A stretch of DNA of 64,000 nucleotides, from positions 1,312,001 through 1,376,000 of the forward strand of contig CAWDFP010000006.1 of assembly GCA_963801605.1 (NCBI GenBank), in the 5' to 3' direction. The translations under genes were made by a program, and so were the position numbers. Shown here one piece after another: positions 1 to 64,000 of the stretch (the first letter of the stretch is position 1; each line of letters begins with the position of its first letter). The notes beneath the pieces are model-generated. The model was given only the letters and a program-made list of their open reading frames with translations, was not told the DNA's origin and did no database searches. The stretch is from an uncultured candidate division Zixibacteria bacterium (GTDB lineage Bacteria > Zixibacteria > MSB-5A5 > UBA10806).

Positions 1-68
1 AACAGACCTCCAAGCCAGGAGAATACTCCCGCCTGCATCGGATTAATTAAACATATTTGATAAATCAT
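1..68 (-). CDS. 5' end of a gene continuing off the left edge (MIYQICLINPMQAGVFSWLGGL...), probably the next gene of the head operon
   Basis: ATG at 68 with GGAGG RBS at 76-80 on the minus strand; frame open to the window edge; not in the ORF track. Confidence 0.55.
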   Translation of the reverse strand, partial: MIYQICLINPMQAGVFSWLGGL

Positions 69-91
69 TTTGATTCCTCCAATTGGTTTTT

Positions 92-159
92 GTGGCGTCA
101 GGACCCCGATCCTGACGCTTTGCGTTTCGCTCATTTCGGTCGGGTTTTTGGACCCACCG
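92..159. repeat. REP-like palindrome doublet
   Basis: GTG-GCGTCAGGA-CCCCGA-TCCTGACGC (92-118) followed by imperfect CGGTCGGGT-TTTTGG-ACCCACCG (137-159); same architecture as 8869-8895. Confidence 0.55.
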
Positions 160-196
160 CATAATTAACTCACAACCCGCAATTTGTAACTCATAA

Positions 197-1306
197 CTAC
201 CTGAATTGCCAGCTTGCCGTATCCGGTACTACCACCTTTGATTTCAGAATCACGCCTGATGGATACTCAAGTGCAAATTGGTATTTTGAATTCGTTTTCG
301 AAAGAACGCTATTAGGGAAAAGATCAATCTGCCAGTAGCCGCTGGAATCGCTGGTTGTGGAACGTTTGAAAGGCGTAATCACTATATTGCCATATTTAAC
401 GGGTTGGTAGTCCGCTGGAATCTCCGCAGAAATAGTTGCACCCGTCACATCCTTTCCGCTGATATCATAAACCCAGCCATAAACGCGGCATAATTCCGGC
501 GATGGCGGGTTGCCGGGATCAAACGGTGTCATGCTTAATTGCCAGACCGAATCGCGATGAACGTCAAGGGTATCATATATCGAAACGTAATTGTTGGCCG
601 TAACAGATATAAAGTACGAGGCTTCGTCAAGCTCGACGATTCTTCTTCCGTTTATATCGGTGGAAAGACCCGGCACTCTGGTGACTGTTTGATCCAGCGA
701 CCTGATCACAATTCGGGCGCCCTGGATAGGAGATATGCCGTTTTGTTTGACCAATAACGTGCAGGCTTCGCTTCCCCCGCCGCTGATGGAAAGCCCGGCG
801 ATATCAGCATCGATACCATCTACACCATTGCCATCGGTAAAATCATATACCATTTTAAGACGATCCAGAGCCCTGATATAGGCAGTATCTGAGACAGCAA
901 GCAAACTCTCGATTGGATGCTCACTGACATAATACCAGCCCTTATGCATGTGACTGACCCGTTTGCCGTTGTAGTTTTTGGTTACCAACGCCCACCAGGT
1001 ATAAGCCCCGAGATGGCCGCTGCTATCCGAGGCTCGAGACCGCCATTCAAACATGGTGTTCGCTGGCCAGGAGTTGCCTATATCGTAAGCGGTAGGAGAT
1101 GTAAGTGTAACCTCCTTAAAGGCGGCGCTTCCGTAACATTGCTTGATATAGGCGGTATCCCAGGCGGCGTAATCAAGTCCTTGAGAATCGGCGAAACAGA
1201 ACTGAATGACGAGAGTATCATTTTTATCTCCAGAACCGTTATCAAAAATCAAACCGGCCCAGGCTGTCGATGTCAGCAACAGGAAGCCTGCCAATATTTT
1301 CTTCAT
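197..1306 (-). CDS. Signal-peptide protein with C-terminal carboxypeptidase-regulatory-like/beta-sandwich repeats, in the head operon
   Basis: MKKILAGFLLLTSTAWA signal peptide; PIQGARIV..TDING and VYGWVYD..VTGATISA..TTSDSSGYWQIDLFPN repeats; 4-bp overlap with the upstream gene. Confidence 0.7.
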   Translation of the reverse strand: MKKILAGFLLLTSTAWAGLIFDNGSGDKNDTLVIQFCFADSQGLDYAAWDTAYIKQCYGSAAFKEVTLTSPTAYDIGNSWPANTMFEWRSRASDSSGHLGAYTWWALVTKNYNGKRVSHMHKGWYYVSEHPIESLLAVSDTAYIRALDRLKMVYDFTDGNGVDGIDADIAGLSISGGGSEACTLLVKQNGISPIQGARIVIRSLDQTVTRVPGLSTDINGRRIVELDEASYFISVTANNYVSIYDTLDVHRDSVWQLSMTPFDPGNPPSPELCRVYGWVYDISGKDVTGATISAEIPADYQPVKYGNIVITPFKRSTTSDSSGYWQIDLFPNSVLSKTNSKYQFALEYPSGVILKSKVVVPDTASWQFR

Positions 1307-1908
1307 CTATCATTCTCCATTCTAATCATTCTCTGGCGACGCACTAACAATGCAGATTCATGGTAGAAAATTTTTATCGCCATGCAATCGATATAAGTAT
1401 CTGTTAGCCACTCATCCCAGGAAGTAACCGCATAAAGGCCGAAAGCAGTTGAGTTCGCGCCCGAAATAGTAATAACGATGGGATCGAAATTGAGAAATCT
1501 CGCGCTGTCTGCTCCGGCAACCCCTGAAAGAAGAAATTCGTGCCAGGCGCCGCGGTTTGAACCGGCAATGAATCCGATCTCAAGAATAGCGTAGTCGCCT
1601 TCGCTTGAACCAGCCCCCGTAAATTTATACCAGAGGCTGTCGATTATCGCGTCTGAGGGCAAACTAAATCCATAGTTGGATGTAAAAAGGCTATCATCTA
1701 CGTTGAGACCCATATAGTAGGCGCTGGAGCCATTGCAGGTTTGTACGTAATTGGGATATTCCCACCCCGATCCGGATGCGACCGAATCGCTTTGAGGATA
1801 ATGCCAACCGGTGCTTGCGCCAAATGCCGTAGATACTAAGGCGGCCATTAATATTATGACCAGAAAGCAGACGCGGGACGGAAAGCTATCGTTTATTTTG
1901 ATTGTCAT
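1303..1908 (-). CDS. Secreted or membrane-anchored beta-rich hypothetical protein in the head operon
   Basis: Hydrophobic VCFLVIILMAALVSTAFG segment near the N-terminus; AAGGAG RBS; starts 8 nt after the repaired stop of the upstream gene. Confidence 0.7.
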   Translation of the reverse strand: MTIKINDSFPSRVCFLVIILMAALVSTAFGASTGWHYPQSDSVASGSGWEYPNYVQTCNGSSAYYMGLNVDDSLFTSNYGFSLPSDAIIDSLWYKFTGAGSSEGDYAILEIGFIAGSNRGAWHEFLLSGVAGADSARFLNFDPIVITISGANSTAFGLYAVTSWDEWLTDTYIDCMAIKIFYHESALLVRRQRMIRMENDR

Positions 1909-1916
1909 TCTCCTTC

Positions 1917-2739
1917 CTATGCTTTCGATGGTGACTTAAAGGAACTTATGGCGATCGCAAAACGCGAAAGGATATTGAACGATTCCTTGCGGTACATATC
2001 AGAGATGGTAGCCCAGGATTGTGCATCATTGCCAGAGGTTTTGACCCGCAGCAGGCGATAGCGATTCCATTGCTTTGATACGGCAGATAATCGATACTGC
2101 CATATAGGTCTCAGCCATCACCAAACCGCGGTCGGACGATTCCCGATACGATTCATCGATAAATGAATTAACCTGTTCGTTGGCTTCGGTTATGGCATTA
2201 TCAATAGTGGAATCATCAAGGCTTCCATATTCGGTGGTATAATCGATCAAGACCCATTGTCCGGCCTCGATTGCTCCGGCGGAACGGCGGCGGATAGTCC
2301 CTGCCTGGTAATCGATATCGTAATCGACTCCTCTTTGGTAGACCCGGTAAAATTGATACCAGATTACAACATCGGAGTTGGCCGGAATAGCGCTTACCGT
2401 TAAACGGCGAATCGTGCCGAGACTGTAATCAATATGGTAATCGATATTTTCCACATAAACGATACCCAGGGAACTATCGCTGGCAACAATTATCGAATCG
2501 GGTATTAATTTGGGATGTCCAAGCTGAACCTCATCTCCCATAGCGAAGCTAATCGTTTCCCTAACCGGGACATTTTGCTCTTTGGCTTTAATCGTTTCGG
2601 ATGATGCCAGAATCATCTGATTCTGAAGTTGCGTAGAATCCGAGACTGAGAACTCGGCGGTTTCATTAGAGACGATTGCCGAACCTATATGATGATCCAG
2701 AATATGCTTTTTTACGATTTCGTTTGTTGTAAATGGCAT
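1917..2739 (-). CDS. Head-tail adaptor (neck)-like protein with inserted beta repeats; one frameshift near 2040
   Basis: Helical MPFTTNEIVKKHI and LDDSTIDNAITEANEQVNSFI..AETYMAVSIIC; the shifted frame continues SWATISDMYRKESFNILSRF to TAG at 1917; position downstream of the capsid gene. Confidence 0.55.
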
Positions 2740-2740
2740 T

Positions 2741-3112
2741 TTAGTTCATCTCCATAATTATGAGGTCAACCAGGGCATCGGTCTCAGACTCGGGCGATTT
2801 CGCCAGTCGAAATGATGTTGTCCCAATCGATCCTACCACAAAGCTTCCGACTTCGTTTTTGGGGACAATGATGATCTCAGCATTATTTAGCGATTCGGGC
2901 AGCGCGTTGCCTCGGTGGTCAACTAAGTCTGCAAATTCCACGACTTGAGCAGCCGCGCCGCAGAGTTCGCGAAAGACGATCAGACGATTTGAAGATGGAC
3001 CATTTTCGGTGGCGATGATTGCGGTATCGAGCGAGCCGGAATCTCCCCAGACAACATAATCGCGTACCAGCCACTTGCGATTGCCGGTGAGATAATCGAA
3101 TGTCACATTCAT
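2741..3112 (-). CDS. Hypothetical protein, head operon
   Basis: 123-aa ORF tightly coupled to both neighbours (ATGA overlap upstream, 1-bp gap downstream). Confidence 0.7.
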   Translation of the reverse strand: MNVTFDYLTGNRKWLVRDYVVWGDSGSLDTAIIATENGPSSNRLIVFRELCGAAAQVVEFADLVDHRGNALPESLNNAEIIIVPKNEVGSFVVGSIGTTSFRLAKSPESETDALVDLIIMEMN

Positions 3113-4548
3113 GCGCCCTCCTCGGCAAGCGCCAGATCATTGAGTTTGGCGGCAGCTAATATCTGGGTGCCAATCGGATTAGTTTCAAAGCCGTTCTCGA
3201 CTCGCGCCCGAACCCAATAAGCGGAGATATTGTTTACCAGACCCAACTGCCAACCGGATGGAGCCGACGCAGCATCCTGCCAGAAATAGATAAGCACATC
3301 AGGGGAATCGAAATTATATCCTCCGGAATTAGGCGTAAATTGCACCCAGGATGAACCATCGAAATATTCCCAGACAACACTGCCTCCGGTACCGGAGGTC
3401 GATAGAATTATAGCGGCACAGAAGAATTTCGATTGCTTTCCCAGATATATACAATCGCCTATCGAATCGAGCAGCCCTTGCGATATCGAATGGAAAATAT
3501 CACCGGCCGTGGTATTGCCTGCCGCTGAGGTTTTATCCTGATACTGCGGCGATCCGGCATTCACATAGAGTATGACCTTATCCAATTGTCCCAGAGCCTG
3601 CGAAAAATTCTCCAGGTTAAAAACCGATCCTGATTTTCTGGCATAGCGCGGAATGAAGTAATTATTTCCCAGATGTTTTCCAAAGAAGATGTGAGGCTTA
3701 TTATCGCGGTAAATTATCTGAGGGGATCTAGCCTCAACGCTTTCCACCTCGATCAAGCCGCTCCAGAGTAGACCATCGAATTCCTTAAGGTAGACTTTGT
3801 CTGATTCTGACGGGGAAAATACAACTCCGAGCCTGCCGTCCTCACTTGGAGCTAAATGAAAGCAATCATCTATATAATCCAGCGAGGCGATAGCCGATTC
3901 ATCCTCCCAAACAGGGTTTGAAAGATCGCATCTTCTTAATATCAGGTTGGATCGTCCCACACAATAGACGGCATATATTTTGGATAGATGCTGACAGATT
4001 CCGACATAACCTTGTTCCACCCAGGACGCCGAAAGTGTTGTTCCCCGATCTGTCGGGCCGGTCCCCCAGCTTTGGCCGTCATCCGTTGATGTTTTAGCCT
4101 GGATCGTGTGCCTCATATTGGTAGAAATCCAATGATGATCGAACAGGCACCACAGCTTACTATCGGCATCTTTCAGAATGACCGGTCGGGAGGAATGATC
4201 AAGATTACAAACGACAAGAGGGCTTCCCTGATTCCAGACTCCCGCGTTCAGAGTCAACTTGATTACCTTCAAGACCTGATTCGTATCGGCATAAACCAGG
4301 TAAATATTCCCCGCGGAATCGATACATGCTGAGAAAGGGGAATCATGAGCGTCGCTGGCAATCTGCTGAGCCGCCGACCATGACTGATAGGGATAATCGG
4401 CAAATTTCAGCGATATGCTATTGGCTGAGTCGGCGTAAAGCGCCACCAACCGGCCCTTGAAAATGCCTGATGGCACTTTCAGAAGCCTCGTTTGGGGCGG
4501 CGACCCGGATGGCCGGGCCGCCGTCGAATTTGAAAGCAGTTTATGCAT
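3109..4548 (-). CDS. Beta-propeller (BNR/Asp-box) protein with C-terminal beta domain, possible head appendage
   Basis: Asp-box STDDGQSW, repeated DxxGxxxxxY blades; directly after the capsid gene, GAGG RBS. Confidence 0.6.
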   Translation of the reverse strand: MHKLLSNSTAARPSGSPPQTRLLKVPSGIFKGRLVALYADSANSISLKFADYPYQSWSAAQQIASDAHDSPFSACIDSAGNIYLVYADTNQVLKVIKLTLNAGVWNQGSPLVVCNLDHSSRPVILKDADSKLWCLFDHHWISTNMRHTIQAKTSTDDGQSWGTGPTDRGTTLSASWVEQGYVGICQHLSKIYAVYCVGRSNLILRRCDLSNPVWEDESAIASLDYIDDCFHLAPSEDGRLGVVFSPSESDKVYLKEFDGLLWSGLIEVESVEARSPQIIYRDNKPHIFFGKHLGNNYFIPRYARKSGSVFNLENFSQALGQLDKVILYVNAGSPQYQDKTSAAGNTTAGDIFHSISQGLLDSIGDCIYLGKQSKFFCAAIILSTSGTGGSVVWEYFDGSSWVQFTPNSGGYNFDSPDVLIYFWQDAASAPSGWQLGLVNNISAYWVRARVENGFETNPIGTQILAAAKLNDLALAEEGA

Positions 4549-4562
4549 TAGCTACCTCAATC

Positions 4563-5660
4563 TCAAGTCCAGACCGAGTCGAGCACCAATGAGGCCTCTT
4601 TGACCACCTTGGCATAAGCGATAGACTCGGATATTACGGCCTCCTCGATCTTTTGCTCGATCACCTTGTCATATTCCACCATCAGAGGCTGGCTGATGAC
4701 TTCCTCGATCGCAAAACGGTTGTCGAGTCCGATCAAATAATCGGTGGGAACCTCATCACATCGAATCAGGGTGGCGCCCAGGGGCGAGGTGATCTCTCCG
4801 TTGGTCTGGAAATTGAAACCGATCATCGGGTCTTTGAATTCGGTGAGAGTCAGGATCGATCTAATCTTGTCCTTATGACAAATAAGAACATTGGGCTGAT
4901 AGGGATAGAATTCATTCCAAAATTTCACCAGGTCGTCATAATCGAGCGTGCCGGTGACATCGGTATTGACGACCGTCGCCGAATTGGTATTGCCATCGCC
5001 ATTAATGATGGTATTCACAATCAAAGCCATCTTGTCGGATTGCAGCCGGTAACCGATGTACCACAAGAGCACCTTGAACTGCGCCATACTGCGGTACCGC
5101 AGCGCTTTGTACGTAACTTTGAGCGTCAGGCCGTAATCGGGCACCACGATCGTATTATTCTGTTCGGTGACATTGACCGATGGAATCTCGGCGCCATCGC
5201 CAACCGGACGAAGCGACATGGAAGCATCGGTAGCGCTGTGATCTATCTTAATAGGAGAATAGCGCGAGGTATTTACCTGGGCGCTGGAGGCTATCAGCCG
5301 TCCCAGTTCCGGCCGCATATTCATGCCTCTGCGAATCTCGCGCATCATAAATTCGGGCATCAAAGCCGGCGCTCCGCGATAGAACATTTCGACCGTGATC
5401 GGATTGCGTCCGCCGGTGCGCAAACCACGTAGAGCCAATTGACGCTCGAACGCATCGAGCGGTGAACTTGCGGGACTGGGATCGTACTCCGATTGCTCCA
5501 GAAGCTCGGTGAGAGTCAGGCCGCGGGCTTGAGCATCCATATAGAGGTCGCGGCTAACATCGATCTTTTTGGCGCGCGTCAAATCAACTGATTTTGCGCC
5601 TTTGGTATCGGATACAAATGCATTTCCTAAATCGGACGATAACAGTTTTTCCATTTCCAT
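4563..5660 (-). CDS. Major capsid protein (HK97-fold type)
   Basis: 365 aa; LTELLE..DP..LDAFERQL..PEF..IRRGM N-terminus, VGDGAEIP, IINGDGN motifs; order protease-decoration-capsid; AAGGAG RBS. Confidence 0.85.
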   Translation of the reverse strand: MEMEKLLSSDLGNAFVSDTKGAKSVDLTRAKKIDVSRDLYMDAQARGLTLTELLEQSEYDPSPASSPLDAFERQLALRGLRTGGRNPITVEMFYRGAPALMPEFMMREIRRGMNMRPELGRLIASSAQVNTSRYSPIKIDHSATDASMSLRPVGDGAEIPSVNVTEQNNTIVVPDYGLTLKVTYKALRYRSMAQFKVLLWYIGYRLQSDKMALIVNTIINGDGNTNSATVVNTDVTGTLDYDDLVKFWNEFYPYQPNVLICHKDKIRSILTLTEFKDPMIGFNFQTNGEITSPLGATLIRCDEVPTDYLIGLDNRFAIEEVISQPLMVEYDKVIEQKIEEAVISESIAYAKVVKEASLVLDSVWT

Positions 5661-5726
5661 TATTTCTCTCCTTTTGATTTCATGAGTGGCAGACCCCTGG
5701 GCCTGCCTGGCGATCTTTCATTAATC

Positions 5727-6149
5727 CTAATTCAAAATCAGCGTTACGTCTGTAGCGCCGTTGACATTGACGACCGTACCGCGAGCCACGTTACCGCCGG
5801 CGGGATCGTACGCGGCCAAAACAGGTGCTTGCCTGACAGCCCCGGAGCCATTAACCACCACTCGATTGCCAACTGCCGGCGTTGTTGCCGCTGATGTTAA
5901 AGTGCAGATACCGCCGACCTGGACTGTAGCGACGCGCTTGCCGTTATCGACATCGGTCAGCGAAAGATCGATGAGCTTTCCGAGCAGAATGCCGCCATTG
6001 GTTCCCAGGCTGATTTCGTAATTGCCCACGATACTTACAGCCTTGCCAATATCAATATCCTTGAGATCATCAAGATTGGCGGTCTGATGAATCTTGAATG
6101 TCGCTGTTTGAAAGCCGATACTCTGCAAATTTTGGTCTCTTACTGCCAT
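5727..6149 (-). CDS. Capsid decoration/cement-like protein
   Basis: 140 aa Gly/Val-rich, DIGKAV...ATVQVGG...VVNGSGAV pattern; immediately upstream of the capsid gene. Confidence 0.65.
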   Translation of the reverse strand: MAVRDQNLQSIGFQTATFKIHQTANLDDLKDIDIGKAVSIVGNYEISLGTNGGILLGKLIDLSLTDVDNGKRVATVQVGGICTLTSAATTPAVGNRVVVNGSGAVRQAPVLAAYDPAGGNVARGTVVNVNGATDVTLILN

Positions 6150-6215
6150 TGTTTCTCCTTTTGATTAAATGCTGCGATTTTGATCTCATATCTTACTGCG
6201 ATTCCCGAATCTGAT

Positions 6216-6440
6216 TTACCTGTAATCCCCCGTATAAATGATTTTGCTATGTTCGATCGATTCCCTTGTCTTCAGCAGACGCATTTGGATAGGATTTAGA
6301 TCCATGTGCATTCCACTCGTTTGAAGCTCGCTTTTGATTATTTCCAGATCGGAGGTTATCCGATCAAAATCAATCTGTTCCGTTTTCAAAGGCGTCTTCA
6401 ATTGATTTCTTGATTCCCTCGATTCGTTTGACAATTTCAT
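6216..6440 (-). CDS. Small helical hypothetical protein (possible scaffold fragment)
   Basis: 74-aa ORF with AAGGAGG upstream, within the head operon. Confidence 0.5.
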   Translation of the reverse strand: MKLSNESRESRNQLKTPLKTEQIDFDRITSDLEIIKSELQTSGMHMDLNPIQMRLLKTRESIEHSKIIYTGDYR

Positions 6441-6483
6441 TTATTTCCAAATTGACCTCCTTGACAGTTGGGTAGACCCAACC

Positions 6484-6798
6484 CTATTTGCCGCTGTTAT
6501 AATTCATTGGTCTTGATGTTTTTGCCTTTGGCTGTTCCAGTATGGTCTCAATAGCCGAAAGCCTGGCAACTACCTCATTTTTGAAATCGAAGAGATCGCC
6601 CTTGGTGGAAAACCGCTCATTGATTGTGGCCTCAAGGCGGGCCAGACGAATATCGAGCTCGGCCACATAATGTTCCTCGGCCTTGGTGGCAAGCCCGACG
6701 CGAAGGCCGGTATAAGCGGCATAGTATCCGGATAACGCCGCAGCTACAGCCATGGCAAAGCTTATCAGGTATTTCACAAGCGGTTCTTTGGGAAACAT
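6484..6798 (-). CDS. Membrane-anchored coiled-coil protein
   Basis: N-terminal hydrophobic YLISFAMAVAAALSGYYAAY followed by heptad-like LDIRLARLE..RLSAIETIL; GGGAG RBS. Confidence 0.65.
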   Translation of the reverse strand: MFPKEPLVKYLISFAMAVAAALSGYYAAYTGLRVGLATKAEEHYVAELDIRLARLEATINERFSTKGDLFDFKNEVVARLSAIETILEQPKAKTSRPMNYNSGK

Positions 6799-6810
6799 AT
6801 TTGAACTCCC

Positions 6811-7524
6811 TTACTCGTCTTTGATAAGAAGGCATTCACGGCCGCCGAATAGCCCAACGGCTGTGCGTCGATCTGATTCAGTCACCGACCTGATTTCAGC
6901 GCAACTCACCCGGATAACTTTCTTAATATCTGCCGAAAGCTTGTCGGTGATATAGGTGCCTCTAACCGATCCTTTGTAGACCAGCGATGTTTCCAATACC
7001 TGCGAAATACCGCCGTAAATGAAATGGGGCGAGTCGGGGCCAGCGCCAGGATCATGTGGACATCGCCGGATATCCTCGCCGCAGATTGAGCATTCGGGAA
7101 CGGTGTAGATAAATGAAATCGAACACTCTTTTAAAATGCCTGAATCGATCTTAAGAAGCAGTTCGTCGCTTCCCTCGGCTCTTGGCCAATAGAAGTAGCT
7201 CTTAAGCCAGAGAATCTCGCCGCCCTCTTCCAGCTCAGCGTGAAAGGTGCGCGCCAACGGAGTTTCGGAACGGTTATGGCCAACGAGCACCGGGGTATCC
7301 GCAATCAGCTCGCAGAGTTTTGACAGGTCCTCCCGACGAAATCGTCCTCCATGCGAATTGATCATATCGTTGACCACATACATGGCTCGGATATTGACAT
7401 TTTCCGCAGTAGCCGGCTTGGGCGGTTTTATGATGCTGTTGATTTTGTCAATCAGGGCAGCCCGGCGATCTTCCGGATCACCAAGTGATAAACTGCCGAT
7501 TAGCGTTTCAGTAATCTTTTCCAA
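6811..7524 (-). CDS. Phage prohead (maturation) protease
   Basis: PVLVGH, KIDSGILKECSISF and CSICG..CPH motifs; likely start is TTG at 7524 after AGGAGG, not 7620. Confidence 0.8.
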   Translation of the reverse strand: MEKITETLIGSLSLGDPEDRRAALIDKINSIIKPPKPATAENVNIRAMYVVNDMINSHGGRFRREDLSKLCELIADTPVLVGHNRSETPLARTFHAELEEGGEILWLKSYFYWPRAEGSDELLLKIDSGILKECSISFIYTVPECSICGEDIRRCPHDPGAGPDSPHFIYGGISQVLETSLVYKGSVRGTYITDKLSADIKKVIRVSCAEIRSVTESDRRTAVGLFGGRECLLIKDE

Positions 7525-7553
7525 TTTTCCTCCTTCCACCAAAAAGCATTTAT

Positions 7554-7603
7554 AAATCAAAATGCACTTTGAACGCGTTTTAGAGTCGCTATAAGAGCGT
7601 GGA
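7554..7603 (-). promoter_or_regulatory. Conserved upstream element of the head operon (copy 1)
   Basis: TCCACGCTCTTA-N10-AAAACGCGTTCAAAGTGCATTTTGATTT; both blocks identical to 22337-22385. Confidence 0.8.
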
Positions 7604-7821
7604 AAGGTAGGGGGGAACAATCCTTTGACGGAGAGAGGACGATCGTTCGGTTTTTATGAAAATCGTCTACGAGAGTACAAAATAATTTTTTTGACAGGAT
7701 TATTTGAATGTTAGAACAAACATGGCTGTAAACATAATCCTATGCAGAGTATTTCATTATCTGCAACTGGAATATTTACTCGATTAGCTTATATAGAAGT
7801 TTAGGGCTGGTTTTAAAATTA

Positions 7822-7887
7822 TAAATCGTTGATATTACGGCATTTGCATTTTCTTTAAAAAGAAAACCCGAAGGCATGGATATTGCA
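7822..7887 (+). promoter_or_regulatory. Sigma54-type promoter with upstream IHF site
   Basis: AGGCAT-GGATA-TTGCA at 7872-7887 (GG-N10-GC); 7822-7834 reads TATCAA-CGAT-TTA on the minus strand, matching WATCAANNNNTTR. Confidence 0.6.
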
Positions 7888-7897
7888 ATTAATTACA

Positions 7898-8040
7898 ACC
7901 GATGAGCAATTCCGCAATTAAGACCTGCCTCCTGACCGCTGCTTAGCGTGTTTTGCGCCAGTCCCTTATGGGGCGGAGCAATCCGCACCACCTCGAAGAC
8001 CGGCTTACCCCCCCCTCCTTAAGACCGGTCTTCACTTTTT
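7898..8040 (+). ncRNA. Candidate small RNA 1
   Basis: Lies between the sigma54 motif and a plus-oriented terminator (GAAGACCGG...CCGGTCTTC-ACTTTTT, 7995-8040) with a C-rich CCTCCT loop; internal GCGGA-GCAA-TCCGC hairpin. Confidence 0.5.
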
Positions 8041-8079
8041 ATATGATTTGCGAGTGATGTTTAACTCTGTTTAGTGCTA

Positions 8080-8301
8080 TCAAGCCGGTGGTAGTTTTGA
8101 ACCCCAAAACGGCACTTTCAAGATGGGAGCGAGTATGCAACCATTGATGATCCCCAATGTCAACGGAAGTAATCCGAATATCGCTATAATCCATCCGCCC
8201 GTACCGTGGATAACGCTGATTCCAAGGATAATCAGGACCAAGCCAACCACTATTCGCAATCCCCTTCCAAATGCAGTGGCCATGAATCGTGCTAAACCCA
8301 T
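8080..8301 (-). CDS. DUF2892/YgaP-like small membrane protein
   Basis: GRGLRIVVG...GLLPLTLGIINGC two-TM pattern. Confidence 0.75.
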   Translation of the reverse strand: MGLARFMATAFGRGLRIVVGLVLIILGISVIHGTGGWIIAIFGLLPLTLGIINGCILAPILKVPFWGSKLPPA

Positions 8302-8440
8302 CTGGTTCTCCTTTTTTTCATGGTTTGAATAATATCTATGTTGTCCAACGATCTTTCAGGGTCATCAAGTTTCCGCTGGCGAGACCTATCAGGCATATCA
8401 AAGCGATTCGCGGAATCAATCATTGTTGTGGTTACAGGTC

Positions 8441-8743
8441 TCAAATTCTACTAATTCTAACTAAGTCTATAAGCGTATCTCCCGCTAGGCAAAAGACTGC
8501 CTGAGCTGGACTCAATTTGGCCGAAATCCGCACTCGCAACCCCTCTTGCTGGAACGATTCCGGTAAGATCGTAAAACCATACCGATTGCCATCATCCATG
8601 GCAATTCCCCAGCATCCGCCTTCAAGGCCGCTGTAAACAATCGAGCCATTCCCGGTAATGAGATTCGCCCCCTGGTCGCTGCATCCACTAACCAGAACAA
8701 AACAAATGATTCCCAGCCCAATCGCGAAAATTAATTTCCCCAT
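8441..8743 (-). CDS. Small lipoprotein, paralog of 31500-31787
   Basis: Lipobox LVSGC; EGGCWGI..D.G.RY..LP..F...GLRVR motif. Confidence 0.75.
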   Translation of the reverse strand: MGKLIFAIGLGIICFVLVSGCSDQGANLITGNGSIVYSGLEGGCWGIAMDDGNRYGFTILPESFQQEGLRVRISAKLSPAQAVFCLAGDTLIDLVRISRI

Positions 8744-8868
8744 ATTGTCCTCAACTTGATCAGCCGCGAAAATTATAACTATGCAAAACGAATAAATACC
8801 CGCTGGAAATTTACCATCTTTCAGCCAATTGTCAATCAGATTGCATAAAAATCAATAGCTATTGCAGG

Positions 8869-8895
8869 GTAGTGTCGGGTCCTCGAACCCGACAC
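8869..8895 (+). repeat. GTAG-type REP-like palindrome
   Basis: GTA-GTGTCGGGT-CCTCGA-ACCCGACAC. Confidence 0.55.
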
Positions 8896-9088
8896 AAATA
8901 AACATTGGCGGTTGGTTTCAAGACATAACGGTCCCCCGGATATTTTTCACTTAACAAAACTAATAAATTATTCGTATATTAATAATCTCGCGGCGGTCCT
9001 CATCCTGGTTTAACCAATTCAGGCTTTTATTTCAATTTTTGTTGGATTTGGATTGCAATTTTACGGGCGTTGTTGAACAGGTAATACG

Positions 9089-10333
9089 ATGATTAAAGGT
9101 CAGATAAAAGAATATCTCGCTCATATACGGATGTTTTCCAAAAACGCCCGCTGGTTTTTATTCGCGTCGTTTTTTATGGGGTTCGGCTATTCCATCGTCT
9201 GGTTGCTTTTCAATCTTTATCTAAAACAACTTGGATACCAGGAAGGCACTATCGGCACTATCCTGTCGGCGTCATCTTTGGGGACAGTATTGATCGCCAT
9301 ACCGGCGGCGATAGTAGTGGATCATGTGAGGGTCAAACGAGTTTTGCTTCTGGCAACGGCTTTGAGCTCGTCGTCGTTTATTATGATGGCGCTTTCCAGC
9401 AGCGTTTGGCCGCTGCGCTTTTTCTCCGGCTTTTCGGGAGCGATGTTCACCGTGCATTCCGTGGCGATCTCACCATTTTTTATGCGCAATTCATCACCGC
9501 AGGAACGCTCTCATCTGTTCGGAGTTGATATGGCGATGGAGACCTTGTCGGGCTTCTTCGGCACTTTTATCGGAGGTTTCATTCCGAAATATCTGCTGTT
9601 GCAGGGAGTCTCGCTGCTTCATGGCTATCGCTTTACGATCATCGGCGGTGTAACTCTGGCATTGTGCTCGATTATTTTTTATGCAATGATAAAGTCAGAC
9701 AAACCGGCCCGCACAGGACGACTTAAGTTATCGGAATATTTCGGCTCGCGAGACTGGAAGACCATCATTAAGCTGGTTACTCCGCATTTTCTGGTTGGCA
9801 TGGGCGCTGGACTGGTGATACCGTTTCTGAATCTGTACTTTTTCGATCGCTTTCACTTGCAGTCCGATCAAATCGGACGAATCTTTTCGTTCGGATCACT
9901 ATTTACCGCCGTGGGGTTTCTGCTGGGACCAGTGCTGGCCAAACGAATCGGGCTGATCAAGACTGTCGTGGTTACCCAGTTTCTATCGATTCCGTTTTTC
10001 CTGATTTTGGCTTTCTCGCACAATCTGGCGCTCTCGATTGTCGGTTTCCTTTTCCGGGGATGCTTGATGAACCTGGCTTGGCCGATGTACAATAATTTCG
10101 CCATGGAGATGGTGCCTGAGGATCAGCAGGCTGGAACCAATTCGGTTTTGTCGCTGGCCTGGAGCGCCTCCTGGATGGTCTCGGCTAATATCGGCGGACA
10201 TATCATTCAGAACTACGGCTTTACTGTGGTGATGGTAGTTACTGTGGCGCTGTATCTGACATCTACCACTTTTGCCTGGATGCTGTTCCGTCACAAGAAA
10301 ATGATGGGGCGGGCAACCGCGCCTCTTAAATAG
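9089..10333 (+). CDS. MFS transporter
   Basis: 414 aa, about 12 hydrophobic segments, motif-A-like VDHVRVKR and LAKRIGLIK. Confidence 0.9.
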   Translation: MIKGQIKEYLAHIRMFSKNARWFLFASFFMGFGYSIVWLLFNLYLKQLGYQEGTIGTILSASSLGTVLIAIPAAIVVDHVRVKRVLLLATALSSSSFIMMALSSSVWPLRFFSGFSGAMFTVHSVAISPFFMRNSSPQERSHLFGVDMAMETLSGFFGTFIGGFIPKYLLLQGVSLLHGYRFTIIGGVTLALCSIIFYAMIKSDKPARTGRLKLSEYFGSRDWKTIIKLVTPHFLVGMGAGLVIPFLNLYFFDRFHLQSDQIGRIFSFGSLFTAVGFLLGPVLAKRIGLIKTVVVTQFLSIPFFLILAFSHNLALSIVGFLFRGCLMNLAWPMYNNFAMEMVPEDQQAGTNSVLSLAWSASWMVSANIGGHIIQNYGFTVVMVVTVALYLTSTTFAWMLFRHKKMMGRATAPLK

Positions 10334-10608
10334 CTTGATATTTCCGATATAGCGATCGGAAAGGGGATCAAGACAAGCATTATTGATGTGATCTTTTTGG
10401 GATCAATAATACGGTCATGGAATATGCTTTAGATAACCCCCTGAAACCTTATTTCATTTTCAAGAGTATATTAATTAAATGGGAAAAATAAACCCACAAT
10501 ATCGAGTCGCCCCCTTCAGGGCGGCTCAAGTTCTTTATGCAATCCTCTTCAATTTTGGCATATCAGTTAGGATACAAACGGTTTGATATCATAGAAATCA
10601 GGTGGCCT

Positions 10609-11533
10609 TTGAGCCAATTAAATCAAGTCGAGGAAGTAGAACAAATAAATAGCGAGCTATTAAAGAGCAATATCGCCGCGTATACGCGCCGAGCCGGGCG
10701 CGAAGCATCTGGCAGCTGGTAAACTCGATGGTTCCTTTTGCGTTGCTATGGGTTGCGGCAACTATGCCCTGCAGTACTCATTCTGGCTGGCATTGCCGGT
10801 AACACTTCTGGCCAGCGGCTTTTTGGTGCGGATCTTTATAATTTTTCACGATTGCGGGCATCAGTCATTTTTCAGGTCGCGCAAAGCCAACGACTTCTGG
10901 GGGCGAATCACAGGAGTGATAACATTTACACCCTACCACTACTGGAGCATAAATCACGCCAAGCATCACGAAACGTCGGGCAATCTCGATCAACGCGGCT
11001 TTGGAGATGTCTGGACCATGACAGTCGCCGAGTATAACCGTGCCCCTCTCAAGTTGCGCCTCAAGTACCGGCTGTTCCGCCATCCGTTGGTAATGCTTCT
11101 TCTGGGACCGCTCTTTATTTCGCTCATTACCAACCGGATCGCCAAGGGTAAGCCGGATAGACGGGAGATAATCAGTGTCTATGGCACCGACCTGGTCATC
11201 ATAGCAATCGGGACCGCGTTTAGCCTGATCATGGGGCTGAAATCCTATCTCATCATTCAAGCGCTGACATTGCTGGTCGGCCTGGTCGGCGGGATCTGGC
11301 TGTTCTATGTCCAGCATCAGTTTGAAGGTGTTTACTGGGCCCGCGAAGGCGAGTGGGATTTTATCGCTGCGTCTCTAAAGGGAGGTTCATTCTACAAACT
11401 TCCGAAATTGCTCAACTGGTTTACCGGAAACATCGGGTACCATCATGTGCATCATTTGATGACCCGAATCCCCAACTACAATCTGAGCAGATCAAGTAAG
11501 ACCAACGTATGGCGTTATCATCATTGCCGATAA
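10609..11533 (+). pseudogene. Fatty acid desaturase, frameshifted at the 5' end and truncated at the 3' end
   Basis: His boxes HDCGH, HAKHH, HHVHH; N-terminus (SIWQLVNS) in other frames; family-like sequence stops after RIPNYNL at ~11490. Confidence 0.75.
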
Positions 11534-11963
11534 TCCTGAATATGATGCCATGCACCAGGAAATCCAGGGGCTGGCGGCCGCGAAAATAATCCCCGATTTG
11601 AGGTTGCCTATTATAGTATAACCGTCACCGAGAAAATAGCTGTGCGAGGTAAAAATTACAAAGAACAGAACAAGAATGATCCCAATCGCAAGAAAGATGA
11701 CCCTTGACTGTTTTATTGATAATGATTCGACTAAGTTATTAAGAGCCTGACCAACCTTTTTCTCTACATTAGGGATACAAAGGGCAAATAGAATGAATAA
11801 AAAGAAAAGCCTTATCGAAATTGGGAAAATCCTTACGGAATCTAGACCCCCACAGCAGCCATTGAGGGTTAAATGAGGCTATTACAGATATTATCGCCAG
11901 GACTAAAATAATTATATTTATCCTTATAGCGTTATTCGAAAATTCTGTATAATCGGGCTTCAT
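11481..11963 (-). pseudogene. 5' fragment of a polytopic membrane protein, frameshifted and truncated
   Basis: Frames join as MKPDY..LLWG.. / ..FTSHSYFLGDGY.. / ..QPLDFLVHGIIF..WSYLICS and then run into the desaturase. Confidence 0.5.
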
Positions 11964-12000
11964 TAGTATGAATATACAATCCGCTCATTGATTATTCCAA

Positions 12001-12030
12001 TTGCAATTATAATTTCTGTGCGCCTATAAT
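12001..12030 (+). promoter_or_regulatory. Sigma70-type promoter, probably giving a leaderless MTase mRNA
   Basis: TTGCAA-N18-TATAAT with ATG 7 nt downstream and no RBS. Confidence 0.55.
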
Positions 12031-12037
12031 TTCCCCG

Positions 12038-12985
12038 ATGAAATCGCGCGCCCCCAAAAACAGAACCATTTCGCTCTCAAATACCGACCGCAAGCGGTTA
12101 TCAAATAAATTGATTTGCCCCTATTATGCCGAAACGAAAATAATTCCGCTCAATTCGACTATCCTTGGCGATTACACGCAGATAGTCCCCTTTATGCCTC
12201 AATCAAGCGTTGATTTGATGATTCTCGATCCACCCTATAACCTAAATAAAACCTTCAACGGGAATTCCTTTAAGCGGCGCTCCGTAGATGATTATACAAG
12301 TTATCTAAAAGAAGTCCTGGAGGCATTGATCCCCCTGCTCAAACCCACCGCGACCGTTTATATCTGCGGGGATTGGCTGAGTTCGGCGTCAATCTTTGCG
12401 GCGGCGTCAGAGTTGCTTGTTGTCAGGAACCGCCTCACCTGGGAACGGGAGAAGGGGAGAGGCGCCTCCAAAAACTGGAAAAATTCGTCCGAGGATATCT
12501 GGTTTTGCACGGTGTCGGATAGATACACTTTCAATATCAAAGATGTAAAATTGCGCCGAAAGGTTCTTGCGCCTTATCGCTCTAATGATGGCGCGCCGAA
12601 AGACTGGAATGAAACCGCATCCGGCAACTTCCGCGATACGGCGCCGTCCAATATTTGGACCGATATTACAATCCCGTTTTGGTCGATGCCTGAAAACACC
12701 GATCATCCCACCCAAAAGAGCGAAAAGCTGATCGCCAGGCTAATTCTGGCATCGAGCAATCGCGGCGATCTCGTGTTCGATCCCTTTCTCGGGAGCGGAA
12801 CAACATCGGTAACAGCCAAAAAGCTTGGACGAAAATATCTTGGTATCGAAATCGAGAAGGAGTTCTGTCTCCTCGCGGAGAAACGGTTGGAATTGGCTGA
12901 CGGCGAACCTTCAATTCAAGGATATACATCAGGAATTTTCTGGGAACGCAATACGTATTCCGAACAGACTAATATAAAACGATAG
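12038..12985 (+). CDS. Site-specific DNA methyltransferase (N6-A/N4-C, beta class), orphan in this window
   Basis: DPPY precedes HPTQK and DPFLGSGTT. Confidence 0.92.
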   Translation: MKSRAPKNRTISLSNTDRKRLSNKLICPYYAETKIIPLNSTILGDYTQIVPFMPQSSVDLMILDPPYNLNKTFNGNSFKRRSVDDYTSYLKEVLEALIPLLKPTATVYICGDWLSSASIFAAASELLVVRNRLTWEREKGRGASKNWKNSSEDIWFCTVSDRYTFNIKDVKLRRKVLAPYRSNDGAPKDWNETASGNFRDTAPSNIWTDITIPFWSMPENTDHPTQKSEKLIARLILASSNRGDLVFDPFLGSGTTSVTAKKLGRKYLGIEIEKEFCLLAEKRLELADGEPSIQGYTSGIFWERNTYSEQTNIKR

Positions 12986-13026
12986 TATTAAATTACCTTT
13001 TCTGCGCTTTGATTATAAAAATAATA

Positions 13027-13056
13027 ATGGCGCCATGTCTTGCGACATCGCGCCAT
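13027..13056 (-). terminator. Probable intrinsic terminator
   Basis: ATGGCGCCATGTC-TTGC-GACATCGCGCCAT hairpin, T-rich tail on the minus strand. Confidence 0.55.
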
Positions 13057-13097
13057 CTGCTTTTCGACAGTCATTACTGCCGGATTCGCCCTAATGC

Positions 13098-13376
13098 TTA
13101 ATAACGGGAACGGCCCATATTGCTGCGGTTCTCGGTGCGTGGACGAGCCTCGCTGACATTAAGAGAGCGGCCATTAAGCTCTTTGCCGTTCAAACCGGCA
13201 ATAGCGGCTTCGCCTTCGGCCTTTGAGGACATTTCCACAAATCCGAAACCCTTGGAATCGCCACTGAACTTATCCTTGATAATATTGACTGATACGATCT
13301 GGCCGTGGGCTTCAAATGCCGTGCGAAGATCGCCTTCCGCTGTGTCGCGGGATAGATTGCCGATGTATAATTTCAT
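13098..13376 (-). CDS. RRM RNA-binding protein
   Basis: RNP2 LYIGNL and RNP1 KGFGFVEM. Confidence 0.95.
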   Translation of the reverse strand: MKLYIGNLSRDTAEGDLRTAFEAHGQIVSVNIIKDKFSGDSKGFGFVEMSSKAEGEAAIAGLNGKELNGRSLNVSEARPRTENRSNMGRSRY

Positions 13377-13772
13377 CGTTTCTCCTTTTTCTCGCTACTT
13401 GTTGCCCTGGGGGAGACTTTGGCAAGAATGAATGATTCATGCGCACAATCGCGCTTTTGTCTCCAGATTAATATTTTGACAAGGGCTGATAATTCAAGTC
13501 TTGAGAAAACTTAAGGCGGAGATATGTTTACATCGATTAGTGTAGCAAATAATTCCTCGAATGTCAATAAATATCGCGATATAACCTGTATCGTGTTGCT
13601 GTGATACCGTTTATGGTAATGTGATTTTTTTAAGATTTAACATATTCGGTTGGCAATTTTTTGTTTAATGCCTAAATATATGATTTTAATAAAATTTTAA
13701 TCCAATCGTTTTCATAAATAAATAAGCCCCTACCGTGAGATAGGGGCCTTAAATTTTGTATGTATTTCTGTA

Positions 13773-13982
13773 TTAATTTAGTCTGAGCACATTCTGGGCC
13801 TGAAGTCCCTTGGGGCCTTCAGCTAATTCAAATTGTACTTCCTCTCCCTCTGCGAGCGATTTAAAACCATCACCCTTGATCGATGTGTAGTGGACGAAGA
13901 TGTCTTGTTCGCTCTCATTTTGTCGAATGAACCCGTATCCCTTTTTACTGTTAAACCACTTAACTTTACCCACATTAGCCAA
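13773..13982 (-). CDS. cspA: Cold-shock protein
   Basis: GKVKWFN, KGYGFI, DIFVHY; TTG start after AGGAGG. Confidence 0.93.
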   Translation of the reverse strand: MANVGKVKWFNSKKGYGFIRQNESEQDIFVHYTSIKGDGFKSLAEGEEVQFELAEGPKGLQAQNVLRLN

Positions 13983-14180
13983 TAGGATACCTCCTTATCA
14001 AGAATTTCTTGGTTAATACTGTCAAAGATTCTCGAATTTCCCGGAGCATTGTCAAGTGACGGCATCATGCCAAAATACAATTATATAATATAGTAGATAA
14101 ATAGGTCAGTCAAGGGAAATCTGCATTTTGTTATAGTTTTTATTAGCATTGCCTCCCCCCCAAGTTTGCGCTTTTTTTTC

Positions 14181-14212
14181 AAATGAATCCCAAATGAACC
14201 GGAAATGATACC
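14181..14212 (+). promoter_or_regulatory. Three helically phased direct repeats
   Basis: AAATGA at 14181, 14192 and 14203 (11-bp period) upstream of the regulator pair. Confidence 0.5.
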
Positions 14213-14256
14213 TTTCGCCGCTCAAATCCGCCATCTATTAAGGCAAAAACGGAGGC

Positions 14257-14751
14257 GTGATGGCCAGAATTGATTATGTTGAACCTGAAGTCTTACAGTC
14301 ACTTATCTCGCTTGAAACGGCACCGGTTGATCCCCGGTTGAAAGCCGAAGTCGAAAAGGCTTTGGCACAGCTTCCAGAGCATCTGCAGGAACTTGTAATT
14401 GCCCGAATTTATCAGGGCAAGACCCTTAATCAGATTATGCGACTTAACAATCTTCCGCGGGAATTGGTCATTTCGGAACTCAAGGAAGCCATGCGCCAAC
14501 TTCGATTGCTCCTGGCCGATTTTGTTCGCAATCGTTGGAATATCGAAATAGGCCCGATTTGCAGGATCTGTGTTCATCCACAACGCGAAAATATCAATCG
14601 AATGCTCAGAAATAAACCGGATTCCCAATCCTGGGGATTATTTGGAAAACATTTGCGGCGCGAAATTGGAGAGAATATCGGTCCCCCGAGGGTTTTTATT
14701 ACTCATCTGAATCATATTGAAAGGAGTAGAAATGACTATGCGGGCAGATAA
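14257..14751 (+). CDS. Sigma70 region-4-like HTH protein fused to a CxxC...HxxH domain
   Basis: EVEKALAQLPEHLQELVIARIYQGKTLNQI..LKEAMRQLR; CRICVHPQR...HLNH; GGAGG RBS. Confidence 0.7.
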   Translation: MMARIDYVEPEVLQSLISLETAPVDPRLKAEVEKALAQLPEHLQELVIARIYQGKTLNQIMRLNNLPRELVISELKEAMRQLRLLLADFVRNRWNIEIGPICRICVHPQRENINRMLRNKPDSQSWGLFGKHLRREIGENIGPPRVFITHLNHIERSRNDYAGR

Positions 14752-14962
14752 GCATCACGTTCAAATCCGCCTATCGATGCAGACCAAAAAGGAACTCCGC
14801 GACGCCTCCAAACACTTGGAATTGACGGAATCGGATGTTATGCGAAGCGCCCTGTTTTTCGGATTGCCGATCGTGGTCGCTATGAACGAATTGCAGGGGG
14901 AATTGATAAAACGTCTGGTTAAGAAACTGAAGGGTGAGGCGCGAATTCACCGATCCGGCTGA
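14732..14962 (+). CDS. Ribbon-helix-helix-like small DNA-binding protein
   Basis: VQIRLSMQTKKELRDASKHLELTESDVMRSAL; AAGGAG before ATG 14732. Confidence 0.65.
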   Translation: MTMRADKHHVQIRLSMQTKKELRDASKHLELTESDVMRSALFFGLPIVVAMNELQGELIKRLVKKLKGEARIHRSG

Positions 14963-15519
14963 CACGCGAAATTATTGCGCCGGCCCGGTTCATTTCGTCT
15001 ATTGCCGCTGCCGAATCGCCCGCTTTGACCTCAACTCCCATGATAGCATCGGCAAGTAAAACGACCTTGAATCCGTTGGCAAGAGCGTCTAGTGTGGTGG
15101 CCTTGACGCAGTAATCTGTTGCCAGGCCGCCGATGAAAAGACGCTCCACGCCGGCGTCCCTCAACATTTTGGCCAATTTCGTTCGCTGGAAACCGGAATA
15201 AGCTTCTTTGTCCGGATCGCTGCCTTTTTTGATCTGAGTTGCTTTCCCGATTTTCAAGCCGGGATGCAACTGCGATCCTCTGGTTCCGGCTACGCAGTGC
15301 GACGGCCAAATGCCCCCCTGCTCTTTGAACGATATGTGGTTTGCGGGATGCCAATCCTGCGTGGCGTAGATATGTTTAAAATATGGCTACGAGAGCATTT
15401 AGGCTCTCTATTATCGAATCCCCTCCGGGAACCGGCAGGGCCCCGCCGGGACAAAAATCGTTTTGGACATCGACAATGACCAGCGCGTCCTTTTCCTTAT
15501 CGATTTTAATCTCATTCAT
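14919..15519 (-). CDS. pncA: Nicotinamidase/pyrazinamidase, one frameshift near 15390
   Basis: ALVIVDVQNDFCPGGAL, QDWHP, WPSHCV, KG..EAYSGF, GLATDYCV. Confidence 0.88.
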
Positions 15520-15717
15520 GTCATATTAAATTGCGTTCGCCCGAAAACTGTTCCCTCGATTTATCATTACGATAAGATAGGAGTATAATGGATTAATGAT
15601 ACATGTGGGATGCTCTGCAATTTCGATTGCAGATTCTATTCCGGGCCGATATATTTCCGGTAGGAATTTCGAACTATGAGAAATAATTTAAATAGATTCA
15701 AAAAGATGGAGCCGATA

Positions 15718-16893
15718 ATGAAAAAAGCAGCAATTCTAATGCTCGCTCTTTTGGCTTTGGTTCAAGTGGCGTCCGCAGTGGAGTTCACCGGTTCTTATGC
15801 CGATGTCAAAGCTCAGGCCATCACCCAGGGAAAGCCAATCCTGATCGATTTCTTCGCCGAATGGTGAAGCGCCTGCAAGCAGTTCGCTGGTGCAGTGAAC
15901 TCAAATGCCGAGATTCAAAAAGCGCTGGAACCGGTCATCCTTTACCGTGTGGATTGTGAAAAAGGCGCCGGTAGGGATTTGGCCAAAGAATTTAATATCA
16001 GGGCTTATCCCACATTTATCTTGGTTAATAAAGATGGGCAAATGCTGGATATTTGGCTGGGTTTCGAAAAGGCCAGTTTCATTAAAACTTTAGACGATGC
16101 CCGCACCGATCTTACCACAATCGAGGAGAAAAAGGCGCGTTATAAAGCCCTTCCCGATTTACGGTCGGCGGCAGTACTGGGCCGATATTCCTCGGCGATA
16201 GGCGAATATAAAGATGCGGTTAATTATTTTCGTAGGGCCTATGTGCTTTCAAGTGATACCAGGGCTGATTATGTTTTCGATATTTTTGAAAACACCGCCA
16301 GTGGCGCTAGAAAAAATATATTTACATACGACGATGTTTCCCAGGCAGCCGAGGCTATCATCAACGGACCGAAAAGAGATCCCTGGCAAGTCGTTCAGGT
16401 AATTACCGAGATGATCGGAATTGCTAAAAATCTCAATAAAACAGACGATGTCGCCAAGTATACTCAGGCCGGGCTTGACGCTACATCCGTAAGCGATGAT
16501 CCCGATATCAAAAACATGCACTCCGAGTTGATGGTTGAATTCGCATTATCTGTTAAGCATGATACCGCCACGGCAGTTGAATATAAAAAAGCGGCCATGC
16601 CGGATGGTTGGCAAACCGATGCCGGCAGGCTTAATGAATTTGCCTGGTGGTGTTTTGAGAATAAAACCAATCTTACCGAGGCCGAGCAACTTTCCCGCAA
16701 GTCAATCGAATTGGCCAAGCCGGGACGAGAAATATCGAATTGCTATGATACCTTAGCCGAAATTGTAAACGCTAAGGGCAATCCCAAAGAGGCGCTGGAA
16801 TTATCGAAGAAAGCCGTAACCGAGGATCCCTCGAATAAGTATTTCCCCACGCAGGTCGAACGGTTCCAAAAGGCCGTTACGCCATCGAAATAG
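15718..16893 (+). CDS. Exported thioredoxin-fold + TPR-like protein with probable selenocysteine (UxxC)
   Basis: Signal peptide; KPILIDFFAEW-TGA-SAC is in frame with the downstream ORF (cis-Pro motif AYPT). Confidence 0.85.
15882..15900 (+). promoter_or_regulatory. Bacterial SECIS-like hairpin
   Basis: GTTCGCT-GGTGC-AGTGAAC; loop starts with G about 21 nt after the UGA. Confidence 0.6.
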
Positions 16894-16911
16894 GATTTAT
16901 CTGATTGGTTT

Positions 16912-16941
16912 AAAGGCGGCCCGATTAGGCCGCCTTTTTTT
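16912..16941 (+). terminator. Intrinsic terminator
   Basis: AAAGGCGGCC-CGATTA-GGCCGCCTTTTTTT. Confidence 0.85.
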
Positions 16942-17046
16942 ATATTATGCCCCTGAATGAACGCTTTTTGAGTATTGAATCGATTACAGAAAAGGCCCCC
17001 TCTTTATTCTGGGCAGGCGTGGCGAATTTTTTGCGCCTCTCAATCT

Positions 17047-17589
17047 CTATTCTTTGGTTTGGCCTTCTTTGGCCATTCTTTTAATTTCCTTTTTTAAAGC
17101 TTTGGCGAAATTTTTGGCGGTGTTCTTAAATATTTGATTACCTTTAGTTGCCCAATCGCTGACCTCGGCGCTGAAATTTCCAGCAAAAATGGTATTATTA
17201 CTATCTGCCCTGTCTATAAGTCTCAAAGCTACTGTTAGCTTGGCGTTACCTACGCCAAAGCCGATAAAGAATCTGGCTACTCCACTGCCTCTCTTAAATT
17301 CTATAACGCTTCCATTGATTTCATAATCGACCTTATCGTCTTTGCTTATCATGGTAAAAATATCTTGAGTACTGAGTTGATAATCCAACTCAGTCTTTAG
17401 CATTTCTATTTCCTCGAGAGTGGGTTTTTTTTCGATATCCATATTAGCGGGTAATTCGTCTACGATACTGCCTATCGAACAAAATTTGGAAGCCTCAATT
17501 GGCGCTTGCAGGGGCTTTGTTATCACATAAGGTGTGCAGGATATAATAAAACAAAATACAACTGCGGCGCAGAATTTCGATATCGTCAT
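17047..17589 (-). CDS. Lipoprotein, DUF4410-like
   Basis: Lipobox IISC; GSGVARFFIGFGVG motif. Confidence 0.7.
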   Translation of the reverse strand: MTISKFCAAVVFCFIISCTPYVITKPLQAPIEASKFCSIGSIVDELPANMDIEKKPTLEEIEMLKTELDYQLSTQDIFTMISKDDKVDYEINGSVIEFKRGSGVARFFIGFGVGNAKLTVALRLIDRADSNNTIFAGNFSAEVSDWATKGNQIFKNTAKNFAKALKKEIKRMAKEGQTKE

Positions 17590-17630
17590 ACAATCCCTCC
17601 TTTAGATTGCGGTTCAAGATTTTACTTCAG

Positions 17631-18611
17631 CTAGAACATTGTGACAGCCCTTAGTTTCAAATCAAATATATAGCCATAGAATACTTCTGATTTGTGAGCG
17701 TTATTTCCTGATGAAACCGCCACTAAGTCCAAAGTAAAACCACAGTCGAGGCCCATTCTCTTTGAAAACATTTTTATTGCTCCGAATCCGAACATAAAGG
17801 CAAATTTGGAATTAGATTGACTATCGTTGATATTGCCGATCTGGCCCGTATTAATCTGTCTTACGGTGGCCTTCGTTGTGGTTGTATGCGTGATTATCCC
17901 TATTCCGCTCAATCCATACCACATACTCCTGGAATCCTGAATTCTGGAAAATGGCTGATGAAAATTGACAGCAGCCTCATAGCGCGTGGCATGAAAACCT
18001 AAATCCTCATTGAGAATTTGTATATTAGGATCATACGATATGAGATGCATCTTTTCGCTGATTCTCATTCCGGATCGTGAGACTATAAACTGCAAGGCTA
18101 CTTGATGACTCAATGCTAATCTAAAATCGCCTTCATAACCAACTCCGGATTTAATTCCGTCATAATAATCCCCCGCCGGGATGCTTAAATTGCCTCCAAT
18201 GGAAAATAAACCAACCCAGGACTTAGCCATCGCGGCTTTGTATTCGTTTGATTCGCGGGATACCCATTCTTCCTTCTGAGGCCTATAATACCCCTGCAGC
18301 ACTCTCGAGGTTACATCGCGTCCGCTTTGATCGGTTATTATTTTTATATCACTGAAGCTGACATTTATTTTTGACCCCTGATATTCAAGCAATACCGTTT
18401 TATAAAAATCGTTCACCTCGAATTTGACATCTTTATATTGCTCGCCGGACTTAAGTTCAAAAGTGGCAGTTTCGGAAGCTTGTATTAGGGAAACGGACGT
18501 TATTAACAATAAAATTAATGCAATTAAAACTCTAGGGGTAATTTTGGACGAAATTATCATTCGAACCTCCGCTGTTTTTCCCATTTTAAAATTGAACGAC
18601 TTGCGAGTCAA
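17631..18611 (-). CDS. Outer-membrane beta-barrel protein (start probably ~18560)
   Basis: Signal peptide, amphipathic strands, terminal Phe. Confidence 0.65.
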   Translation of the reverse strand: MTRKSFNFKMGKTAEVRMIISSKITPRVLIALILLLITSVSLIQASETATFELKSGEQYKDVKFEVNDFYKTVLLEYQGSKINVSFSDIKIITDQSGRDVTSRVLQGYYRPQKEEWVSRESNEYKAAMAKSWVGLFSIGGNLSIPAGDYYDGIKSGVGYEGDFRLALSHQVALQFIVSRSGMRISEKMHLISYDPNIQILNEDLGFHATRYEAAVNFHQPFSRIQDSRSMWYGLSGIGIITHTTTTKATVRQINTGQIGNINDSQSNSKFAFMFGFGAIKMFSKRMGLDCGFTLDLVAVSSGNNAHKSEVFYGYIFDLKLRAVTMF

Positions 18612-18798
18612 GTTAAATATGGAACCAATTCTGATAATCGAGACGTGTTTACCTCCCGATCGGGGGAAAGTATTATTGACATTTCTATAGAATCTATATT
18701 CATATTTATCCAGACTTTTATAGTCATGCTATGAAGAACGCAATAATAAACCGGGGCTTAATACAAACCCCGGTCATGTATTAGTATTGCATCTAAGA

Positions 18799-19359
18799 TT
18801 ATCTTTTTATCTTTTGAGTGGCTTGGCCGCTTACCAACGCATTTAACGTAATTCGTTCCTTTTTCACGGTAATGTCATGTTCGAGTGCAGTGACTCGAGA
18901 CCGAAGATTATTTACCTCGCGCCTGACCTCACGCTCGTGGATGGCTTTTTTAATTGCCAGGTCGATCTCATCGAGCTTAAAGGGTTTGAGAATATAATCG
19001 GAAGCTCCCATGCGAATCGCCCTAACGGATGAATCGAGAGTCGGAAATCCGGTCATCAGTATTGTTACTATATCAGGATTAATTTGGGTGATTTTCTCGA
19101 TCGTTTCGAGACCATCCATGCCCCGCATTTTCAAATCCACCAGCACAATGTCGCAGGGTGATTTTACCAACAACGAAATAGCATCCTCGCCGCTGCCCGC
19201 AGTTTGTACCTTATAATTTTCCCGTTTGAAATATTCATTAAGAAAATCAAGAACAAGATCGTCGTCATCGACAACCATCAGCGATGGTTTTTCAACATTT
19301 TCCACTCGCTGTTGATGTTCTATGGTATTTTTGGTTTTATAGGATGTATCTTGTGCCAT
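18799..19359 (-). CDS. Response regulator (receiver + coiled coil, no clear output domain)
   Basis: VVDDD, DLKM..MDG, MTG, GASDYILKPF. Confidence 0.9.
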   Translation of the reverse strand: MAQDTSYKTKNTIEHQQRVENVEKPSLMVVDDDDLVLDFLNEYFKRENYKVQTAGSGEDAISLLVKSPCDIVLVDLKMRGMDGLETIEKITQINPDIVTILMTGFPTLDSSVRAIRMGASDYILKPFKLDEIDLAIKKAIHEREVRREVNNLRSRVTALEHDITVKKERITLNALVSGQATQKIKR

Positions 19360-19742
19360 TTATCCCTCTTAAAAAAATGGTTTGACTGCCAGTCTGTCGC
19401 CTCTATTAAAGGCATCCATTAACATTATCGGAATATTTGACAAAAGATTTATGGGCTGAATTGAAAGTGACAGCCATCCTCGATCAAGGGGTAAATCGAT
19501 TATAAAGGTGTTTCCACGCTTAAAGTGACCACAAATAAACTTATATATGCCAGTTATGAGCATTTAATTAGACTTAGCTTTTTATGCATATCAAATAAAA
19601 TGAGTCTTTTAGAATGAAATTTGTTAAAAAAATAGGGCTGCGAATGTATCAATTCAACAGCCCTTATACTCAAAATACAATTATATTTTGTTCAGCGCCG
19701 CCAAGTATACTTGTAATTCCTGCTCCGACAGGCAAAAGTCAT

Positions 19743-21416
19743 TTATTTTATAACCATCATTTTTTTGGTTTCCGAAAAAGTGCCTGTCTCAATTCGATAG
19801 AAGTAGGTGCCTGATGGCTGATTGCCGGAGTTCCAGGTAATTTTGTGATAGCCCGCTTCCTGGTAGTTATCAACCAATACCTCTATGCGCCTGCCGGTAA
19901 TGTCATAAACTTCAATGCTAACGTGAGATTGCTCCGGAAGGCCATACGCAATAGTCGTTGTCCCATTAAAAGGATTTGGATAAGATTGTCCAAGAACATA
20001 ATCGGATGGCACAGTCTCGTACTCTTCATCCGTCTCATCTTCAAATTTCGACATAAAAACATTTCCCGCGCGGATTCTAAAATTGCGATTTGATCTGGCG
20101 TTGGCCATATTCCCGAAAGTATCGCGCACTGAAACCCTAACACGGCAAGTTCTCGACGATACATTTGGGACTATCCAATTATATCTATGAGGATCCCCCG
20201 ATGTCCAATCCGCGATCATCGTCCAAATAGTCCCTGCATCGATGCTGTATTCCAGTTTATAGGCCGCTACCCCAACGTTATCATTATCGGTCCATGTGAT
20301 GCTATAGGTATTAAATCCTCTTAAATTTTGGCCACCGTTGGGATTGATTAAGGTTAACGTAGGGATAGTATTATCCCTGATGGTGAAATTAGCATTTGAA
20401 AGATCGCTGCCGATAGCCCCAAAGGCGTCTCTGCATGAAATTCTTATCTTCGCGCTTATTGTGGGATTGGGGGGTACGGTCCAGGCAAAAGTATGAGGAT
20501 CCCCTGTTGTCCAATCGCGAATTATGAGCCAGGTGGCGCCTGAATCAGCCGAATATTCCAGTTTGTGAGAGGCAATCCCGCCGACTACATCGCTATCGGT
20601 CCAGATAATATTATGCGCAGAACCAATATCCCAAATTTCGCTTCCGTTAGGCGCGCCAACTGTAACCAGAGGATTATCGTTTTGCGAACTGGGAACAACA
20701 AAGGAATCCGGTCTGGACCACAGGCTTGAATCGCTTAGATCCCTGGCCATCACCCGACAATGCCAATAGTATTTTACGGCGCGATTTAAGCCCGTGTATG
20801 TTACCATTGCCAGTGAATCTATCAGGCTGTCTGCTGATATTGATGGGTTTGAAAAATTAGATGAGAAATCTAATGCGAATTGGTATTTGATTGGTAACGG
20901 TGCCCCCACCGTATCTGCCTTAAGCGTGGCCGACGCCTGCACTGAATCCATAACGGCCGGCCTTGGATTCGGAGTCATTAGTCCCCCCGCAAATTTCCTG
21001 ATTACATTTGATATTACCGAGACATTACCGGCCCGGTCATAAGTCTTAATGGCGAGATAGTAAGGCGCCCCGCGATTAAGCCCGGAGAATGTAAAGCTCT
21101 GAATTGAGCCCGCAGGAAGAGGAAGCGGTGGATTGGGGATACTTGGAGCCAATCCCCAATTTAATTCCGTAATAATAGTACTTGAGCATTTGATGATATA
21201 ATGATCGGCGGTCCCGTTATTCCCATCATCGCCTGGCGCGGTCCAATGAATAGTCATTTCTCCGGGGACAGTCTCGATTGACGCCGGCGAAAGAGTTATA
21301 TCATCTTTAAAAGCGGGTTGTAGATGTACGGATTGTACAGCATATAATGTTGAGAATTGCAGCCCCCATAATACAATAAAAACCATAAATATGGTTTTTC
21401 GCCTCGATAACGTCAT
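19743..21416 (-). CDS. Secreted Fn3/Ig-repeat protein with YPNPFN-type C-terminal sorting domain
   Basis: Signal peptide, WTAPGDDG Fn3, two PNG..I.W...YS.D.G..W repeats, QSYPNPFN...KKMMVIK. Confidence 0.85.
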   Translation of the reverse strand: MTLSRRKTIFMVFIVLWGLQFSTLYAVQSVHLQPAFKDDITLSPASIETVPGEMTIHWTAPGDDGNNGTADHYIIKCSSTIITELNWGLAPSIPNPPLPLPAGSIQSFTFSGLNRGAPYYLAIKTYDRAGNVSVISNVIRKFAGGLMTPNPRPAVMDSVQASATLKADTVGAPLPIKYQFALDFSSNFSNPSISADSLIDSLAMVTYTGLNRAVKYYWHCRVMARDLSDSSLWSRPDSFVVPSSQNDNPLVTVGAPNGSEIWDIGSAHNIIWTDSDVVGGIASHKLEYSADSGATWLIIRDWTTGDPHTFAWTVPPNPTISAKIRISCRDAFGAIGSDLSNANFTIRDNTIPTLTLINPNGGQNLRGFNTYSITWTDNDNVGVAAYKLEYSIDAGTIWTMIADWTSGDPHRYNWIVPNVSSRTCRVRVSVRDTFGNMANARSNRNFRIRAGNVFMSKFEDETDEEYETVPSDYVLGQSYPNPFNGTTTIAYGLPEQSHVSIEVYDITGRRIEVLVDNYQEAGYHKITWNSGNQPSGTYFYRIETGTFSETKKMMVIK

Positions 21417-22336
21417 TCATCCTCCTTGAACTAAACTTGTTGACGTCTTTACAGCCCGCTTTTCACCGTCAAACGGACTTTTTTATTTTGGCGATTATTT
21501 TATTAATTAGATCGTAGATATTTCTCTGGGAAATCGATGCGATCTAATTCAATTTAGTTTATTTCGTCGAAGTTGAATCCCTCATTCAACAATTGACGAA
21601 TTTGCTCAATAGGCTTCCTCCATATTCATCCATTTCGTAATTATCGAGCTCACAATCAAAATTAATGCCATGAATTTAGCTACGGCACAATAAACGACCG
21701 CCTTGTATCTGCATTGAACTCCTTATATTTAAGGACTTCAATACACCTTGGCTTTGGGCCAGCCCGCCTTTTGTCTTAAATTATTATTGTTACGAACTAG
21801 AGGATACTCAACACGAACTATTTGTACTATTTAAGAAGTCGCAGAAGAACCCTTAAAGCATCCCACCAATTACAACTTAACCGGCTCAGTCATATATCTC
21901 ACGGCCGGTCGCACGCCCCTTCTGAGAGCCTGCCTAACGCATATAGTGCATTAATCATCAGCTCGTCAAGAGTTATTTGTAACATTCCTAAAATATTGTT
22001 ACTAACACTTGTGTTACATAATTATCTATACTTATTTGGGATACACGGGATATTTTGAAGATTATTTTTATGCCGTAATCCTCTTAAAAAATTAAAAAAC
22101 TATTATATTTCCCGTTATAAAATGATTTGATCAGAATTTTCAATCGAAAGTCTTCGAACTTGGGCAATAAGTGTATCTAAAACCTTAGATCGATATTCAA
22201 ATATATAGGTGTCGACCGATTTATATGATTTTAGCCCTATTAAATTGAATGAAGATGCATCCGCCCTGAGTGAATAATCCAAGGTAGACTTCTAATTACA
22301 CACTCCTCTCTATAAACAGATATATCTAAAATTTTC

Positions 22337-22385
22337 TCCACGCTCTTAAATGTCCTCAAAACGCGTTCAAAGTGCATTTTGATTT
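22337..22385 (+). promoter_or_regulatory. Conserved upstream element of the packaging operon (copy 2)
   Basis: TCCACGCTCTTA-N9-AAAACGCGTTCAAAGTGCATTTTGATTT; both blocks identical to copy 1. Confidence 0.8.
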
Positions 22386-22429
22386 CCCAAGCCTATAAAA
22401 GTGAAGAGATGATGAAAGGAGAATCGTTA

Positions 22430-23710
22430 ATGTTTGGATTTAAGAAAATACCTAAGGTACCACAGGGTAATCTAGCTGCCAATGCCCGAATGATCAAAGC
22501 GCATCAAGCGCGTGAAAAGGCGGGATCGCCGTTAAAATCCGGATCTGCAACCATTTCTTTTCCCGCAGAATATGGTTTTGCGGAAAGGGTAACGCTTTAT
22601 CGATTTCTAAGAGAGAATATCCCAATTATAAGCGGCGCCATCTGGATTTGGTCCCGCCTCTGTGCCAGTCCAATGGAATTCCAGTTAAGCGGAGGCCCCA
22701 GCAAGCATAATATCGCTTTGCTCAAATCGCATTTAGACAAACTTAATACTCTGCTTTCGCCCAACGCTTACTATAAATCCGGCGGCCTGGACAGGCTTTG
22801 CGATCTCTTTTTCAGTTCCCTTTTTATCGATGGCGCCTTTGCTGGAAATATCGAGATCGATCAATCCGGAAAATTGGCCGGTTTTACTCCCTGCGATATT
22901 AGAAATTTATCTTTCGAATCTGATAATGGTCAAAACGGTTATCCCGGATGGAAAATATATCGCCAAATCGAGGGCAATCGGGAGCTTCTCGATCCCGCTA
23001 CTTTCATCTACATCCCTCTTGATGATGATGCTTGCGATCCTCGTGGCAAAAGCATATTGCAGTCGGTCGGTTTTGTCAGCCGGTTGGAACAAAAACTTCT
23101 CGACGATATGCAAAAATCGCAGGAAAAAGCCGGGTATAACAGGTTACATGTTCTTATTAAAAAACCCGAAAGGCGTTTAGGCGAAACCGAGCAAAATTAT
23201 ATCGATCGCGCTAACGGCTATTTCGATGATACCGTCACGCTTTTTTCCGGAATCAAACCATCAGATTCGGCAGTCACCTGGGATGATATCGAAATTAAGA
23301 CAATCGGGCCATCGTCGGGCGCGGGAAGCGCCAGCAACTCCTGGTATCTCTCGCATCGGGCGCTGGTCGAGGATATCTGCGCCGGTGTGCATCTCGATCC
23401 ATTCATGTTAGGCTATTCTTACTCATCGACCCAAACCTGGGCCAGGTTCAAATTCGAGCTTGTTCTACGTGAGATTATATCAGTCCAGAAGCAGGCGGCC
23501 AAATTTTTCGAATGGCTGGTCAACACTCATCTGGCCCTTGAGGGTTCAAGTTCGGCAGTATCTGTCAAATTCGATAACGATCGGGTTAATAGTGTTCTTG
23601 AAAAATACCGTGCCGAGCGTGAAGCCAGCGATCGGGTTATCGAGTTATTCAAGGCTGGCCTTCTTACCAGGGAAGAGGCTCGCGAAAAAATCAATGAAAG
23701 GATCGATTGA
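22430..23710 (+). CDS. Phage portal protein
   Basis: LYRFLRENIPIISGAI, SLFIDGAF, DPRGKSILQ, ICAGVHLDPFMLG, GLLTREEARE; ATG 22430 after AAGGAG; upstream of terminase. Confidence 0.8.
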   Translation: MFGFKKIPKVPQGNLAANARMIKAHQAREKAGSPLKSGSATISFPAEYGFAERVTLYRFLRENIPIISGAIWIWSRLCASPMEFQLSGGPSKHNIALLKSHLDKLNTLLSPNAYYKSGGLDRLCDLFFSSLFIDGAFAGNIEIDQSGKLAGFTPCDIRNLSFESDNGQNGYPGWKIYRQIEGNRELLDPATFIYIPLDDDACDPRGKSILQSVGFVSRLEQKLLDDMQKSQEKAGYNRLHVLIKKPERRLGETEQNYIDRANGYFDDTVTLFSGIKPSDSAVTWDDIEIKTIGPSSGAGSASNSWYLSHRALVEDICAGVHLDPFMLGYSYSSTQTWARFKFELVLREIISVQKQAAKFFEWLVNTHLALEGSSSAVSVKFDNDRVNSVLEKYRAEREASDRVIELFKAGLLTREEAREKINERID

Positions 23711-23712
23711 CC

Positions 23713-24048
23713 ATGCAGCCATCCTCATGCGCCATCTGCGATTCGCCATTGCGCTCCGAAATCGAAAAACTTGATTCCCAATGGAACGACATTCATACTG
23801 TTCAGTGGGCCCGTAAACAAGGACTAAATATCAGTCGTTTTTCGCTTGTAAAACATCGAACCAACCATTTGCAATCAGCGGCCCCCGGAAATAATGGCAA
23901 CGGCGGGAAAACACTTGATAATAAACCCGCAGAGATTGTCGTGCTTAAACCGTTAAAGTCTGCTATTAAGGAAATGGTACAACCATCGGAAAATAATATT
24001 CCGAAAACAAAACGTAAAAATAATGGCCAACGGCATTCCCGAAAATAG
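23713..24048 (+). CDS. CxxC...HxxxH Zn/HTH-like protein, candidate terminase small subunit N-terminal part
   Basis: CAICDSPLRSEIE...ISRFSLVKHRTNH; lies between portal and TerL. Confidence 0.55.
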   Translation: MQPSSCAICDSPLRSEIEKLDSQWNDIHTVQWARKQGLNISRFSLVKHRTNHLQSAAPGNNGNGGKTLDNKPAEIVVLKPLKSAIKEMVQPSENNIPKTKRKNNGQRHSRK

Positions 24049-24364
24049 ATCGGTAAAGCCCGTTGATACAATATCCTCTGTGGAAAACTCCCAACCCGAA
24101 GCAAATTCGAACACAACTAAATCGGAACCGTTGATAGAAAAAGCAGTCCCCGCGAAATCGCATACTACTATTACCGATCAATTGCTTCTCGACACAGTGC
24201 GAGATCAGGTTTACCAAAAACTCGTTAGTGGCGAAATCAATCTCGGATTGAGTGATGGTTTCAAGGCAATCGAGATCAAGCACAAGATTGCCGAGGGATC
24301 GCAAAATGAGAAGCTGCTTCTGGAGATCTTAAGCGAGATCCGTTCTCAGGAGCTGGCAACCTGA
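24023..24364 (+). CDS. Helical protein, candidate terminase small subunit C-terminal part (may be fused to the upstream ORF)
   Basis: Low-complexity linker then DQLLLDTVRDQVYQKL..DGFKAIEIK helices; no RBS, overlap follows an A-run. Confidence 0.5.
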   Translation: MANGIPENRSVKPVDTISSVENSQPEANSNTTKSEPLIEKAVPAKSHTTITDQLLLDTVRDQVYQKLVSGEINLGLSDGFKAIEIKHKIAEGSQNEKLLLEILSEIRSQELAT

Positions 24365-24366
24365 TA

Positions 24367-24504
24367 GCCATTGCGAGGTCTCCGGTCTAAGAGACTGAAG
24401 ACAGTGGCAATCGCCTGGCACAACGCTGTATTGCGAATAAGCGCATTATATCCCGGCCAGGCGATTGCCACTCCCCAACATTTCATGTCGGGGCTCGCAA
24501 TGGC
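24367..24504. repeat. 138-bp palindromic (MITE/RPE-like) element
   Basis: Outer GCCATTGCGAG/CTCGCAATGGC (11 bp) and inner AGTGGCAATCGCCTGGC/GCCAGGCGATTGCCACT (17 bp) perfect inverted repeats. Confidence 0.8.
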
Positions 24505-24530
24505 CGCGGGCAGCCCGTTGGCATACCCTG

Positions 24531-25937
24531 ATGACAAATACGAGTACAAAACATCGTAACTGGCGACGAGCGATAAAGGACCCGGTCTACTTTGCGCGCG
24601 CTTTTTTGGGATTGGAGCCTCATCCGGGCCAGGCGCGCTGGCTTTGCGCAAGCACTGGCAGCGAAAACGCGCTCGTTACCGGAAATCGTTGGGGCAAATC
24701 GGAGATTCAGGCCGTTAAGCTGTTACATCGAGCGCTCTTTCAAATCCGGCCTACGGAGTGTGATGTCAAAGACTGTTATCGCTGCGTCAATGTGTCGATT
24801 ACTCAGGATCAGGCCGGGATTATTTTCGGCAAGGCCACGTCACTTATCAGCCGGTCGCGCCCGCTCCAGGCAATGGTGAAAGAGATTAAACAAACACCAT
24901 TTCCGCATATTGAACTGAAGAATGGTTCCGAGATATGGGCGCGTTCCTCGCATAACAGGGGTGAATATCTGCTTGGCCATGACTTCGATTATATCAATTT
25001 CGATGAGGCTGCCTATGAACCGTTCGGGGAATGGGTTGTTGATGGTGTTATCAAGATGCGCTTGGCGGATCGCCAGGGGACTCTCGATTTCTCATCGACT
25101 CCAAATGGGCTCAACTGGTTTTACAGGCGCTGCCAGAAGATTGAAAAGGATAAGCGCGGCCATATTCAGCACGGTTCGACATTTGAAAATCCACACCTGT
25201 CTCAGAAATATTTAGCCGATCTTAGGGAATCGCTATCGGAATCCCGGGCCGCTCAGCATCTTTATGGCAAGTTCACTTCGTTTGAGGGACGATTATTTCC
25301 TGAGGAGATTATACAGCGCTGTCTGATAACAAATGCCGGGTGGCATGCTTGTCCCGATCTTAATCGGGATAAGCATGGTAGATCGGGTTCCGAGTCCCGA
25401 ACTTATCAGGACGAGAAACCCGAAAGCCCGTCCAGTGGATTCTTCATTCATGGTTGGGATCTGGCGCGCAAGGTTACATATACTGTTGGAATATCACTTG
25501 ATACTACAAAGCGTCCATTCCGAGTTGTAAACATCGTCCGTATGCAGCGCGAATGGCCGGTGACTATTAAATCTATCAAGGATATTCATGCCAGGTATGG
25601 CGGCATTACGATTATCGATTCCACCGGCTTAGGGGATGTGGTTCTCTCGGAACTTGGGGATATCGGGGCAATTGGTTTTAATTTCGGAGGCGGCAATCGC
25701 GATCTGCTTTTGGCCAACTTTGAACGGGCCATTTACGCCGGTGAGGTGCTCTGGCCCGATATTGAAATTCCCGATGATAACGGTGGTACCTGGAGCTTAA
25801 CCGACGAGATTCGGGCGATGGATAAATCATATGAGAATGTTGGTGATGGCGTTTGCGCGCTGGCCTTGGCGCTCTGGCAGGTCAGACAGCGATCATCCGA
25901 CCTGCCGTTTCTGAAATCAGCCGTTGGAAGTTTTTAA
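24531..25937 (+). CDS. terL: Terminase large subunit
   Basis: PHPGQ, Walker A GNRWGKS, Walker B FDEAA, C-motif STP, nuclease GWDLAR, IDSTGLG, DGVCALALA; start uncertain. Confidence 0.92.
   Translation: MTNTSTKHRNWRRAIKDPVYFARAFLGLEPHPGQARWLCASTGSENALVTGNRWGKSEIQAVKLLHRALFQIRPTECDVKDCYRCVNVSITQDQAGIIFGKATSLISRSRPLQAMVKEIKQTPFPHIELKNGSEIWARSSHNRGEYLLGHDFDYINFDEAAYEPFGEWVVDGVIKMRLADRQGTLDFSSTPNGLNWFYRRCQKIEKDKRGHIQHGSTFENPHLSQKYLADLRESLSESRAAQHLYGKFTSFEGRLFPEEIIQRCLITNAGWHACPDLNRDKHGRSGSESRTYQDEKPESPSSGFFIHGWDLARKVTYTVGISLDTTKRPFRVVNIVRMQREWPVTIKSIKDIHARYGGITIIDSTGLGDVVLSELGDIGAIGFNFGGGNRDLLLANFERAIYAGEVLWPDIEIPDDNGGTWSLTDEIRAMDKSYENVGDGVCALALALWQVRQRSSDLPFLKSAVGSF
25344..25423. repeat. Tandem palindromes inside terL
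   Basis: CATGCTTGTCCCGAT-CTTA-ATCGGGATAAGCATG, then GTAGA-TCGGGTT...AACCCGA with nested GTCCCGA/TCAGGAC. Confidence 0.7.
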
Positions 25938-25991
25938 TATTGCTGAGGATTTGCTGTATTCACTCTTACCCCAATCCTCATTATTCAGTCC

Positions 25992-27272
25992 TTACAACCC
26001 CGGCGGGCACTCGGGACAATAGAGTAAACTCGGCGCCCAACCCTTCAGGACAATCACGAAATACATGATATCAAGCCCGTTAAATACGCAATCGCCGTTA
26101 ACATCTCCGCCTGCGTAAAAAGGATCAGGCTGATTCGGACAATAGGGATGACAGTCTATCGCCGGGCGCGGCCCGCCCTTGAAATAGCCAACCATGTAGG
26201 TCACATCGAGACCGTTGAAATTTCCGCTGCCATTTACGTCGCCGGGAGTATAAGGGCAAAGTATTAATGAATCCTGCAATTGGAAATCAACCAGGGTCGT
26301 TTGGTCTGAATACACTTGAATGTTGTATTGAGTTTGAGGGAAAAATCCCGCTTTATAGGCCGTGACATCATATAGCACGGTCTGCATATCGAGTAGTGTG
26401 TAAAAGCCTTCAGGCGACGTGGTGTCGGTATAAATAAAACCACCTTCTATGGGATTAGCCACAACTACCGCACCCTCGATTGGCGTCTCACCATCTGTTT
26501 CTCTAACATTTCCGGAGATTATCCCGATAGGCGGGGGAGGGATGCGCACTAAAACGAAATCGACTATCGGATGATCGCATTCTGTTACAAAGACCGGCGA
26601 TGATATCTGAGTTATATAACCATCTTTGGATGCTTCCACTGAGTAGAGGCTTTGTTCGAGAGACATGGCTCCGTAGTAACCTTCAGCGTTCGTCGTATCT
26701 TCCCAAACTGGAGAGCCGTCCTGAAGAATCCTCACGGTTGCCCCGCTTAACGGCCCTTGCCCGGCTTCGAATACATGCCCCGAGATAGATTCGGCCTGCG
26801 GTGGAGAAAGAGTGAGATCGAAAGTATAATGCCCGGAGTAATTGTTGTACCCATCAATTACGAAATAATAGGTATGGCCCGGTTCCAGCGGCAGGCAACT
26901 TATACCCGAAATGAACTCAGAATACTGATTGGAGCAGAAATCATCGTTGCACGCGATAATATTATCGGGGCTATCTTCAAAAATATATAGCCTGGTATCA
27001 AAATTGGTCCCGGCGCAGAGGAATACCATGACGATTGTAAAATCGGTTGGAGTAAAGCTGTAAACTACGTCCGGTGCGCCGGTATCGGTACCGCAGTTGC
27101 CGGTGTAGTCGTTGGTGTAACCTGTTGTTGTGCCCGTATCGCTGAAGGGAAGAGAATTGATGACAAAGGCAGTATTGATATTGTCGCCGCCCTGTAGAGT
27201 TGTTTGCGCTAATGCCATAACGCTCCAACTGCAAACCAATGATATGGCAATAAACATTTTTGAGGAATGCAT
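25992..27272 (-). CDS. Secreted protein with carboxypeptidase-regulatory-like repeats and a dockerin-like C-terminus
   Basis: Signal peptide; PDVVY..DT.LY..CNDD domain; duplicated GDVNG..FNGLD. Confidence 0.85.
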   Translation of the reverse strand: MHSSKMFIAISLVCSWSVMALAQTTLQGGDNINTAFVINSLPFSDTGTTTGYTNDYTGNCGTDTGAPDVVYSFTPTDFTIVMVFLCAGTNFDTRLYIFEDSPDNIIACNDDFCSNQYSEFISGISCLPLEPGHTYYFVIDGYNNYSGHYTFDLTLSPPQAESISGHVFEAGQGPLSGATVRILQDGSPVWEDTTNAEGYYGAMSLEQSLYSVEASKDGYITQISSPVFVTECDHPIVDFVLVRIPPPPIGIISGNVRETDGETPIEGAVVVANPIEGGFIYTDTTSPEGFYTLLDMQTVLYDVTAYKAGFFPQTQYNIQVYSDQTTLVDFQLQDSLILCPYTPGDVNGSGNFNGLDVTYMVGYFKGGPRPAIDCHPYCPNQPDPFYAGGDVNGDCVFNGLDIMYFVIVLKGWAPSLLYCPECPPGL

Positions 27273-27304
27273 GTTACACCTCCTCGTTTAAAATAATCAT
27301 GAGT

Positions 27305-28582
27305 TTATGGCGGACAATTGGGACATGGATGGCATGTCGGGCCGCCCTTGAAAAAACTTACCATGTATGTAATATCTAAGCCGTTAAAAGAGCACGAACC
27401 ATTGACATCACCGGCGGCATACAAATATTGGCCGGGAAGAATTTCAGCTTGAAAGGGAGGGGGAGGCCCCGTTCCCTTGAAGTAATTCATACAGTATATC
27501 ACATCGAGGCCGTCGAAGACGCCATTGTCATTTACATCGCCCAACAGATAGTAATAATAATAAGGAAAAGCCCAGGTATCATTGAATATGGTTAGACTGT
27601 CTCTGCCCCCAACGAGAAATGCTGTTGCATAGGCGTCAGTGCAATACGCCATGGCCGCTTTGGACCGAGCTCGAGGCGGGTTAAACACGAATAATTCCTG
27701 CCATTCGTTTTCAGCATCTGGGCTATCGAATTGCCAGGTATCGCGAAACACAGTTTCAAGACTATTGGACGCCTGACCGCCAAAAAGATAGACATCCTCG
27801 TAATTATAGCCGATAGCATGGCCGATTCTGGCGTAAGGGGAATCTCCTGTTATTTGCAGTTGACTCCAGGCATCTCCATCCCATTGCCAGGTATCATTAT
27901 AAATAGTGCTGTCATAAGCTGCCTGACCGCCGAAAAGAACACAGGAACTCGCTGGATACCTTAGCCTGTATGCCATCTCCGACATGAACCTCGGAGGCGG
28001 GCCGATTGCGGTTCGCCGTTGCCAACCGTTTGCAAAATCCCATTCCCAGGTATCGCCGTAAACGCTGTCGTTTCCGATGCCGCCGAAGAGAATTACTTTT
28101 CGCTGATTAAGATCATAAGTGTATCCAAAATATGCTCTGGGTGATGGCCCCGTGGAGTCGATTTTAGTCCATGAGGTCCCATTCCAAATCCAGGTATCAT
28201 TCAAATATTGCCCCGCCTGATTGATGCCTCCGAATAGGATGGTACCGGAGTCAGGAAACGCATGCCACATTCCATGCCCTGCGCGTCCTTCGGGTCCGGT
28301 CGCATCGATACAAATCCAGGCGCCGGGATTCGATGCGGGGAGTTCCCAAACATCAGCGGGCATTTGGCCTGAAGAATCCTTGCCTCCAAATAACACTACT
28401 GTACTTCGTAACAGGTCGGTGGAGCATTTGTGATCATATCGGGCAGGAGCATTCGAATTTATTAGACGCCACCTGAGCGCTACAGGATTTGCCTGAATAT
28501 CAAAAGTAAAGGTGAATGAAAAAATTACCAATAGCGCCGAAGTAAATATCAATCTTGAAACCAATTTACCGGGTATTTTCAT
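27305..28582 (-). CDS. Secreted Kelch-repeat protein with a dockerin-like C-terminus
   Basis: Repeated LFGG...NDTW.W; GDVNDNG/GDVNGS; ATG 28582 after GGAGGAG. Confidence 0.88.
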   Translation of the reverse strand: MKIPGKLVSRLIFTSALLVIFSFTFTFDIQANPVALRWRLINSNAPARYDHKCSTDLLRSTVVLFGGKDSSGQMPADVWELPASNPGAWICIDATGPEGRAGHGMWHAFPDSGTILFGGINQAGQYLNDTWIWNGTSWTKIDSTGPSPRAYFGYTYDLNQRKVILFGGIGNDSVYGDTWEWDFANGWQRRTAIGPPPRFMSEMAYRLRYPASSCVLFGGQAAYDSTIYNDTWQWDGDAWSQLQITGDSPYARIGHAIGYNYEDVYLFGGQASNSLETVFRDTWQFDSPDAENEWQELFVFNPPRARSKAAMAYCTDAYATAFLVGGRDSLTIFNDTWAFPYYYYYLLGDVNDNGVFDGLDVIYCMNYFKGTGPPPPFQAEILPGQYLYAAGDVNGSCSFNGLDITYMVSFFKGGPTCHPCPNCPP

Positions 28583-28699
28583 TACTCCTCCGTGTAAGGA
28601 GTTTTTAAACAGATACAAAGGATAACAAAAGATATTAAATCAGGAATTTAATAGATGTCAAGTAAATTATGGAGTTTATTTATTCTATTTCAAGCGACT

Positions 28700-28830
28700 A
28701 AATAATAAAGGCCGGTCTCAAGGAGGATGCTCAAAAACCGGCCTTTAAAACTTGGACAGAGGTGTACCTGTCCGATAAGTGTTGGCTTTTTCCATTTAAC
28801 AGGGAATTAAACAGTGCCAATTCTTATCGC
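28700..28830 (-). ncRNA. Candidate small RNA 2
   Basis: CGATAAG..TTGGC/GCCAA..CTTATCG stem, GGACAG/CTGTCC hairpin, terminator AAAGGCCGGT...CCTCCT..ACCGGCCTTT-ATTATTT. Confidence 0.55.
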
Positions 28831-28840
28831 TGTAACAAAC

Positions 28841-28856
28841 TGCAATAATTATGCCC
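28841..28856 (-). promoter_or_regulatory. Sigma54-type promoter
   Basis: GGGCAT-AATTA-TTGCA (GG-N10-GC). Confidence 0.55.
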
Positions 28857-29148
28857 GCTTTAGAGTCCCTGATAATATTTATAAGTTATTATTTATTAGT
28901 TGTTTATAATCTAATTCTTCATGGATTAAGTGGGTAAAAAATATTCGTATGCAATAAAATGCATATTAGTGTATGAAACGTGACCAATACATGAAGGATT
29001 TTTATATCGATTATGGTGTTAATTTGAGCCCTTTTTGATGTCTCTAACAAGGGTGAAGTCAATTGTTTCTATTGACTGGCGTGCTATGTCCAGATTATAT
29101 TTCCTTCGATGGTAATAATTGAAAAAATTTTTACCCTGAGGATTCAAG

Positions 29149-29842
29149 ATGAAAAATTCGCGTATGCTCCTGGTCTGTATCGGGCTCAGTGTTATAATTC
29201 TGCCATTAATTTTTATAACCTGCAGTAGCAACAGTACGACCAGCCCGGCGTTGGTTCCGACGGTGCCATCGCAGCTTAACGGCAGCGCGATAACATCGAG
29301 CTCGGCGATCCTATATTGGCAGGATAATTCCGATAACGAGAATGGATTTGATCTGTTTCGCCATCCTGTGGAAAATCAATTCTGGACCAGGGTGGTTCGC
29401 CTGCCGGCCAATACAGATTCATATATTGATACCGCTTTGACGGACAGTAGCGCCTATACTTATTATGTGCGGGCTTTCAATACTGCCGGTAATTCAACCG
29501 CCAGCGCTACATTTACATTGACTACCTTTGCGATCGGTCTGCCGCCTGACGCACCCCGCAATCAAATCCCCTGGAACGGCGTTGATTCCGTTTTAATTAA
29601 TCAATTATTTAGTTGGGAATGCGTTCGATCCCGACGGCGACCCCCTGACTTTCGATATAAAACTTGGACGGGATACGATTCCCGATATTATCCGCACCAG
29701 TTGGCCCTACGACACGCTCAGCCACCCGCTCAGCCAGCCTCTCAGCCCCAATACCACTTACTATTGGCAAGTGATTGCCAAGGATACGCACAAGCATCAG
29801 ACACCCAGCCCGCGATGGTATTTCACGACCGGAGATCATTAA
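29149..29842 (+). CDS. Fibronectin type III lipoprotein, frameshift near 29625
   Basis: WQDNSDNENGF Fn3; the shifted frame gives DPDGDPLTFD..TTYYWQVIAKD..WYFTT, matching paralog 49883-51130. Confidence 0.75.
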
Positions 29843-29862
29843 AATAGTTAAATCGTAAATTC

Positions 29863-29900
29863 GGCGGCGTTAGGCAAACCCTGACGCCGCCTATTATTTT
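29863..29900 (+). terminator. Intrinsic terminator
   Basis: GGCGGCGTTAGG-CAAAC-CCTGACGCCGCC-TATTATTTT. Confidence 0.7.
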
Positions 29901-29903
29901 GAT

Positions 29904-29932
29904 TTGACAGCGGGTCCATTTTCAGTTATGCT
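29904..29932 (+). promoter_or_regulatory. Sigma70-type promoter
   Basis: TTGACA-N17-TATGCT. Confidence 0.6.
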
Positions 29933-29956
29933 GTTAATGCGGAAAGGAATTCCTTA

Positions 29957-30719
29957 ATGCCCCAACAAATCAGAATGAGAATTTTGTTTTTTAGCGTAAT
30001 TTGTTATTTCATTTTAATAATCCCGCCAGGGAGTATTGCCGGCGCGGGAACCCCCAACCGTTTTTTGATATCATTCAGCGGCGATTGGGCCAACTACAAT
30101 ATGAAAGGAATGGCCGGGACCAGCTACTACTGGCGGCAGTATTCTACAGGAATCACCTTCGATCAAACATATCGTGAACGGATATCGGGGGGGCCGGGCT
30201 TTTCAGTTGAATTGGCTTATCGCCTGACCGATAGATTCTCATGCGGAATCGGAGCGATATATCAGATTCCTCGCCATATTGACTATTCTCTGGACAGGTA
30301 TGCATTTATGGATGATTATTATTACTTGTCCGATCAACCCGAATTTCGCTTGATTGGAGCGAAATTGTTTGCGCCGAATATTATATTGGGATATCGCCTG
30401 CCATTAAAGGATATAACGTTAAATTTCTCGACAAAGGTAGCTTGGCTTTTGGGATCTGCTGAACATGACCAGCCGATATATTATACCGTTTGGCGCAAAC
30501 GAAGATATGAGATGGCGCTTCACTGCCGGGGGAGTGGGGTATATTTTTAACACTGGATTGTCGCACAGGCTAACTAAGACGCTTTATATAAAATCCGATT
30601 TGGGCTACCGATTCTTAAAAACAAATGAACTCAAGGATAAGGACGGCAACAAGTGGAGCGGTATGCGGCTTGATTTCAGCGGACCGTTTGTCGGGGCGGG
30701 ATTTGAATTTGGTTTATAA
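29957..30719 (+). CDS. Outer-membrane beta-barrel protein, one frameshift near 30490
   Basis: Two overlapping ORFs join; C-terminus GYRFL..LDFSGPFVGAGFEFGL. Confidence 0.7.
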
Positions 30720-30732
30720 GAGGCGGTAGATA

Positions 30733-31467
30733 ATGGCAGGGTCAGGCAGAAGCGGTGTAATCCTATTATCGGCGATCGCCGTAATGCTGTTGGTTACTCC
30801 GGCATATCGCCTGGAATTCGCATTCGCCGAATATATCGAATACCGGTTTTCATATTGGCGTGAACGGAGGCTGGGGGCATTTCAATCTGGGCGATCTCAA
30901 CGAATATCCAATGTGTTTATCGGTAGAAAAACTAATAACGGACTAAACCTGAGTATTGATGGTACTTATTTTTTATCGGGGAAGTTTGCTCTTGCTGTTG
31001 GGATTAACTATATGTCCAGTAGCGTCAGGGGCGATTTTCGGTCGCCGTATCCCTCGGATAATAACATGGTTTTGTATACCTATTCACAGAATATTAAAGC
31101 CTATGCGCCCTATCTTGGGATTAGATATTATTTCCCGCTGGCCCATGTTGATTATTTCCTCTCAGCCGATCAGATATTAGGTTTTGGCAAGGTACACACA
31201 AAATATCTTCGTTCGGATGTTAGAATAAACTCCGATAGGAATTATACTGGGATCGGCATTGGAATCTCTGGTTCGGGCGGACTACACAAAAGTTTCGATA
31301 GACATTTCGGCTTGAATATCGAAGTGGGATATAGATATTTAGTAACCGGTGATCTGCTCGATAGCAATGACCAGCCATTGGCGGCATCCCAGGGGTCTAA
31401 CAGAAATGCCATTCTCGATCTCTCAGGCCCCTTTGCATCCATTGGGATTTCGTTTAAACTGTTTTGA
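30733..31467 (+). CDS. Outer-membrane beta-barrel protein, tandem paralog
   Basis: GYRYL..LDLSGPFASIGISFKLF terminus. Confidence 0.7.
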   Translation: MAGSGRSGVILLSAIAVMLLVTPAYRLEFAFAEYIEYRFSYWRERRLGAFQSGRSQRISNVFIGRKTNNGLNLSIDGTYFLSGKFALAVGINYMSSSVRGDFRSPYPSDNNMVLYTYSQNIKAYAPYLGIRYYFPLAHVDYFLSADQILGFGKVHTKYLRSDVRINSDRNYTGIGIGISGSGGLHKSFDRHFGLNIEVGYRYLVTGDLLDSNDQPLAASQGSNRNAILDLSGPFASIGISFKLF

Positions 31468-31499
31468 GCCGTTTTAAAACTATATCCGTTGAGGTTTAA

Positions 31500-31787
31500 A
31501 TGAGAAAGATTATTCTACTCTCTTTAGTTTTCGCCGCCTGCGTTCTGCTGCAATGCAGTGATCAAGGCGCCAAAGTTATTAAAGGACAGGGCACTATTCA
31601 TCTGTCGGTGGTGGAATGTTATGTTATCGATATGGACCATGGCGAGAGATACGAACCCCGCAACTTGTCCCCGGAGTTCATGCAATCAGGTTTGCGGGTT
31701 CGGATCATTGCCAGGATAGCAGAGAATCAGGTAAGCATTTGCCAGACCGGCGACATTATCGAATTAATCGAAATTCATCGGCTTTAA
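31500..31787 (+). CDS. Small lipoprotein, paralog of 8441-8743
   Basis: CSDQGA..G.G.I..C..I.MD.G.RY..F.Q.GLRVRI.A shared between the two. Confidence 0.75.
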   Translation: MRKIILLSLVFAACVLLQCSDQGAKVIKGQGTIHLSVVECYVIDMDHGERYEPRNLSPEFMQSGLRVRIIARIAENQVSICQTGDIIELIEIHRL

Positions 31788-31998
31788 CTTGATTAGCCGA
31801 ATATCCACTCATTTCTTTACCGCTTTGGACTGGCTAATTGCCCCTTTTTTATTCATCTTTCCATTTGACCAATTAAATATTATTATTATCTTTATGTCAT
31901 ACCAATAATGGCCGCCGGGGCCTGCCTCATATGTGACGGTCATAAAATTTATCCACCATCTGTAAGCGGTTCCAACCGGGTAGAGGAAAGAGGCGAGG

Positions 31999-32514
31999 AT
32001 GGGAGGAATCAAATTAATCCTGTTTGACTGGGGCAACACGGTGATGCGTGATTTCCGTGAATACGATGGTCCCATGCATCTCTGGCCCCAGGTTGATGTT
32101 TTGCCGGGGGTAAAAAACGCCTTATCGGCCTTAAGCCGTGACCACACTCTGGCCCTGGCCACCAACGCGGCCGAATCGTGCGAAGAGGAAATTTGGATGG
32201 CGCTTCGACGGGTCTCGCTTGACATTCTGATCGACAAGGTTTATTGCCTCCGTAAAGTCGGATTCAGAAAGCCGGCGCGCCAGTTTTTCGAGTATATTTT
32301 GAAAGATATGAATTTAACTCCCTGCAATGCTGTTATGGTAGGCGATGATTTCGAATCGGATGTCCTGGGCGCTAACAGAAGCGGTATATTCGCGATCTGG
32401 CTTAATCTCGTAACCAGTGAACGCCGGGTTTCCCGTATGTACGATACAATTTACACCATGGCGGATTTACCGGGTCTTATCAATAGACGGGAAAGCGTTC
32501 CACAGGGCACCTGA
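31999..32514 (+). CDS. HAD-family hydrolase
   Basis: FDWGNT, ATN, KP, VGDDFESDV. Confidence 0.9.
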   Translation: MGGIKLILFDWGNTVMRDFREYDGPMHLWPQVDVLPGVKNALSALSRDHTLALATNAAESCEEEIWMALRRVSLDILIDKVYCLRKVGFRKPARQFFEYILKDMNLTPCNAVMVGDDFESDVLGANRSGIFAIWLNLVTSERRVSRMYDTIYTMADLPGLINRRESVPQGT

Positions 32515-32560
32515 ATTTTGTGAGAATATGAAGCTCAATGTTTGAATTGGGAGATTTGCC

Positions 32561-33106
32561 ATGAGCCAGGATGTGCCTATTCACTATGTCAGCACTCATG
32601 AAGAAGCCCGGAAGCTGGCTTTTGCTCACGATCATTTTTGGGTTTCGAACTGCGGTTGCCGTGAGGGCAATAAGGCCGGCTGCCAGCGATCCCGAATTGA
32701 TATATGCCTGATGTTCCGTAACGATATCGGTTCCAGCGGATCAGGGATTAAGGAGATCCCGTTAACCGAGGTCGTTGCCATATTCGATGAGGCAATTAAT
32801 AAAAAGCTTGTCACCCGGCCTTTTCGTAACGATACCGACAAGAGCGTTAGCGACGGTGTCTGTTTTTGCTGCGACGATTGCTGCGGTTATTTCCTGAATA
32901 AATCCGAAATTTGCGATAAGGGCAAACTGATCGAATCTACAGAGATGAAACTTTGCAATCAATGCGGTGATTGTGCAGCGATCTGTCATTTTGACGCCAG
33001 GAAGATGGTAAACGATGAACTGATGGTAACATCGACTGACTGCTATGGCTGCGGGCTATGCGTCGAATCCTGTCCGGAGAATGCCATTAGAATGGTGAAG
33101 AGATAG
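32561..33106 (+). CDS. 4Fe-4S binding protein
   Basis: CGCR, CFCCDDCC, CxxCxxCxxxC twice. Confidence 0.88.
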   Translation: MSQDVPIHYVSTHEEARKLAFAHDHFWVSNCGCREGNKAGCQRSRIDICLMFRNDIGSSGSGIKEIPLTEVVAIFDEAINKKLVTRPFRNDTDKSVSDGVCFCCDDCCGYFLNKSEICDKGKLIESTEMKLCNQCGDCAAICHFDARKMVNDELMVTSTDCYGCGLCVESCPENAIRMVKR

Positions 33107-33186
33107 GCGTCCGATTCAATAAAACGTTTTTAAAGTTTGAAATTCTAAATACACTATTTTAAAAGAAATATAATCGGGAGAAGAAT

Positions 33187-33360
33187 ATGGCAAATGGATG
33201 TAGACCTGTGGCGGCCAGCACTGGAATTAGTCTCGGGACAGCCCTGGCAGTTGCTATCTCCTGGTCGGTTAACCATTCAATTCCCTGGGGTATTTTGCAC
33301 GGCTTATTCAACTGGTTTTACGTTATATATTACGCCCTTGGTTACGGCCATTCAGGTTAA
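33187..33360 (+). CDS. 57-aa membrane protein missed by the ORF track
   Basis: MANGCRPVAASTGISLGTALAVAISWSVNHSIPWGILHGLFNWFYVIYYALGYGHSG; GGGAG RBS. Confidence 0.75.
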   Translation: MANGCRPVAASTGISLGTALAVAISWSVNHSIPWGILHGLFNWFYVIYYALGYGHSG

Positions 33361-33398
33361 AACCATAATTCCCTGACAATTTAATCGAAAGGCAGGTA

Positions 33399-33608
33399 GT
33401 GATGAATACTAAGATTGTTATATTAATAATATTAGTTCTCTTAGCCTTGATCCTGATGTTCCAGAACAGAACCCCGGTCGCGATACAATTACTATTCTGG
33501 GCCGTAACAATACCCAGGATAATATTAATTGTTATGTTTCTGCTGATCGGTTTTGCCTCCGGATATATAGCCGCTACCATGAACTCAAAGAAATCGTCAA
33601 GCAGCTGA
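33399..33608 (+). CDS. LapA/DUF1049-like small membrane protein
   Basis: FQN..PV.I.LLFW...P..I motif with two TM segments. Confidence 0.75.
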   Translation: MMNTKIVILIILVLLALILMFQNRTPVAIQLLFWAVTIPRIILIVMFLLIGFASGYIAATMNSKKSSSS

Positions 33609-33751
33609 CCATTCGTTTATAATCCGTGATGCTCGATAAAAATATTAGGCCCAAAATAGATTTGCCGCGCACCCCGCTTGATCATGTCCTCGAAATCACA
33701 GCGTCGCTGGGGATATATATCTACCAAGCTCGAAAAGCGCGATAAGTAATT

Positions 33752-34450
33752 ATGATGCGTATTACAGCTTTGATATTAGCAATTGTCTCAATTACTCTTT
33801 TCTCTGGTTGTGCCAGTCTAATTGGTCTTGCCGTCGGAGCTGGTTCTGATGCGTCAACGCCATCGAAAACTCGAATTGCAAGCGCTCTGCCGCTTAAACC
33901 AGGCGCCAAAATAACTGCGATTATGAATGACAGCTCCAGTAAATCTGGAGAATATTTCGGATTCGCGGGGACGGTTTCAAACGAAGCTTCCGATTCATCC
34001 AACAATCAATTGGGTATATTGCCCGGTTTATATGAGCCTATTGCCATAATCGATACCATGGGATTAAAAGCTGATTCATATTTTGGCGGGTTCTACTATC
34101 AACGCAAAAATGAAAACTGGATCCCCTATATCGCTGTGGGCAGCCTCAATGGAATCTCCAGATTAACCTTTAGCTTAAATTCGATTCTTGAATTGAAAAG
34201 GGGAGACAAAACATTCTCCCGAAATGAGATTCTAACTGCGTTTGCGAACCAAAATATGCGGGCCTCGTCGGCTCTCCTGATTCGGGATTCAAAACGCCTA
34301 TCAGCAATCCCGCTTGCTGATATTGATCATCTTGAGGCGTCGCAAAAAAGGGATGCGGCCATTCGAGGTCTGCTGTATGGAATGGTTATCGACGTTGTTT
34401 TTTGGGTTTCGCTAAGCCTAATCGCTTTGCGCAACTGGCCGCAGGATTGA
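33752..34450 (+). CDS. Hypothetical lipoprotein
   Basis: Lipobox LFSGC, C-terminal TM segment. Confidence 0.65.
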   Translation: MMRITALILAIVSITLFSGCASLIGLAVGAGSDASTPSKTRIASALPLKPGAKITAIMNDSSSKSGEYFGFAGTVSNEASDSSNNQLGILPGLYEPIAIIDTMGLKADSYFGGFYYQRKNENWIPYIAVGSLNGISRLTFSLNSILELKRGDKTFSRNEILTAFANQNMRASSALLIRDSKRLSAIPLADIDHLEASQKRDAAIRGLLYGMVIDVVFWVSLSLIALRNWPQD

Positions 34451-34594
34451 TGATTTTCTCTTACCCCGCTTTACGACTTGTTTCCGAAAGTTAAGCTCAA
34501 GGCCTTAATTAAGTTAGGCACAATCTCTATCGCCCCATAACCTGAACTTTCCCCCAATAACATTTAAATATTCAATTAATATTTAATATTTCTC

Positions 34595-34634
34595 TTGACA
34601 ACTGCACATTAGTTCACTATCTATATTTGCAGTT
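34595..34634 (+). promoter_or_regulatory. TTGACA -35 box overlapped by an inverted repeat (possible operator)
   Basis: AACTGCACAT (34600) / ATTTGCAGTT (to 34634); -10 box unclear. Confidence 0.4.
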
Positions 34635-34715
34635 AAACAACAAAAGGACTTTTAAAAACGAAGATTACTATTTAACACTCCGAACAATAAAGAGTTACAA
34701 AGACGGGAGGATTTT

Positions 34716-34910
34716 ATGGTACGCAAAATGGAATATGACCTGTTTGCCGCTCAAAAGAAATGCCATTGCGGCCACGGGCTGGTGTATGATGGTGATCTGT
34801 TGGTATGTACCGGATGCTACAACATTTTCTGCCCCAGTTGTTTCAATACTGCCATTTCCGAGGGTGGCTGTTTCGCTTGTCCAAGCTGCGGTTGGAGCGC
34901 CTGCGCCTGA
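34716..34910 (+). CDS. Small Cys-rich zinc-finger-like protein
   Basis: CHCGH, CTGC, CPSC, CFACPSC in 64 aa; GGGAGG RBS. Confidence 0.75.
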   Translation: MVRKMEYDLFAAQKKCHCGHGLVYDGDLLVCTGCYNIFCPSCFNTAISEGGCFACPSCGWSACA

Positions 34911-34919
34911 AGATAGCGC

Positions 34920-37477
34920 ATGAAAGTTGATGCTCTTTCCCGGTATGGCCTTCCCGGCCAGATCATAAAACGATGGAGTCTCGCCGGTATCCGCTTTCTT
35001 CTGCCGATTCAATCGGAATCGGTCACGAGATTCGGCTTACTCGATAGTAAAAGCCTGATCATATCGGGCCCGGGAACATCGGGGAAAACCTTTTGCGGCG
35101 AACTGGCGGTGCTATCCAGAACCGCGGATCGTCAGAAAGGGGTTTTTCTCGAACCTCTTAAGGCTGTCGCCGAGGAAAAGTATAAAACCTTTGTCGACCG
35201 ATACTCATCGCTTGGTATCGCCGTAAAACTCGCCACCAGAGACCATAGCGTTCATGATCATGATATCTATCGCCATAAATTCGATATCGGGATTTTTATC
35301 TACGAGAAATTTAATTCGCTGACAGCCACCGATATTTCTCTCATAAAGGGCGTTTCCTGCTTTGTGCTCGATGAGTTTCAAATGATTTCAGATCCCAAAC
35401 GAGGCATAGAGTTCGAGCTGGCGGTTATGAAAATAAGAGCATTCAATCCGCAAGCGCAGATAGTGGTCCTTTTGGGAGGAGGGTCTGCTCCTGATAAGAT
35501 CGCCGCCTGGCTAAACATTCCGCTGCTGGAGGAAAACCGTCGGCCGGTAGATCTCCGGCTGGGGATACTGCACCGGGGCACCTTTCATTTCCGCGAATTT
35601 AACGATCTTAGTGAGGGTGATGAGCGCTGGCTAAATCAAATTGATCCCGATGAAAACGATCTTATTTCAAATCAGAATATGGCCGCCATCAAATATCTGG
35701 CGGGGGAGAATGAGCAGATTCTGATTTTCAGTAGTTCGAAAAAAGCGCCGTGGGATTAGCCGAGTATCTGGCCAACCATCTTGCTTTGCCCGAATCAAAA
35801 GCGGCGGTGGCTGCGCTGGCGGAATGTCCTCCGTCGCTGCAAAATGAGGCCCTGGAACGCTGCCTGAGACATGGCGTGGCTTTTCATCATGCCGAGCTTG
35901 ACGAACATCAGCGCTCGCTTATCGAAAATGGTTTCCGACAGGGTGAAATCCGCATACTCTCATCGACATCTACTTTAGCGTCAGGCGTTAATCTTCCCGC
36001 CAAAAATGTCTTTATCGAATCGGTGAAATATGCCGGTATAAGGTCTTCTCATACCCGGGAGCTTGTGGCGCCGTTGACAGGCGTTGATTTTCACCAGGCG
36101 GCCGGCCGTGCGGGACGATTGGGATGCGAGAAGTCGTTCGGACGGGCCATCATGACGGCCAGTACTCCTTATGAACATGAGATTCTGTGGGATAAATATA
36201 TCTATGGGCAATCTGAAGATCCTCTTCCGGGGCTTTCTCTCGATCAGCTTCCCGAATTGCTATTGCATGCTATCTCCTGCGGCGCCGCCGGCAAGCCCGA
36301 TGAAGCTGAGATGGTCTGTCGCCAGACTTACGCATCTTCGCTTGATGCCCTGGATATCGATCTCCGGGGGCGTGTCAACGATGTGCTGCTTTATCTCGAT
36401 AAAGGCGGCCTGATCACCATCAAAAGCTGGGGGAAAATTGAGGCTACGAAATTTGGATTGGCGGCCGGCGCAACCGGATTAAGCGTCAAATCGACAATCG
36501 ATATTTGGGAATGGCTGGTCTCAAAGAATACTCCCTCGCCTTTGGAATGCCTCCTTTTAGCCACAAGGCTTGGTGAATGGAAATCTGAGGTCACCGGTTA
36601 TTATCTTCCGAATGTATCACCGGAAATGTTAATAATGAGGATCGAAGAAATTCTGAGGGCGGACGAGCCAGATATTTACGCCAATCTTCTCAGCGCACTT
36701 CAGGAATATCACGATCTCAAACTTAAACCGTCTTTGGCGGCCTTTTTGTTCGCTCTCGAATGGAGTACCGGCAAATCGACTCGGGAGCTTGAAGCGACTT
36801 TCCAGAAGGGAGCAGGCGGCCTGAAACGCGATTCGTCAACTCTGTGCTGGCTTTTACGGGCCTTTGAAAGGATAGCGCGCTCCATCGGCCCTGCTGTGGT
36901 TGGAGATAACGAGGCGATCTCTGGCTTGGAACTTTTAATGGAACAGCTGCATTTCGGAGTTCCCAAATATATGCTTCCCCTTTCAAAAGCAATCGGATTG
37001 GATCGGGAGTTTATTCGCAGATTGTATGAAAACGGGATAATTTCGCCGGATCATTTGTATCAAACGAGCATCGGAACACTTAATTCGATTCTTCCTCCAT
37101 CAGCGGTTAAACTGATTGAAAAATGGCGGGACAAATTTATAACATCGTATCAACCAAATGTAGTGTCTGTAAAACCAAAAGATGCGAGATTAAAATTCAC
37201 CGGAAATACCAGCAAACTCAAAAACGAAGTCATAATTGATGGCCATTCAGTCTATTTGGAGGAACGGCTGTTCAACTACCTTCAAAAACTTTGGTGGGGA
37301 TTTATAGATAATAAGCCCTGGGTGCATAAAGACATATTCGATGCCGGCCCCAATCAGGCCAAATATATCAGCCGCCTCAGACGAATTTTACGAGAAAATA
37401 ATATTTCTATCGAAATTTTATCAGATGGTCGCGGCAGCTATGCGCTGGAAATGGGAGATGATTCCCACGTCGGCTAA
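34920..37477 (+). CDS. Ski2/Hel308-like SF2 helicase with C-terminal winged-helix-like domain; frameshift in the A-run near 35740
   Basis: Q motif LPIQ, SGKT, PLKAVAEEK, DEFQ, RPVDL, GVAFHHA, STLASGVNLPA, QAAGRAGR. Confidence 0.85.
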
Positions 37478-40400
37478 TAATTATATGGTCCCCGCAGGCC
37501 GCCGCGCGAGGATTCAAGCTTGATATCGGGCAGAGTTTTGATACTTATACGGGCATAATATCCGGCAACCGCTCCGGTGGGGATCCAGGTAAAGGTAAAT
37601 TGCCAGCAGTGAAGATCGCGTCCGATGTTGAACGATTGAGATTCGATCCGCTTATTGACCATATTATAACGGCAATCGTATTCGATACGCCAGCCGAGAG
37701 TGGGTTGAATCTGAGTCCCCAGATTTATCCATTGAGTTTTTTGAGTGTTGCCGGCGCCTCGGCTCTCCGAATAATTGTGAGATAAAACGAAATCTATTCC
37801 CAGGCTGGTTGGTTCGGATGGCCCGGTTGCCTTAGCCCCGAACGTAGCCTTTTGGGATATATCTTTTTCATCATCGCCCTTTTTCCCTCCACTGCCGGGA
37901 TGATACCCTCCCTTTATGCTCGTAGAAATCGATAACGATGTTAGCCGTGGCTGCAACAGAGGCCGCCGGTGAGCGCTGTTTAGGTCATAGAAAGAGTGAA
38001 CGGAGTTAAAGGAAATATCGAGATTGGGAATTGCCGATGTTCTTAGAGATGTAATCAGCGGGCTGAATTGTAAGCTGTCGACCGCAAAATTATAGCTGCC
38101 GGAAAAGGAAAGGTTGAATAGATCGATTTTCTTTTCCGCTTCGCCCGCTTTGTACTTTGCCTGGAATAAATTCGTAAGGGAATATCCCAGTGATTTCGAT
38201 CTGGTGGAGCCGCTTCCGCCGCCGACATATCGGAAATAGCTCTGGTTTTTCCTGATGGACGGCGTGAACGAATAACTAACCGCTGGTGTCATCACATGTC
38301 TGATGCCGAGCAGCCCGAATCTATTCGGATAGACTGTGCCGTAAATCGAGGTGTTGGCTCCAACGCTGAGACTGTACAGCATTCGTTCCACGAATTTGCC
38401 GGTAGCCAGCCCCAGGCTGTCCGCTAATGGGCTGGCGCTCAGCCGCACCAGTGAATGAGTCCCGCTTATTCCGGGAGTCACAGTCAAAAATCCGATCAGC
38501 TTTAGCGGGCTGGAAAGCGACGACGATGTATTTATCGTTTGGTAATCCTTACGGTAAAACGTGGAATCGGGATTCCTGAACCGTTGCCTGAGATTCTGAC
38601 CGGAGCTTCTGATATCAAAGTATATTGAATGATAGAATCGTTTCTTCGGCTCCTCGATCTGCTCGTCGGGCCTGACTCTTGTTTTCCTTTTTGCTTTGGA
38701 TGGGTCGCCAAAGAGCGGTAAACGGGATCGGGAGATGGAAAATGACGGCAGAAGCTCGGTTTTCTCATCGGTATCGAGATTCCAATCCTGGCGGGCTTCG
38801 ATCACCATCGAGATTGACTGCTTTGGCCAGCTCTTGTTAAAGCTGAAATCGGATGAAACCGTACGGTTCAAGCGCGCCACTGGATCGTAAACATTTTGAT
38901 TAATATAATTTTTGTCGGAAATGAAAGTGCCCGAGCCTCCCAGTGAAGTCGTTTGATTTATTGTCTGGTTATGTGAGAAGCTGAACATCCAGCGATTACG
39001 TTTGTTCTGCACGAAACGGGTGAGATCCCAACTACCTTCGCGCGAATAATTTACCGAAACGGTACCGGCCAGCTTATAGCGAAGCGCATATTGAAGCCTC
39101 CCGTTAATAATGGTGCTGGTATTTTCGGTAAAATCGAGGCTGCCCTGCAGATCGTAATAGTCGGAGGCTGCCCAATAATAGCCGAGATTTCTTATAAAGC
39201 GGTTGCCGCTTTGTAAATTGCCAAGCTCAAATGGAAGAAACCCGGAATGCCGTCCCTTGCGAATTGGGAAAACATAAAAAGGAACTGCAAAGACCGGAAG
39301 ATCACCGATATACAAAAAAACCGGTTTGGCAATTACTTTGTTTTTATTTATCATCTTCATTCTATTGCTATGAAAATGATAATGCGGATCAGGTTCTTTG
39401 TCGCAGGATGTGTAATTGCCCTGAGATACCAGCAGAACATCCTGCGATACCTGTCTCAACGCCTGGCCCGAATAAAATCCACCCTCGTACTTGGTGCGGG
39501 CCATTCGGACCTGCCCTTTTCTGGTATCGATGTTATACGACATTTTTTCGCCGACGAGCTCTTCGGTCCCTTGCTTGAGTACCGGCGCCTGATTTTCGCC
39601 TCCGGTGGTGTCGGTCCCCAGGCCCTCGGCGATTAATATTCTGGTTTTTGTATCGTAGCTTATCATGCCCGATGTCAGGGCCATATCGTGATAATGCATT
39701 GAACCGTTGCGATTGAGATCGATCTGGTTCTTATCGAAACTGTAATCGATCTCGTCAGCGGAATACTTGGTGGTATCGAAATATCCTTTACCATCATTTC
39801 CGAATTTTGGCTCGATAAATTCGCCCTGCGCCCCGCCCGCGATAAACACTCTTTTAATCGCTGAATTTTCGAAAAATAGAGTGATTGAATCTCCCGACGC
39901 CACGTTGGTGCCATGAACCACTGTATCGGTAATGGCCGGGGAGTAACGGCTGGTGGCATTGTAGCGGGTTATCATCTGCTGAATTTTGTCATTGGCGAAA
40001 AACGCCTCAAGTTCTCGGCCCGCTATTTCGGCGGTCGTATATTCCTTTATCGCTGTGTCCGGCAGGGCTTTATAAATCGCCTTGGCATCACCCCGTACCA
40101 TAAGTTTGTTCAGCCTGCGATTATCTGTAAATATGGAAATTGTATCGCCGGAAAGTTGATTCTGTCCGTTTACGATCACCGGTTTCTTAATAAGCACCGC
40201 CCGTTCCGGATTTCGATAAAAGTCGGCCTGGCCGGCATGAGCCACCATATCGCGTTTTACAATTTGAACTGAATCGTAAGCGGTACCGTGCGCGTCAGTA
40301 CCGAAATAGGTCATCTTAAGCGCATCGATCACCATTCGCGATGTATCATCGGATGGATTCAACACCAACTTGGGAAAACCTGAGGCGTCGAGTTGCTTGC

Positions 40401-40896
40401 TGTCTCGGTAGTAATCGGCCCGGTCGCAGAAAAGCTGTACATTTTGGATACTATCAAGCAATACCACTTGATGCAGGGCCGTAATTTTCCTGTCGCGTCG
40501 ATAGTAGGTCATGGTCTGAGCGCTAATGCGCCTGCCTTCTTCTAATACCAGAACCGAATCGACAAATTGGACCAAACCCGAGGCCCGATACCAGGTGGCG
40601 CGCTGGCTGTAGAGATCGGCTTTATCGTGCTTGAAATGAACGTTGCCGACGAGATTAACAATATCCCCGCCACCGCCGGAGCTTTCCAGTTTATCGGCAT
40701 GCACTAAAACCAGCGGCCCGGATTCTTCCTGGGCAATGGATAAACCCGGATAGAATAAAAGCAAAAAAGCGATCGCCGCCAAAAACAGGTATCGCCAATT
40801 CTTAATTTGTAGCGATAGATAAGCTCCCATCCAGTTAACATATACGGAACAACCGCGATTTTGGCAACGGAAAATCATTGACCTTTTTGATGGCAA
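37474..40896 (-). CDS. lptD: LPS assembly protein LptD with extended OstA-like N-terminus (start uncertain)
   Basis: YTSCD..PHY, GRHSGFL, RDLHCW motifs. Confidence 0.88.
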   Translation of the reverse strand: MPSKRSMIFRCQNRGCSVYVNWMGAYLSLQIKNWRYLFLAAIAFLLLFYPGLSIAQEESGPLVLVHADKLESSGGGGDIVNLVGNVHFKHDKADLYSQRATWYRASGLVQFVDSVLVLEEGRRISAQTMTYYRRDRKITALHQVVLLDSIQNVQLFCDRADYYRDSKQLDASGFPKLVLNPSDDTSRMVIDALKMTYFGTDAHGTAYDSVQIVKRDMVAHAGQADFYRNPERAVLIKKPVIVNGQNQLSGDTISIFTDNRRLNKLMVRGDAKAIYKALPDTAIKEYTTAEIAGRELEAFFANDKIQQMITRYNATSRYSPAITDTVVHGTNVASGDSITLFFENSAIKRVFIAGGAQGEFIEPKFGNDGKGYFDTTKYSADEIDYSFDKNQIDLNRNGSMHYHDMALTSGMISYDTKTRILIAEGLGTDTTGGENQAPVLKQGTEELVGEKMSYNIDTRKGQVRMARTKYEGGFYSGQALRQVSQDVLLVSQGNYTSCDKEPDPHYHFHSNRMKMINKNKVIAKPVFLYIGDLPVFAVPFYVFPIRKGRHSGFLPFELGNLQSGNRFIRNLGYYWAASDYYDLQGSLDFTENTSTIINGRLQYALRYKLAGTVSVNYSREGSWDLTRFVQNKRNRWMFSFSHNQTINQTTSLGGSGTFISDKNYINQNVYDPVARLNRTVSSDFSFNKSWPKQSISMVIEARQDWNLDTDEKTELLPSFSISRSRLPLFGDPSKAKRKTRVRPDEQIEEPKKRFYHSIYFDIRSSGQNLRQRFRNPDSTFYRKDYQTINTSSSLSSPLKLIGFLTVTPGISGTHSLVRLSASPLADSLGLATGKFVERMLYSLSVGANTSIYGTVYPNRFGLLGIRHVMTPAVSYSFTPSIRKNQSYFRYVGGGSGSTRSKSLGYSLTNLFQAKYKAGEAEKKIDLFNLSFSGSYNFAVDSLQFSPLITSLRTSAIPNLDISFNSVHSFYDLNSAHRRPLLQPRLTSLSISTSIKGGYHPGSGGKKGDDEKDISQKATFGAKATGPSEPTSLGIDFVLSHNYSESRGAGNTQKTQWINLGTQIQPTLGWRIEYDCRYNMVNKRIESQSFNIGRDLHCWQFTFTWIPTGAVAGYYARISIKTLPDIKLESSRGGLRGPYNY

Positions 40897-40940
40897 CGTG
40901 GATTGCCGTTTCCTTATCAGCCGTATTGATCAAATGAAAA

Positions 40941-40964
40941 CCGGGATTTCTTTGGAAATCCCGG
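40941..40964 (-). terminator. Intrinsic terminator
   Basis: CCGGGATTTC-N4-GAAATCCCGG, TTTT on the minus strand. Confidence 0.7.
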
Positions 40965-40995
40965 CGAATATTAAATCTATTTGCCGCAACAGACC

Positions 40996-43761
40996 CTATT
41001 TAAGCATCGTCATTTTTTTAGAAATCCGGTAATCTCCGCAAGTCAGACGGTAGTAATACATTCCTGACGATGCCCCAAGTCCCGAATCGGTTTTGCCGTC
41101 CCAAACCGCAGAGTGATAACCCGGCTCAAGATAGGAATCGACCAGACTCCTGATTTTCTGGCCAAGGTTGTTGTAAATTTCGAGGTTCACATTGCCGGCG
41201 TTCGGCAAGGCGAAATCGATCCTGGTAGTCGGATTGAAGGGATTGGGATAATTTTGCCCCAGAGCTATTTCGCGCGGCAAACCGGAAACATAATCGGCTC
41301 CGATACCCTGGCCGCCCTCGACCAAAGTCATCCGGATCATCCAATCACTGAGAGTCCAGTGGCTCCAGCCGTCGGGATTGTTGTCTGAGTACCACCACGA
41401 CTGTCTTTCGACGGGAGGCATAGTATCCGAACCGACATAAGGCCCGCCATCGGTTACATCCGCCCAGTGCAGCACTACCCAGAGCGGCTGATATTCGGTA
41501 TTGACATTAACGTCATAACTGGCCCACTCGCCCGGTCCGGGAAGAACCGGATTTTCGATTCTAAATAGATATGATGTCGTGTCCGGAAGAGCATCCATTT
41601 CGGGGTTTATGTCGACGTAGTCGAAGTAACCTGAGAATGCTATCGGCGCTAAATAGAAACGAACATTCGTAATCGTAAAGGGCAGCGTTATGTTGGGATC
41701 AAATCGCGTGGCGAACTTGCGGTTTGTCGAATTTGGATAGGCATCCACCCAGATTGACATATCCGAACTGTTATCATCGTAGATCATCTCATTGGTAACG
41801 CGGAATTCCTTCGAAATGGTATTGTTGTCCGGAGTGTAATCATCGGCTAACGGGACTGAAAACTGGATCCTGTATGTTCCCACTATTGACGGTACCCAGC
41901 CGTCGAAATTCATCCGCTCGCTGGCATACGGCGCCAGGTCGTATATCGTATTGATTGTCGAATAAACTTCAGCATCGAGAGAATCGAAGATTGAAACCAG
42001 GACATCGGCGGTTTCTGTATATGATCCAAAGTTCTTAATTGTTGCGATTGGTATTGTCGGCCAGTTGACAGTAACTTCATCAAAAGGTGAGGCTATTGAG
42101 ACTGCCTGCAGATCATGCCAGCTTCTCGATACCAGCGCCAGCGTGTTATTCGAGGTATCCTCATCGCCGACCATTTCCGCCGCGAACGAGATGCGATATC
42201 GTCCATCAGATGGCAGCGTCACGTTGGGGCTGAAAAACACCTGAGTCGCCACAAATGATGTTAGGTCAGTCACGTTGGATGATGATGTATACAGCACCTG
42301 ATTGCTATCGAGTTTGGTAATGGTGCAGGTAACTGTGAAACTTTCGGTAGCAGTCCCGACATTCATAAATGTGGCGGTGGGGGTAAAGCTTACTCCGGGC
42401 GTGATAAACTCCGAAGGATCGTCAATAGATGAAACAGCCACATCATGAGTCAATGGATCGCGAAGCTGGATAGAGTAGAGCATCCCGCCGCTGCCCCACT
42501 CGCGGGCGTTTACCGCCTTACCGCCTGCAGTCGCGTAATGACCAGAATCGCTGATAGCCACGCCAAATATCGAGCCGGGTTCATCGATATCATCGAGAAG
42601 CTGGAAGATTGGTACGTTGCTCTCTCGAATAAAACAGGTGACAACATCGCCGTAAGTTGCGCCATATTTGCCATAACTGCCCGCTATGGCATATTCGCCT
42701 GTGGCCGAAAGCGCCACCGATGGCACCATATCACCATACTCTGCATAATCTATCAGCACGCCGCCGGTTTCGGCATCCCACATCATGAATTTGCCGCCGA
42801 CAATTTGCCCGCCGTCAAAATCCATTGTGCCGCAGGCTACAGTTGAGCCGTCGTTGGATACGTCCACCGCGGTTACCCAATCATGCTGAGTGGCTCTTAT
42901 CCATCTGGTACTATACTCAGCGCCGTTCCAGGCATAGAGATATACAACGCCCGTAAACGTTCCGATAGTTACAAGGGAACCGTCGGAGGATGTCTTGGCA
43001 ATATTTTGTGAATAGTTATAAAGCGTGGTCCGTTGTGTGCCGTTGGGAATCTCGTAAACATAAATAGCGGAATAACATGAGACTACTGCCACCGAACCAT
43101 CATCCGATAAATCGATTCCGTTAAGCCCTTGAGCCAGATCAAAAGTACGCGTCAGAATCGTATCGCCGGTGGCGACCTCGCACGCTACCAGGACTCCATC
43201 GCTGCCGGTTCCTGCAAACGCATACACAACTACACTGCCATCTCCCGAAATGGCCGTGCCGCTTCCATTGAATGTTGGATCAACTGAAATCTGATGTGTG
43301 GGAAGCGGTGAATCTTTATCCCACATGAAGCCCGGCATACCAGAGCCTGTCCCCGAAAAATTAATATTGGATGCGGCTACGGGCATATTCCAGGGGGTTC
43401 GTTCGTAATAACGCCAGACTGGAGTTTCAAGCCCGGCCGAGGCGTAGGCCGCAAAACGCATGTGATTCAGCCACCATCCGGCGAATATACCGGAGCCATC
43501 CGGTGTTGTTGCCACATTCTGAGCAATCGCGTCCTCATGATTGCGATCCACCCACATGACCTCAGACATAAGATGAGGATTCCTGTAGGGACGTCGTTCC
43601 TGCGATAATATTCTCGATGGTCCTTCTCCGGGGGTGACCGTCCTCATGACCTGCTTTCCATCCATTGTGGAAAACTCGTTGGATTGCCCCAACGGATTGG
43701 TCGCAGCCAATATCGAGATAGGCATAAGAACGATTAATAAAACTGATAGCATTTTAGACAT
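40996..43761 (-). CDS. Secreted beta-propeller + CARDB-like protein with FlgD/YPNPFN C-terminal domain
   Basis: S.DG repeats, N.G..D....NN Ig repeats, QNYPNPFNP...WDG..SSGMYYY. Confidence 0.85.
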   Translation of the reverse strand: MSKMLSVLLIVLMPISILAATNPLGQSNEFSTMDGKQVMRTVTPGEGPSRILSQERRPYRNPHLMSEVMWVDRNHEDAIAQNVATTPDGSGIFAGWWLNHMRFAAYASAGLETPVWRYYERTPWNMPVAASNINFSGTGSGMPGFMWDKDSPLPTHQISVDPTFNGSGTAISGDGSVVVYAFAGTGSDGVLVACEVATGDTILTRTFDLAQGLNGIDLSDDGSVAVVSCYSAIYVYEIPNGTQRTTLYNYSQNIAKTSSDGSLVTIGTFTGVVYLYAWNGAEYSTRWIRATQHDWVTAVDVSNDGSTVACGTMDFDGGQIVGGKFMMWDAETGGVLIDYAEYGDMVPSVALSATGEYAIAGSYGKYGATYGDVVTCFIRESNVPIFQLLDDIDEPGSIFGVAISDSGHYATAGGKAVNAREWGSGGMLYSIQLRDPLTHDVAVSSIDDPSEFITPGVSFTPTATFMNVGTATESFTVTCTITKLDSNQVLYTSSSNVTDLTSFVATQVFFSPNVTLPSDGRYRISFAAEMVGDEDTSNNTLALVSRSWHDLQAVSIASPFDEVTVNWPTIPIATIKNFGSYTETADVLVSIFDSLDAEVYSTINTIYDLAPYASERMNFDGWVPSIVGTYRIQFSVPLADDYTPDNNTISKEFRVTNEMIYDDNSSDMSIWVDAYPNSTNRKFATRFDPNITLPFTITNVRFYLAPIAFSGYFDYVDINPEMDALPDTTSYLFRIENPVLPGPGEWASYDVNVNTEYQPLWVVLHWADVTDGGPYVGSDTMPPVERQSWWYSDNNPDGWSHWTLSDWMIRMTLVEGGQGIGADYVSGLPREIALGQNYPNPFNPTTRIDFALPNAGNVNLEIYNNLGQKIRSLVDSYLEPGYHSAVWDGKTDSGLGASSGMYYYRLTCGDYRISKKMTMLK

Positions 43762-44018
43762 TTATCCTCCTCAATTTTAATAATTTTCGTTATCAATATA
43801 TTCGGGAGATTTAATTCGAAGCAGAATCGTATTATTTCCCTTGGATGAAACGCGTTATAATAACTCGGCGTCAGGTTTGCCGGGCCGTAATCATCTAAAT
43901 ATTAAATATAGGGGTGATTTTCCGAATTACAATTAAATTATAATTTCAGTAACAAATTCCAATAATGCCAAAAACATTATTTTCGGCTAACAGGCATCTA
44001 CTTAATAGCCCCTTTGCC

Positions 44019-45269
44019 TTAGTTTGGAAGATTCCTTCCGGGATCGGATATTAATTGAACCCGAGCCAGGTCTCCGGCGTTCAGAAAATTAATATCCTGC
44101 GGTATTACTATAAAAGCGTTGGCCGAATAAAACGGCATCACCGATTGAGTGGTCCTTGAACCCGATGGTACTACCAGGAAACCATCATCCGTAACCTTTA
44201 CCTCGGCGCGAACAAAATGGGTCATACCTCCGCCGCCTTTGACATCCTTTTCGAGTCTGGCCACGACCTCCATTCGGCGAATGTCTCGTCTGCCCTGCAT
44301 TTTTAGTATTGCCGGCCGTATAAATTCCTCTAAGATTACCATCGATGACAGGCAGTTACCCGGTAAGCCAAAAACAGGGATACTGTTATAGGTGCCAAAT
44401 ATTAACGGTTTACCCGGTCTGATGGCTACTCTCCAAAACTTCAGGTCCATTCCCACGCGCTGCAATATACCCTTAACGAAATCGAAATCTTCCATCGATG
44501 AGCCGACGCAGCTGATAAACATATCGCTGCAAACGGCCTTTTCAATGCTGGCTTTGACCTCGTCGGAATTGGTGCTCACTATACCGAGATTAACGGGCAC
44601 GGCGCCATATTCAGTTAGCTGGGTTTCGAGAATGGCGGTATTGCCGGCGCGAATTTTACCGTCCTGCAGCGGCTGGTCGGGAGGAATCAGATCGTTTCCC
44701 GAGGCGAAAAATGAAACCCGCGGTTTGCGGTAACAAAGTACATCCTGGTTGCCGATTGCAGCTAAGACACCGATATCAGCGCCGTTTAAGACTCTTCCTT
44801 TAGCCAGAACGGGATCGCCCGCATTGATATCGCTTCCCTTTATATAGATATTCTCGCCCGGTTTTTCACCCTTGTAGATCTTAACTTTTGTGGCGGTTTC
44901 GCGGACTGTGTTCTCGGAAAGGACAATAGTGTCTGCTCCTTCAGGCAGTGGGGCGCCGCTGGCAATTCTTAGGGCATGCCCCATTTGCATGATCTCTTTC
45001 CAGGGGCAGCCAACCTTCACCTCACCATCGAGTTTGAGAGTCACCGGGTTGCTCTGCGACGCTTTGTTTACATCATCATTTCGGACAGCATATCCATCGA
45101 CCATGGCCATATCGAAAGATGGAATATCGTCATTTGAGATGATATCCTCGGCCAGGGCCATATGCTGTGCTGCTAAAATCGGAATCCGAGCAGTATCGAG
45201 AACGGGGGTGTTTTCAAGAACAATCTGCAGTGCCTTTTCAACTGAAATCATAAGAACCTTCCCCTCCAT
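44019..45269 (-). CDS. moeA: Molybdopterin molybdotransferase (start uncertain)
   Basis: DGYAV, GAPLPEGAD, RPGKP, GLPGN. Confidence 0.92.
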   Translation of the reverse strand: MEGKVLMISVEKALQIVLENTPVLDTARIPILAAQHMALAEDIISNDDIPSFDMAMVDGYAVRNDDVNKASQSNPVTLKLDGEVKVGCPWKEIMQMGHALRIASGAPLPEGADTIVLSENTVRETATKVKIYKGEKPGENIYIKGSDINAGDPVLAKGRVLNGADIGVLAAIGNQDVLCYRKPRVSFFASGNDLIPPDQPLQDGKIRAGNTAILETQLTEYGAVPVNLGIVSTNSDEVKASIEKAVCSDMFISCVGSSMEDFDFVKGILQRVGMDLKFWRVAIRPGKPLIFGTYNSIPVFGLPGNCLSSMVILEEFIRPAILKMQGRRDIRRMEVVARLEKDVKGGGGMTHFVRAEVKVTDDGFLVVPSGSRTTQSVMPFYSANAFIVIPQDINFLNAGDLARVQLISDPGRNLPN

Positions 45270-45544
45270 TTGAAGGTAATCCGTGACTCGTAGTCGGCGA
45301 ACAGAATTAAACTGCACCAACCAAGAAGAAAACTGCTGTCTTGTAATACTGAAAAGGGGCTTTTATTACTTAAAATTTCAAAGCGGGCATCCCCTCCCAC
45401 AAGTTGAAATATAAGGAGTTAGGCTAAAATTTGTCAAGCAATAATCGCATTGGGGGCCCGTATTTTCTACTTGTATTTTAGCAGAAACAACTCTGTTTCG
45501 AGGCTGTCAAAGGATATTATATTTCAAAATAACCAAAATAAAAA

Positions 45545-45574
45545 GCGCCGACCCTATTTTTTTAGGATCGGCGC
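45545..45574 (-). terminator. Intrinsic terminator
   Basis: GCGCCGA...TCGGCGC stem with TTTTTATTTT on the minus strand. Confidence 0.7.
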
Positions 45575-45591
45575 CTTGGTTTTTAAGGAAA

Positions 45592-47325
45592 TTAATCTAC
45601 TTTCTTAGTGGTTCCTTCAAGAATACCACTATAATCCTTAGGCGATGTCAGGATGCTAACAGCTCTTAATACATAGGGGTCGGTCTTTAATACGACCTGC
45701 TGGTAGACTTCGCTTTCATTGTATTTGTGAGTCAGGATATCACGCTTAAGAGAGCGCTTGATATAATCGGTCGCCTGCGTAAATTCGGTTTCCTTATCCT
45801 TTTCAATTACAGCCCTGAGACGATCGATCTCAGTTGTAAATTGGGGATCGTTATTTTCTGTTTCCTTGGCGGTTTTCTCAAGAGCTTCAAGCTGAGTTTC
45901 CATCTGATTTTTGTAAGTGAACTTCTTCTCCTTGAGAAAATCGCGGAAATCTTGAACCATGACGTCAGTTACTTCGAAATCCGGCTTGATATCGGAATGG
46001 CTATTGGAATAACGGATGGCGTAATCGAGGAACATCGAAAGCCGTTCGAGATTGAGTTCGATTGGAGTAAGTTTCTCAGGTTCAACTGTAACATCCGGAG
46101 TTATGCCTCCGCCGCCATAAACGATTCTGCCGCCCTTGGTATGGAACAGTTCAAGCTTGGTGGAATCTACCTTCGCGGAATCTGATAATGCGTCCGTCGT
46201 GTCAGCATCGGTCAGGTCCTCAGGGTGACGGGTATTTCGGCTGCTTTTCTGAATGCAGCGGCCCGATGGTACATACCATTTAGCGGTAGTCAGTTTGAGA
46301 GCGGTACCCTCGGAAAGGGTGTAAACCTGCTGAACCAAACCTTTTCCGAAAGTTGTATTGCCTATAATCACGCCTCGGTCGTTGTCCTGGATAGCGCCTG
46401 CCACAATTTCAGAGGCCGATGCTGTCATATCGTTAACCAACACCGCCAGAGGGACTTTGGGCAGCATCGGGTCGCGGGTGGCATAATGTTCATTGTTTTG
46501 ATCGGGAGTTCTGCCCTTGGTGTACACCACTTCGGTTCCCTTGGGCAGATAGTAGTTGGCCACCATCACCGCCTGGCTTAGAAGACCGCCGCCGTTAGAG
46601 CGAAGATCGAATATTAAGCCGTCGATATTCTGTTTCGACATGTCCGCAACCGCCGATTCAATTTCGGTATCGGCATCCTCACCGAAACGCGACAGCCTGA
46701 TATATCCGATCTTCTTGCCGTTCTGGTCAATTACGCCGGTGAACGGAACTGTCTTGATAGTGATTACGGCCCTCTCCATGGTGTAGTCGAGAGGCTCGGG
46801 AACGCCCTCCCGCTGTATGCCCAATGAAACCTTGGTGCCGGCATCACCGCGCATTAGTTTCGAGGCTGCCTGGGTGCTCATATTCTTTGTGGATTGATCG
46901 TCTATTTTGATAATACGATCGCCGGAACGAATCCCCATCCGGTAGGCCGGAGTACCCTCCATGGTGGACATAACCGTTACCCAGCTATCTTTCAGGAATA
47001 TCGTCATGCCCAATCCGGAATATTTCCCGGATGTCATTTCCATGAGGTTGTCATAATCCGTTTTTTCCAGAAATTCGGAAAAAGGATCAAGTTTATCGAG
47101 CATCCCTCGAATGCCCGAATAGACTAAATCCTGTACATTAATTTCATCCACATAACGGGCGTTAATTCTGAATGCTATTTCGGATGATAACTTTACCAGG
47201 GAATAAATAGAATCGTTGGGATTCTGAGCAATCGCGTAAGCGAAAAACACTACCACCGCCAGAACCACGGTAGCAACTATCCCCATTTTATACTTTGATT
47301 TCACGGCACCTCCATTATTTTTCAT
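45592..47325 (-). CDS. ctpA: C-terminal processing peptidase, S41 family
   Basis: PDZ domain, DLRSNGGG, TASASEI, TFGKG. Confidence 0.93.
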   Translation of the reverse strand: MKNNGGAVKSKYKMGIVATVVLAVVVFFAYAIAQNPNDSIYSLVKLSSEIAFRINARYVDEINVQDLVYSGIRGMLDKLDPFSEFLEKTDYDNLMEMTSGKYSGLGMTIFLKDSWVTVMSTMEGTPAYRMGIRSGDRIIKIDDQSTKNMSTQAASKLMRGDAGTKVSLGIQREGVPEPLDYTMERAVITIKTVPFTGVIDQNGKKIGYIRLSRFGEDADTEIESAVADMSKQNIDGLIFDLRSNGGGLLSQAVMVANYYLPKGTEVVYTKGRTPDQNNEHYATRDPMLPKVPLAVLVNDMTASASEIVAGAIQDNDRGVIIGNTTFGKGLVQQVYTLSEGTALKLTTAKWYVPSGRCIQKSSRNTRHPEDLTDADTTDALSDSAKVDSTKLELFHTKGGRIVYGGGGITPDVTVEPEKLTPIELNLERLSMFLDYAIRYSNSHSDIKPDFEVTDVMVQDFRDFLKEKKFTYKNQMETQLEALEKTAKETENNDPQFTTEIDRLRAVIEKDKETEFTQATDYIKRSLKRDILTHKYNESEVYQQVVLKTDPYVLRAVSILTSPKDYSGILEGTTKKVD

Positions 47326-47644
47326 CTATAACAATATATCGACAAAAGCGGTTTCATTCTTTTCATAAACATATTCTGCGGAATCGGCTGAAGCATTCAA
47401 ACATACATAAGTATAAGTCTTCCGGCGGACAAATGTTCCCTAATTATTGATCTCATAAACTCTTAGGTATCGTAACGGATCTTCGGCCTTATAATCCGGT
47501 CTCGATTACTGCTCAACGGAATAATATGCAACCTCGTTGCATTTGGCAAGGCTTTTGGAATTGATCCCGCCGCCGCTGATTGGGTCGATACTGATAATGC
47601 CTGCTTTTTTACTCAAAGAATCGCTGGCATTCAGTGATTTCTGT

Positions 47645-48439
47645 TTATAGCCGCTCGACAAATTTCGCTACCAATTCAATTACCTCGCCGCTTTTTTCGC
47701 GATGAGGAATATGTCCACAATCTGGCAAAATAGCTTGTTGGGAGGGGCCGCCGGCGAATTTGCATATCATCTCCGGATGCTTCAGCGTTCCGTATTCGTC
47801 TCGATCGCCGTGAATCACCAGAAGCGGGCATCTCACGTCAGGTAATACTGCTTTCAGATTCCATGATGCAAATTCCGACGCTAACCAGGTCTCGGTCCAG
47901 GCATCGAAAACCCATTTTGCTTTCTCACCATGATACTTCTGCAGCCGCTTGAGTTGGCTGTTATCTTGATTGTGCTTCTTTGCCTCGGATATCGCCAGCA
48001 AGGTTTTTTCCTCAATAAAAGCCTGCGCCGATTCGGCGATTACTGCCTTGCATTCGGAACGAAATTTGGCGGCGGCGGTGATTGCCATCGCTCCACCCAC
48101 ACTATGGCCAAAAAGTATAAATTCCCTAATTTGAAATTGACCTGCTATGGCGGGAAGGCATATTTCCGATTCTTCGCTGATAAATTTTAATGGCAACGAT
48201 CCCGAACGCGGATCGGATTTGCCAAACCCCGGCCGATCATAGGCAATTACGTTACAGCCAGACTGTTCGCATAACCTTGCGGGAAATTCGCGCCAGAGTT
48301 CAACACATCCCAGGGAATCATGAATTAAAATAATCGGCGCCTTTTTGGTGGTAGGCGACAATATCCATTCCCTGGCAAATATTTTGCCCAATTGCGATGC
48401 GATAAAGTAATCGCTGATTTTAATCGCAACCGACGACAT
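47645..48439 (-). CDS. Alpha/beta hydrolase
   Basis: GHSVGG nucleophile, HGDRDEY, CGHIPH. Confidence 0.92.
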   Translation of the reverse strand: MSSVAIKISDYFIASQLGKIFAREWILSPTTKKAPIILIHDSLGCVELWREFPARLCEQSGCNVIAYDRPGFGKSDPRSGSLPLKFISEESEICLPAIAGQFQIREFILFGHSVGGAMAITAAAKFRSECKAVIAESAQAFIEEKTLLAISEAKKHNQDNSQLKRLQKYHGEKAKWVFDAWTETWLASEFASWNLKAVLPDVRCPLLVIHGDRDEYGTLKHPEMICKFAGGPSQQAILPDCGHIPHREKSGEVIELVAKFVERL

Positions 48440-48497
48440 TAATCCGTTTTATCTTCTATAAAAGTAATTTTATCAATAGCTATTAAATTAGTAGTGA

Positions 48498-49157
48498 TTA
48501 ATCGGTTACAACTCGGGCTGTGTTTTTGAAATGTATCTTGGCAACTTTGCCAAGCTCATTCCTCCCCAAACGCGCAACGAAATTCCTGCCGGCCTCATCA
48601 ACCGGCGTGCCCGCGCCTTTAGGAAGCCTGACACCATATTCATTTGATAAACCCTCAAGCCGCCTTAAAAACTCGGCTCTTGCTAATATTGACGCTGCCG
48701 CAACCGCCGGGACCACTTCGGCTTTGGTCATTTGAGTCAAATTAATTCCGCGGCCCTTTTTAAGAAGCGCGTTTTCTATCAGGCTCTTATCTCCAAATTG
48801 ATCGGAGATAACCTCTGTAGGATTGACCCTTACCAGAAGATTCTCCAGCGCGCGGGCATGTCCCCAGGCCAGCATTTTATTCAGATTTCGAATTTTCGAA
48901 TGTAATTCGTTATATTTTTCGGGTCCGATGGTTACGATTTCGCAGGGGGCAATTTTTCGGATTTCACGATCCAGCGCGAGGGCGCGGCTGTCGCTGACCT
49001 TTTTGCTTTCGCGAAGGCCTATAGCTAAAAATGCTTGTTCGATTTTTTCATCGGTGTAACAGGCGCCGATAACCAGCGGGCCGAAATAATCGCCTTTGCC
49101 GGCTTCGTCAACTCCGATTATGCCAACCGGCTGGCCTATGAGAAGATCGCCCTGCAA
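48498..49157 (-). CDS. rnhC: Ribonuclease HIII catalytic domain
   Basis: GVDEAGKGDYFGPL, DQF, VAAASILAR, LPKGAG, KVAKIHF. Confidence 0.9.
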   Translation of the reverse strand: MQGDLLIGQPVGIIGVDEAGKGDYFGPLVIGACYTDEKIEQAFLAIGLRESKKVSDSRALALDREIRKIAPCEIVTIGPEKYNELHSKIRNLNKMLAWGHARALENLLVRVNPTEVISDQFGDKSLIENALLKKGRGINLTQMTKAEVVPAVAAASILARAEFLRRLEGLSNEYGVRLPKGAGTPVDEAGRNFVARLGRNELGKVAKIHFKNTARVVTD

Positions 49158-49162
49158 GAGGC

Positions 49163-49723
49163 TTAGTTCACTCGTTCCAGATACTTGCCGTCCGAGGTAT
49201 CAATCTTAATTAGGTCGCCTTCCTTGATGAAAAGCGGCGCCCGGACGGTTAAGCCGGTTTCAACTACAACGCTTTTGGTCAAATTGGATACTGAATCGCC
49301 TTTGACGGCCGGTTCAGCTTCCATTACTTTCAAGGTTACCGCTGACGGCATATCGATGGCAATCGGGTTGCCCTCGAAAAACATGATTTTATATTCTACG
49401 TTTTCCTGCAAATAGGATTTGGAATCGCCGACCTGCTCGACATTTAATATTGCCTGGTCATAAGTTTTTGAATCCATGAAATTGAACGCCTCGCCATCAT
49501 TATATAAATACTGCATCATACGCTCTGTAAATTCCGGCTCCTGGAAAGTTTCGCCGGCCGAAAAGGTACGCTCTAAGACTCGTCCTGTTTTGAGGTTCTT
49601 AAGCTTGGTCCAGACATTGGCCCGTCTTTGAGCGGTTCTGGCGTGCTGAAAATCGACAATAATATACAGGTCGCCATCCAATCCCAATTTCATACCTTTT
49701 CTAAAATCGCTTGTACTGAGCAT
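49163..49723 (-). CDS. efp: Elongation factor P family protein with non-canonical loop
   Basis: DFRKGM, MQYLY, FMD..TYDQ, P.VKGD..ETG..PLFI..G..IKIDT..G.YLER; ATG 49723 after GGAGG. Confidence 0.9.
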   Translation of the reverse strand: MLSTSDFRKGMKLGLDGDLYIIVDFQHARTAQRRANVWTKLKNLKTGRVLERTFSAGETFQEPEFTERMMQYLYNDGEAFNFMDSKTYDQAILNVEQVGDSKSYLQENVEYKIMFFEGNPIAIDMPSAVTLKVMEAEPAVKGDSVSNLTKSVVVETGLTVRAPLFIKEGDLIKIDTSDGKYLERVN

Positions 49724-49882
49724 TATTCCTCCGTCACATAAAATCCTCGAAATTAAAACATCATTCAATATAAAGCCTCTAATATTGTTAAGCAAGGAGA
49801 GATTAGCCGCTGAACCGCGGCGTTGGGAGGTAATGGGGTGTCACAATTTATTATGACATCAATTTATTGTTTCGGATTTTAC

Positions 49883-51130
49883 TTATGGCCAGAGATGAAG
49901 GGTAATATTGACTCCGGTTAGATGAGCCCCCGGGCCGACTATCAAAGCGTCATCGTCAGTCCAAACCCCATCTTCGTTAAGATCATAAAACCACCAGCCA
50001 TCCCCATTATCGATTGGGTTCCAGGGTCCGCTGTTGTTGACATCATCCTGGGCTTCAAAACGAAGATGTAGGGGAGCCGGCAAATTATCTAAAACGATTG
50101 TAAAATTGCCATCTGTGGGATTAACAGTGGCCTGGCCGATCAAATATGGAGTGTAGTTATTTATCGTGTCGGCGAAGGCGTATGTATGTGATGTTAAAGT
50201 ATGCCCCGGCCAGGTGACAGTCCCGCTAATAGTAGTCTGTCCGGTTCCCTCCTCAAATACTGCCGTTACCGTCATATTTCGATGCATAACCAATGTCAGA
50301 GGATTAAGAATGCCTGTCGTATCGCCTATCCAGTGCAGGAATGCCCAACCGGAACCGGGAATGGCGGTCAAAAATACCGTATCGCCGTACGCATAATTCG
50401 AGCTGTCTGGTTGACGGGTAACAATTCCGAGCCCTTGAAGCAGCGTAGTTAATGTGAATGTGATCGAATCGCGAGTGGTAAAAGCCCAGACCGGACTGGA
50501 GGTTGCGTGATGATCGGGGTCTTTGGCTACAACTTTCCAATTATATTGCCTGAGATATTGAAGCTGAGAAATCTGGTAGCTGTTGATAGTCAAGTTTGAA
50601 TCTACAAGCATTAAGTAGCCGCCCGATCCAAAATAAAGATCATACTTAAGAGAATCATCATCGGGATCGCTGCAATTCCATCTGAGCGTTGGATTAATAG
50701 ATACCCCCAGACTGCTATCGGATGGCTGCGGCTCTCCTGGTATCAGCGGAGGCAGCCCGATTGCCTGCGTAGAAATCGCAATTGAATTCGATGGGCTTGA
50801 TTCGCCGTTGTCATTTTTGGCTGCGACGCGGTAAGAATATTCTGTTGTATCCTGCAGCAGGCTATCGATAAATAAGGTCGAATTTGCGGGAACGAAGGTT
50901 AATGGAACCCAATCGTTTTCATATCTTCTATAAATTAAAAAACTGGTTTCATCATCAGAGTTATCGACCCAGCTTAAAGCTATCGATGCTGACGACAGCG
51001 ATTGCCCGGTTAGATTCGATGGTGCGCCGGGGAAATTGCCTACAGTGCTTTTATTACCGCAATCAATTAATAGGAAAAGACAAAGGCAGAATCCCAGAGC
51101 GGATTTTAAGGCGTAATCATGCAATTTCAT
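49883..51130 (-). CDS. Fn3 lipoprotein with additional Ig-like repeats
   Basis: WVDNSDDE, DPDDDSLKYD, Y.YG..V.LTA.P..GW.F..W.GD. Confidence 0.8.
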   Translation of the reverse strand: MKLHDYALKSALGFCLCLFLLIDCGNKSTVGNFPGAPSNLTGQSLSSASIALSWVDNSDDETSFLIYRRYENDWVPLTFVPANSTLFIDSLLQDTTEYSYRVAAKNDNGESSPSNSIAISTQAIGLPPLIPGEPQPSDSSLGVSINPTLRWNCSDPDDDSLKYDLYFGSGGYLMLVDSNLTINSYQISQLQYLRQYNWKVVAKDPDHHATSSPVWAFTTRDSITFTLTTLLQGLGIVTRQPDSSNYAYGDTVFLTAIPGSGWAFLHWIGDTTGILNPLTLVMHRNMTVTAVFEEGTGQTTISGTVTWPGHTLTSHTYAFADTINNYTPYLIGQATVNPTDGNFTIVLDNLPAPLHLRFEAQDDVNNSGPWNPIDNGDGWWFYDLNEDGVWTDDDALIVGPGAHLTGVNITLHLWP

Positions 51131-51190
51131 AAATCAACGATATTATATCATTTGTGTAACGTCAAGCCTGTATTTGAAATTAAAATAAAA

Positions 51191-51217
51191 CCGGCAGATG
51201 GAGAAACCATCCGCCGG
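51191..51217 (-). terminator. Intrinsic terminator
   Basis: CCGGCAGATGG/CCATCCGCCGG, TTTTATTTT on the minus strand. Confidence 0.7.
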
Positions 51218-51239
51218 AATAATCGAAATCTAAATAGAG

Positions 51240-52859
51240 TTACTTTGCTGGAAGAACGAACGGCCCTTGTCCGTGACGGCCATCAAGGCCCCCATAGATT
51301 ATTATGTTGATACCATTGATTGCCTGGCCATTTTGATAGGTAAACCAATCGCAATATTGGTTTCCATCGCCGTCATAGCAGTTCCAGGGTTCACCCTGTT
51401 CGCCGACTGTGCCATCGTTATCAAGATCATCAAATGCATAGATATACGATGCACCGGCATCAGCAGGATTGAAACTGACGGAGAACGGAGCGCTCTCAGC
51501 TCCTCCCGAAAGGCGCCAAGAATTCAGTATAGAACCGCTGCTGTCGATCAGGGCTACAATGGGATGAGTCAAAGTATTACCTTGCCAGGTCACGGATCCA
51601 TTTATTGTCGCCTGGCTGATTATCTGTTCAATCACTCCGATAAATTGCGAAACGAAATTGGTCCACGGCACTTGCTGAAATTCCAATCTGGCGTAGCTCG
51701 TGGAATCATACATTTCCCGCAGATAAGGCATATGGATAGTCAGACCGCCGCGAGTGATACCCTGGGCATTCGTATTGGTAATGACGATAGCCTCATTTAG
51801 TGCGGTTATCACCGAATCTGCGGCGTGGCTTATGAGATTGATATTTTGAAGATTAGGCTCCTGTTTGACCTTATTGGCCAGTTCCCTGATATCAACATAA
51901 GCCGGGCCATCATATTGAGTGGTATTGGTGTTGAGCCAGGCATCGAGCAGTTCATCCCAGTGATCCCCAATCGATGTCGAAAGCTGAGTGCCGAAGTTAT
52001 CCATTTTAGCTGCCAGATGTCCGATCTTTGATAGGTCTGTGGCTGCCATGTGAACGATTTTCTGTTTGTCGATACCCGCTTGATAAACGGCTTGAGCGAT
52101 ATTTGAGGCTAATTCACGGGCGCCAAGAGTGGGATTATGGTTAAGATTCGATAACCAGATGTTCGAACCTAATACACTTTCCATCGGCATTGAAAATTCC
52201 GATGCCACCAGATAGTTGGCGCTATTCCTGAATTCGTAGGCCACCTCGACCATCGACATCAGGCAGGCGTGAAATGTTATGATTTCGAATTTAGCGACAT
52301 TATTGGCGGCCGAGGCTTGCTCTACGGCATTAGCCATATCGTATGTGCTCATAATTCGGCCCGAGCCGTTTTGGTCGTCGACACAAGAGCCTGGCCAGCC
52401 GGCGCCGTGATCGTCAACGATCAGCATATATTTTTTGGCGGGATAATTAGCCAATCCGTAATTCAGGAACTCCTTAAGCGTCTGCCAGTCGGACATGTCT
52501 TTAGTGCCTTTGTTTTCGAGAACCGGTGAGCTGATATTATCACCAAGATCATCGGGATAATGCTCGATATGATAATATTTGGCGCCGCCGCCGGTTCTCA
52601 TCGAGGCTACCATCGCCACGATTTCAATCTTGTCGGTTGAACCGTTGCCTTCGAGATCCTGAATATCCTGAATGCAGTAAGAGCCGCCGCCCTGGGCAGC
52701 GTCTAAATTATTGTTGCCATCAGCATAAACCAGAATTGTCCATTCCGTCGATGGTCCTGACGGGGTGTTGGACTTATCTTTGCTGCAGCTAACATATAGC
52801 AGCAGACCAGCTAACAGGATTGCTGTAACCGGAATAAAAACCCTCATTGCAAGTTTCAT
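51240..52859 (-). CDS. Clostripain-family (C11) cysteine peptidase lipoprotein
   Basis: WTILVY..NNL, YPA..Y.L..DHGAGW, HACLM..EV.YE, ASE. Confidence 0.9.
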   Translation of the reverse strand: MKLAMRVFIPVTAILLAGLLLYVSCSKDKSNTPSGPSTEWTILVYADGNNNLDAAQGGGSYCIQDIQDLEGNGSTDKIEIVAMVASMRTGGGAKYYHIEHYPDDLGDNISSPVLENKGTKDMSDWQTLKEFLNYGLANYPAKKYMLIVDDHGAGWPGSCVDDQNGSGRIMSTYDMANAVEQASAANNVAKFEIITFHACLMSMVEVAYEFRNSANYLVASEFSMPMESVLGSNIWLSNLNHNPTLGARELASNIAQAVYQAGIDKQKIVHMAATDLSKIGHLAAKMDNFGTQLSTSIGDHWDELLDAWLNTNTTQYDGPAYVDIRELANKVKQEPNLQNINLISHAADSVITALNEAIVITNTNAQGITRGGLTIHMPYLREMYDSTSYARLEFQQVPWTNFVSQFIGVIEQIISQATINGSVTWQGNTLTHPIVALIDSSGSILNSWRLSGGAESAPFSVSFNPADAGASYIYAFDDLDNDGTVGEQGEPWNCYDGDGNQYCDWFTYQNGQAINGINIIIYGGLDGRHGQGPFVLPAK

Positions 52860-53257
52860 TTTTGCCTCCTTATGAAATTGAACATGTTAATTTGACTCGA
52901 AATATCATTCGGAAACCCACAGATATATGCAATAATATGTTATGCCCCGCTAAAACAATTTTGAACTGACAAAACTAATGGAAAATATGGATTTGAATAC
53001 TTCCCGTCAAGGTATTTAACAATCCGAAATAAAAATCGTCGTCTTTCGGAACATAAGATAATGATAACCGTTAACTATATTCGCGGCAGGAATTGCTTGA
53101 CATCTTTTGCCTAATCAGTAAATTTGCCCTTTAGCGGAGAATAAATTAACGGGAGACCACTGTAGACCTTACATTTATGCCTCACAACGGGCCTAAGTAA
53201 AATAAGATTGATTAATATTAAGTCTTAACACCACAAGAAACCACCTAAGGAGGACTC

Positions 53258-54034
53258 GTGAAACGCAGTTTGATTTATCTCGTAGCGATCATGTTTTTAT
53301 TGACAGCAGCTGTAGCCTTTGCCGGCGATGCAACCAAAACCGAATCCGGCGGTTGCCCCATGATGAAAGCCAAAACAGCATCCGATACTACTGCCGCGGC
53401 TGCCTCGCATGCCGGTTGCCCCTATGGTAAGGCCGATGCTAAAGTCGGTGCCGCCGTTTCCACATCCGGCGAGACAAAGGCTATGGGTGAATGCCCGATG
53501 CATGCCAAAACCGTCGTTGGCAAGGCCGAAGCCTCTGCAAGCGAAGCCACTACAGGCGCCGTCGCTCCTGCAGCCGAGGTTAAAGTCGAAAACGCTGCTG
53601 CCGCCACCGCTGCTACCGCTGCCACTGAGGAAAAGATTTCGGTGAAAATTCCTGAAGGTTCCTGCCCCGATGTTGCCGACAAAAACGAACTGACTAATTT
53701 CCATAACAATATGCATCCGATGGATATGGCGCTGAAGTCCGGCAACTATGCCGAAATCAAAGGCTCTATGCCGAAGCTTATGGAAGCCTCTAAGGGTATT
53801 GCCGCCTACAAATGCCCGATGACCGGTAAATGCTCTCCCGAATGCCTCAAAGCATTTGACGATAAGAAAACCACTCTCTTAAAGGCCGTTGATGAGCTCA
53901 ATCTTGCCTGTCAGGGTGATGATAACAAGAAGATCGAGGCAACTTTCGGAACGATGCATCAGGCTTATATCGATTTTGCCGGCATGTGCAATCCTGCCGC
54001 CAAAGAGACTGCTAAACAGGTCGAAACCAAGTAG
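53258..54034 (+). CDS. Secreted Cys/Met/His-rich protein
   Basis: Signal peptide, GCPMM/GCPY/ECPMH/KCPM repeats, helical C-terminal domain; AGGAGG RBS. Confidence 0.7.
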   Translation: MKRSLIYLVAIMFLLTAAVAFAGDATKTESGGCPMMKAKTASDTTAAAASHAGCPYGKADAKVGAAVSTSGETKAMGECPMHAKTVVGKAEASASEATTGAVAPAAEVKVENAAAATAATAATEEKISVKIPEGSCPDVADKNELTNFHNNMHPMDMALKSGNYAEIKGSMPKLMEASKGIAAYKCPMTGKCSPECLKAFDDKKTTLLKAVDELNLACQGDDNKKIEATFGTMHQAYIDFAGMCNPAAKETAKQVETK

Positions 54035-54060
54035 CTTTACTCAATTTCATTTGGTTTTAT

Positions 54061-54092
54061 CGGCTCGGTAATACCACCGGGCCGTTTTTTTT
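54061..54092 (+). terminator. Intrinsic terminator
   Basis: CGGCTCGGT-N6-ACCGGGCCG-TTTTTTTT. Confidence 0.8.
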
Positions 54093-54249
54093 ACAATGAG
54101 GCCGTTTATCGACATGTCATTATCAAATTTATTATAGGCAATTCGATACCAATAATCGTATCTTATGGAAAAGCTAACAGTCCCATATCAAGATATGGCT
54201 GCTGATAATGTGTTGACTTGCCGATAATAGCATTGTAGATTTTCGGGCT

Positions 54250-56491
54250 ATGAAGATGCTCAAAGAGTTGGAAAAAAATAAAAAGAATAGAATCCTGGGG
54301 CTTCTGCTTTGTACGCTGGCTCTGCTTTTACTCGTCAGCCTGATTTCTTATGACAAAGCGGACTATAGCGGCACGACTCTATCGAGTGATATTCATAATC
54401 GCGGCGGGATTAGCCGGAGCTTTCATTGCGCATTGGCTTTTCGTGGCCTTTGGGCTTTGCTCCCTGATAATTCCGATCGCCTTAATCCTCTGGGGAGTAA
54501 ACCGGTTTCTGGGACGGTCTATTGAGACCATGCGTCGCCTGAGTTTTATCGCCGGCTTTTTTATTATTACCATTATTACTCTCATATCGCTTTTTCACGC
54601 CAGAGATGATTTCGCAACGTTGGGTACGACTTTCGGTGGCGCGCTTGGACACCAGTTGGCCTATGGGCTGGTGAAGCTCGTGGGCGGCCTGGTGGCTTTC
54701 ACCTTGATGATTTCCCTGATTGTCACCGGCCTGATGATAGTTGTCCCCGGAGCTCTTACCAAAGCGGCCCACTTCTTTATAGGCGTTTTCTCAAAGGATA
54801 CTCTCGAACGCCTTAAAAAAAGCAAAGACTCCGATAAAACCAAAGCCACCGTGCTGAAGGAAAATACGCCTGCCGTCAAGGCCGAGGCGAAACAGGGATT
54901 TGTTAAAAGCATCCTTCATATTAGAAAGCATGACGAGGCAAAACAGGAACCTCAGCCAATTGCCTCCGATAATTCCAAAGCCGATTCGCCCGTGATAGCA
55001 ATTGAACAAGCTTCGACCAAACCTTCGCCGCCGAACAGGATTAAGGGAATTCGCTCGCCCGGAACTAAAGGCGAATATCGCCTGCCGACAATCGATCTTC
55101 TTGATGATCCGCCCGGCGGAGTTCCCATCATTGATGAATCTTACTTCCGTAAAACCGCCGAGGCTCTTCGCCATACGCTGTTAACATTTGGTGTCGAGAT
55201 CGAATCCGGCGAGGTTAATATTCTGCCTGGCCCCATCATTACGAGATTTGAGTTTAAGCCCGCTTCCGGAATTAAGGTTTCGCAGATATTAAATTTAGCT
55301 GACGATCTGGCGCTGGCTATGCAGGCCGAACGGATCAGGATCGTGGCTCCTATTCCCGGCAAACCGGCGGTGGGAATTGAAATACCAAACAAAGTCAAAC
55401 GCGGTATTTATATAAAAGAGCTTATTTCATCGCCCGTTTTTACCGATTCCGACGCCAGGTTGTTAATGGCGCTCGGCAAAACAATTAGCGGCGATCCTTT
55501 CGTAGCCGATCTGGCCCGCATGCCTCATTTGCTATTAGCGGGTTCAACCGGCAGCGGTAAATCCGTATGCCTCAATGTCCTTCTTACAAGTTTGATATTC
55601 AGGCTTCATCCCGATGAGATCAGGTTCATCCTGATCGATCCCAAGCGGCTGGAGCTATCGGTATATGATGGCCTGCCGCATCTGGAAAAACCGGTCGTCA
55701 CCGAAATGAAAGACGCCGAAAAGATGCTTGCTGATGCCGTTATCGAGATGGAGGATCGCTACCGAACTCTGGCCCGCGCCGGCGTCCGTAACATTGCAGA
55801 ATACAACGCCCGCGAAAAGGAGATACTGCCTTATCTCGTAATCGTTGTTGATGAGTTAGCCGACCTCATGATGAGCGGACTTAGCCGGGTTGAAAGCCTG
55901 ATTACCCGTCTGGCTCAAATGGCCCGTGCGGTTGGAATTCATCTGATACTCGCCACCCAAAGGCCATCGGTGGATGTCATTACCGGTCTCATTAAAGCCA
56001 ATTTCTCGACCAGAATCGCTTTCCAAACTGCCTCCAAGGTCGATTCGCGAACAATCCTTGACGCTAATGGCGCCGAAAAACTTCTGGGCAGGGGAGATAT
56101 GCTATTTTCGACTCCCGGTCTCGCCGAACCGGTCCGGATTCACGGAGCCTATATCTCCGGTGAGGAAACCGAGCGGCTGGTGGAATTTATCAGTCAGCAG
56201 GAATACCGCACCAAGGCGATCGAGACTTTCGAAAAGAGCGAATCCGAGGATACCATTCCCGGTTTCGATCCGGCATCCGATCCGTTATTCAAAGAAGCGA
56301 TCGAACTTGTCATCAGGCATAAACAGGGTTCGGTATCTCTGCTTCAGAGACGGCTTGGCGTTGGTTATCAGCGTGCCGCCCGTTTGATCGATCAGCTTGA
56401 ACAGGCTGGGGTTGTCGGTCCGTATGATGGCAGCAAAGCCCGCGAAGTTTTGGTTGATGAAACCTACCTGGAATCAAAAGAGTACAAATAA
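54250..56491 (+). CDS. ftsK: DNA translocase FtsK, frameshift near 54405
   Basis: N-terminal TMs split across two ORFs; GSTGSGKS, VDELADLM, ATQRPS, gamma domain LQRRL..GY.RAAR. Confidence 0.95.
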
Positions 56492-56494
56492 TAG

Positions 56495-57091
56495 ATGTTA
56501 GCCTATATTCTTTCGCTCCTGATCGCCTCGCAGATTTCGGTATCAAAAGGCGAGGAAATTCTTAATCAGATGGCCAATCGCTATAAGGCCGTTAGCGGTA
56601 TTCAATGGACCATGCAATCGCGCATCTATCAACCGGTTTTCGATGATACTCAAAACTCGTCGATACAATTTATGTTCAACTCCCCGGATACATTTTATTA
56701 TAAGAGCGATAGCGAGGAGGTCGTGGGGATTGCCGATACCATCTGGGTTCTATCCCGGAAAAATAAGCAAATCCAGAAGAAACTTACCGAATCGTATCTG
56801 ATGCCGACCGATTTTATAATCAAATGGAATCAACATTATACATTGAATGATTACCGGGCCAAAGATGATACAAAGCAATTCGATTTAGTGGGCAATGAAG
56901 GTGTATCACCTGCTAACGTGAAACTTACTCTGGATAAGAATAACCGCATCAAAGAAATTTATTATAAAGATATCTCCGATAACGATGTGACCCTGACCGT
57001 TACCAAAGAGACACTCAAGCGATCCAAAAAAATCAATCTGTTTTTTATTAATATTCCCCAAGGTTATAAACTGATTGATTTGATAGAATAA
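56495..57091 (+). CDS. lolA: LolA-like lipoprotein carrier
   Basis: Follows ftsK; size and F..P.G..LID C-terminus. Confidence 0.65.
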   Translation: MLAYILSLLIASQISVSKGEEILNQMANRYKAVSGIQWTMQSRIYQPVFDDTQNSSIQFMFNSPDTFYYKSDSEEVVGIADTIWVLSRKNKQIQKKLTESYLMPTDFIIKWNQHYTLNDYRAKDDTKQFDLVGNEGVSPANVKLTLDKNNRIKEIYYKDISDNDVTLTVTKETLKRSKKINLFFINIPQGYKLIDLIE

Positions 57092-57284
57092 CCGAATCAG
57101 ATTATTCTCTGAGATGTTCGCTTTCTCATTTGCTTCCCTAATTAATAGCCCGGCCTGTACATACTAAGTTAAGAAATCACAATATCTTACTTGCCCAGAC
57201 ACCATATTTTTATGGCCTTTTAATATTATTTCCCTATATTTGGCCCCAGGCCGCGAGTAAATAATAAAGGAGCACATAATAGAT

Positions 57285-58600
57285 ATGGCAGTCGGCGATA
57301 AGGCAAAATCATTTTATTTGGCAACACTTGGTTGCCCCAAGAACGAGGTCGATTCGGAGGCTCTGCAAACGGACCTCCTTGCCGCCGGGTTGATACCGGT
57401 TGACGACCCCGGTTCTGCCGACCTGCTCCTAGTCAACAGTTGCGGCTTCATTAATGATGCTAAAGTCGAGGCTATCCAGACTGTCCTCGATCTCCATCAG
57501 GATAGAAAGGCCGGGTCAATCCTGGTATTGTGCGGATGCCTGCCCGTTCGATACAACTTAAGTCGGTCGCTTAACGAGGTCGATATCTTTCTTCCCTGGA
57601 ATCGGCATCATGAGCTTGTCTCAAAATTGCAGGAGTTGGGCTGGCCGATAAACAAGCCAAAGACACCAGCTTTCGATAGGTATCATCCTAAAAGGGTTAA
57701 GCCGATTTCGGCCTTTTCATATCTACGCATTTCCGAAGGTTGCGATAATCGCTGTGCTTACTGCGCCATCCCCAATATCAAAGGGCCGTTCACCAGTCGC
57801 CCCCTGCAGGAAATTATCTCTGAGGCTGAATTTCTTGCCAACAACGGCGCCAGAGAACTGGTTCTGATTGGACAGGATACTACCCTTTATGGACGAAACG
57901 GCGCCGATAAAGATAGCCTGGCCAATTTGTTAGAGCGGTTAGCCTTAGAAACTTCCTGTGATTGGATCAGGCTGATGTATGCTCATCCGGCACATCTCGA
58001 TAAAAATATAATTTCCGTTATGGCCAGCAACCGATAAAGTAATTAAGTACATCGATCTTCCCCTTCAGCACATAAGCGAACATCTCCTCAAGAAAATGAA
58101 CCGCAAGGTACATCGCATCCAGATCGAATCGCTTATCGCCAAATTGAGGGAAAGTATGCCGGGATTGGTATTACGCACCACGTTTATCGTCGGGTTTCCC
58201 GGCGAAACCGATAAGGATTTCGCCGAGCTTCTCGATTTTTGCGAAACTGCGAAATTCGATAATGTTGGAGTTTTCAAATATTCCCCGGAGGAGGGAACCC
58301 CGGCTTATAAATTCAAAGACCGTGTTGACGAAGAGACTATCGACGAAAGATACTTGACTCTTTTGGATATTCAGAATATGATTTCGGGCGAGATAGCTAA
58401 AGCAGCGTGTCGGACAGCGGGAACGGGTCCTGTTGCAGGAGATCGATTCCGACGGAGTCGGCCATGCCCGCGGATGGTTTCAGGCGCCGGAGGTTGACGG
58501 TCAGGTGCTGATAAGCAACTGTCACGCTAAACCCGGCGAGTTTACAGAGGTCAAAATTGTAGGCTCCGATGCTTATGATCTTTCCGCCACCGAGCTTTAG
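57285..58600 (+). CDS. rimO: Ribosomal protein S12 methylthiotransferase, two frameshifts (~58030, ~58395)
   Basis: LGCPKNEVDSE, NSCGFI, EGCDNRCAYC, YAHP, LRTTFIVGFPGET, APEVDG in the third frame. Confidence 0.92.
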
Positions 58601-58614
58601 AGAAAGGAGGCAGT

Positions 58615-59274
58615 ATGTCTGTCACAGGAACGAAAATTAAAACCTCAGGGATAATCATCTCTCGACCTGTCAGCTTTACCTTTCTTTTGATTTATATTCT
58701 CCAGGGCGCCATTATTGCCTGGCTTATCTGGCAGTACAATCAGCATCAAACCGTAATTGTTGAACAGCAGAAGAAGATCGAAGAACTTGAACAGAAAGTA
58801 AAGATACTCGATATCATCGAACACTACCAGGTCGGGTTCAACGAAAATGAATCTGCCCAAATCGCCAATGTCGTTTATGATGAAAGTAATAAATACGGGA
58901 TTGATCCGCTGTTGATCTTAGCGGTAATCATCTCTGAGAGTTCGTTTCGCAAATCACAGACATCGGATATGGGGGCGGAAGGCTTGATGCAGATATTGCC
59001 ATCCACTGCAACCAGGGTGGCCGCCAAATGGGGAATTCAATGGCCGCAGAAAGGCGGCCTGGGAAACCCGGGCTTGAATGTTCGGGTCGGCACCGCCTAT
59101 CTTTTCGAGCTTATTCTAAGATATAAAGATATTAAGAAGGCGATCACGGCTTATAATATCGGAACCGGCGTTACCGAGGAGTATTTTTCATTTGGCGCAG
59201 CCCCGCCGGCGCGTTATTATGATAAAGTTCGAAAAATCTACCTGGAATTAAAGGATCGATTTAATGAAAAATAG
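58615..59274 (+). CDS. Lytic transglycosylase (SLT domain)
   Basis: ESSF, GAEGLMQI, AYN. Confidence 0.9.
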   Translation: MSVTGTKIKTSGIIISRPVSFTFLLIYILQGAIIAWLIWQYNQHQTVIVEQQKKIEELEQKVKILDIIEHYQVGFNENESAQIANVVYDESNKYGIDPLLILAVIISESSFRKSQTSDMGAEGLMQILPSTATRVAAKWGIQWPQKGGLGNPGLNVRVGTAYLFELILRYKDIKKAITAYNIGTGVTEEYFSFGAAPPARYYDKVRKIYLELKDRFNEK

Positions 59275-59875
59275 CGCTCCCCGGACTTTCCTTTTTTCTC
59301 TTCTTCTCGCATTCATCGGCTTTACATCAGTTTGGTCGCAGCCCGTTACCAATGAACAAATCGTGGTCAATTCCGTTCGGGAACAGATTACCCAGGGTAT
59401 CGAAAAGGATTCGGCTGCCGCGCTGCTTATAATATCTGGTGAAAAAGACCTCGAGATTCTCATCGCCGGAGCAATTGCCGATGCGATGCGATCCAAATAT
59501 CCCCAGGTGCTATTATCATCCACGCTTGCACCCAACGCAGATAACCTTCAATTCGATCTTCAGGGATTTGATTTTTCTTTTTCTAAGGGAGCCTCAAGAG
59601 GTTTCCTTAAAGCTCATAAAATAAAACGTCAGTTGCAGGCTCAGTTGCGTATAACCATTCGTAGCGGTATGGATGGACAATTGCGTGAGGTGAAAGATTT
59701 CTCGGTCGCATACAACGACGTTATCGATCCCGCCTGGGCAAAGTACGTTAACAGCCGCAATATTCCGGAACTGGCTCCGCAGGCGCCTGCTTCGGGATGG
59801 TCGCGATACGTGGAGCCAACCCTGGTAATCGGAGCGGTAGGGGCGTTGGTTTATTTATTTTTCGCAAACAGATGA
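59264..59875 (+). CDS. Hypothetical exported protein with C-terminal TM
   Basis: Signal peptide; EP.LV.....LVYLFF..R terminus. Confidence 0.7.
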   Translation: MKNSAPRTFLFSLLLAFIGFTSVWSQPVTNEQIVVNSVREQITQGIEKDSAAALLIISGEKDLEILIAGAIADAMRSKYPQVLLSSTLAPNADNLQFDLQGFDFSFSKGASRGFLKAHKIKRQLQAQLRITIRSGMDGQLREVKDFSVAYNDVIDPAWAKYVNSRNIPELAPQAPASGWSRYVEPTLVIGAVGALVYLFFANR

Positions 59876-59879
59876 GGAA

Positions 59880-60650
59880 TTGATGAGGCAAATTTCGATT
59901 TGGATTCTTGGTGCTTTAATTATGGTTGCGGCTTTGTCGTGCTCAAAAACGGCGGTAAAGGAAGAACTAACTCCTTATAAGCAGTTCCAGCAGGGAATGA
60001 ACTATTTTGAAAAGGGTAACTATCTCAAGGCCCAAAAGGAGCTTCAAAAAGTAATCTATGGCTTTCCCGGACAGACCTTCATCGATACTGCTCAGTATTA
60101 TCTGGCCATGAGTTATTATAACATTAGCAGTTATCCCGAAGCGATCGGTGAATTCCGAAAGGTATTGCAGACATTTCCATCGTCAGCGCTGGCCGATGAT
60201 TCCCAGTATTACGTAGCTATGTCATACTTCAAACAATCACCTCCTTATTATAAGGATCAGACCGATTCCTATTCGGCTGTTGACGAATTCGGCGTATTTC
60301 TCGACAGATATCCGGATAGCCCGCTTGTTGATGATGCCAGGGCTAATTTGGATCAGCTTTATGATAAGCTGGCGCAAAAACTGTTTAAATCCGGCGAACT
60401 ATATTTAAGATTAAACGATTATGATCCCGCCCTTCTCTATTTCGGGCAGGTTAGAGATAATTACTCCAATACTCAATGGGCTGCGGCATCGGTTTACTAT
60501 TCCGGAGTAGCTTTGATGAAACAGGGGAAAACCGCTGATGCCCTGGAGACATTTCAGAATTTTGTAACCGCTTTCCCTAATCATAAGCTTGTCAAAAAAG
60601 CCCAGGCCAATATATCGAAACTTGGGCCTAAAGAGTCTGCGGGGGGCTGA
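59880..60650 (+). CDS. bamD: Outer-membrane assembly lipoprotein BamD
   Basis: Lipobox ALSC, TPR helices, DQT..A..F..YP.S. Confidence 0.88.
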   Translation: MMRQISIWILGALIMVAALSCSKTAVKEELTPYKQFQQGMNYFEKGNYLKAQKELQKVIYGFPGQTFIDTAQYYLAMSYYNISSYPEAIGEFRKVLQTFPSSALADDSQYYVAMSYFKQSPPYYKDQTDSYSAVDEFGVFLDRYPDSPLVDDARANLDQLYDKLAQKLFKSGELYLRLNDYDPALLYFGQVRDNYSNTQWAAASVYYSGVALMKQGKTADALETFQNFVTAFPNHKLVKKAQANISKLGPKESAGG

Positions 60651-60656
60651 GATCTC

Positions 60657-61238
60657 TTGGCCAGAATTGGCATACTGGGAGGCACATTTGATCCTCCGCA
60701 CAATGGTCATATTGCGATTGCCCGGGCCGCGTTGGAGGAGTTGAATCTTTCCGAAGTTATTTTCGTTCCGGCCAATATACCACCGCATAAGCTTAAACGA
60801 ATCGTTGCCGGTCAATCAGATCGTTTGGTGATGTTGGAACTCTCCTTAGGGAATAATAGCAGATTTAAAATTTCGACAATCGAAATGGATCGGCCAGGGC
60901 CGTCCTATACCGCCGATACATTAACTGAGCTTAATGCCTTATATCCAAATGATGAGCTTTTTCTATTAATTGGAGCCGATAATGTTACGGATATCGAAGA
61001 CTGGTATCAACCGGAACGGATTGCGGAGTTGGCCAGGATAGCCGCGGCCAATAGGCCTAATTTTAATCCGCATGGCATTTATGCTGATAAGGTGATATAT
61101 TTTAAAATGCCGCCAACCGATATCTCCTCAACTGAGGTGCGCGATCGAATCCGGGCGGGGAAACCAATATCGGACTTAGTTTGTTCTGAGGTTGAGAAAT
61201 ATATTATCGAACACAGGTTATATATCAACCATGAGTAA
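60657..61238 (+). CDS. nadD: Nicotinate-nucleotide adenylyltransferase
   Basis: GGTFDPPHNGH, PPHK, SYT.DT, IGAD, ISST. Confidence 0.95.
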   Translation: MARIGILGGTFDPPHNGHIAIARAALEELNLSEVIFVPANIPPHKLKRIVAGQSDRLVMLELSLGNNSRFKISTIEMDRPGPSYTADTLTELNALYPNDELFLLIGADNVTDIEDWYQPERIAELARIAAANRPNFNPHGIYADKVIYFKMPPTDISSTEVRDRIRAGKPISDLVCSEVEKYIIEHRLYINHE

Positions 61239-63918
61239 ACTTATTTTAATAGACGGTTCGGCGGTTGTTTATCGAGGTTACTTCGCATTTATCCGCAACC
61301 CGCTGATAAATTCGCATGGCGAAAATACCGGAGCCGTGTTTGCGTTTATCAGTTCTCTTACGAAAATAATTAATGAACAGCAACCTGATTATCTGGCCGT
61401 AGTATTCGATACCCCCAAACCGACTTTTCGCCATAAAATACATGCCGAATATAAAGCTAACCGCGTCAAACCGCCCGCCGAATTGATTGAGCAATGGCCC
61501 TGGATCGAGGAAGTCGTCGCTGGTTTTAATATTAAAGTTATCAAGATGGAAGGCTACGAGGCTGATGATATCATCGGCACGCTTTCCGAACAGGCAATGA
61601 GGAAAGGGATTGAAACTCTGCTGTTTTCGGGAGACAAAGATTTCTTTCAATTAGTGCGCGATAATGTCAAGATTCTTCATCCCAAAGATTTTTCCATTAT
61701 GGATGCTAATGCCGTGAAGGAAAAATTCGGAGTATTACCCGAAAAGGTAATCGACACCTTGGCGCTGATGGGAGATAAATCCGATAATGTCCCCGGCATA
61801 CCTGGCGTGGGGACAAAGACGGCCGTTGCACTGATCGATGAATACGGTGATCTTGATACCGCCCTTGAGAAGGGGCCCAAAGAAAAGAAGGGTAAGCTCG
61901 CCGAGCTCCTTGCCACCTATAAAGAGCAGGCTATTCTATCCAAAAAATTAGTGACGATTGATATGAATTGCCCGGTTGAGCTTAATCTCGATGAATTGAA
62001 AATTCAAAAACCTAACTCCGATGTTCTTATACCGCTGTTTCGACGGTTGGAATTCAAAGGCCTGGCCGATAAACTGGCTGCTCCCCAAGCGGTGAATCTT
62101 TTCGCCACCGAAACAGAAGGACCGATCGCGGCCTATAAAACTGTTCGCGATCTTTCCGAACTCGATAACGTGCTCGCAAGTATGGCAAAGCTCAAGGAGT
62201 TGGCGCTCGATACGGAAACAACCTCGCCCAACGCCATTGACGCCAGTCTGGTTGGTATCTCGCTTTGCGCCAAAGAGGGGAATGCTTTTTATATTCCGAT
62301 AGCGCACACTACGGGGACAAGCCTGCCGATGGGTGAGGTGCTGGAACGGTTTGAAAAATTTTTCAAGGCGGATATCAAAATCATCGGCCATAATATTAAA
62401 TATGATCGCCAGGTTCTTCGAAACCACGGCTTATATATGGATAAGCTTGCGTTTGATACTATGATCGGAGCGTATTTGCTCGATCCCGGCAAACGCGCCT
62501 ACGATCTTGATTCCCTTGCCCTCGAATTTTTCAACTATAAGAAAGTTTCAATAACCGAGCTTATCGGCAAAGGGAAAAAGCAGATCGGTTTTGCGGACGT
62601 GCCAATAGACAAGGCTACCATGTATTCCGCCGAGGACGCTGATTTCACGTTTCGGCTCAAACAGTTGATCGAACCGCAAATAAAGGAACTCAAGCTTTTG
62701 CCGCTTTTGAATGATATCGAAATGCCCCTGGTGCCCGTGTTGGGTGATATGGAGGAAACCGGTGTCAGAATCGATCTCGGATTCTTAAAAGAGCTTTCCA
62801 AAGATTATGGCCATAAGTTAAAAAGTATCGAACAAAAAATTTATACGGAATGCGGCGAGGAGTTCAATCTTAATTCTCCTCAGCAGCTTGGCCGAATACT
62901 TTTCGATAAGCTCAAACTCAAATCTACTCGTCGTACAGCCAAAGGAGGCTCCCGGGCAACATCTGTTGATATCTTGGAAAAGCTGGCCCTGACTCATCAA
63001 GTGCCTCGAATGGTTCTGGAGTACCGTCAGTTAACGAAACTTAAATCGACTTATATCGATGCTCTTCCACTAATGGTTAATCCTCGCACCGGGCGCGTGC
63101 ATACCAGTTTCAATCAGACTATCGCGGCCACTGGACGGTTGTCGTCCACAGACCCCAATCTTCAAAATATCCCTATCAAAACCGATGAGGGCCGAGAGAT
63201 TCGAAAAGCGTTTATTCCTCGCGGTAATGAATATAAGTTTGTTTCCGCCGATTACTCCCAGATTGAGCTTCGCATTATGGCTCATTTTGCCGGCGACACC
63301 ACCATGATTGAATCGTTTAAGCGTGGCGAAGATATCCATAGGCGTACAGCAGCCGAGGTTTACGGAGTCGAAATCGAAAATGTTACGCCCGCTCAGAGAC
63401 GGAAGGCTAAGACTGCCAATTTCGCGATCATCTATGGTGTCTCCGCCTATGGATTGGCTCAACAATCGGAGTTAACCCTATCGGAATCAAAAGAATTCAT
63501 CGATGTTTATTTCGAGCGTTATCCTGGAATCAGGAAATACATGGACCGCACGATTGAATTTGCCCATAAAAACGGTTATGTCTCCACGCTCTTCGAGAGA
63601 CGGCGTTATTTACCCGATATAGACGCCAAATCGGCTCAAGCGCGAGCCTTCGCGGAACGGATTGCAATCAATACACCGATCCAGGGAACCGCGGCTGATA
63701 TGATTAAAATTGCCATGATTCATATCGCCCAACGTATGAAAAATATGAAATCGAAAATGATCCTTCAGGTGCATGACGAACTTGTGTTTGACGCTCATCA
63801 GGATGAACTCGACGAGCTTAAGGCGCTTGTCAAACATGAAATGGAGCATGCTGTGGAGCTCAATGTCCCGATCAGGACCGATATCGCCGTTGGCAATAAT
63901 TGGCTGGAGGCCAAATGA
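61231..63918 (+). CDS. polA: DNA polymerase I
   Basis: LIDG, EADD, DTET, DYSQIELR, K..NF..IYG, QVHDEL; start at ATG 61231. Confidence 0.97.
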   Translation: MSKLILIDGSAVVYRGYFAFIRNPLINSHGENTGAVFAFISSLTKIINEQQPDYLAVVFDTPKPTFRHKIHAEYKANRVKPPAELIEQWPWIEEVVAGFNIKVIKMEGYEADDIIGTLSEQAMRKGIETLLFSGDKDFFQLVRDNVKILHPKDFSIMDANAVKEKFGVLPEKVIDTLALMGDKSDNVPGIPGVGTKTAVALIDEYGDLDTALEKGPKEKKGKLAELLATYKEQAILSKKLVTIDMNCPVELNLDELKIQKPNSDVLIPLFRRLEFKGLADKLAAPQAVNLFATETEGPIAAYKTVRDLSELDNVLASMAKLKELALDTETTSPNAIDASLVGISLCAKEGNAFYIPIAHTTGTSLPMGEVLERFEKFFKADIKIIGHNIKYDRQVLRNHGLYMDKLAFDTMIGAYLLDPGKRAYDLDSLALEFFNYKKVSITELIGKGKKQIGFADVPIDKATMYSAEDADFTFRLKQLIEPQIKELKLLPLLNDIEMPLVPVLGDMEETGVRIDLGFLKELSKDYGHKLKSIEQKIYTECGEEFNLNSPQQLGRILFDKLKLKSTRRTAKGGSRATSVDILEKLALTHQVPRMVLEYRQLTKLKSTYIDALPLMVNPRTGRVHTSFNQTIAATGRLSSTDPNLQNIPIKTDEGREIRKAFIPRGNEYKFVSADYSQIELRIMAHFAGDTTMIESFKRGEDIHRRTAAEVYGVEIENVTPAQRRKAKTANFAIIYGVSAYGLAQQSELTLSESKEFIDVYFERYPGIRKYMDRTIEFAHKNGYVSTLFERRRYLPDIDAKSAQARAFAERIAINTPIQGTAADMIKIAMIHIAQRMKNMKSKMILQVHDELVFDAHQDELDELKALVKHEMEHAVELNVPIRTDIAVGNNWLEAK

Positions 63919-64000
63919 TCATTATCGGATTAACCGGTGGCCCGGGGACAGGCAAATCGCTGGCCGCAAAATATCTTGCCGAAAGAGGCGCTATCATACT
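63915..64000 (+). CDS. coaE: Dephospho-CoA kinase, 5' partial
   Basis: MIIIGLTGGPGTGKS, ATGA overlap with polA. Confidence 0.85.
   Translation, partial: MIIIGLTGGPGTGKSLAAKYLAERGAII

Follow-up and report, generated by a model that had tools for sequence, protein, structure and literature searches.

A 64,000-nucleotide stretch of a Zixibacteria genome, hereafter the window, carries phage-type head and DNA-packaging genes in two operons that point away from each other, which raises the question of whether they are what is left of a prophage or a domesticated particle-forming system such as a gene transfer agent (GTA). The preliminary description of this DNA favoured the latter. Its head operon (<1–7524, minus strand) and portal/TerL operon (22430–25937, plus strand) were confirmed at these positions by open reading frames and by PHROG and Pfam matches, and the spacer consisted, as described, of ordinary host genes (MFS, desaturase, DNA methylase, RRM protein, pncA-like, TPR-thioredoxin, response regulator and secreted proteins, as well as csp, recognised by eye at about 13773–13982).

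Head and packaging genes

Family matches bore out four of the labels given in the preliminary description: the major capsid protein, HK97-type by family (4563–5660, minus; phrog_3922, E 4e-67, and PF25209), a head decoration or virion structural protein (5727–6149, minus; phrog_4588, E 4e-8), the portal protein (22430–23710, plus; phrog_3753, E 6e-29) and the large terminase, TerL (24465–25937, plus; phrog_2, E 4.5e-27, and PF03237). The ATPase and nuclease motifs of TerL, which had been called intact, are so here and across 31 genomes (GNRWGKS, DE, STP.G, GWDLaRK, DsTG.G and the final Asp). The protease label held in part: the prohead protease-like protein (6811–7524, minus) matched only the unnamed phrog_16951 and 37797, but its family conserves GH and cS motifs, which we take to fit a prohead protease. 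In some families it is fused to ATP-dependent ligase-like and LigD phosphoesterase-like domains (in G053, PF01068 with E 6e-29, plus PF13298). The adaptor and small-terminase (TerS) labels obtained no named family match. The putative head-to-neck adaptor (1920–2739, minus; 40/41 genome stretches) is so named from its position and helical ends and has inserted Ig-like domains, the Ig part matching phrog_807/18315; a PDB sequence search with its alignment gave no match, and a profile comparison did not link it to a phage neck-position gene. The TerS label (23707–24364, plus) is likewise putative, because the sole match of this protein, which has a zinc-finger/HTH-like N-terminus and a helical domain, was the unnamed phrog_1007; in most other families the TerS-like protein is a short helical domain only, and its gene is sited in the head operon.

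Two small genes on the minus strand lie between those of the decoration protein and the protease-like protein. One (6216–6475), probably frameshifted in this assembly, encodes a short helical remnant resembling a scaffold; its longer counterpart in other families matches, among IMG/VR relatives, a coiled-coil gene 5′ of the capsid (E 4e-7). The other (6484–6798; 34/41 stretches) encodes a small coiled-coil protein that starts with a transmembrane helix, the N-terminus being hydrophobic in 30/34. The last gene of the head operon, of which the 5′ part lies in the window (1–134, minus), encodes a small holin-like membrane protein of 149 aa and runs 315 bp beyond the left edge; it was present in 18/41 stretches, with a hydrophobic N-terminal stretch in 17 of the 18. 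Since Pfam and PHROG scans gave no match, the holin label is tentative.

The preliminary description had left open whether tail or lysis genes lie to the left of the window. The head operon stops there after the holin-like gene, beyond which lie genes of the host (CCA-adding enzyme, carbamate kinase and AsnRS); reading by eye, we saw no integrase, replication or tail genes in this flank or at 28–64 kb.

Distribution, inheritance and selection

The capsid gene was found in 224 of 239 Zixibacteria genomes, with one match in 214, and TerL in 201 of 209. Sequence identity followed taxonomy (~82% within family, ~70% within order and ~57–69% in class). When a tree of eight genes was compared with that of RpoB in 31 genomes, 26 of 28 splits were common, with 0 strong conflicts and a patristic r of 0.88, and the capsid rate was 1.15 times that of RpoB. 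The packaging tree and the head tree had one strong conflict with RpoB apiece; the RpoB topology was not rejected by the capsid alignment (AU p 0.66), and the concatenated element topology was rejected by the RpoB data (AU p 0.02; few replicates). The dN/dS values of seven pairs indicated strong purifying selection (capsid 0.03–0.08, TerL 0.06–0.11, decoration 0.03–0.15, portal 0.04–0.25). Zixibacteria-type capsids formed a single clade (SH 1.0), the closest full-length relative outside Zixibacteria having 41% identity, and among the 80 IMG/VR loci listed, the one of Zixibacteria type belonged to this same cluster (L240). The Zixibacteria cluster has thus already been deposited as a virus in IMG/VR. 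No replication or integration genes were found in the conserved cluster (56 loci, 41 genomes).

The genes are single-copy, their trees agree with that of the host, dN/dS lies well under 1 and no integrase was seen nearby. These are the signs by which domestication was to be recognised, and that claim of the preliminary description is borne out; conserved host flanks, which it had also expected, were not seen, the flanks differing across families. The gene set is strongly supported as a domesticated phage head/packaging module and, from its ~95% prevalence and a capsid rate near that of RpoB, we infer one ancient domestication with lasting benefit.

The split layout, in which evidence for a GTA had been seen, did not stand as such. 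Portal/packaging and head operons are contiguous in 28/41 genomes examined, in a cluster of about 13–17 kb, so the split appears to be a secondary, lineage-specific rearrangement and was rejected as a defining trait. It occurs on one contig in 6/41 genomes, in five of which, besides this one, the operons lie 11–101 kb apart.

A rearranged prophage or satellite in this genome, whether ordinary or decayed, or else an error of assembly would agree with the phage-family genes, their phage-like order, the frameshifts of this assembly in the adaptor-like gene (near 2041–2048) and in the TerS-like gene (one gene broken by a frameshift), and joins known from assembly alone; one DNA sequencing run contained 5% of the words, in short pieces only, too little for assembly or expression. 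However, RpoB of this assembly is also frameshifted, so that sequencing error is the likelier cause, the response-regulator/portal junction recurs in G001, a member of this genus, and five other genomes are split as well. Neither an integrase/replication module in the conserved cluster or in the flanks read by eye nor a patchy, horizontal and copy-variable distribution, as would mark a temperate prophage or satellite, was found; near-universal single copy, host-congruent trees and purifying selection were found instead. This explanation is largely refuted, and we regard it as highly improbable. An encapsulin-like compartment was also considered and set aside because the portal and an intact terminase are co-conserved.

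A common motif upstream of both operons

The co-regulation proposed for the two operons gained support from an identical 28-bp promoter-like motif 5′ of the head operon (7554–7581, minus) and of the packaging operon (22358–22385, plus), with 0 matches in 100 shuffles. Close copies also head an endolysin-like peptidase gene ~950 kb distant (PF13539, E 5e-17) and six ~300-nt structured non-coding elements, and regulation via this motif probably extends to these further loci. Across 33 genomes, the likeness of the portal and protease upstream regions within a genome was greater than in every cross-genome pairing in 15 and failed to exceed all shuffles in 16. A candidate regulator of the system is a protein with a sigma70-region-4 and a CxxC-H zinc finger (14257–14751, plus; PF04545), whose gene is present in 204/209 genomes and, in several genomes belonging to three families, lies at a distance of 3–15 kb from TerL; three of the five genomes without it are also without TerL. 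Its sigma-region-type domain presumably parallels that of GafA.

The motif-led peptidase was seen in this genome and in G001. M15 peptidase was present in 4/61 genomes, so it was rejected as a universal endolysin of the phylum, and this survey found no conserved endolysin. The motif-led structured elements, dispersed at six sites in this genome and found twice in G001 and once in each of G006 and G009, showed covariation in 16/65 pairs. Under stricter filters they turned up in 4/41 genomes, all of one family, and a phylum-wide role as a component was rejected on present evidence; no Rfam covariance model reached the gathering score in nine loci of relatives, and the six copies of this genome gave a chance-level SmY match only. 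None of the motif-led loci found was a second baseplate/fibre operon.

Tail genes, surface proteins and delivery

RcGTA-like elements (Rhodogtaviriformidae) have a siphovirus-type tail with a tape measure and a tail tube. In the five Zixibacteria genomes searched, tape measure (PF10145), tail tube (PF06199) and baseplate J (PF04865) were not found (0/5), a Caulobacter control being positive for PF10145 and PF06199 in the same search. The missing tail genes leave DNA delivery unaccounted for and thereby count against a GTA-like reading, as do separate module losses: G049 (closed genome, 99% complete) has kept portal and head genes with TerL absent, and G115 and G105 have portal and TerL with the capsid absent.

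What lies 3′ of the capsid gene in the operon are putative lectin-like adhesins and signal-peptide-like proteins, all on the minus strand. A predicted beta-propeller with an all-beta C-terminal domain (3109–4548; 41/41 stretches; AF2 pLDDT 94.6) may be sialidase/lectin-like or a short-tail nozzle. Its Foldseek matches were headed by pseudaminidase 2w38 and, at rank 2, the LME-1 portal–tail chain 9efk_M, sialidases and lectins matching no less well than P22/T7-type nozzle candidates (TM 0.3–0.5). In BFVD a P22 gp10-like protein stood at rank 13; all matches from the PDB sequence search were sialidase-like, and the Atlas gave only clusters dominated by Zixibacteria. The 123-aa protein that follows (2741–3112; AF2 pLDDT 88) is a predicted beta-sandwich weakly like H-type lectin or tail-fibre tip domains, with middling VIA Z scores of 5.3–5.6 to discoidin I, the Pam1 tailspike RBD and AP22 gp53, and nothing at E<=0.001 in the Foldseek viral search. 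Beyond the adaptor-like gene, a variable slot (1303–1908) holds a putative adhesin with a signal-peptide-like N-terminus, a hypervariable body and a C-terminus that often carries a basic RRR patch, the slot being occupied by unlike proteins of ~190–1200 aa across genomes. Next to it, a conserved protein (197–1306; 35/41 stretches) has a C-terminal carboxypeptidase-regulatory-like (Ig-type) domain (PF13620, weak) and a signal-peptide-like N-terminus, hydrophobic in 29/35, which is hard to reconcile with cytoplasmic particle assembly. None of the exported, variable-slot and holin-like proteins matched a named PHROG family.

The genes conserved together are those of the portal, terminase, protease, capsid and decoration proteins, plus accessory genes. 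As judged from these genes, the module is probably a tail-less or very short-tailed GTA, ancient, single-copy and vertically inherited in Zixibacteria. A phylum-specific activator, possibly the sigma-region-4/zinc-finger protein, would turn on all motif-bearing loci at once; proheads would assemble and be packed headful with host DNA by the terminase, sequence preference being slight wherever the putative TerS has no zinc finger. The Ig-bearing adaptor would then seal the portal, the propeller and lectin-like proteins would attach to surface glycans of recipients, and particle exit may be aided by the small membrane proteins, joined in some lineages by an M15 peptidase recruited to the system.

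The same features could be read as a domesticated particle that does not serve gene transfer, whether a PBSX-like weapon, a decoy or adhesive particle with incidental DNA, or a shell for specific cargo tagged by the co-regulated structured RNA or by the DNA that encodes it (pac-like sites). The lack of tail tube and tape measure, the many putative glycan-binding modules with a hypervariable slot, the dispersed structured elements, the head kept without TerL in G049 and the precedent of PBSX, which packages but does not inject DNA (PMC12946183), are all consistent with it. Nevertheless, TerL is nearly universal with intact motifs and a dN/dS near 0.1, and the RNA was found in one family only (4/41 genomes) whereas the protein core is phylum-wide; we hold this reading to be unlikely, if deserving of attention. 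Less probable again is a non-lytic, membrane-docked machine for DNA export or cell-to-cell delivery, in which filled heads, docked via the adaptor on exported proteins and on the pair of small membrane proteins, would let out DNA or particles while the cell survives. Two membrane and two signal-peptide-like proteins conserved within the operon, no conserved endolysin, no tail and the same design in a sister system (Ig-adaptor and signal-peptide-like proteins, with no tail gene in short contigs) speak for it, but an endolysin-like peptidase under the common motif in this genome and G001 points to lysis.

Viriform GTAs are defined (PMC9662315) by Caudoviricete-derived particle proteins, full and often multi-locus endogenisation, vertical inheritance with co-diversification with the host, and heads smaller than their own gene set that carry mostly random host DNA to recipients. 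The Zixibacteria system has matches to such proteins (capsid, portal, TerL and decoration), host flanks, no mobility genes in the cluster, dispersed loci (a split in 6/41 genomes and the remote peptidase) and RpoB-like descent with the residual discordance noted above. It resembles RcGTA, CcGTA, BaGTA and VSH-1/BhGTA in being Caudoviricete-derived, endogenised, multi-locus, vertical and co-diversifying. It differs from these model GTAs in a separate origin, as suggested by its capsid family (phrog_3922), in the tail genes not found, in its presence in about 94–96% of the phylum's genomes, and in its signal-peptide-like proteins, protease–ligase fusion and motif-led RNA.

A tail-less, two-operon GTA-like precedent is FpGTA of Faecalibacterium, which likewise has two separate operons, a TerL/portal/capsid core, no visible tail and a possible TerS without obvious DNA-binding domain, its lysis genes lying away from that core (PMC12946183). 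Unlike the Zixibacteria system, it belongs to a single, Gram-positive genus and has been demonstrated by experiment (about 40 nm, 8.4–8.9 kb). PBSX of Bacillus subtilis is also a domesticated phage module that packages host DNA; it acts as a tailocin (PMC12946183), whereas tail/baseplate genes were not found in the five genomes. Compact TerL–portal–protease–capsid modules of Clostridia (L093, L223; phrog_3922/30703/16951) have the same capsid, portal and protease families (capsid identity 31–33%) and are surrounded by housekeeping genes, no replication module being visible; unlike the Zixibacteria system, they have other TerL subfamily matches and three small downstream genes, and are without the propeller, Ig-adaptor and signal-peptide genes. 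The Electryoneota sister (Ca. Hatepunaea, Ca. Electryonea, LCP-89; L246, L320–L323), known from contigs under 9 kb, shares capsid (33% identity), Ig-inserted adaptor-like protein, portal, protease and signal-peptide-like proteins, and differs in gene order and TerL.

A more specific proposal, which we consider rather unlikely, is a new tail-less phylum-core viriform in Zixibacteria and probably Electryoneota: HK97-type heads filled by the intact terminase would dock on co-expressed membrane and exported proteins, to be released without lysis or to deliver DNA directly, and co-regulated structured RNAs with self-complementary palindromes (or DNA templates) would direct packaging or be cargo. 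In the open-access literature searched, we found no description of a GTA in Zixibacteria.

Few GTA lineages are known, and GTA genes are easily taken for prophages. Here a phage head/packaging module behaves as a housekeeping gene across a whole, widespread, MAG-defined phylum. If it is a GTA, particle fractions of sediment and groundwater would contain Zixibacteria host DNA of fixed length. The absent tail, together with partners that have signal-peptide-like N-termini and a co-regulated RNA, hints at a way of delivering or packaging DNA that the model GTAs do not show.

Arrangement of the head and packaging operons

ORF and family scans of the window (G000:C6:1312001-1376000, G000 being the host genome and C6 its contig) confirmed that it holds two opposed operons about 15 kb apart, with host genes between them. 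The minus-strand head operon encodes, in order, a protease-like protein, a small membrane protein, a scaffold-like remnant, decoration protein, capsid, a predicted beta-propeller protein (propeller), a 123-aa protein, an adaptor-like protein, two signal-peptide-like proteins and a holin-like protein, and the plus-strand packaging operon encodes portal, TerS-like and TerL. To the left of the window, inspected by eye, the holin-like gene alone carries on, followed by housekeeping genes. Gene set and order are conserved across the 41 Zixibacteria genomes whose DNA was compared: TerL and capsid were contiguous in 28, lay 11-101 kb apart on one contig in six including G000, were on different contigs in four and were broken at a contig end in one, and TerL was missing in two. 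Since the two genes are contiguous in most genomes, the split, which the preliminary description had taken as evidence, is a secondary rearrangement. The response-regulator/portal junction of G000 is also present in a second genome, G001.

Many housekeeping genes on C6 of G000 are frameshifted (e.g. RpoB near 1498125, a selB-like region and window 14919-15354). Because RpoB is broken too in the same assembly, the frameshifts in the window are probably sequencing errors; the pattern is typical of long-read assembly errors, and such breaks are not to be taken as pseudogenes. The host genes between the operons also include an N6/N4 DNA methyltransferase (PF01555) at 12038-12985 (+), beside which no restriction partner was seen.

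Distribution, inheritance and losses

Capsid matches were found in 57 of 61 relatives and in 224 of 239 phylum genomes of at least 85% completeness, and TerL matches in 201 of 209 genomes of at least 90% completeness, with sequence identity declining as taxonomic distance grows. The gene is mostly single-copy (one capsid match in 214 of the 224 positive genomes, two in 10). In a set of 31 genomes from 15 families, a concatenate of eight genes of the system and RpoB agreed on 26 of 28 splits; the concatenate recovered 18 of 19 strong RpoB splits with no strong-versus-strong conflict, and the head and packaging subset trees showed one strong conflict each. Patristic distances of concatenate and RpoB correlated at r = 0.88, reached by 0 of 999 permutations, in which kin are not independent, and capsid distances were 1.15x RpoB distances. 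The RpoB topology was not rejected by the capsid alignment (AU p 0.66); the concatenate topology was rejected by RpoB data (AU p 0.02, 2000 replicates). Over seven close pairs, dN/dS (Nei-Gojobori) was well below 1 for capsid (0.03-0.08) and TerL (0.06-0.11); portal gave 0.04-0.25, with one pair saturated, and nearly all accessory genes stayed below 0.3. Of the key positions in the TerL ATPase and nuclease motifs, 95% or more were conserved. The expected host congruence and purifying selection were thereby borne out, and an ordinary prophage or an artefact is highly improbable.

Losses of the system are real but rare. Capsid, TerL, portal, propeller and candidate regulator (a sigma-region-4/zinc-finger gene between the operons) were all not found in G027, a 95% complete genome, and capsid, TerL and propeller were not found in G146 and G077. 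In the closed genome G049 (C1:1548000-1580000) TerL is gone and portal and head genes are kept; in G115 (C4:149000-168999) and G105 (C12:68000-87999) portal and TerL are kept and the capsid/head block is gone.

Predicted particle and its control

Tape measure, baseplate J and tail tube families were not found in five genomes (four closed or nearly so); the controls were positive. For the propeller (479 aa), structure prediction gave a propeller and an all-beta domain (pLDDT 94.6), and sialidases, lectins and a podophage tail chain resemble this model to about the same degree. The 123-aa protein has a weak likeness to H-type lectin and fibre-tip domains (Z 5.3-5.6). The protein bearing Ig-like repeats is a putative adaptor. 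In families f1-f4 a putative TerS is encoded between the portal and TerL genes; elsewhere it is short and helical and belongs to the head operon. A zinc-finger-like N-terminus was seen in five of 39 of these putative TerS proteins and in the split gene of G000.

A tail-less or short-tailed GTA-like particle is the reading we favour as probable. The two operons would be induced jointly, proheads would assemble and package host DNA by the headful through the intact terminase, propeller and lectin-like parts would bind glycans, and small membrane proteins, together with lysins particular to some lineages, would help the particles out of the cell. The protease is fused in three genomes to ATP-dependent DNA ligase-like (KYDG) and LigD phosphoesterase-like domains (L066:6086-8419, L068:5664-8024, L062:6404-8608), with other long protease forms without KYDG and eroded fusions in other families; the fusion could repair the ends of packaged or delivered DNA. 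Two downstream head-operon proteins, one conserved and one hypervariable, have signal-peptide-like N-termini by hydropathy only. A particle with a different job or a specific cargo seems unlikely, and so does a membrane-docked, non-lytic export machine.

Three of the six GTA criteria in PMC9662315 agree with the genomic evidence; the tail that serves as a criterion for the RcGTA family was not found in the five Zixibacteria genomes searched. On genomic grounds the system would work like a GTA, but it is not yet to be classed as one. Among open-access papers none was found tying Zixibacteria to GTA, and database names of the capsid, where present, read 'hypothetical protein'.

Exactly two copies of a 28-bp promoter-like motif were found in the window, one ahead of each operon. 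A matrix built from five further genomes in the host's family placed nine sites among its top 11 matches in G000: both operons, an M15 peptidase gene and six intergenic elements. This endolysin-like M15 gene (PF13539; L185) lies behind the motif in G000 (C6:363565-364077 (+)) and G001; longer homologues occur in G053 and G060, where the motif was not recognised. Additional motif copies precede apparently non-coding hairpin-rich stretches in G008, G026 and G070; G013 and G067 had no sites beyond the two operons, and G062 and G068 no match to the pattern. The shared motif supports the proposed co-regulation. Among 33 genomes, portal/protease upstream likeness within a genome exceeded any cross-genome pairing in 15 and not in the rest, and exceeded all shuffles in 17, where some high scores may stem from repeats. 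The sigma-region-4/zinc-finger gene is present in 204 of 209 genomes, and TerL is also missing in three of the five without it, two of which linkage in fragmented assemblies could account for. We infer that the motif acts as a promoter from which these loci are transcribed, with the sigma-region-4/zinc-finger protein as activator. Beside this gene lie an RRM RNA-binding protein (13098-13376 (-)) and a cold-shock protein (about 13773-13982 (-)).

The six intergenic copies (294-343 nt) each lie behind a 28-bp-type motif in G000 (C7:368567-368833(+), C7:87189-87452(-), C6:1567616-1567880(-), C2:93-356(-), C6:1401189-1401451(-), C11:44657-44917(-)), and this structured non-coding element of ~300 nt is also found in G001, G006 and G009. 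It folds with z of -2.6 to -4.7 and matched no Rfam family; 16 of 65 pairs showed changes on both sides (eight related sequences, from which the structure was also derived). With a promoter-free covariance model, a shorter relative was recovered from each of G006 and G009, in both cases right behind the same motif type. The element contains a conserved 12-bp perfect palindrome and ends in a GTAG-led hairpin, which we take to resemble a REP repeat; because of this hairpin, a mobile repeat that captured a promoter is a reasonable alternative. In another family, the non-coding stretches led by the motif (L213 and L217, of G026 and G070) have a 16-bp perfect palindrome in common, and the covariance model had no match in G026.

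Capsid relatives outside the phylum

Among 1.84 billion representative proteins, one full-length capsid stood for the Zixibacteria group, and the next full-length relative was 41% identical. The nearest relatives of the window's capsid that bear a lineage name (78-84% identity) were mostly titled Zixibacteria, some assemblies being labelled Ignavibacteria. Zixibacteria-type capsids were monophyletic (SH 1.0) against 61 outside capsids, with two loci from bins labelled as other taxa falling inside. These clusters, L080 and L081, come from bins with the titles Thermoplasmata and Ca. Deferrimicrobium and nest within the Zixibacteria clade; the contigs are likely misbinned or mislabelled, transfer being the other option.

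GenBank 'phage' capsid matches were 23-33% identical, and one that was examined proved to be a piece of clostridial-type chromosome in which rnf and ribosomal genes flank a compact packaging module. One locus among the 80 matches listed of 158 in IMG/VR was of Zixibacteria type, the same cluster as here. Compact TerL-portal-protease-capsid modules lie amid housekeeping genes in Clostridia (L093:138-6002, L223:16112-22212), the second deposited as phage from human faecal samples and reading like host chromosome; both are candidate GTAs. A sister cluster (L246, L320-L323) comprises capsid, a 121-aa protein, an Ig-adaptor-like protein, a different TerL, portal, protease and signal-peptide-like proteins, with homologous proteins assigned by name to Ca. 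Hatepunaea, Ca. Electryonea and LCP-89, which we take to be Electryoneota. Since the sister cluster has the Ig-bearing adaptor-like gene in common with the Zixibacteria system, domestication may be older than the phylum Zixibacteria.

Follow-up and report, generated by a model that had tools for sequence, protein, structure and literature searches.

In the gene transfer agent of Rhodobacter capsulatus (RcGTA), one dedicated factor, GafA, binds to the promoters of both the structural cluster and a lysis cassette located apart from it, and the genes of the system are distributed over several loci, according to the accessible part of that account (PMC6363796). For Caulobacter crescentus (CcGTA), the available portion of the report describes GafY and GafZ, a degenerate activator-dependent core promoter, about 18 accessory promoters, a sigma-like helix-turn-helix factor and a near-palindromic site; within that portion no RNA genes are named as members of the regulon (PMC11150451). 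A different point of comparison is the prohead RNA of phi29, which, as far as the consulted sections go, has two complementary, non-palindromic loops, is encoded by one phage gene and belongs to a phi29-type motor (PMC11476376, PMC7357161).

The window, i.e., the whole stretch of 64,000 nucleotides analysed here, comes from an uncultured Zixibacteria bacterium (genome G000) and holds two operons for a phage-like head. The element in front of both operons is probably the dedicated late promoter of this vertically inherited system, and it also precedes a predicted lysin gene and six non-coding units whose RNAs would be co-transcribed and are predicted to pair with themselves. The likeness to RcGTA consists in genes spread over several loci and in a motif shared by structural and predicted lysis genes, which one dedicated factor would bind; CcGTA would resemble the system in the promoter, factor and site features named above. 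In contrast to RcGTA, the motif is short, sharply conserved and bipartite, the candidate factor is a 164-aa protein with sigma region-4 and zinc domains, no long-tail genes were found here, and most copies of the motif stand before non-coding units. The two copies in the window are composed as follows.

7592..7603, minus strand: left 12-mer of copy 1, common to close kin only
7554..7581, minus strand: 28-bp core of copy 1, holding the conserved dyad GTTCA-N4-GCATT at 7574-7561
7534..7547, minus strand: downstream (-10-like) block of copy 1, degenerate and running into the ribosome-binding site
22337..22348, plus strand: left 12-mer of copy 2
22358..22385, plus strand: 28-bp core of copy 2, with the dyad at 22365-22378
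22391..22405, plus strand: downstream (-10-like) block of copy 2

The initial annotation had reported two near-identical elements of about 50 bp, each oriented with its own operon, and this proved exact. Positions 7554-7581 (minus) and 22358-22385 (plus) form an inverted pair identical at 28 of 28 positions, the sole pair at 100% among the best 25 (longest) of 65 inverted repeats in the window, where 7e-8 exact 28-mer pairs are expected by chance. TCCACGCTCTTA lies 10 nt (copy 1) or 9 nt (copy 2) upstream of the core, and the distance from the core to the start codon is 29 nt for the TTG at 7524 and 44 nt for the ATG at 22430. A third conserved block follows downstream of the core, beyond the coordinates 7554-7603 and 22337-22385, and the whole site of copy 1 reaches 32.1 bits with a matrix built from sites of relatives.

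Both window copies are real, but they are two of nine oriented copies in the genome, eight exact and one with one mismatch. Nine copies and then no extra site at 2-6 mismatches in the whole-genome scan amount to a clean gap to background, which counts for the promoter reading. Three copies lie upstream of coding units, namely the protease-capsid operon, the portal-terminase operon and an M15 peptidase gene, and six lie upstream of non-coding units of about 265 nt placed among ordinary host genes. A genome scan had been expected to uncover further modules, and it did so with the lysin-like peptidase gene and the six units; of the lysis or tail genes foreseen behind the motif, a predicted lysin gene was found but no tail module. 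Many copies unrelated in position to phage-like genes had been named as grounds for abandoning the proposal. Six of the nine do occupy non-orthologous sites next to host housekeeping genes; each of these, however, is followed by a non-coding unit of conserved structure and is not a bare repeat.

The left 12-mer and the AACGCGTT palindrome, which had been taken for the conserved part, did not hold up in this role: the 12-mer is exact in 5/9 copies only and missing from the peptidase copy (9 mismatches), and the palindrome is not intact in the nearest relative. Relatives retain only the dyad RTNCA-N4-GCATT and, 17-18 nt downstream of it, a second block. By this comparison, the functional anatomy is the dyad plus the downstream block and not the left block plus the core. 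The 28/28 identity is mostly due to recent shared descent, because spacer and flanks vary in relatives. The exact 28-mer, sought at 3 mismatches, was found in 1/40 relatives, and therefore the motif family had to be located by position. As anticipated, the scan of relatives placed the motif upstream of portal and protease genes at a fixed distance (30-38 nt from the core to the protease start, 45-60 nt to the portal start), and it recurs before the protease gene even when the two operons stand in tandem with the portal operon first. The proposal that both virion loci belong to one regulon is supported by this shared motif, present before both and in relatives too. The nine sites of G000 rank first with the matrix (21.8-35.1 bits; next site 16.2, maximum in the reversed genome 13.3), a ranking not fully independent, as the matrix was trained on 24 sites of relatives, picked with a pattern partly derived from G000. 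The bipartite pattern occurs at 37 places in 10 of 24 genomes of the order, with 2 control hits; its lack in the other 14 counts against the promoter reading. The distant families f5, f15 and f16 have their own motif in front of both operons. It counts against the promoter reading that the regions upstream of portal and protease beat shuffles in only 5/11 and 3/10 genomes, respectively, two genomes being in both sets. Pairwise alignment gave no shared motif in G114, G118, G136, G140 and G148, and a pattern sought in f5 genomes besides G095 gave no result (4/5 blank). Viral contigs yielded 0 matches to the core and 0 to the 3' motif of the RNAs, and of the 2 matches in a metagenome scan, one is a genuine homologue that hardly differs from the copies in genome G001 and the other is due to chance.

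The genes of the system in the window are the following.

197..1908, minus strand: two secreted-looking proteins at the end of the left operon
2026..2739, minus strand: Ig-like repeats resembling tail-protein domains, with a conserved helical C-terminus; the frame breaks near its end in the assembly
2741..3112, minus strand: conserved 123-aa protein
3109..4548, minus strand: 479-aa beta-propeller protein, with a short-tail nozzle as a weak lead
4563..5660, minus strand: major head protein (phrog_3922, E 4e-67; PF25209)
5727..6149, minus strand: virion structural protein (phrog_4588)
6484..6798, minus strand: conserved protein of 104 aa whose N-terminal part has one segment of weak hydrophobicity
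6811..7524, minus strand: prohead-protease-like protein, first gene of the left operon, in 138/151 genomes
14257..14751, plus strand: candidate activator with a sigma region-4 domain and a CxxC/His helical domain, in 129/151 genomes
14717..14962, plus strand: candidate repressor, a small coupled gene, ribbon-helix-helix-like by eye
22430..23710, plus strand: portal protein (phrog_3753, E 6e-29), in 139/151 genomes
23707..24364, plus strand: small-terminase-like gene by position, two ORFs here and one in relatives
24465..25937, plus strand: large terminase with Walker A/B and nuclease-type acidic motifs

The name of the protease rests on its position before the capsid gene, and no family hit names the product of 6811..7524. 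For the model of the 479-aa protein, the top Foldseek match was the LME-1 portal-tail chain (E 1.3e-12, TM 0.38), with sialidases scoring alike and VIA putting lectins first; no solved relative was found for a 237-aa protein. The small-terminase-like gene carries an N-terminal CxxC/His domain in 4 of the 10 genomes with the gene and lacks it in 6. The M15 peptidase gene, the third coding copy, occurs in 8/151 genomes, a rarity that counts against the promoter reading. Several system genes carry frame breaks in the assembly, which also weighs on the negative side.

Among the 151 genomes of the class, the portal is present in 139, the protease in 138 and the 14257 protein in 129, and all three are missing in the two f6 genomes. 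Portal matches are single in 134 of the 139 genomes and consist of two partial ones in 5, their identity drops with kinship, and pN is 0.12-0.33 versus a pS of 0.72-0.87 in 14 comparisons. By these measures, the phage-head system is vertically inherited, with intact genes under selection. As in gene transfer agents (viriforms), head and packaging genes lie in a core cluster and accessory loci elsewhere. No replication or integration genes were detected among the 54 ORFs of the window or the conserved families of 20 loci. For a long tail, PF10145, the one model used, was found in 0/5 genomes (a control was found in 8/14), and the conserved cluster contained no such family. A literature search that covered few subscription papers found no published work linking Zixibacteria to gene transfer agents, titles on noncoding RNA and prophages of Zixibacteria yielded nothing on this system, and no earlier description of the promoter or the RNAs was met in our look-ups.

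In the proposed promoter, the dyad would be bound by an activator and combined with the downstream -10-like block, just past which RNA polymerase would start at a purine run. The dyad is assigned to the -35 position, whereas in the available text on CcGTA the GafZ palindrome lies between -35 and -10 and GafY acts far upstream with IHF (PMC11150451). Searches for sigma-70 promoters (TTGACA-N16/18-TATAAT) made 0 calls at either window copy. With TAAA-N15-GCCGATAA, the sigma-28 (FliA) consensus, none of the nine sites was among 3 strict matches, and GCAT stands in the TAAA position. A FliA-like gene adjoins, by eye, flhG-like and PilZ-like genes. The co-inherited 14257 protein might read the dyad, an assignment to which we give slightly less than an even chance. 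A fold search with it gave no match below E 0.001 besides sigma region 4, and in families f1 and f2 its recognition helix seems, by eye, to be without the usual basic residues, which counts against the assignment. Switching on the element would lead to capsids, packaging, lysis and RNAs together. That the RNAs then form dimers or chains and have an effect on the particle or on its motor, as opposed to being passengers or signals for host shut-off, is on the unlikely side.

The non-coding units begin at the inferred transcription start. Compensatory substitutions in five genomes preserve their helices, both sides being altered in 14 of 30 core pairs, a value reached in 0/500 shuffles, with slid controls at 1-4; the 12 rows of the alignment represent about five lineages. 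Each carries two GC-rich palindromes with palindromic loops, and perfect palindromes of at least 10 nt number 41 in 33 units, compared to 10.3 expected. Counts of G-U versus A-C by strand (2 vs 1 and 4 vs 4) do not separate an RNA from a DNA hairpin. A role as small proteins was rejected on account of substitutions that are flat over codon positions (24/23/23 and 34/32/31) and stops in group 2, without recourse to single indels, which are frequent in the assembly, and so was an origin from retrons or other retroelements, as no RVT_1 occurs in G000 (87% complete). Rfam (4227 families, E<=1, 10 loci) gave no relevant hit, only nearby tRNAs and two sub-threshold hits. Our RNA models match homologues in G001, G003, G006 and G009. 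One copy in G003 was found by its 3' end alone; the promoter variant lies 175 nt upstream of it, and its first hairpin contains a palindrome of 12 nt. Model R1 found nothing in five f9 genomes, and model R2 found only f1 genomes and one weak f8 hit without the architecture. The units share with the prohead RNA a structured RNA of 120-270 nt tied to portal and terminase, whose paired loops could drive multimers, as judged from the consulted parts of the phi29 literature (PMC11476376, PMC7357161). They differ from it in their self-complementary palindromes, 0 to 7 chromosomal copies, a two-domain large terminase and the lack of an Rfam match. Such copy numbers, together with families unrelated in sequence, are hard to square with an essential part of a motor. 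It is a rather unlikely extension that the late promoter of a domesticated phage-head system has been copied repeatedly across the chromosome and expresses structured RNAs of a new class, each with a pair of self-complementary loops, and that these RNAs form polymers and are either a functional component or a selected cargo of the capsid and its terminase motor. Prohead RNA would then have its first counterpart beyond the phi29-like phages, encoded by a host and in multiple copies.

REP and REPIN repeats, associated with Y1 (RAYT-type) transposases, are dispersed intergenic hairpins that often lie between convergent genes. Our units resemble them in being dispersed, intergenic and hairpin-bearing with REP-like words beside them, but carry a promoter common to the capsid operon and a covarying structure of 140-270 nt. 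That the element is a promoter, but that promoter and hairpin together form a selfish mobile repeat (a REP-associated cassette) useless to the particle, is improbable. Their multi-copy, intergenic occurrence at non-orthologous host loci is that of REPs and MITEs, genomes have between 0 and 7 of them, the similarity among recent copies is 86-94%, and REP-like words flank 5/6 units and 0/3 coding copies; the genome (87% complete) has one Y1 transposase, far from the units, and no reverse transcriptase. Useless repeats would, however, not explain that compensatory change keeps the helices between genera, that every unit with readable upstream DNA has the motif in the form particular to its genome, or that unrelated unit families stand behind unrelated motifs in f1, f5 and f16, and no transposase adjoins any unit among 61 neighbours scanned. 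As to terminal inverted repeats or target duplications, the alignment shows ragged unit ends. Still less probable is a pac-like signal for the start of DNA packaging, perhaps coupled to transcription, with the dispersed palindromic copies as entry places for the terminase on the chromosome. The dispersal of copies, the strand symmetry of the palindromes, strand counts that do not tell RNA from DNA hairpins (2 vs 1, 4 vs 4), a small-terminase-like protein whose N-terminus weakly resembles the C-terminal domain of 14257 (hhalign probability 27.6%, E 6.5e-4) and the discrete packaging peaks described for DsGTA in the available excerpt (PMC11841831) would fit such a signal. A pac site, however, has no need of constant spacing from ribosome-binding sites, seen here at three different genes, or of a further copy within a tandem cluster, and palindrome centres differ between units of one genome.

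In a further, very improbable scenario, the element or the units load an antitermination complex that causes read-through, mostly antisense, into host genes during particle production. In six of 32 units, the terminal word resembles the boxA of the genome's own rRNA genes (0.0008 expected per unit) and also matches the B. subtilis consensus as given in the available part of PMC13753749. The word, however, closes a short unit at its 3' side and does not precede a long operon, it is absent from the other 26, and the six belong to two unit families. A convergent gene is faced by 20/29 classifiable units, but convergent gaps are also the sites where insertion does least harm. The sigma-like GafZ with its palindromic site, as described in the consulted text (PMC11150451), has likewise been counted in favour of this scenario. 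That the window copies are recombination sites inverting the 14.7-kb interval is hardly credible: they form a perfect inverted pair, but no recombinase is found among the scanned ORFs of the interval, seven further copies exist elsewhere, relatives with the operons in tandem or far apart still hold the motif, and recombination between the copies would leave the core at both operons.

On the reading as a late promoter, a capsid system that is class-wide in these uncultured bacteria would gain a readable regulon with a defined promoter and a candidate activator, both of which could be reconstructed in a laboratory strain. The motif would provide a sequence handle for accessory genes that homology searches cannot tie to the capsid, and it has uncovered structured RNA families predicted to be co-regulated with the particle genes. 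In the literature portions consulted, RNA parts in DNA packaging are attributed to phi29-like phages alone (PMC11476376), and how gene transfer agents pick their packaging start is an open question (PMC11841831). The dispersed sites reported here make both the RNA-part and the packaging-start questions testable.

The element shared by the two operons of the window is built around a 28-bp core whose two copies form a perfect inverted repeat (28/28 identical), exactly as the initial annotation had claimed:

7554-7581, minus strand: core of copy 1, before the protease-capsid operon
22358-22385, plus strand: core of copy 2, before the portal-terminase operon

By chance, 7e-8 such pairs would be expected in the window. 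The common 12-mer described earlier lies 10 nt (copy 1) or 9 nt (copy 2) upstream of the core, and the start codons follow 29 and 44 nt downstream, as reported. The expectation that a motif scan would reveal other modules was borne out: the genome holding the window (G000; 3.06 Mb, 87% complete) contains nine copies, of which eight are exact and the ninth differs at one position, and the whole-genome scan yields no further core site until seven mismatches. Behind copy 1 lies an operon that includes the major head protein (phrog_3922, E 4e-67) and a virion protein (phrog_4588). The operon of copy 2 comprises the portal (phrog_3753), a small-terminase-like gene and the large terminase, in which Walker and acidic motifs are found. 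A predicted lysin gene, a Peptidase_M15_4 match (E 5e-17), stands behind a third copy; it follows the motif in the nearest relative too and looks like a late recruit, since only 8 of 151 class genomes have it. Each of the remaining six copies lies upstream of a non-coding element (unit) of ~265 nt; these elements fall into two groups, being 86-94% alike within group 1 and about 75% between groups.

The exact core recurs in 1 of 40 relatives. Upstream DNA of 30 portal loci is characterized by a dyad inside the core, RTNCA-N4-GCATT (in the sister family, ATGCA-N4-GCATT), a stretch rich in T and, 17-18 nt downstream, a further, -10-like block. In a search with a matrix from 24 sites of relatives, selected by a pattern to which G000 itself had contributed, the nine G000 sites score top and exceed the reversed-genome control. 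The bipartite pattern occurs at 37 places in 10 of 24 genomes of the order (control, 2 hits), with 14 lacking a match. It precedes portal and protease genes alike, tandem clusters included, at 30-38 nt from the start for the protease and 45-60 nt for the portal. The constant gap between the two parts, their orientation and their set distance from ribosome-binding sites are the anatomy of a promoter. An invertible switch between the two window copies is unlikely. Distant families carry different motifs at both operon positions (G095, G049, and four of five genomes of family f16), G149 has its own motif upstream of the portal, and pairwise tests detect no common word upstream of portal and protease in several other distant genomes. 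Since the motif turns over between families, a fast-changing reader is suggested.

The element matches neither a sigma-70 promoter nor a FliA promoter. Sigma-2 hits in G000 comprise one RpoD-like, one FliA-like and twelve ECF-like proteins. The FliA-like sigma is 74-86% conserved, and its context is flagellar (contig C5, 19781-22505, with flhG-like and PilZ-like neighbours); flagellin was not found in G000 or G002 and is present in 3 of 3 other f1 genomes. ORF 14257 is a candidate reader of the dyad. It has a sigma region-4 domain and a CxxC/His helical domain, the latter bearing a faint resemblance to the N-terminal part of the small-terminase-like protein. Its homologues, found in 129 of 151 class genomes at 23-38% identity, lie near the capsid cluster in several genomes, and its recognition helix lacks the usual basic residues in the order of G000. 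The closest Atlas cluster to this ORF occurs most often in Zixibacteria, the phylum of the window's source. The regulator locus lies between both operons (window 7600-22300), with MFS, isochorismatase-like and thioredoxin-TPR neighbours; G006 has it in the same neighbourhood, about 67 kb from the portal. A ribbon-helix-helix (RHH)-like gene directly follows ORF 14257, and three short ATGA-type repeats with ~11-nt spacing precede ORF 14257 (window 14181-14212). Such (G/A)TGA(T/A) repeats recur upstream of homologues across the class and are likely an operator for the coupled RHH-like protein.

The head system itself is widespread: portal matches occur in 139 and the protease-like gene in 138 of 151 class genomes, and both, like ORF 14257, are absent from the two f6 genomes. 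Portal identity drops with kinship, from 84 and 69% within the genus to 62-67% in the family, 41-52% in the order and mostly 35-49% in the class, and pN is 0.12-0.33 against saturated pS (14 comparisons). The gene set is constant in 20 loci of 17 genomes, often as one tandem cluster, and includes no tube or tape measure; PF10145 was found in none of five genomes. A 479-aa protein has a predicted beta-propeller fold, and Foldseek places a chain from the short-tail complex of LME-1 first (PMC12407071); because VIA puts lectins first, a short-tail nozzle identity is only a lead. In four genomes the left operon ends with a conserved membrane protein of 149 aa, a holin candidate (window 1-134 and upstream). 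In G118 and G095 (loci L076, L083), the small-terminase-like gene stands at the capsid-operon end, not between portal and large terminase. The many single-base frame breaks (window 1900-2100, 6150-6480, 24023, 24400-24530, 34920/35750, 57285/58096) strike capsid-system and housekeeping genes alike and are probably assembly indels.

Extra motif copies number six in G000, seven in G002, six in G004, three in G008, two in G013 and one each in G005, G003 and G020; G095 has three, and f16 has nine sites in three genomes, one probably a chance match. The G000 unit starts at the purine run which, in the protease copy, is the ribosome-binding site; in the unit this run is paired into the first hairpin. 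Substitutions in units are evenly spread over codon positions, and 17 of 72 pairs changed on both sides in a seven-row alignment. Covariance models detect homologues, some only 139 nt long, in G001, G003, G006 and G009. In a 12-row alignment (about five lineages), both-side change affects 14 of 30 core pairs, a value reached by 0 of 500 shuffles (slid controls, 1-4). The core of the predicted RNA consists of a 5' hairpin whose apex is palindromic, a helix that carries an insert of variable length or sequence, and a helix B-B' around a second palindrome, where B' can alternatively pair with downstream segment C. By eye, the sequence-unrelated units of G004, G002 and G013 follow the same plan. 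Although related copies inflate both counts, 33 units hold 41 perfect palindromes of at least 10 nt (10.3 expected), and 20 of 27 units have one of at least 8 nt within the first 60 nt, as do 2 of 10 coding sites (background 20%). An out-of-sample test was passed on one copy, found by the 3' model in G003: it contains a palindrome of 12 nt, and the motif variant stands 175 nt upstream of it. The other new copy falls at the edge of its contig. Rfam gave no match for the units. The f16 units (L224, L225, L228, L230, L231, L233, L168) are their own repeated non-coding element behind their own motif, less GC-rich and without paired palindromes. Upstream of L176 (G000 C6:1568128-1568212) the upstream part of the unit is partially duplicated in tandem, without the core.

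Several observations count against a simple reading of the units. The wobble test did not separate RNA from DNA hairpins, and a convergent gene faces 20 of 29 units. Units adjoin unrelated housekeeping genes, and REP-like words flank five of six in G000; selfish spread may contribute. Six of 32 units end in a word resembling the genome's rRNA boxA (compared with PMC13753749), and antitermination may be involved. Units may also be pac-like entry sites; all three possibilities are compatible with promoter function. In two genera, a unit follows the gene for ribosomal protein L17 (L163 in G002, L064 in G004); the two belong to different families and have opposite orientations. The compact RNA occupies one locus in G009 and G006 (L178, L179) with differing upstream genes (those in G009 are a C5 methylase and Vsr), a pattern like that of an integration hotspot. 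NFACT RNA-binding-domain genes adjoin three units (L178, L179, L133), which may be chance.

Most likely, the 14257 operon would be de-repressed in a few cells, turning on every dyad-bearing site and yielding proheads, packaging motor, lysin where recruited, and structured RNAs. Since RNAs commonly dimerize through palindromic loops (PMC7357161), RNAs with two of them could form chains. The leading guess is a role at the portal, where phi29 pRNA acts (PMC11476376), although copy numbers that range from zero up to seven sit uneasily with it. The system would resemble in its working the regulons that GafA and GafYZ control in alphaproteobacterial GTAs (PMC6363796, PMC11150451, PMC11841831). No long tail was found, and the Zixibacteria system is at most a candidate GTA. 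Our literature search found no paper on this Zixibacteria capsid system, promoter or RNA. The promoter alone would be one more of a known type; what sets the system apart are predicted co-regulated multi-copy structured RNAs, which would be categorically new if they prove part of the particle.
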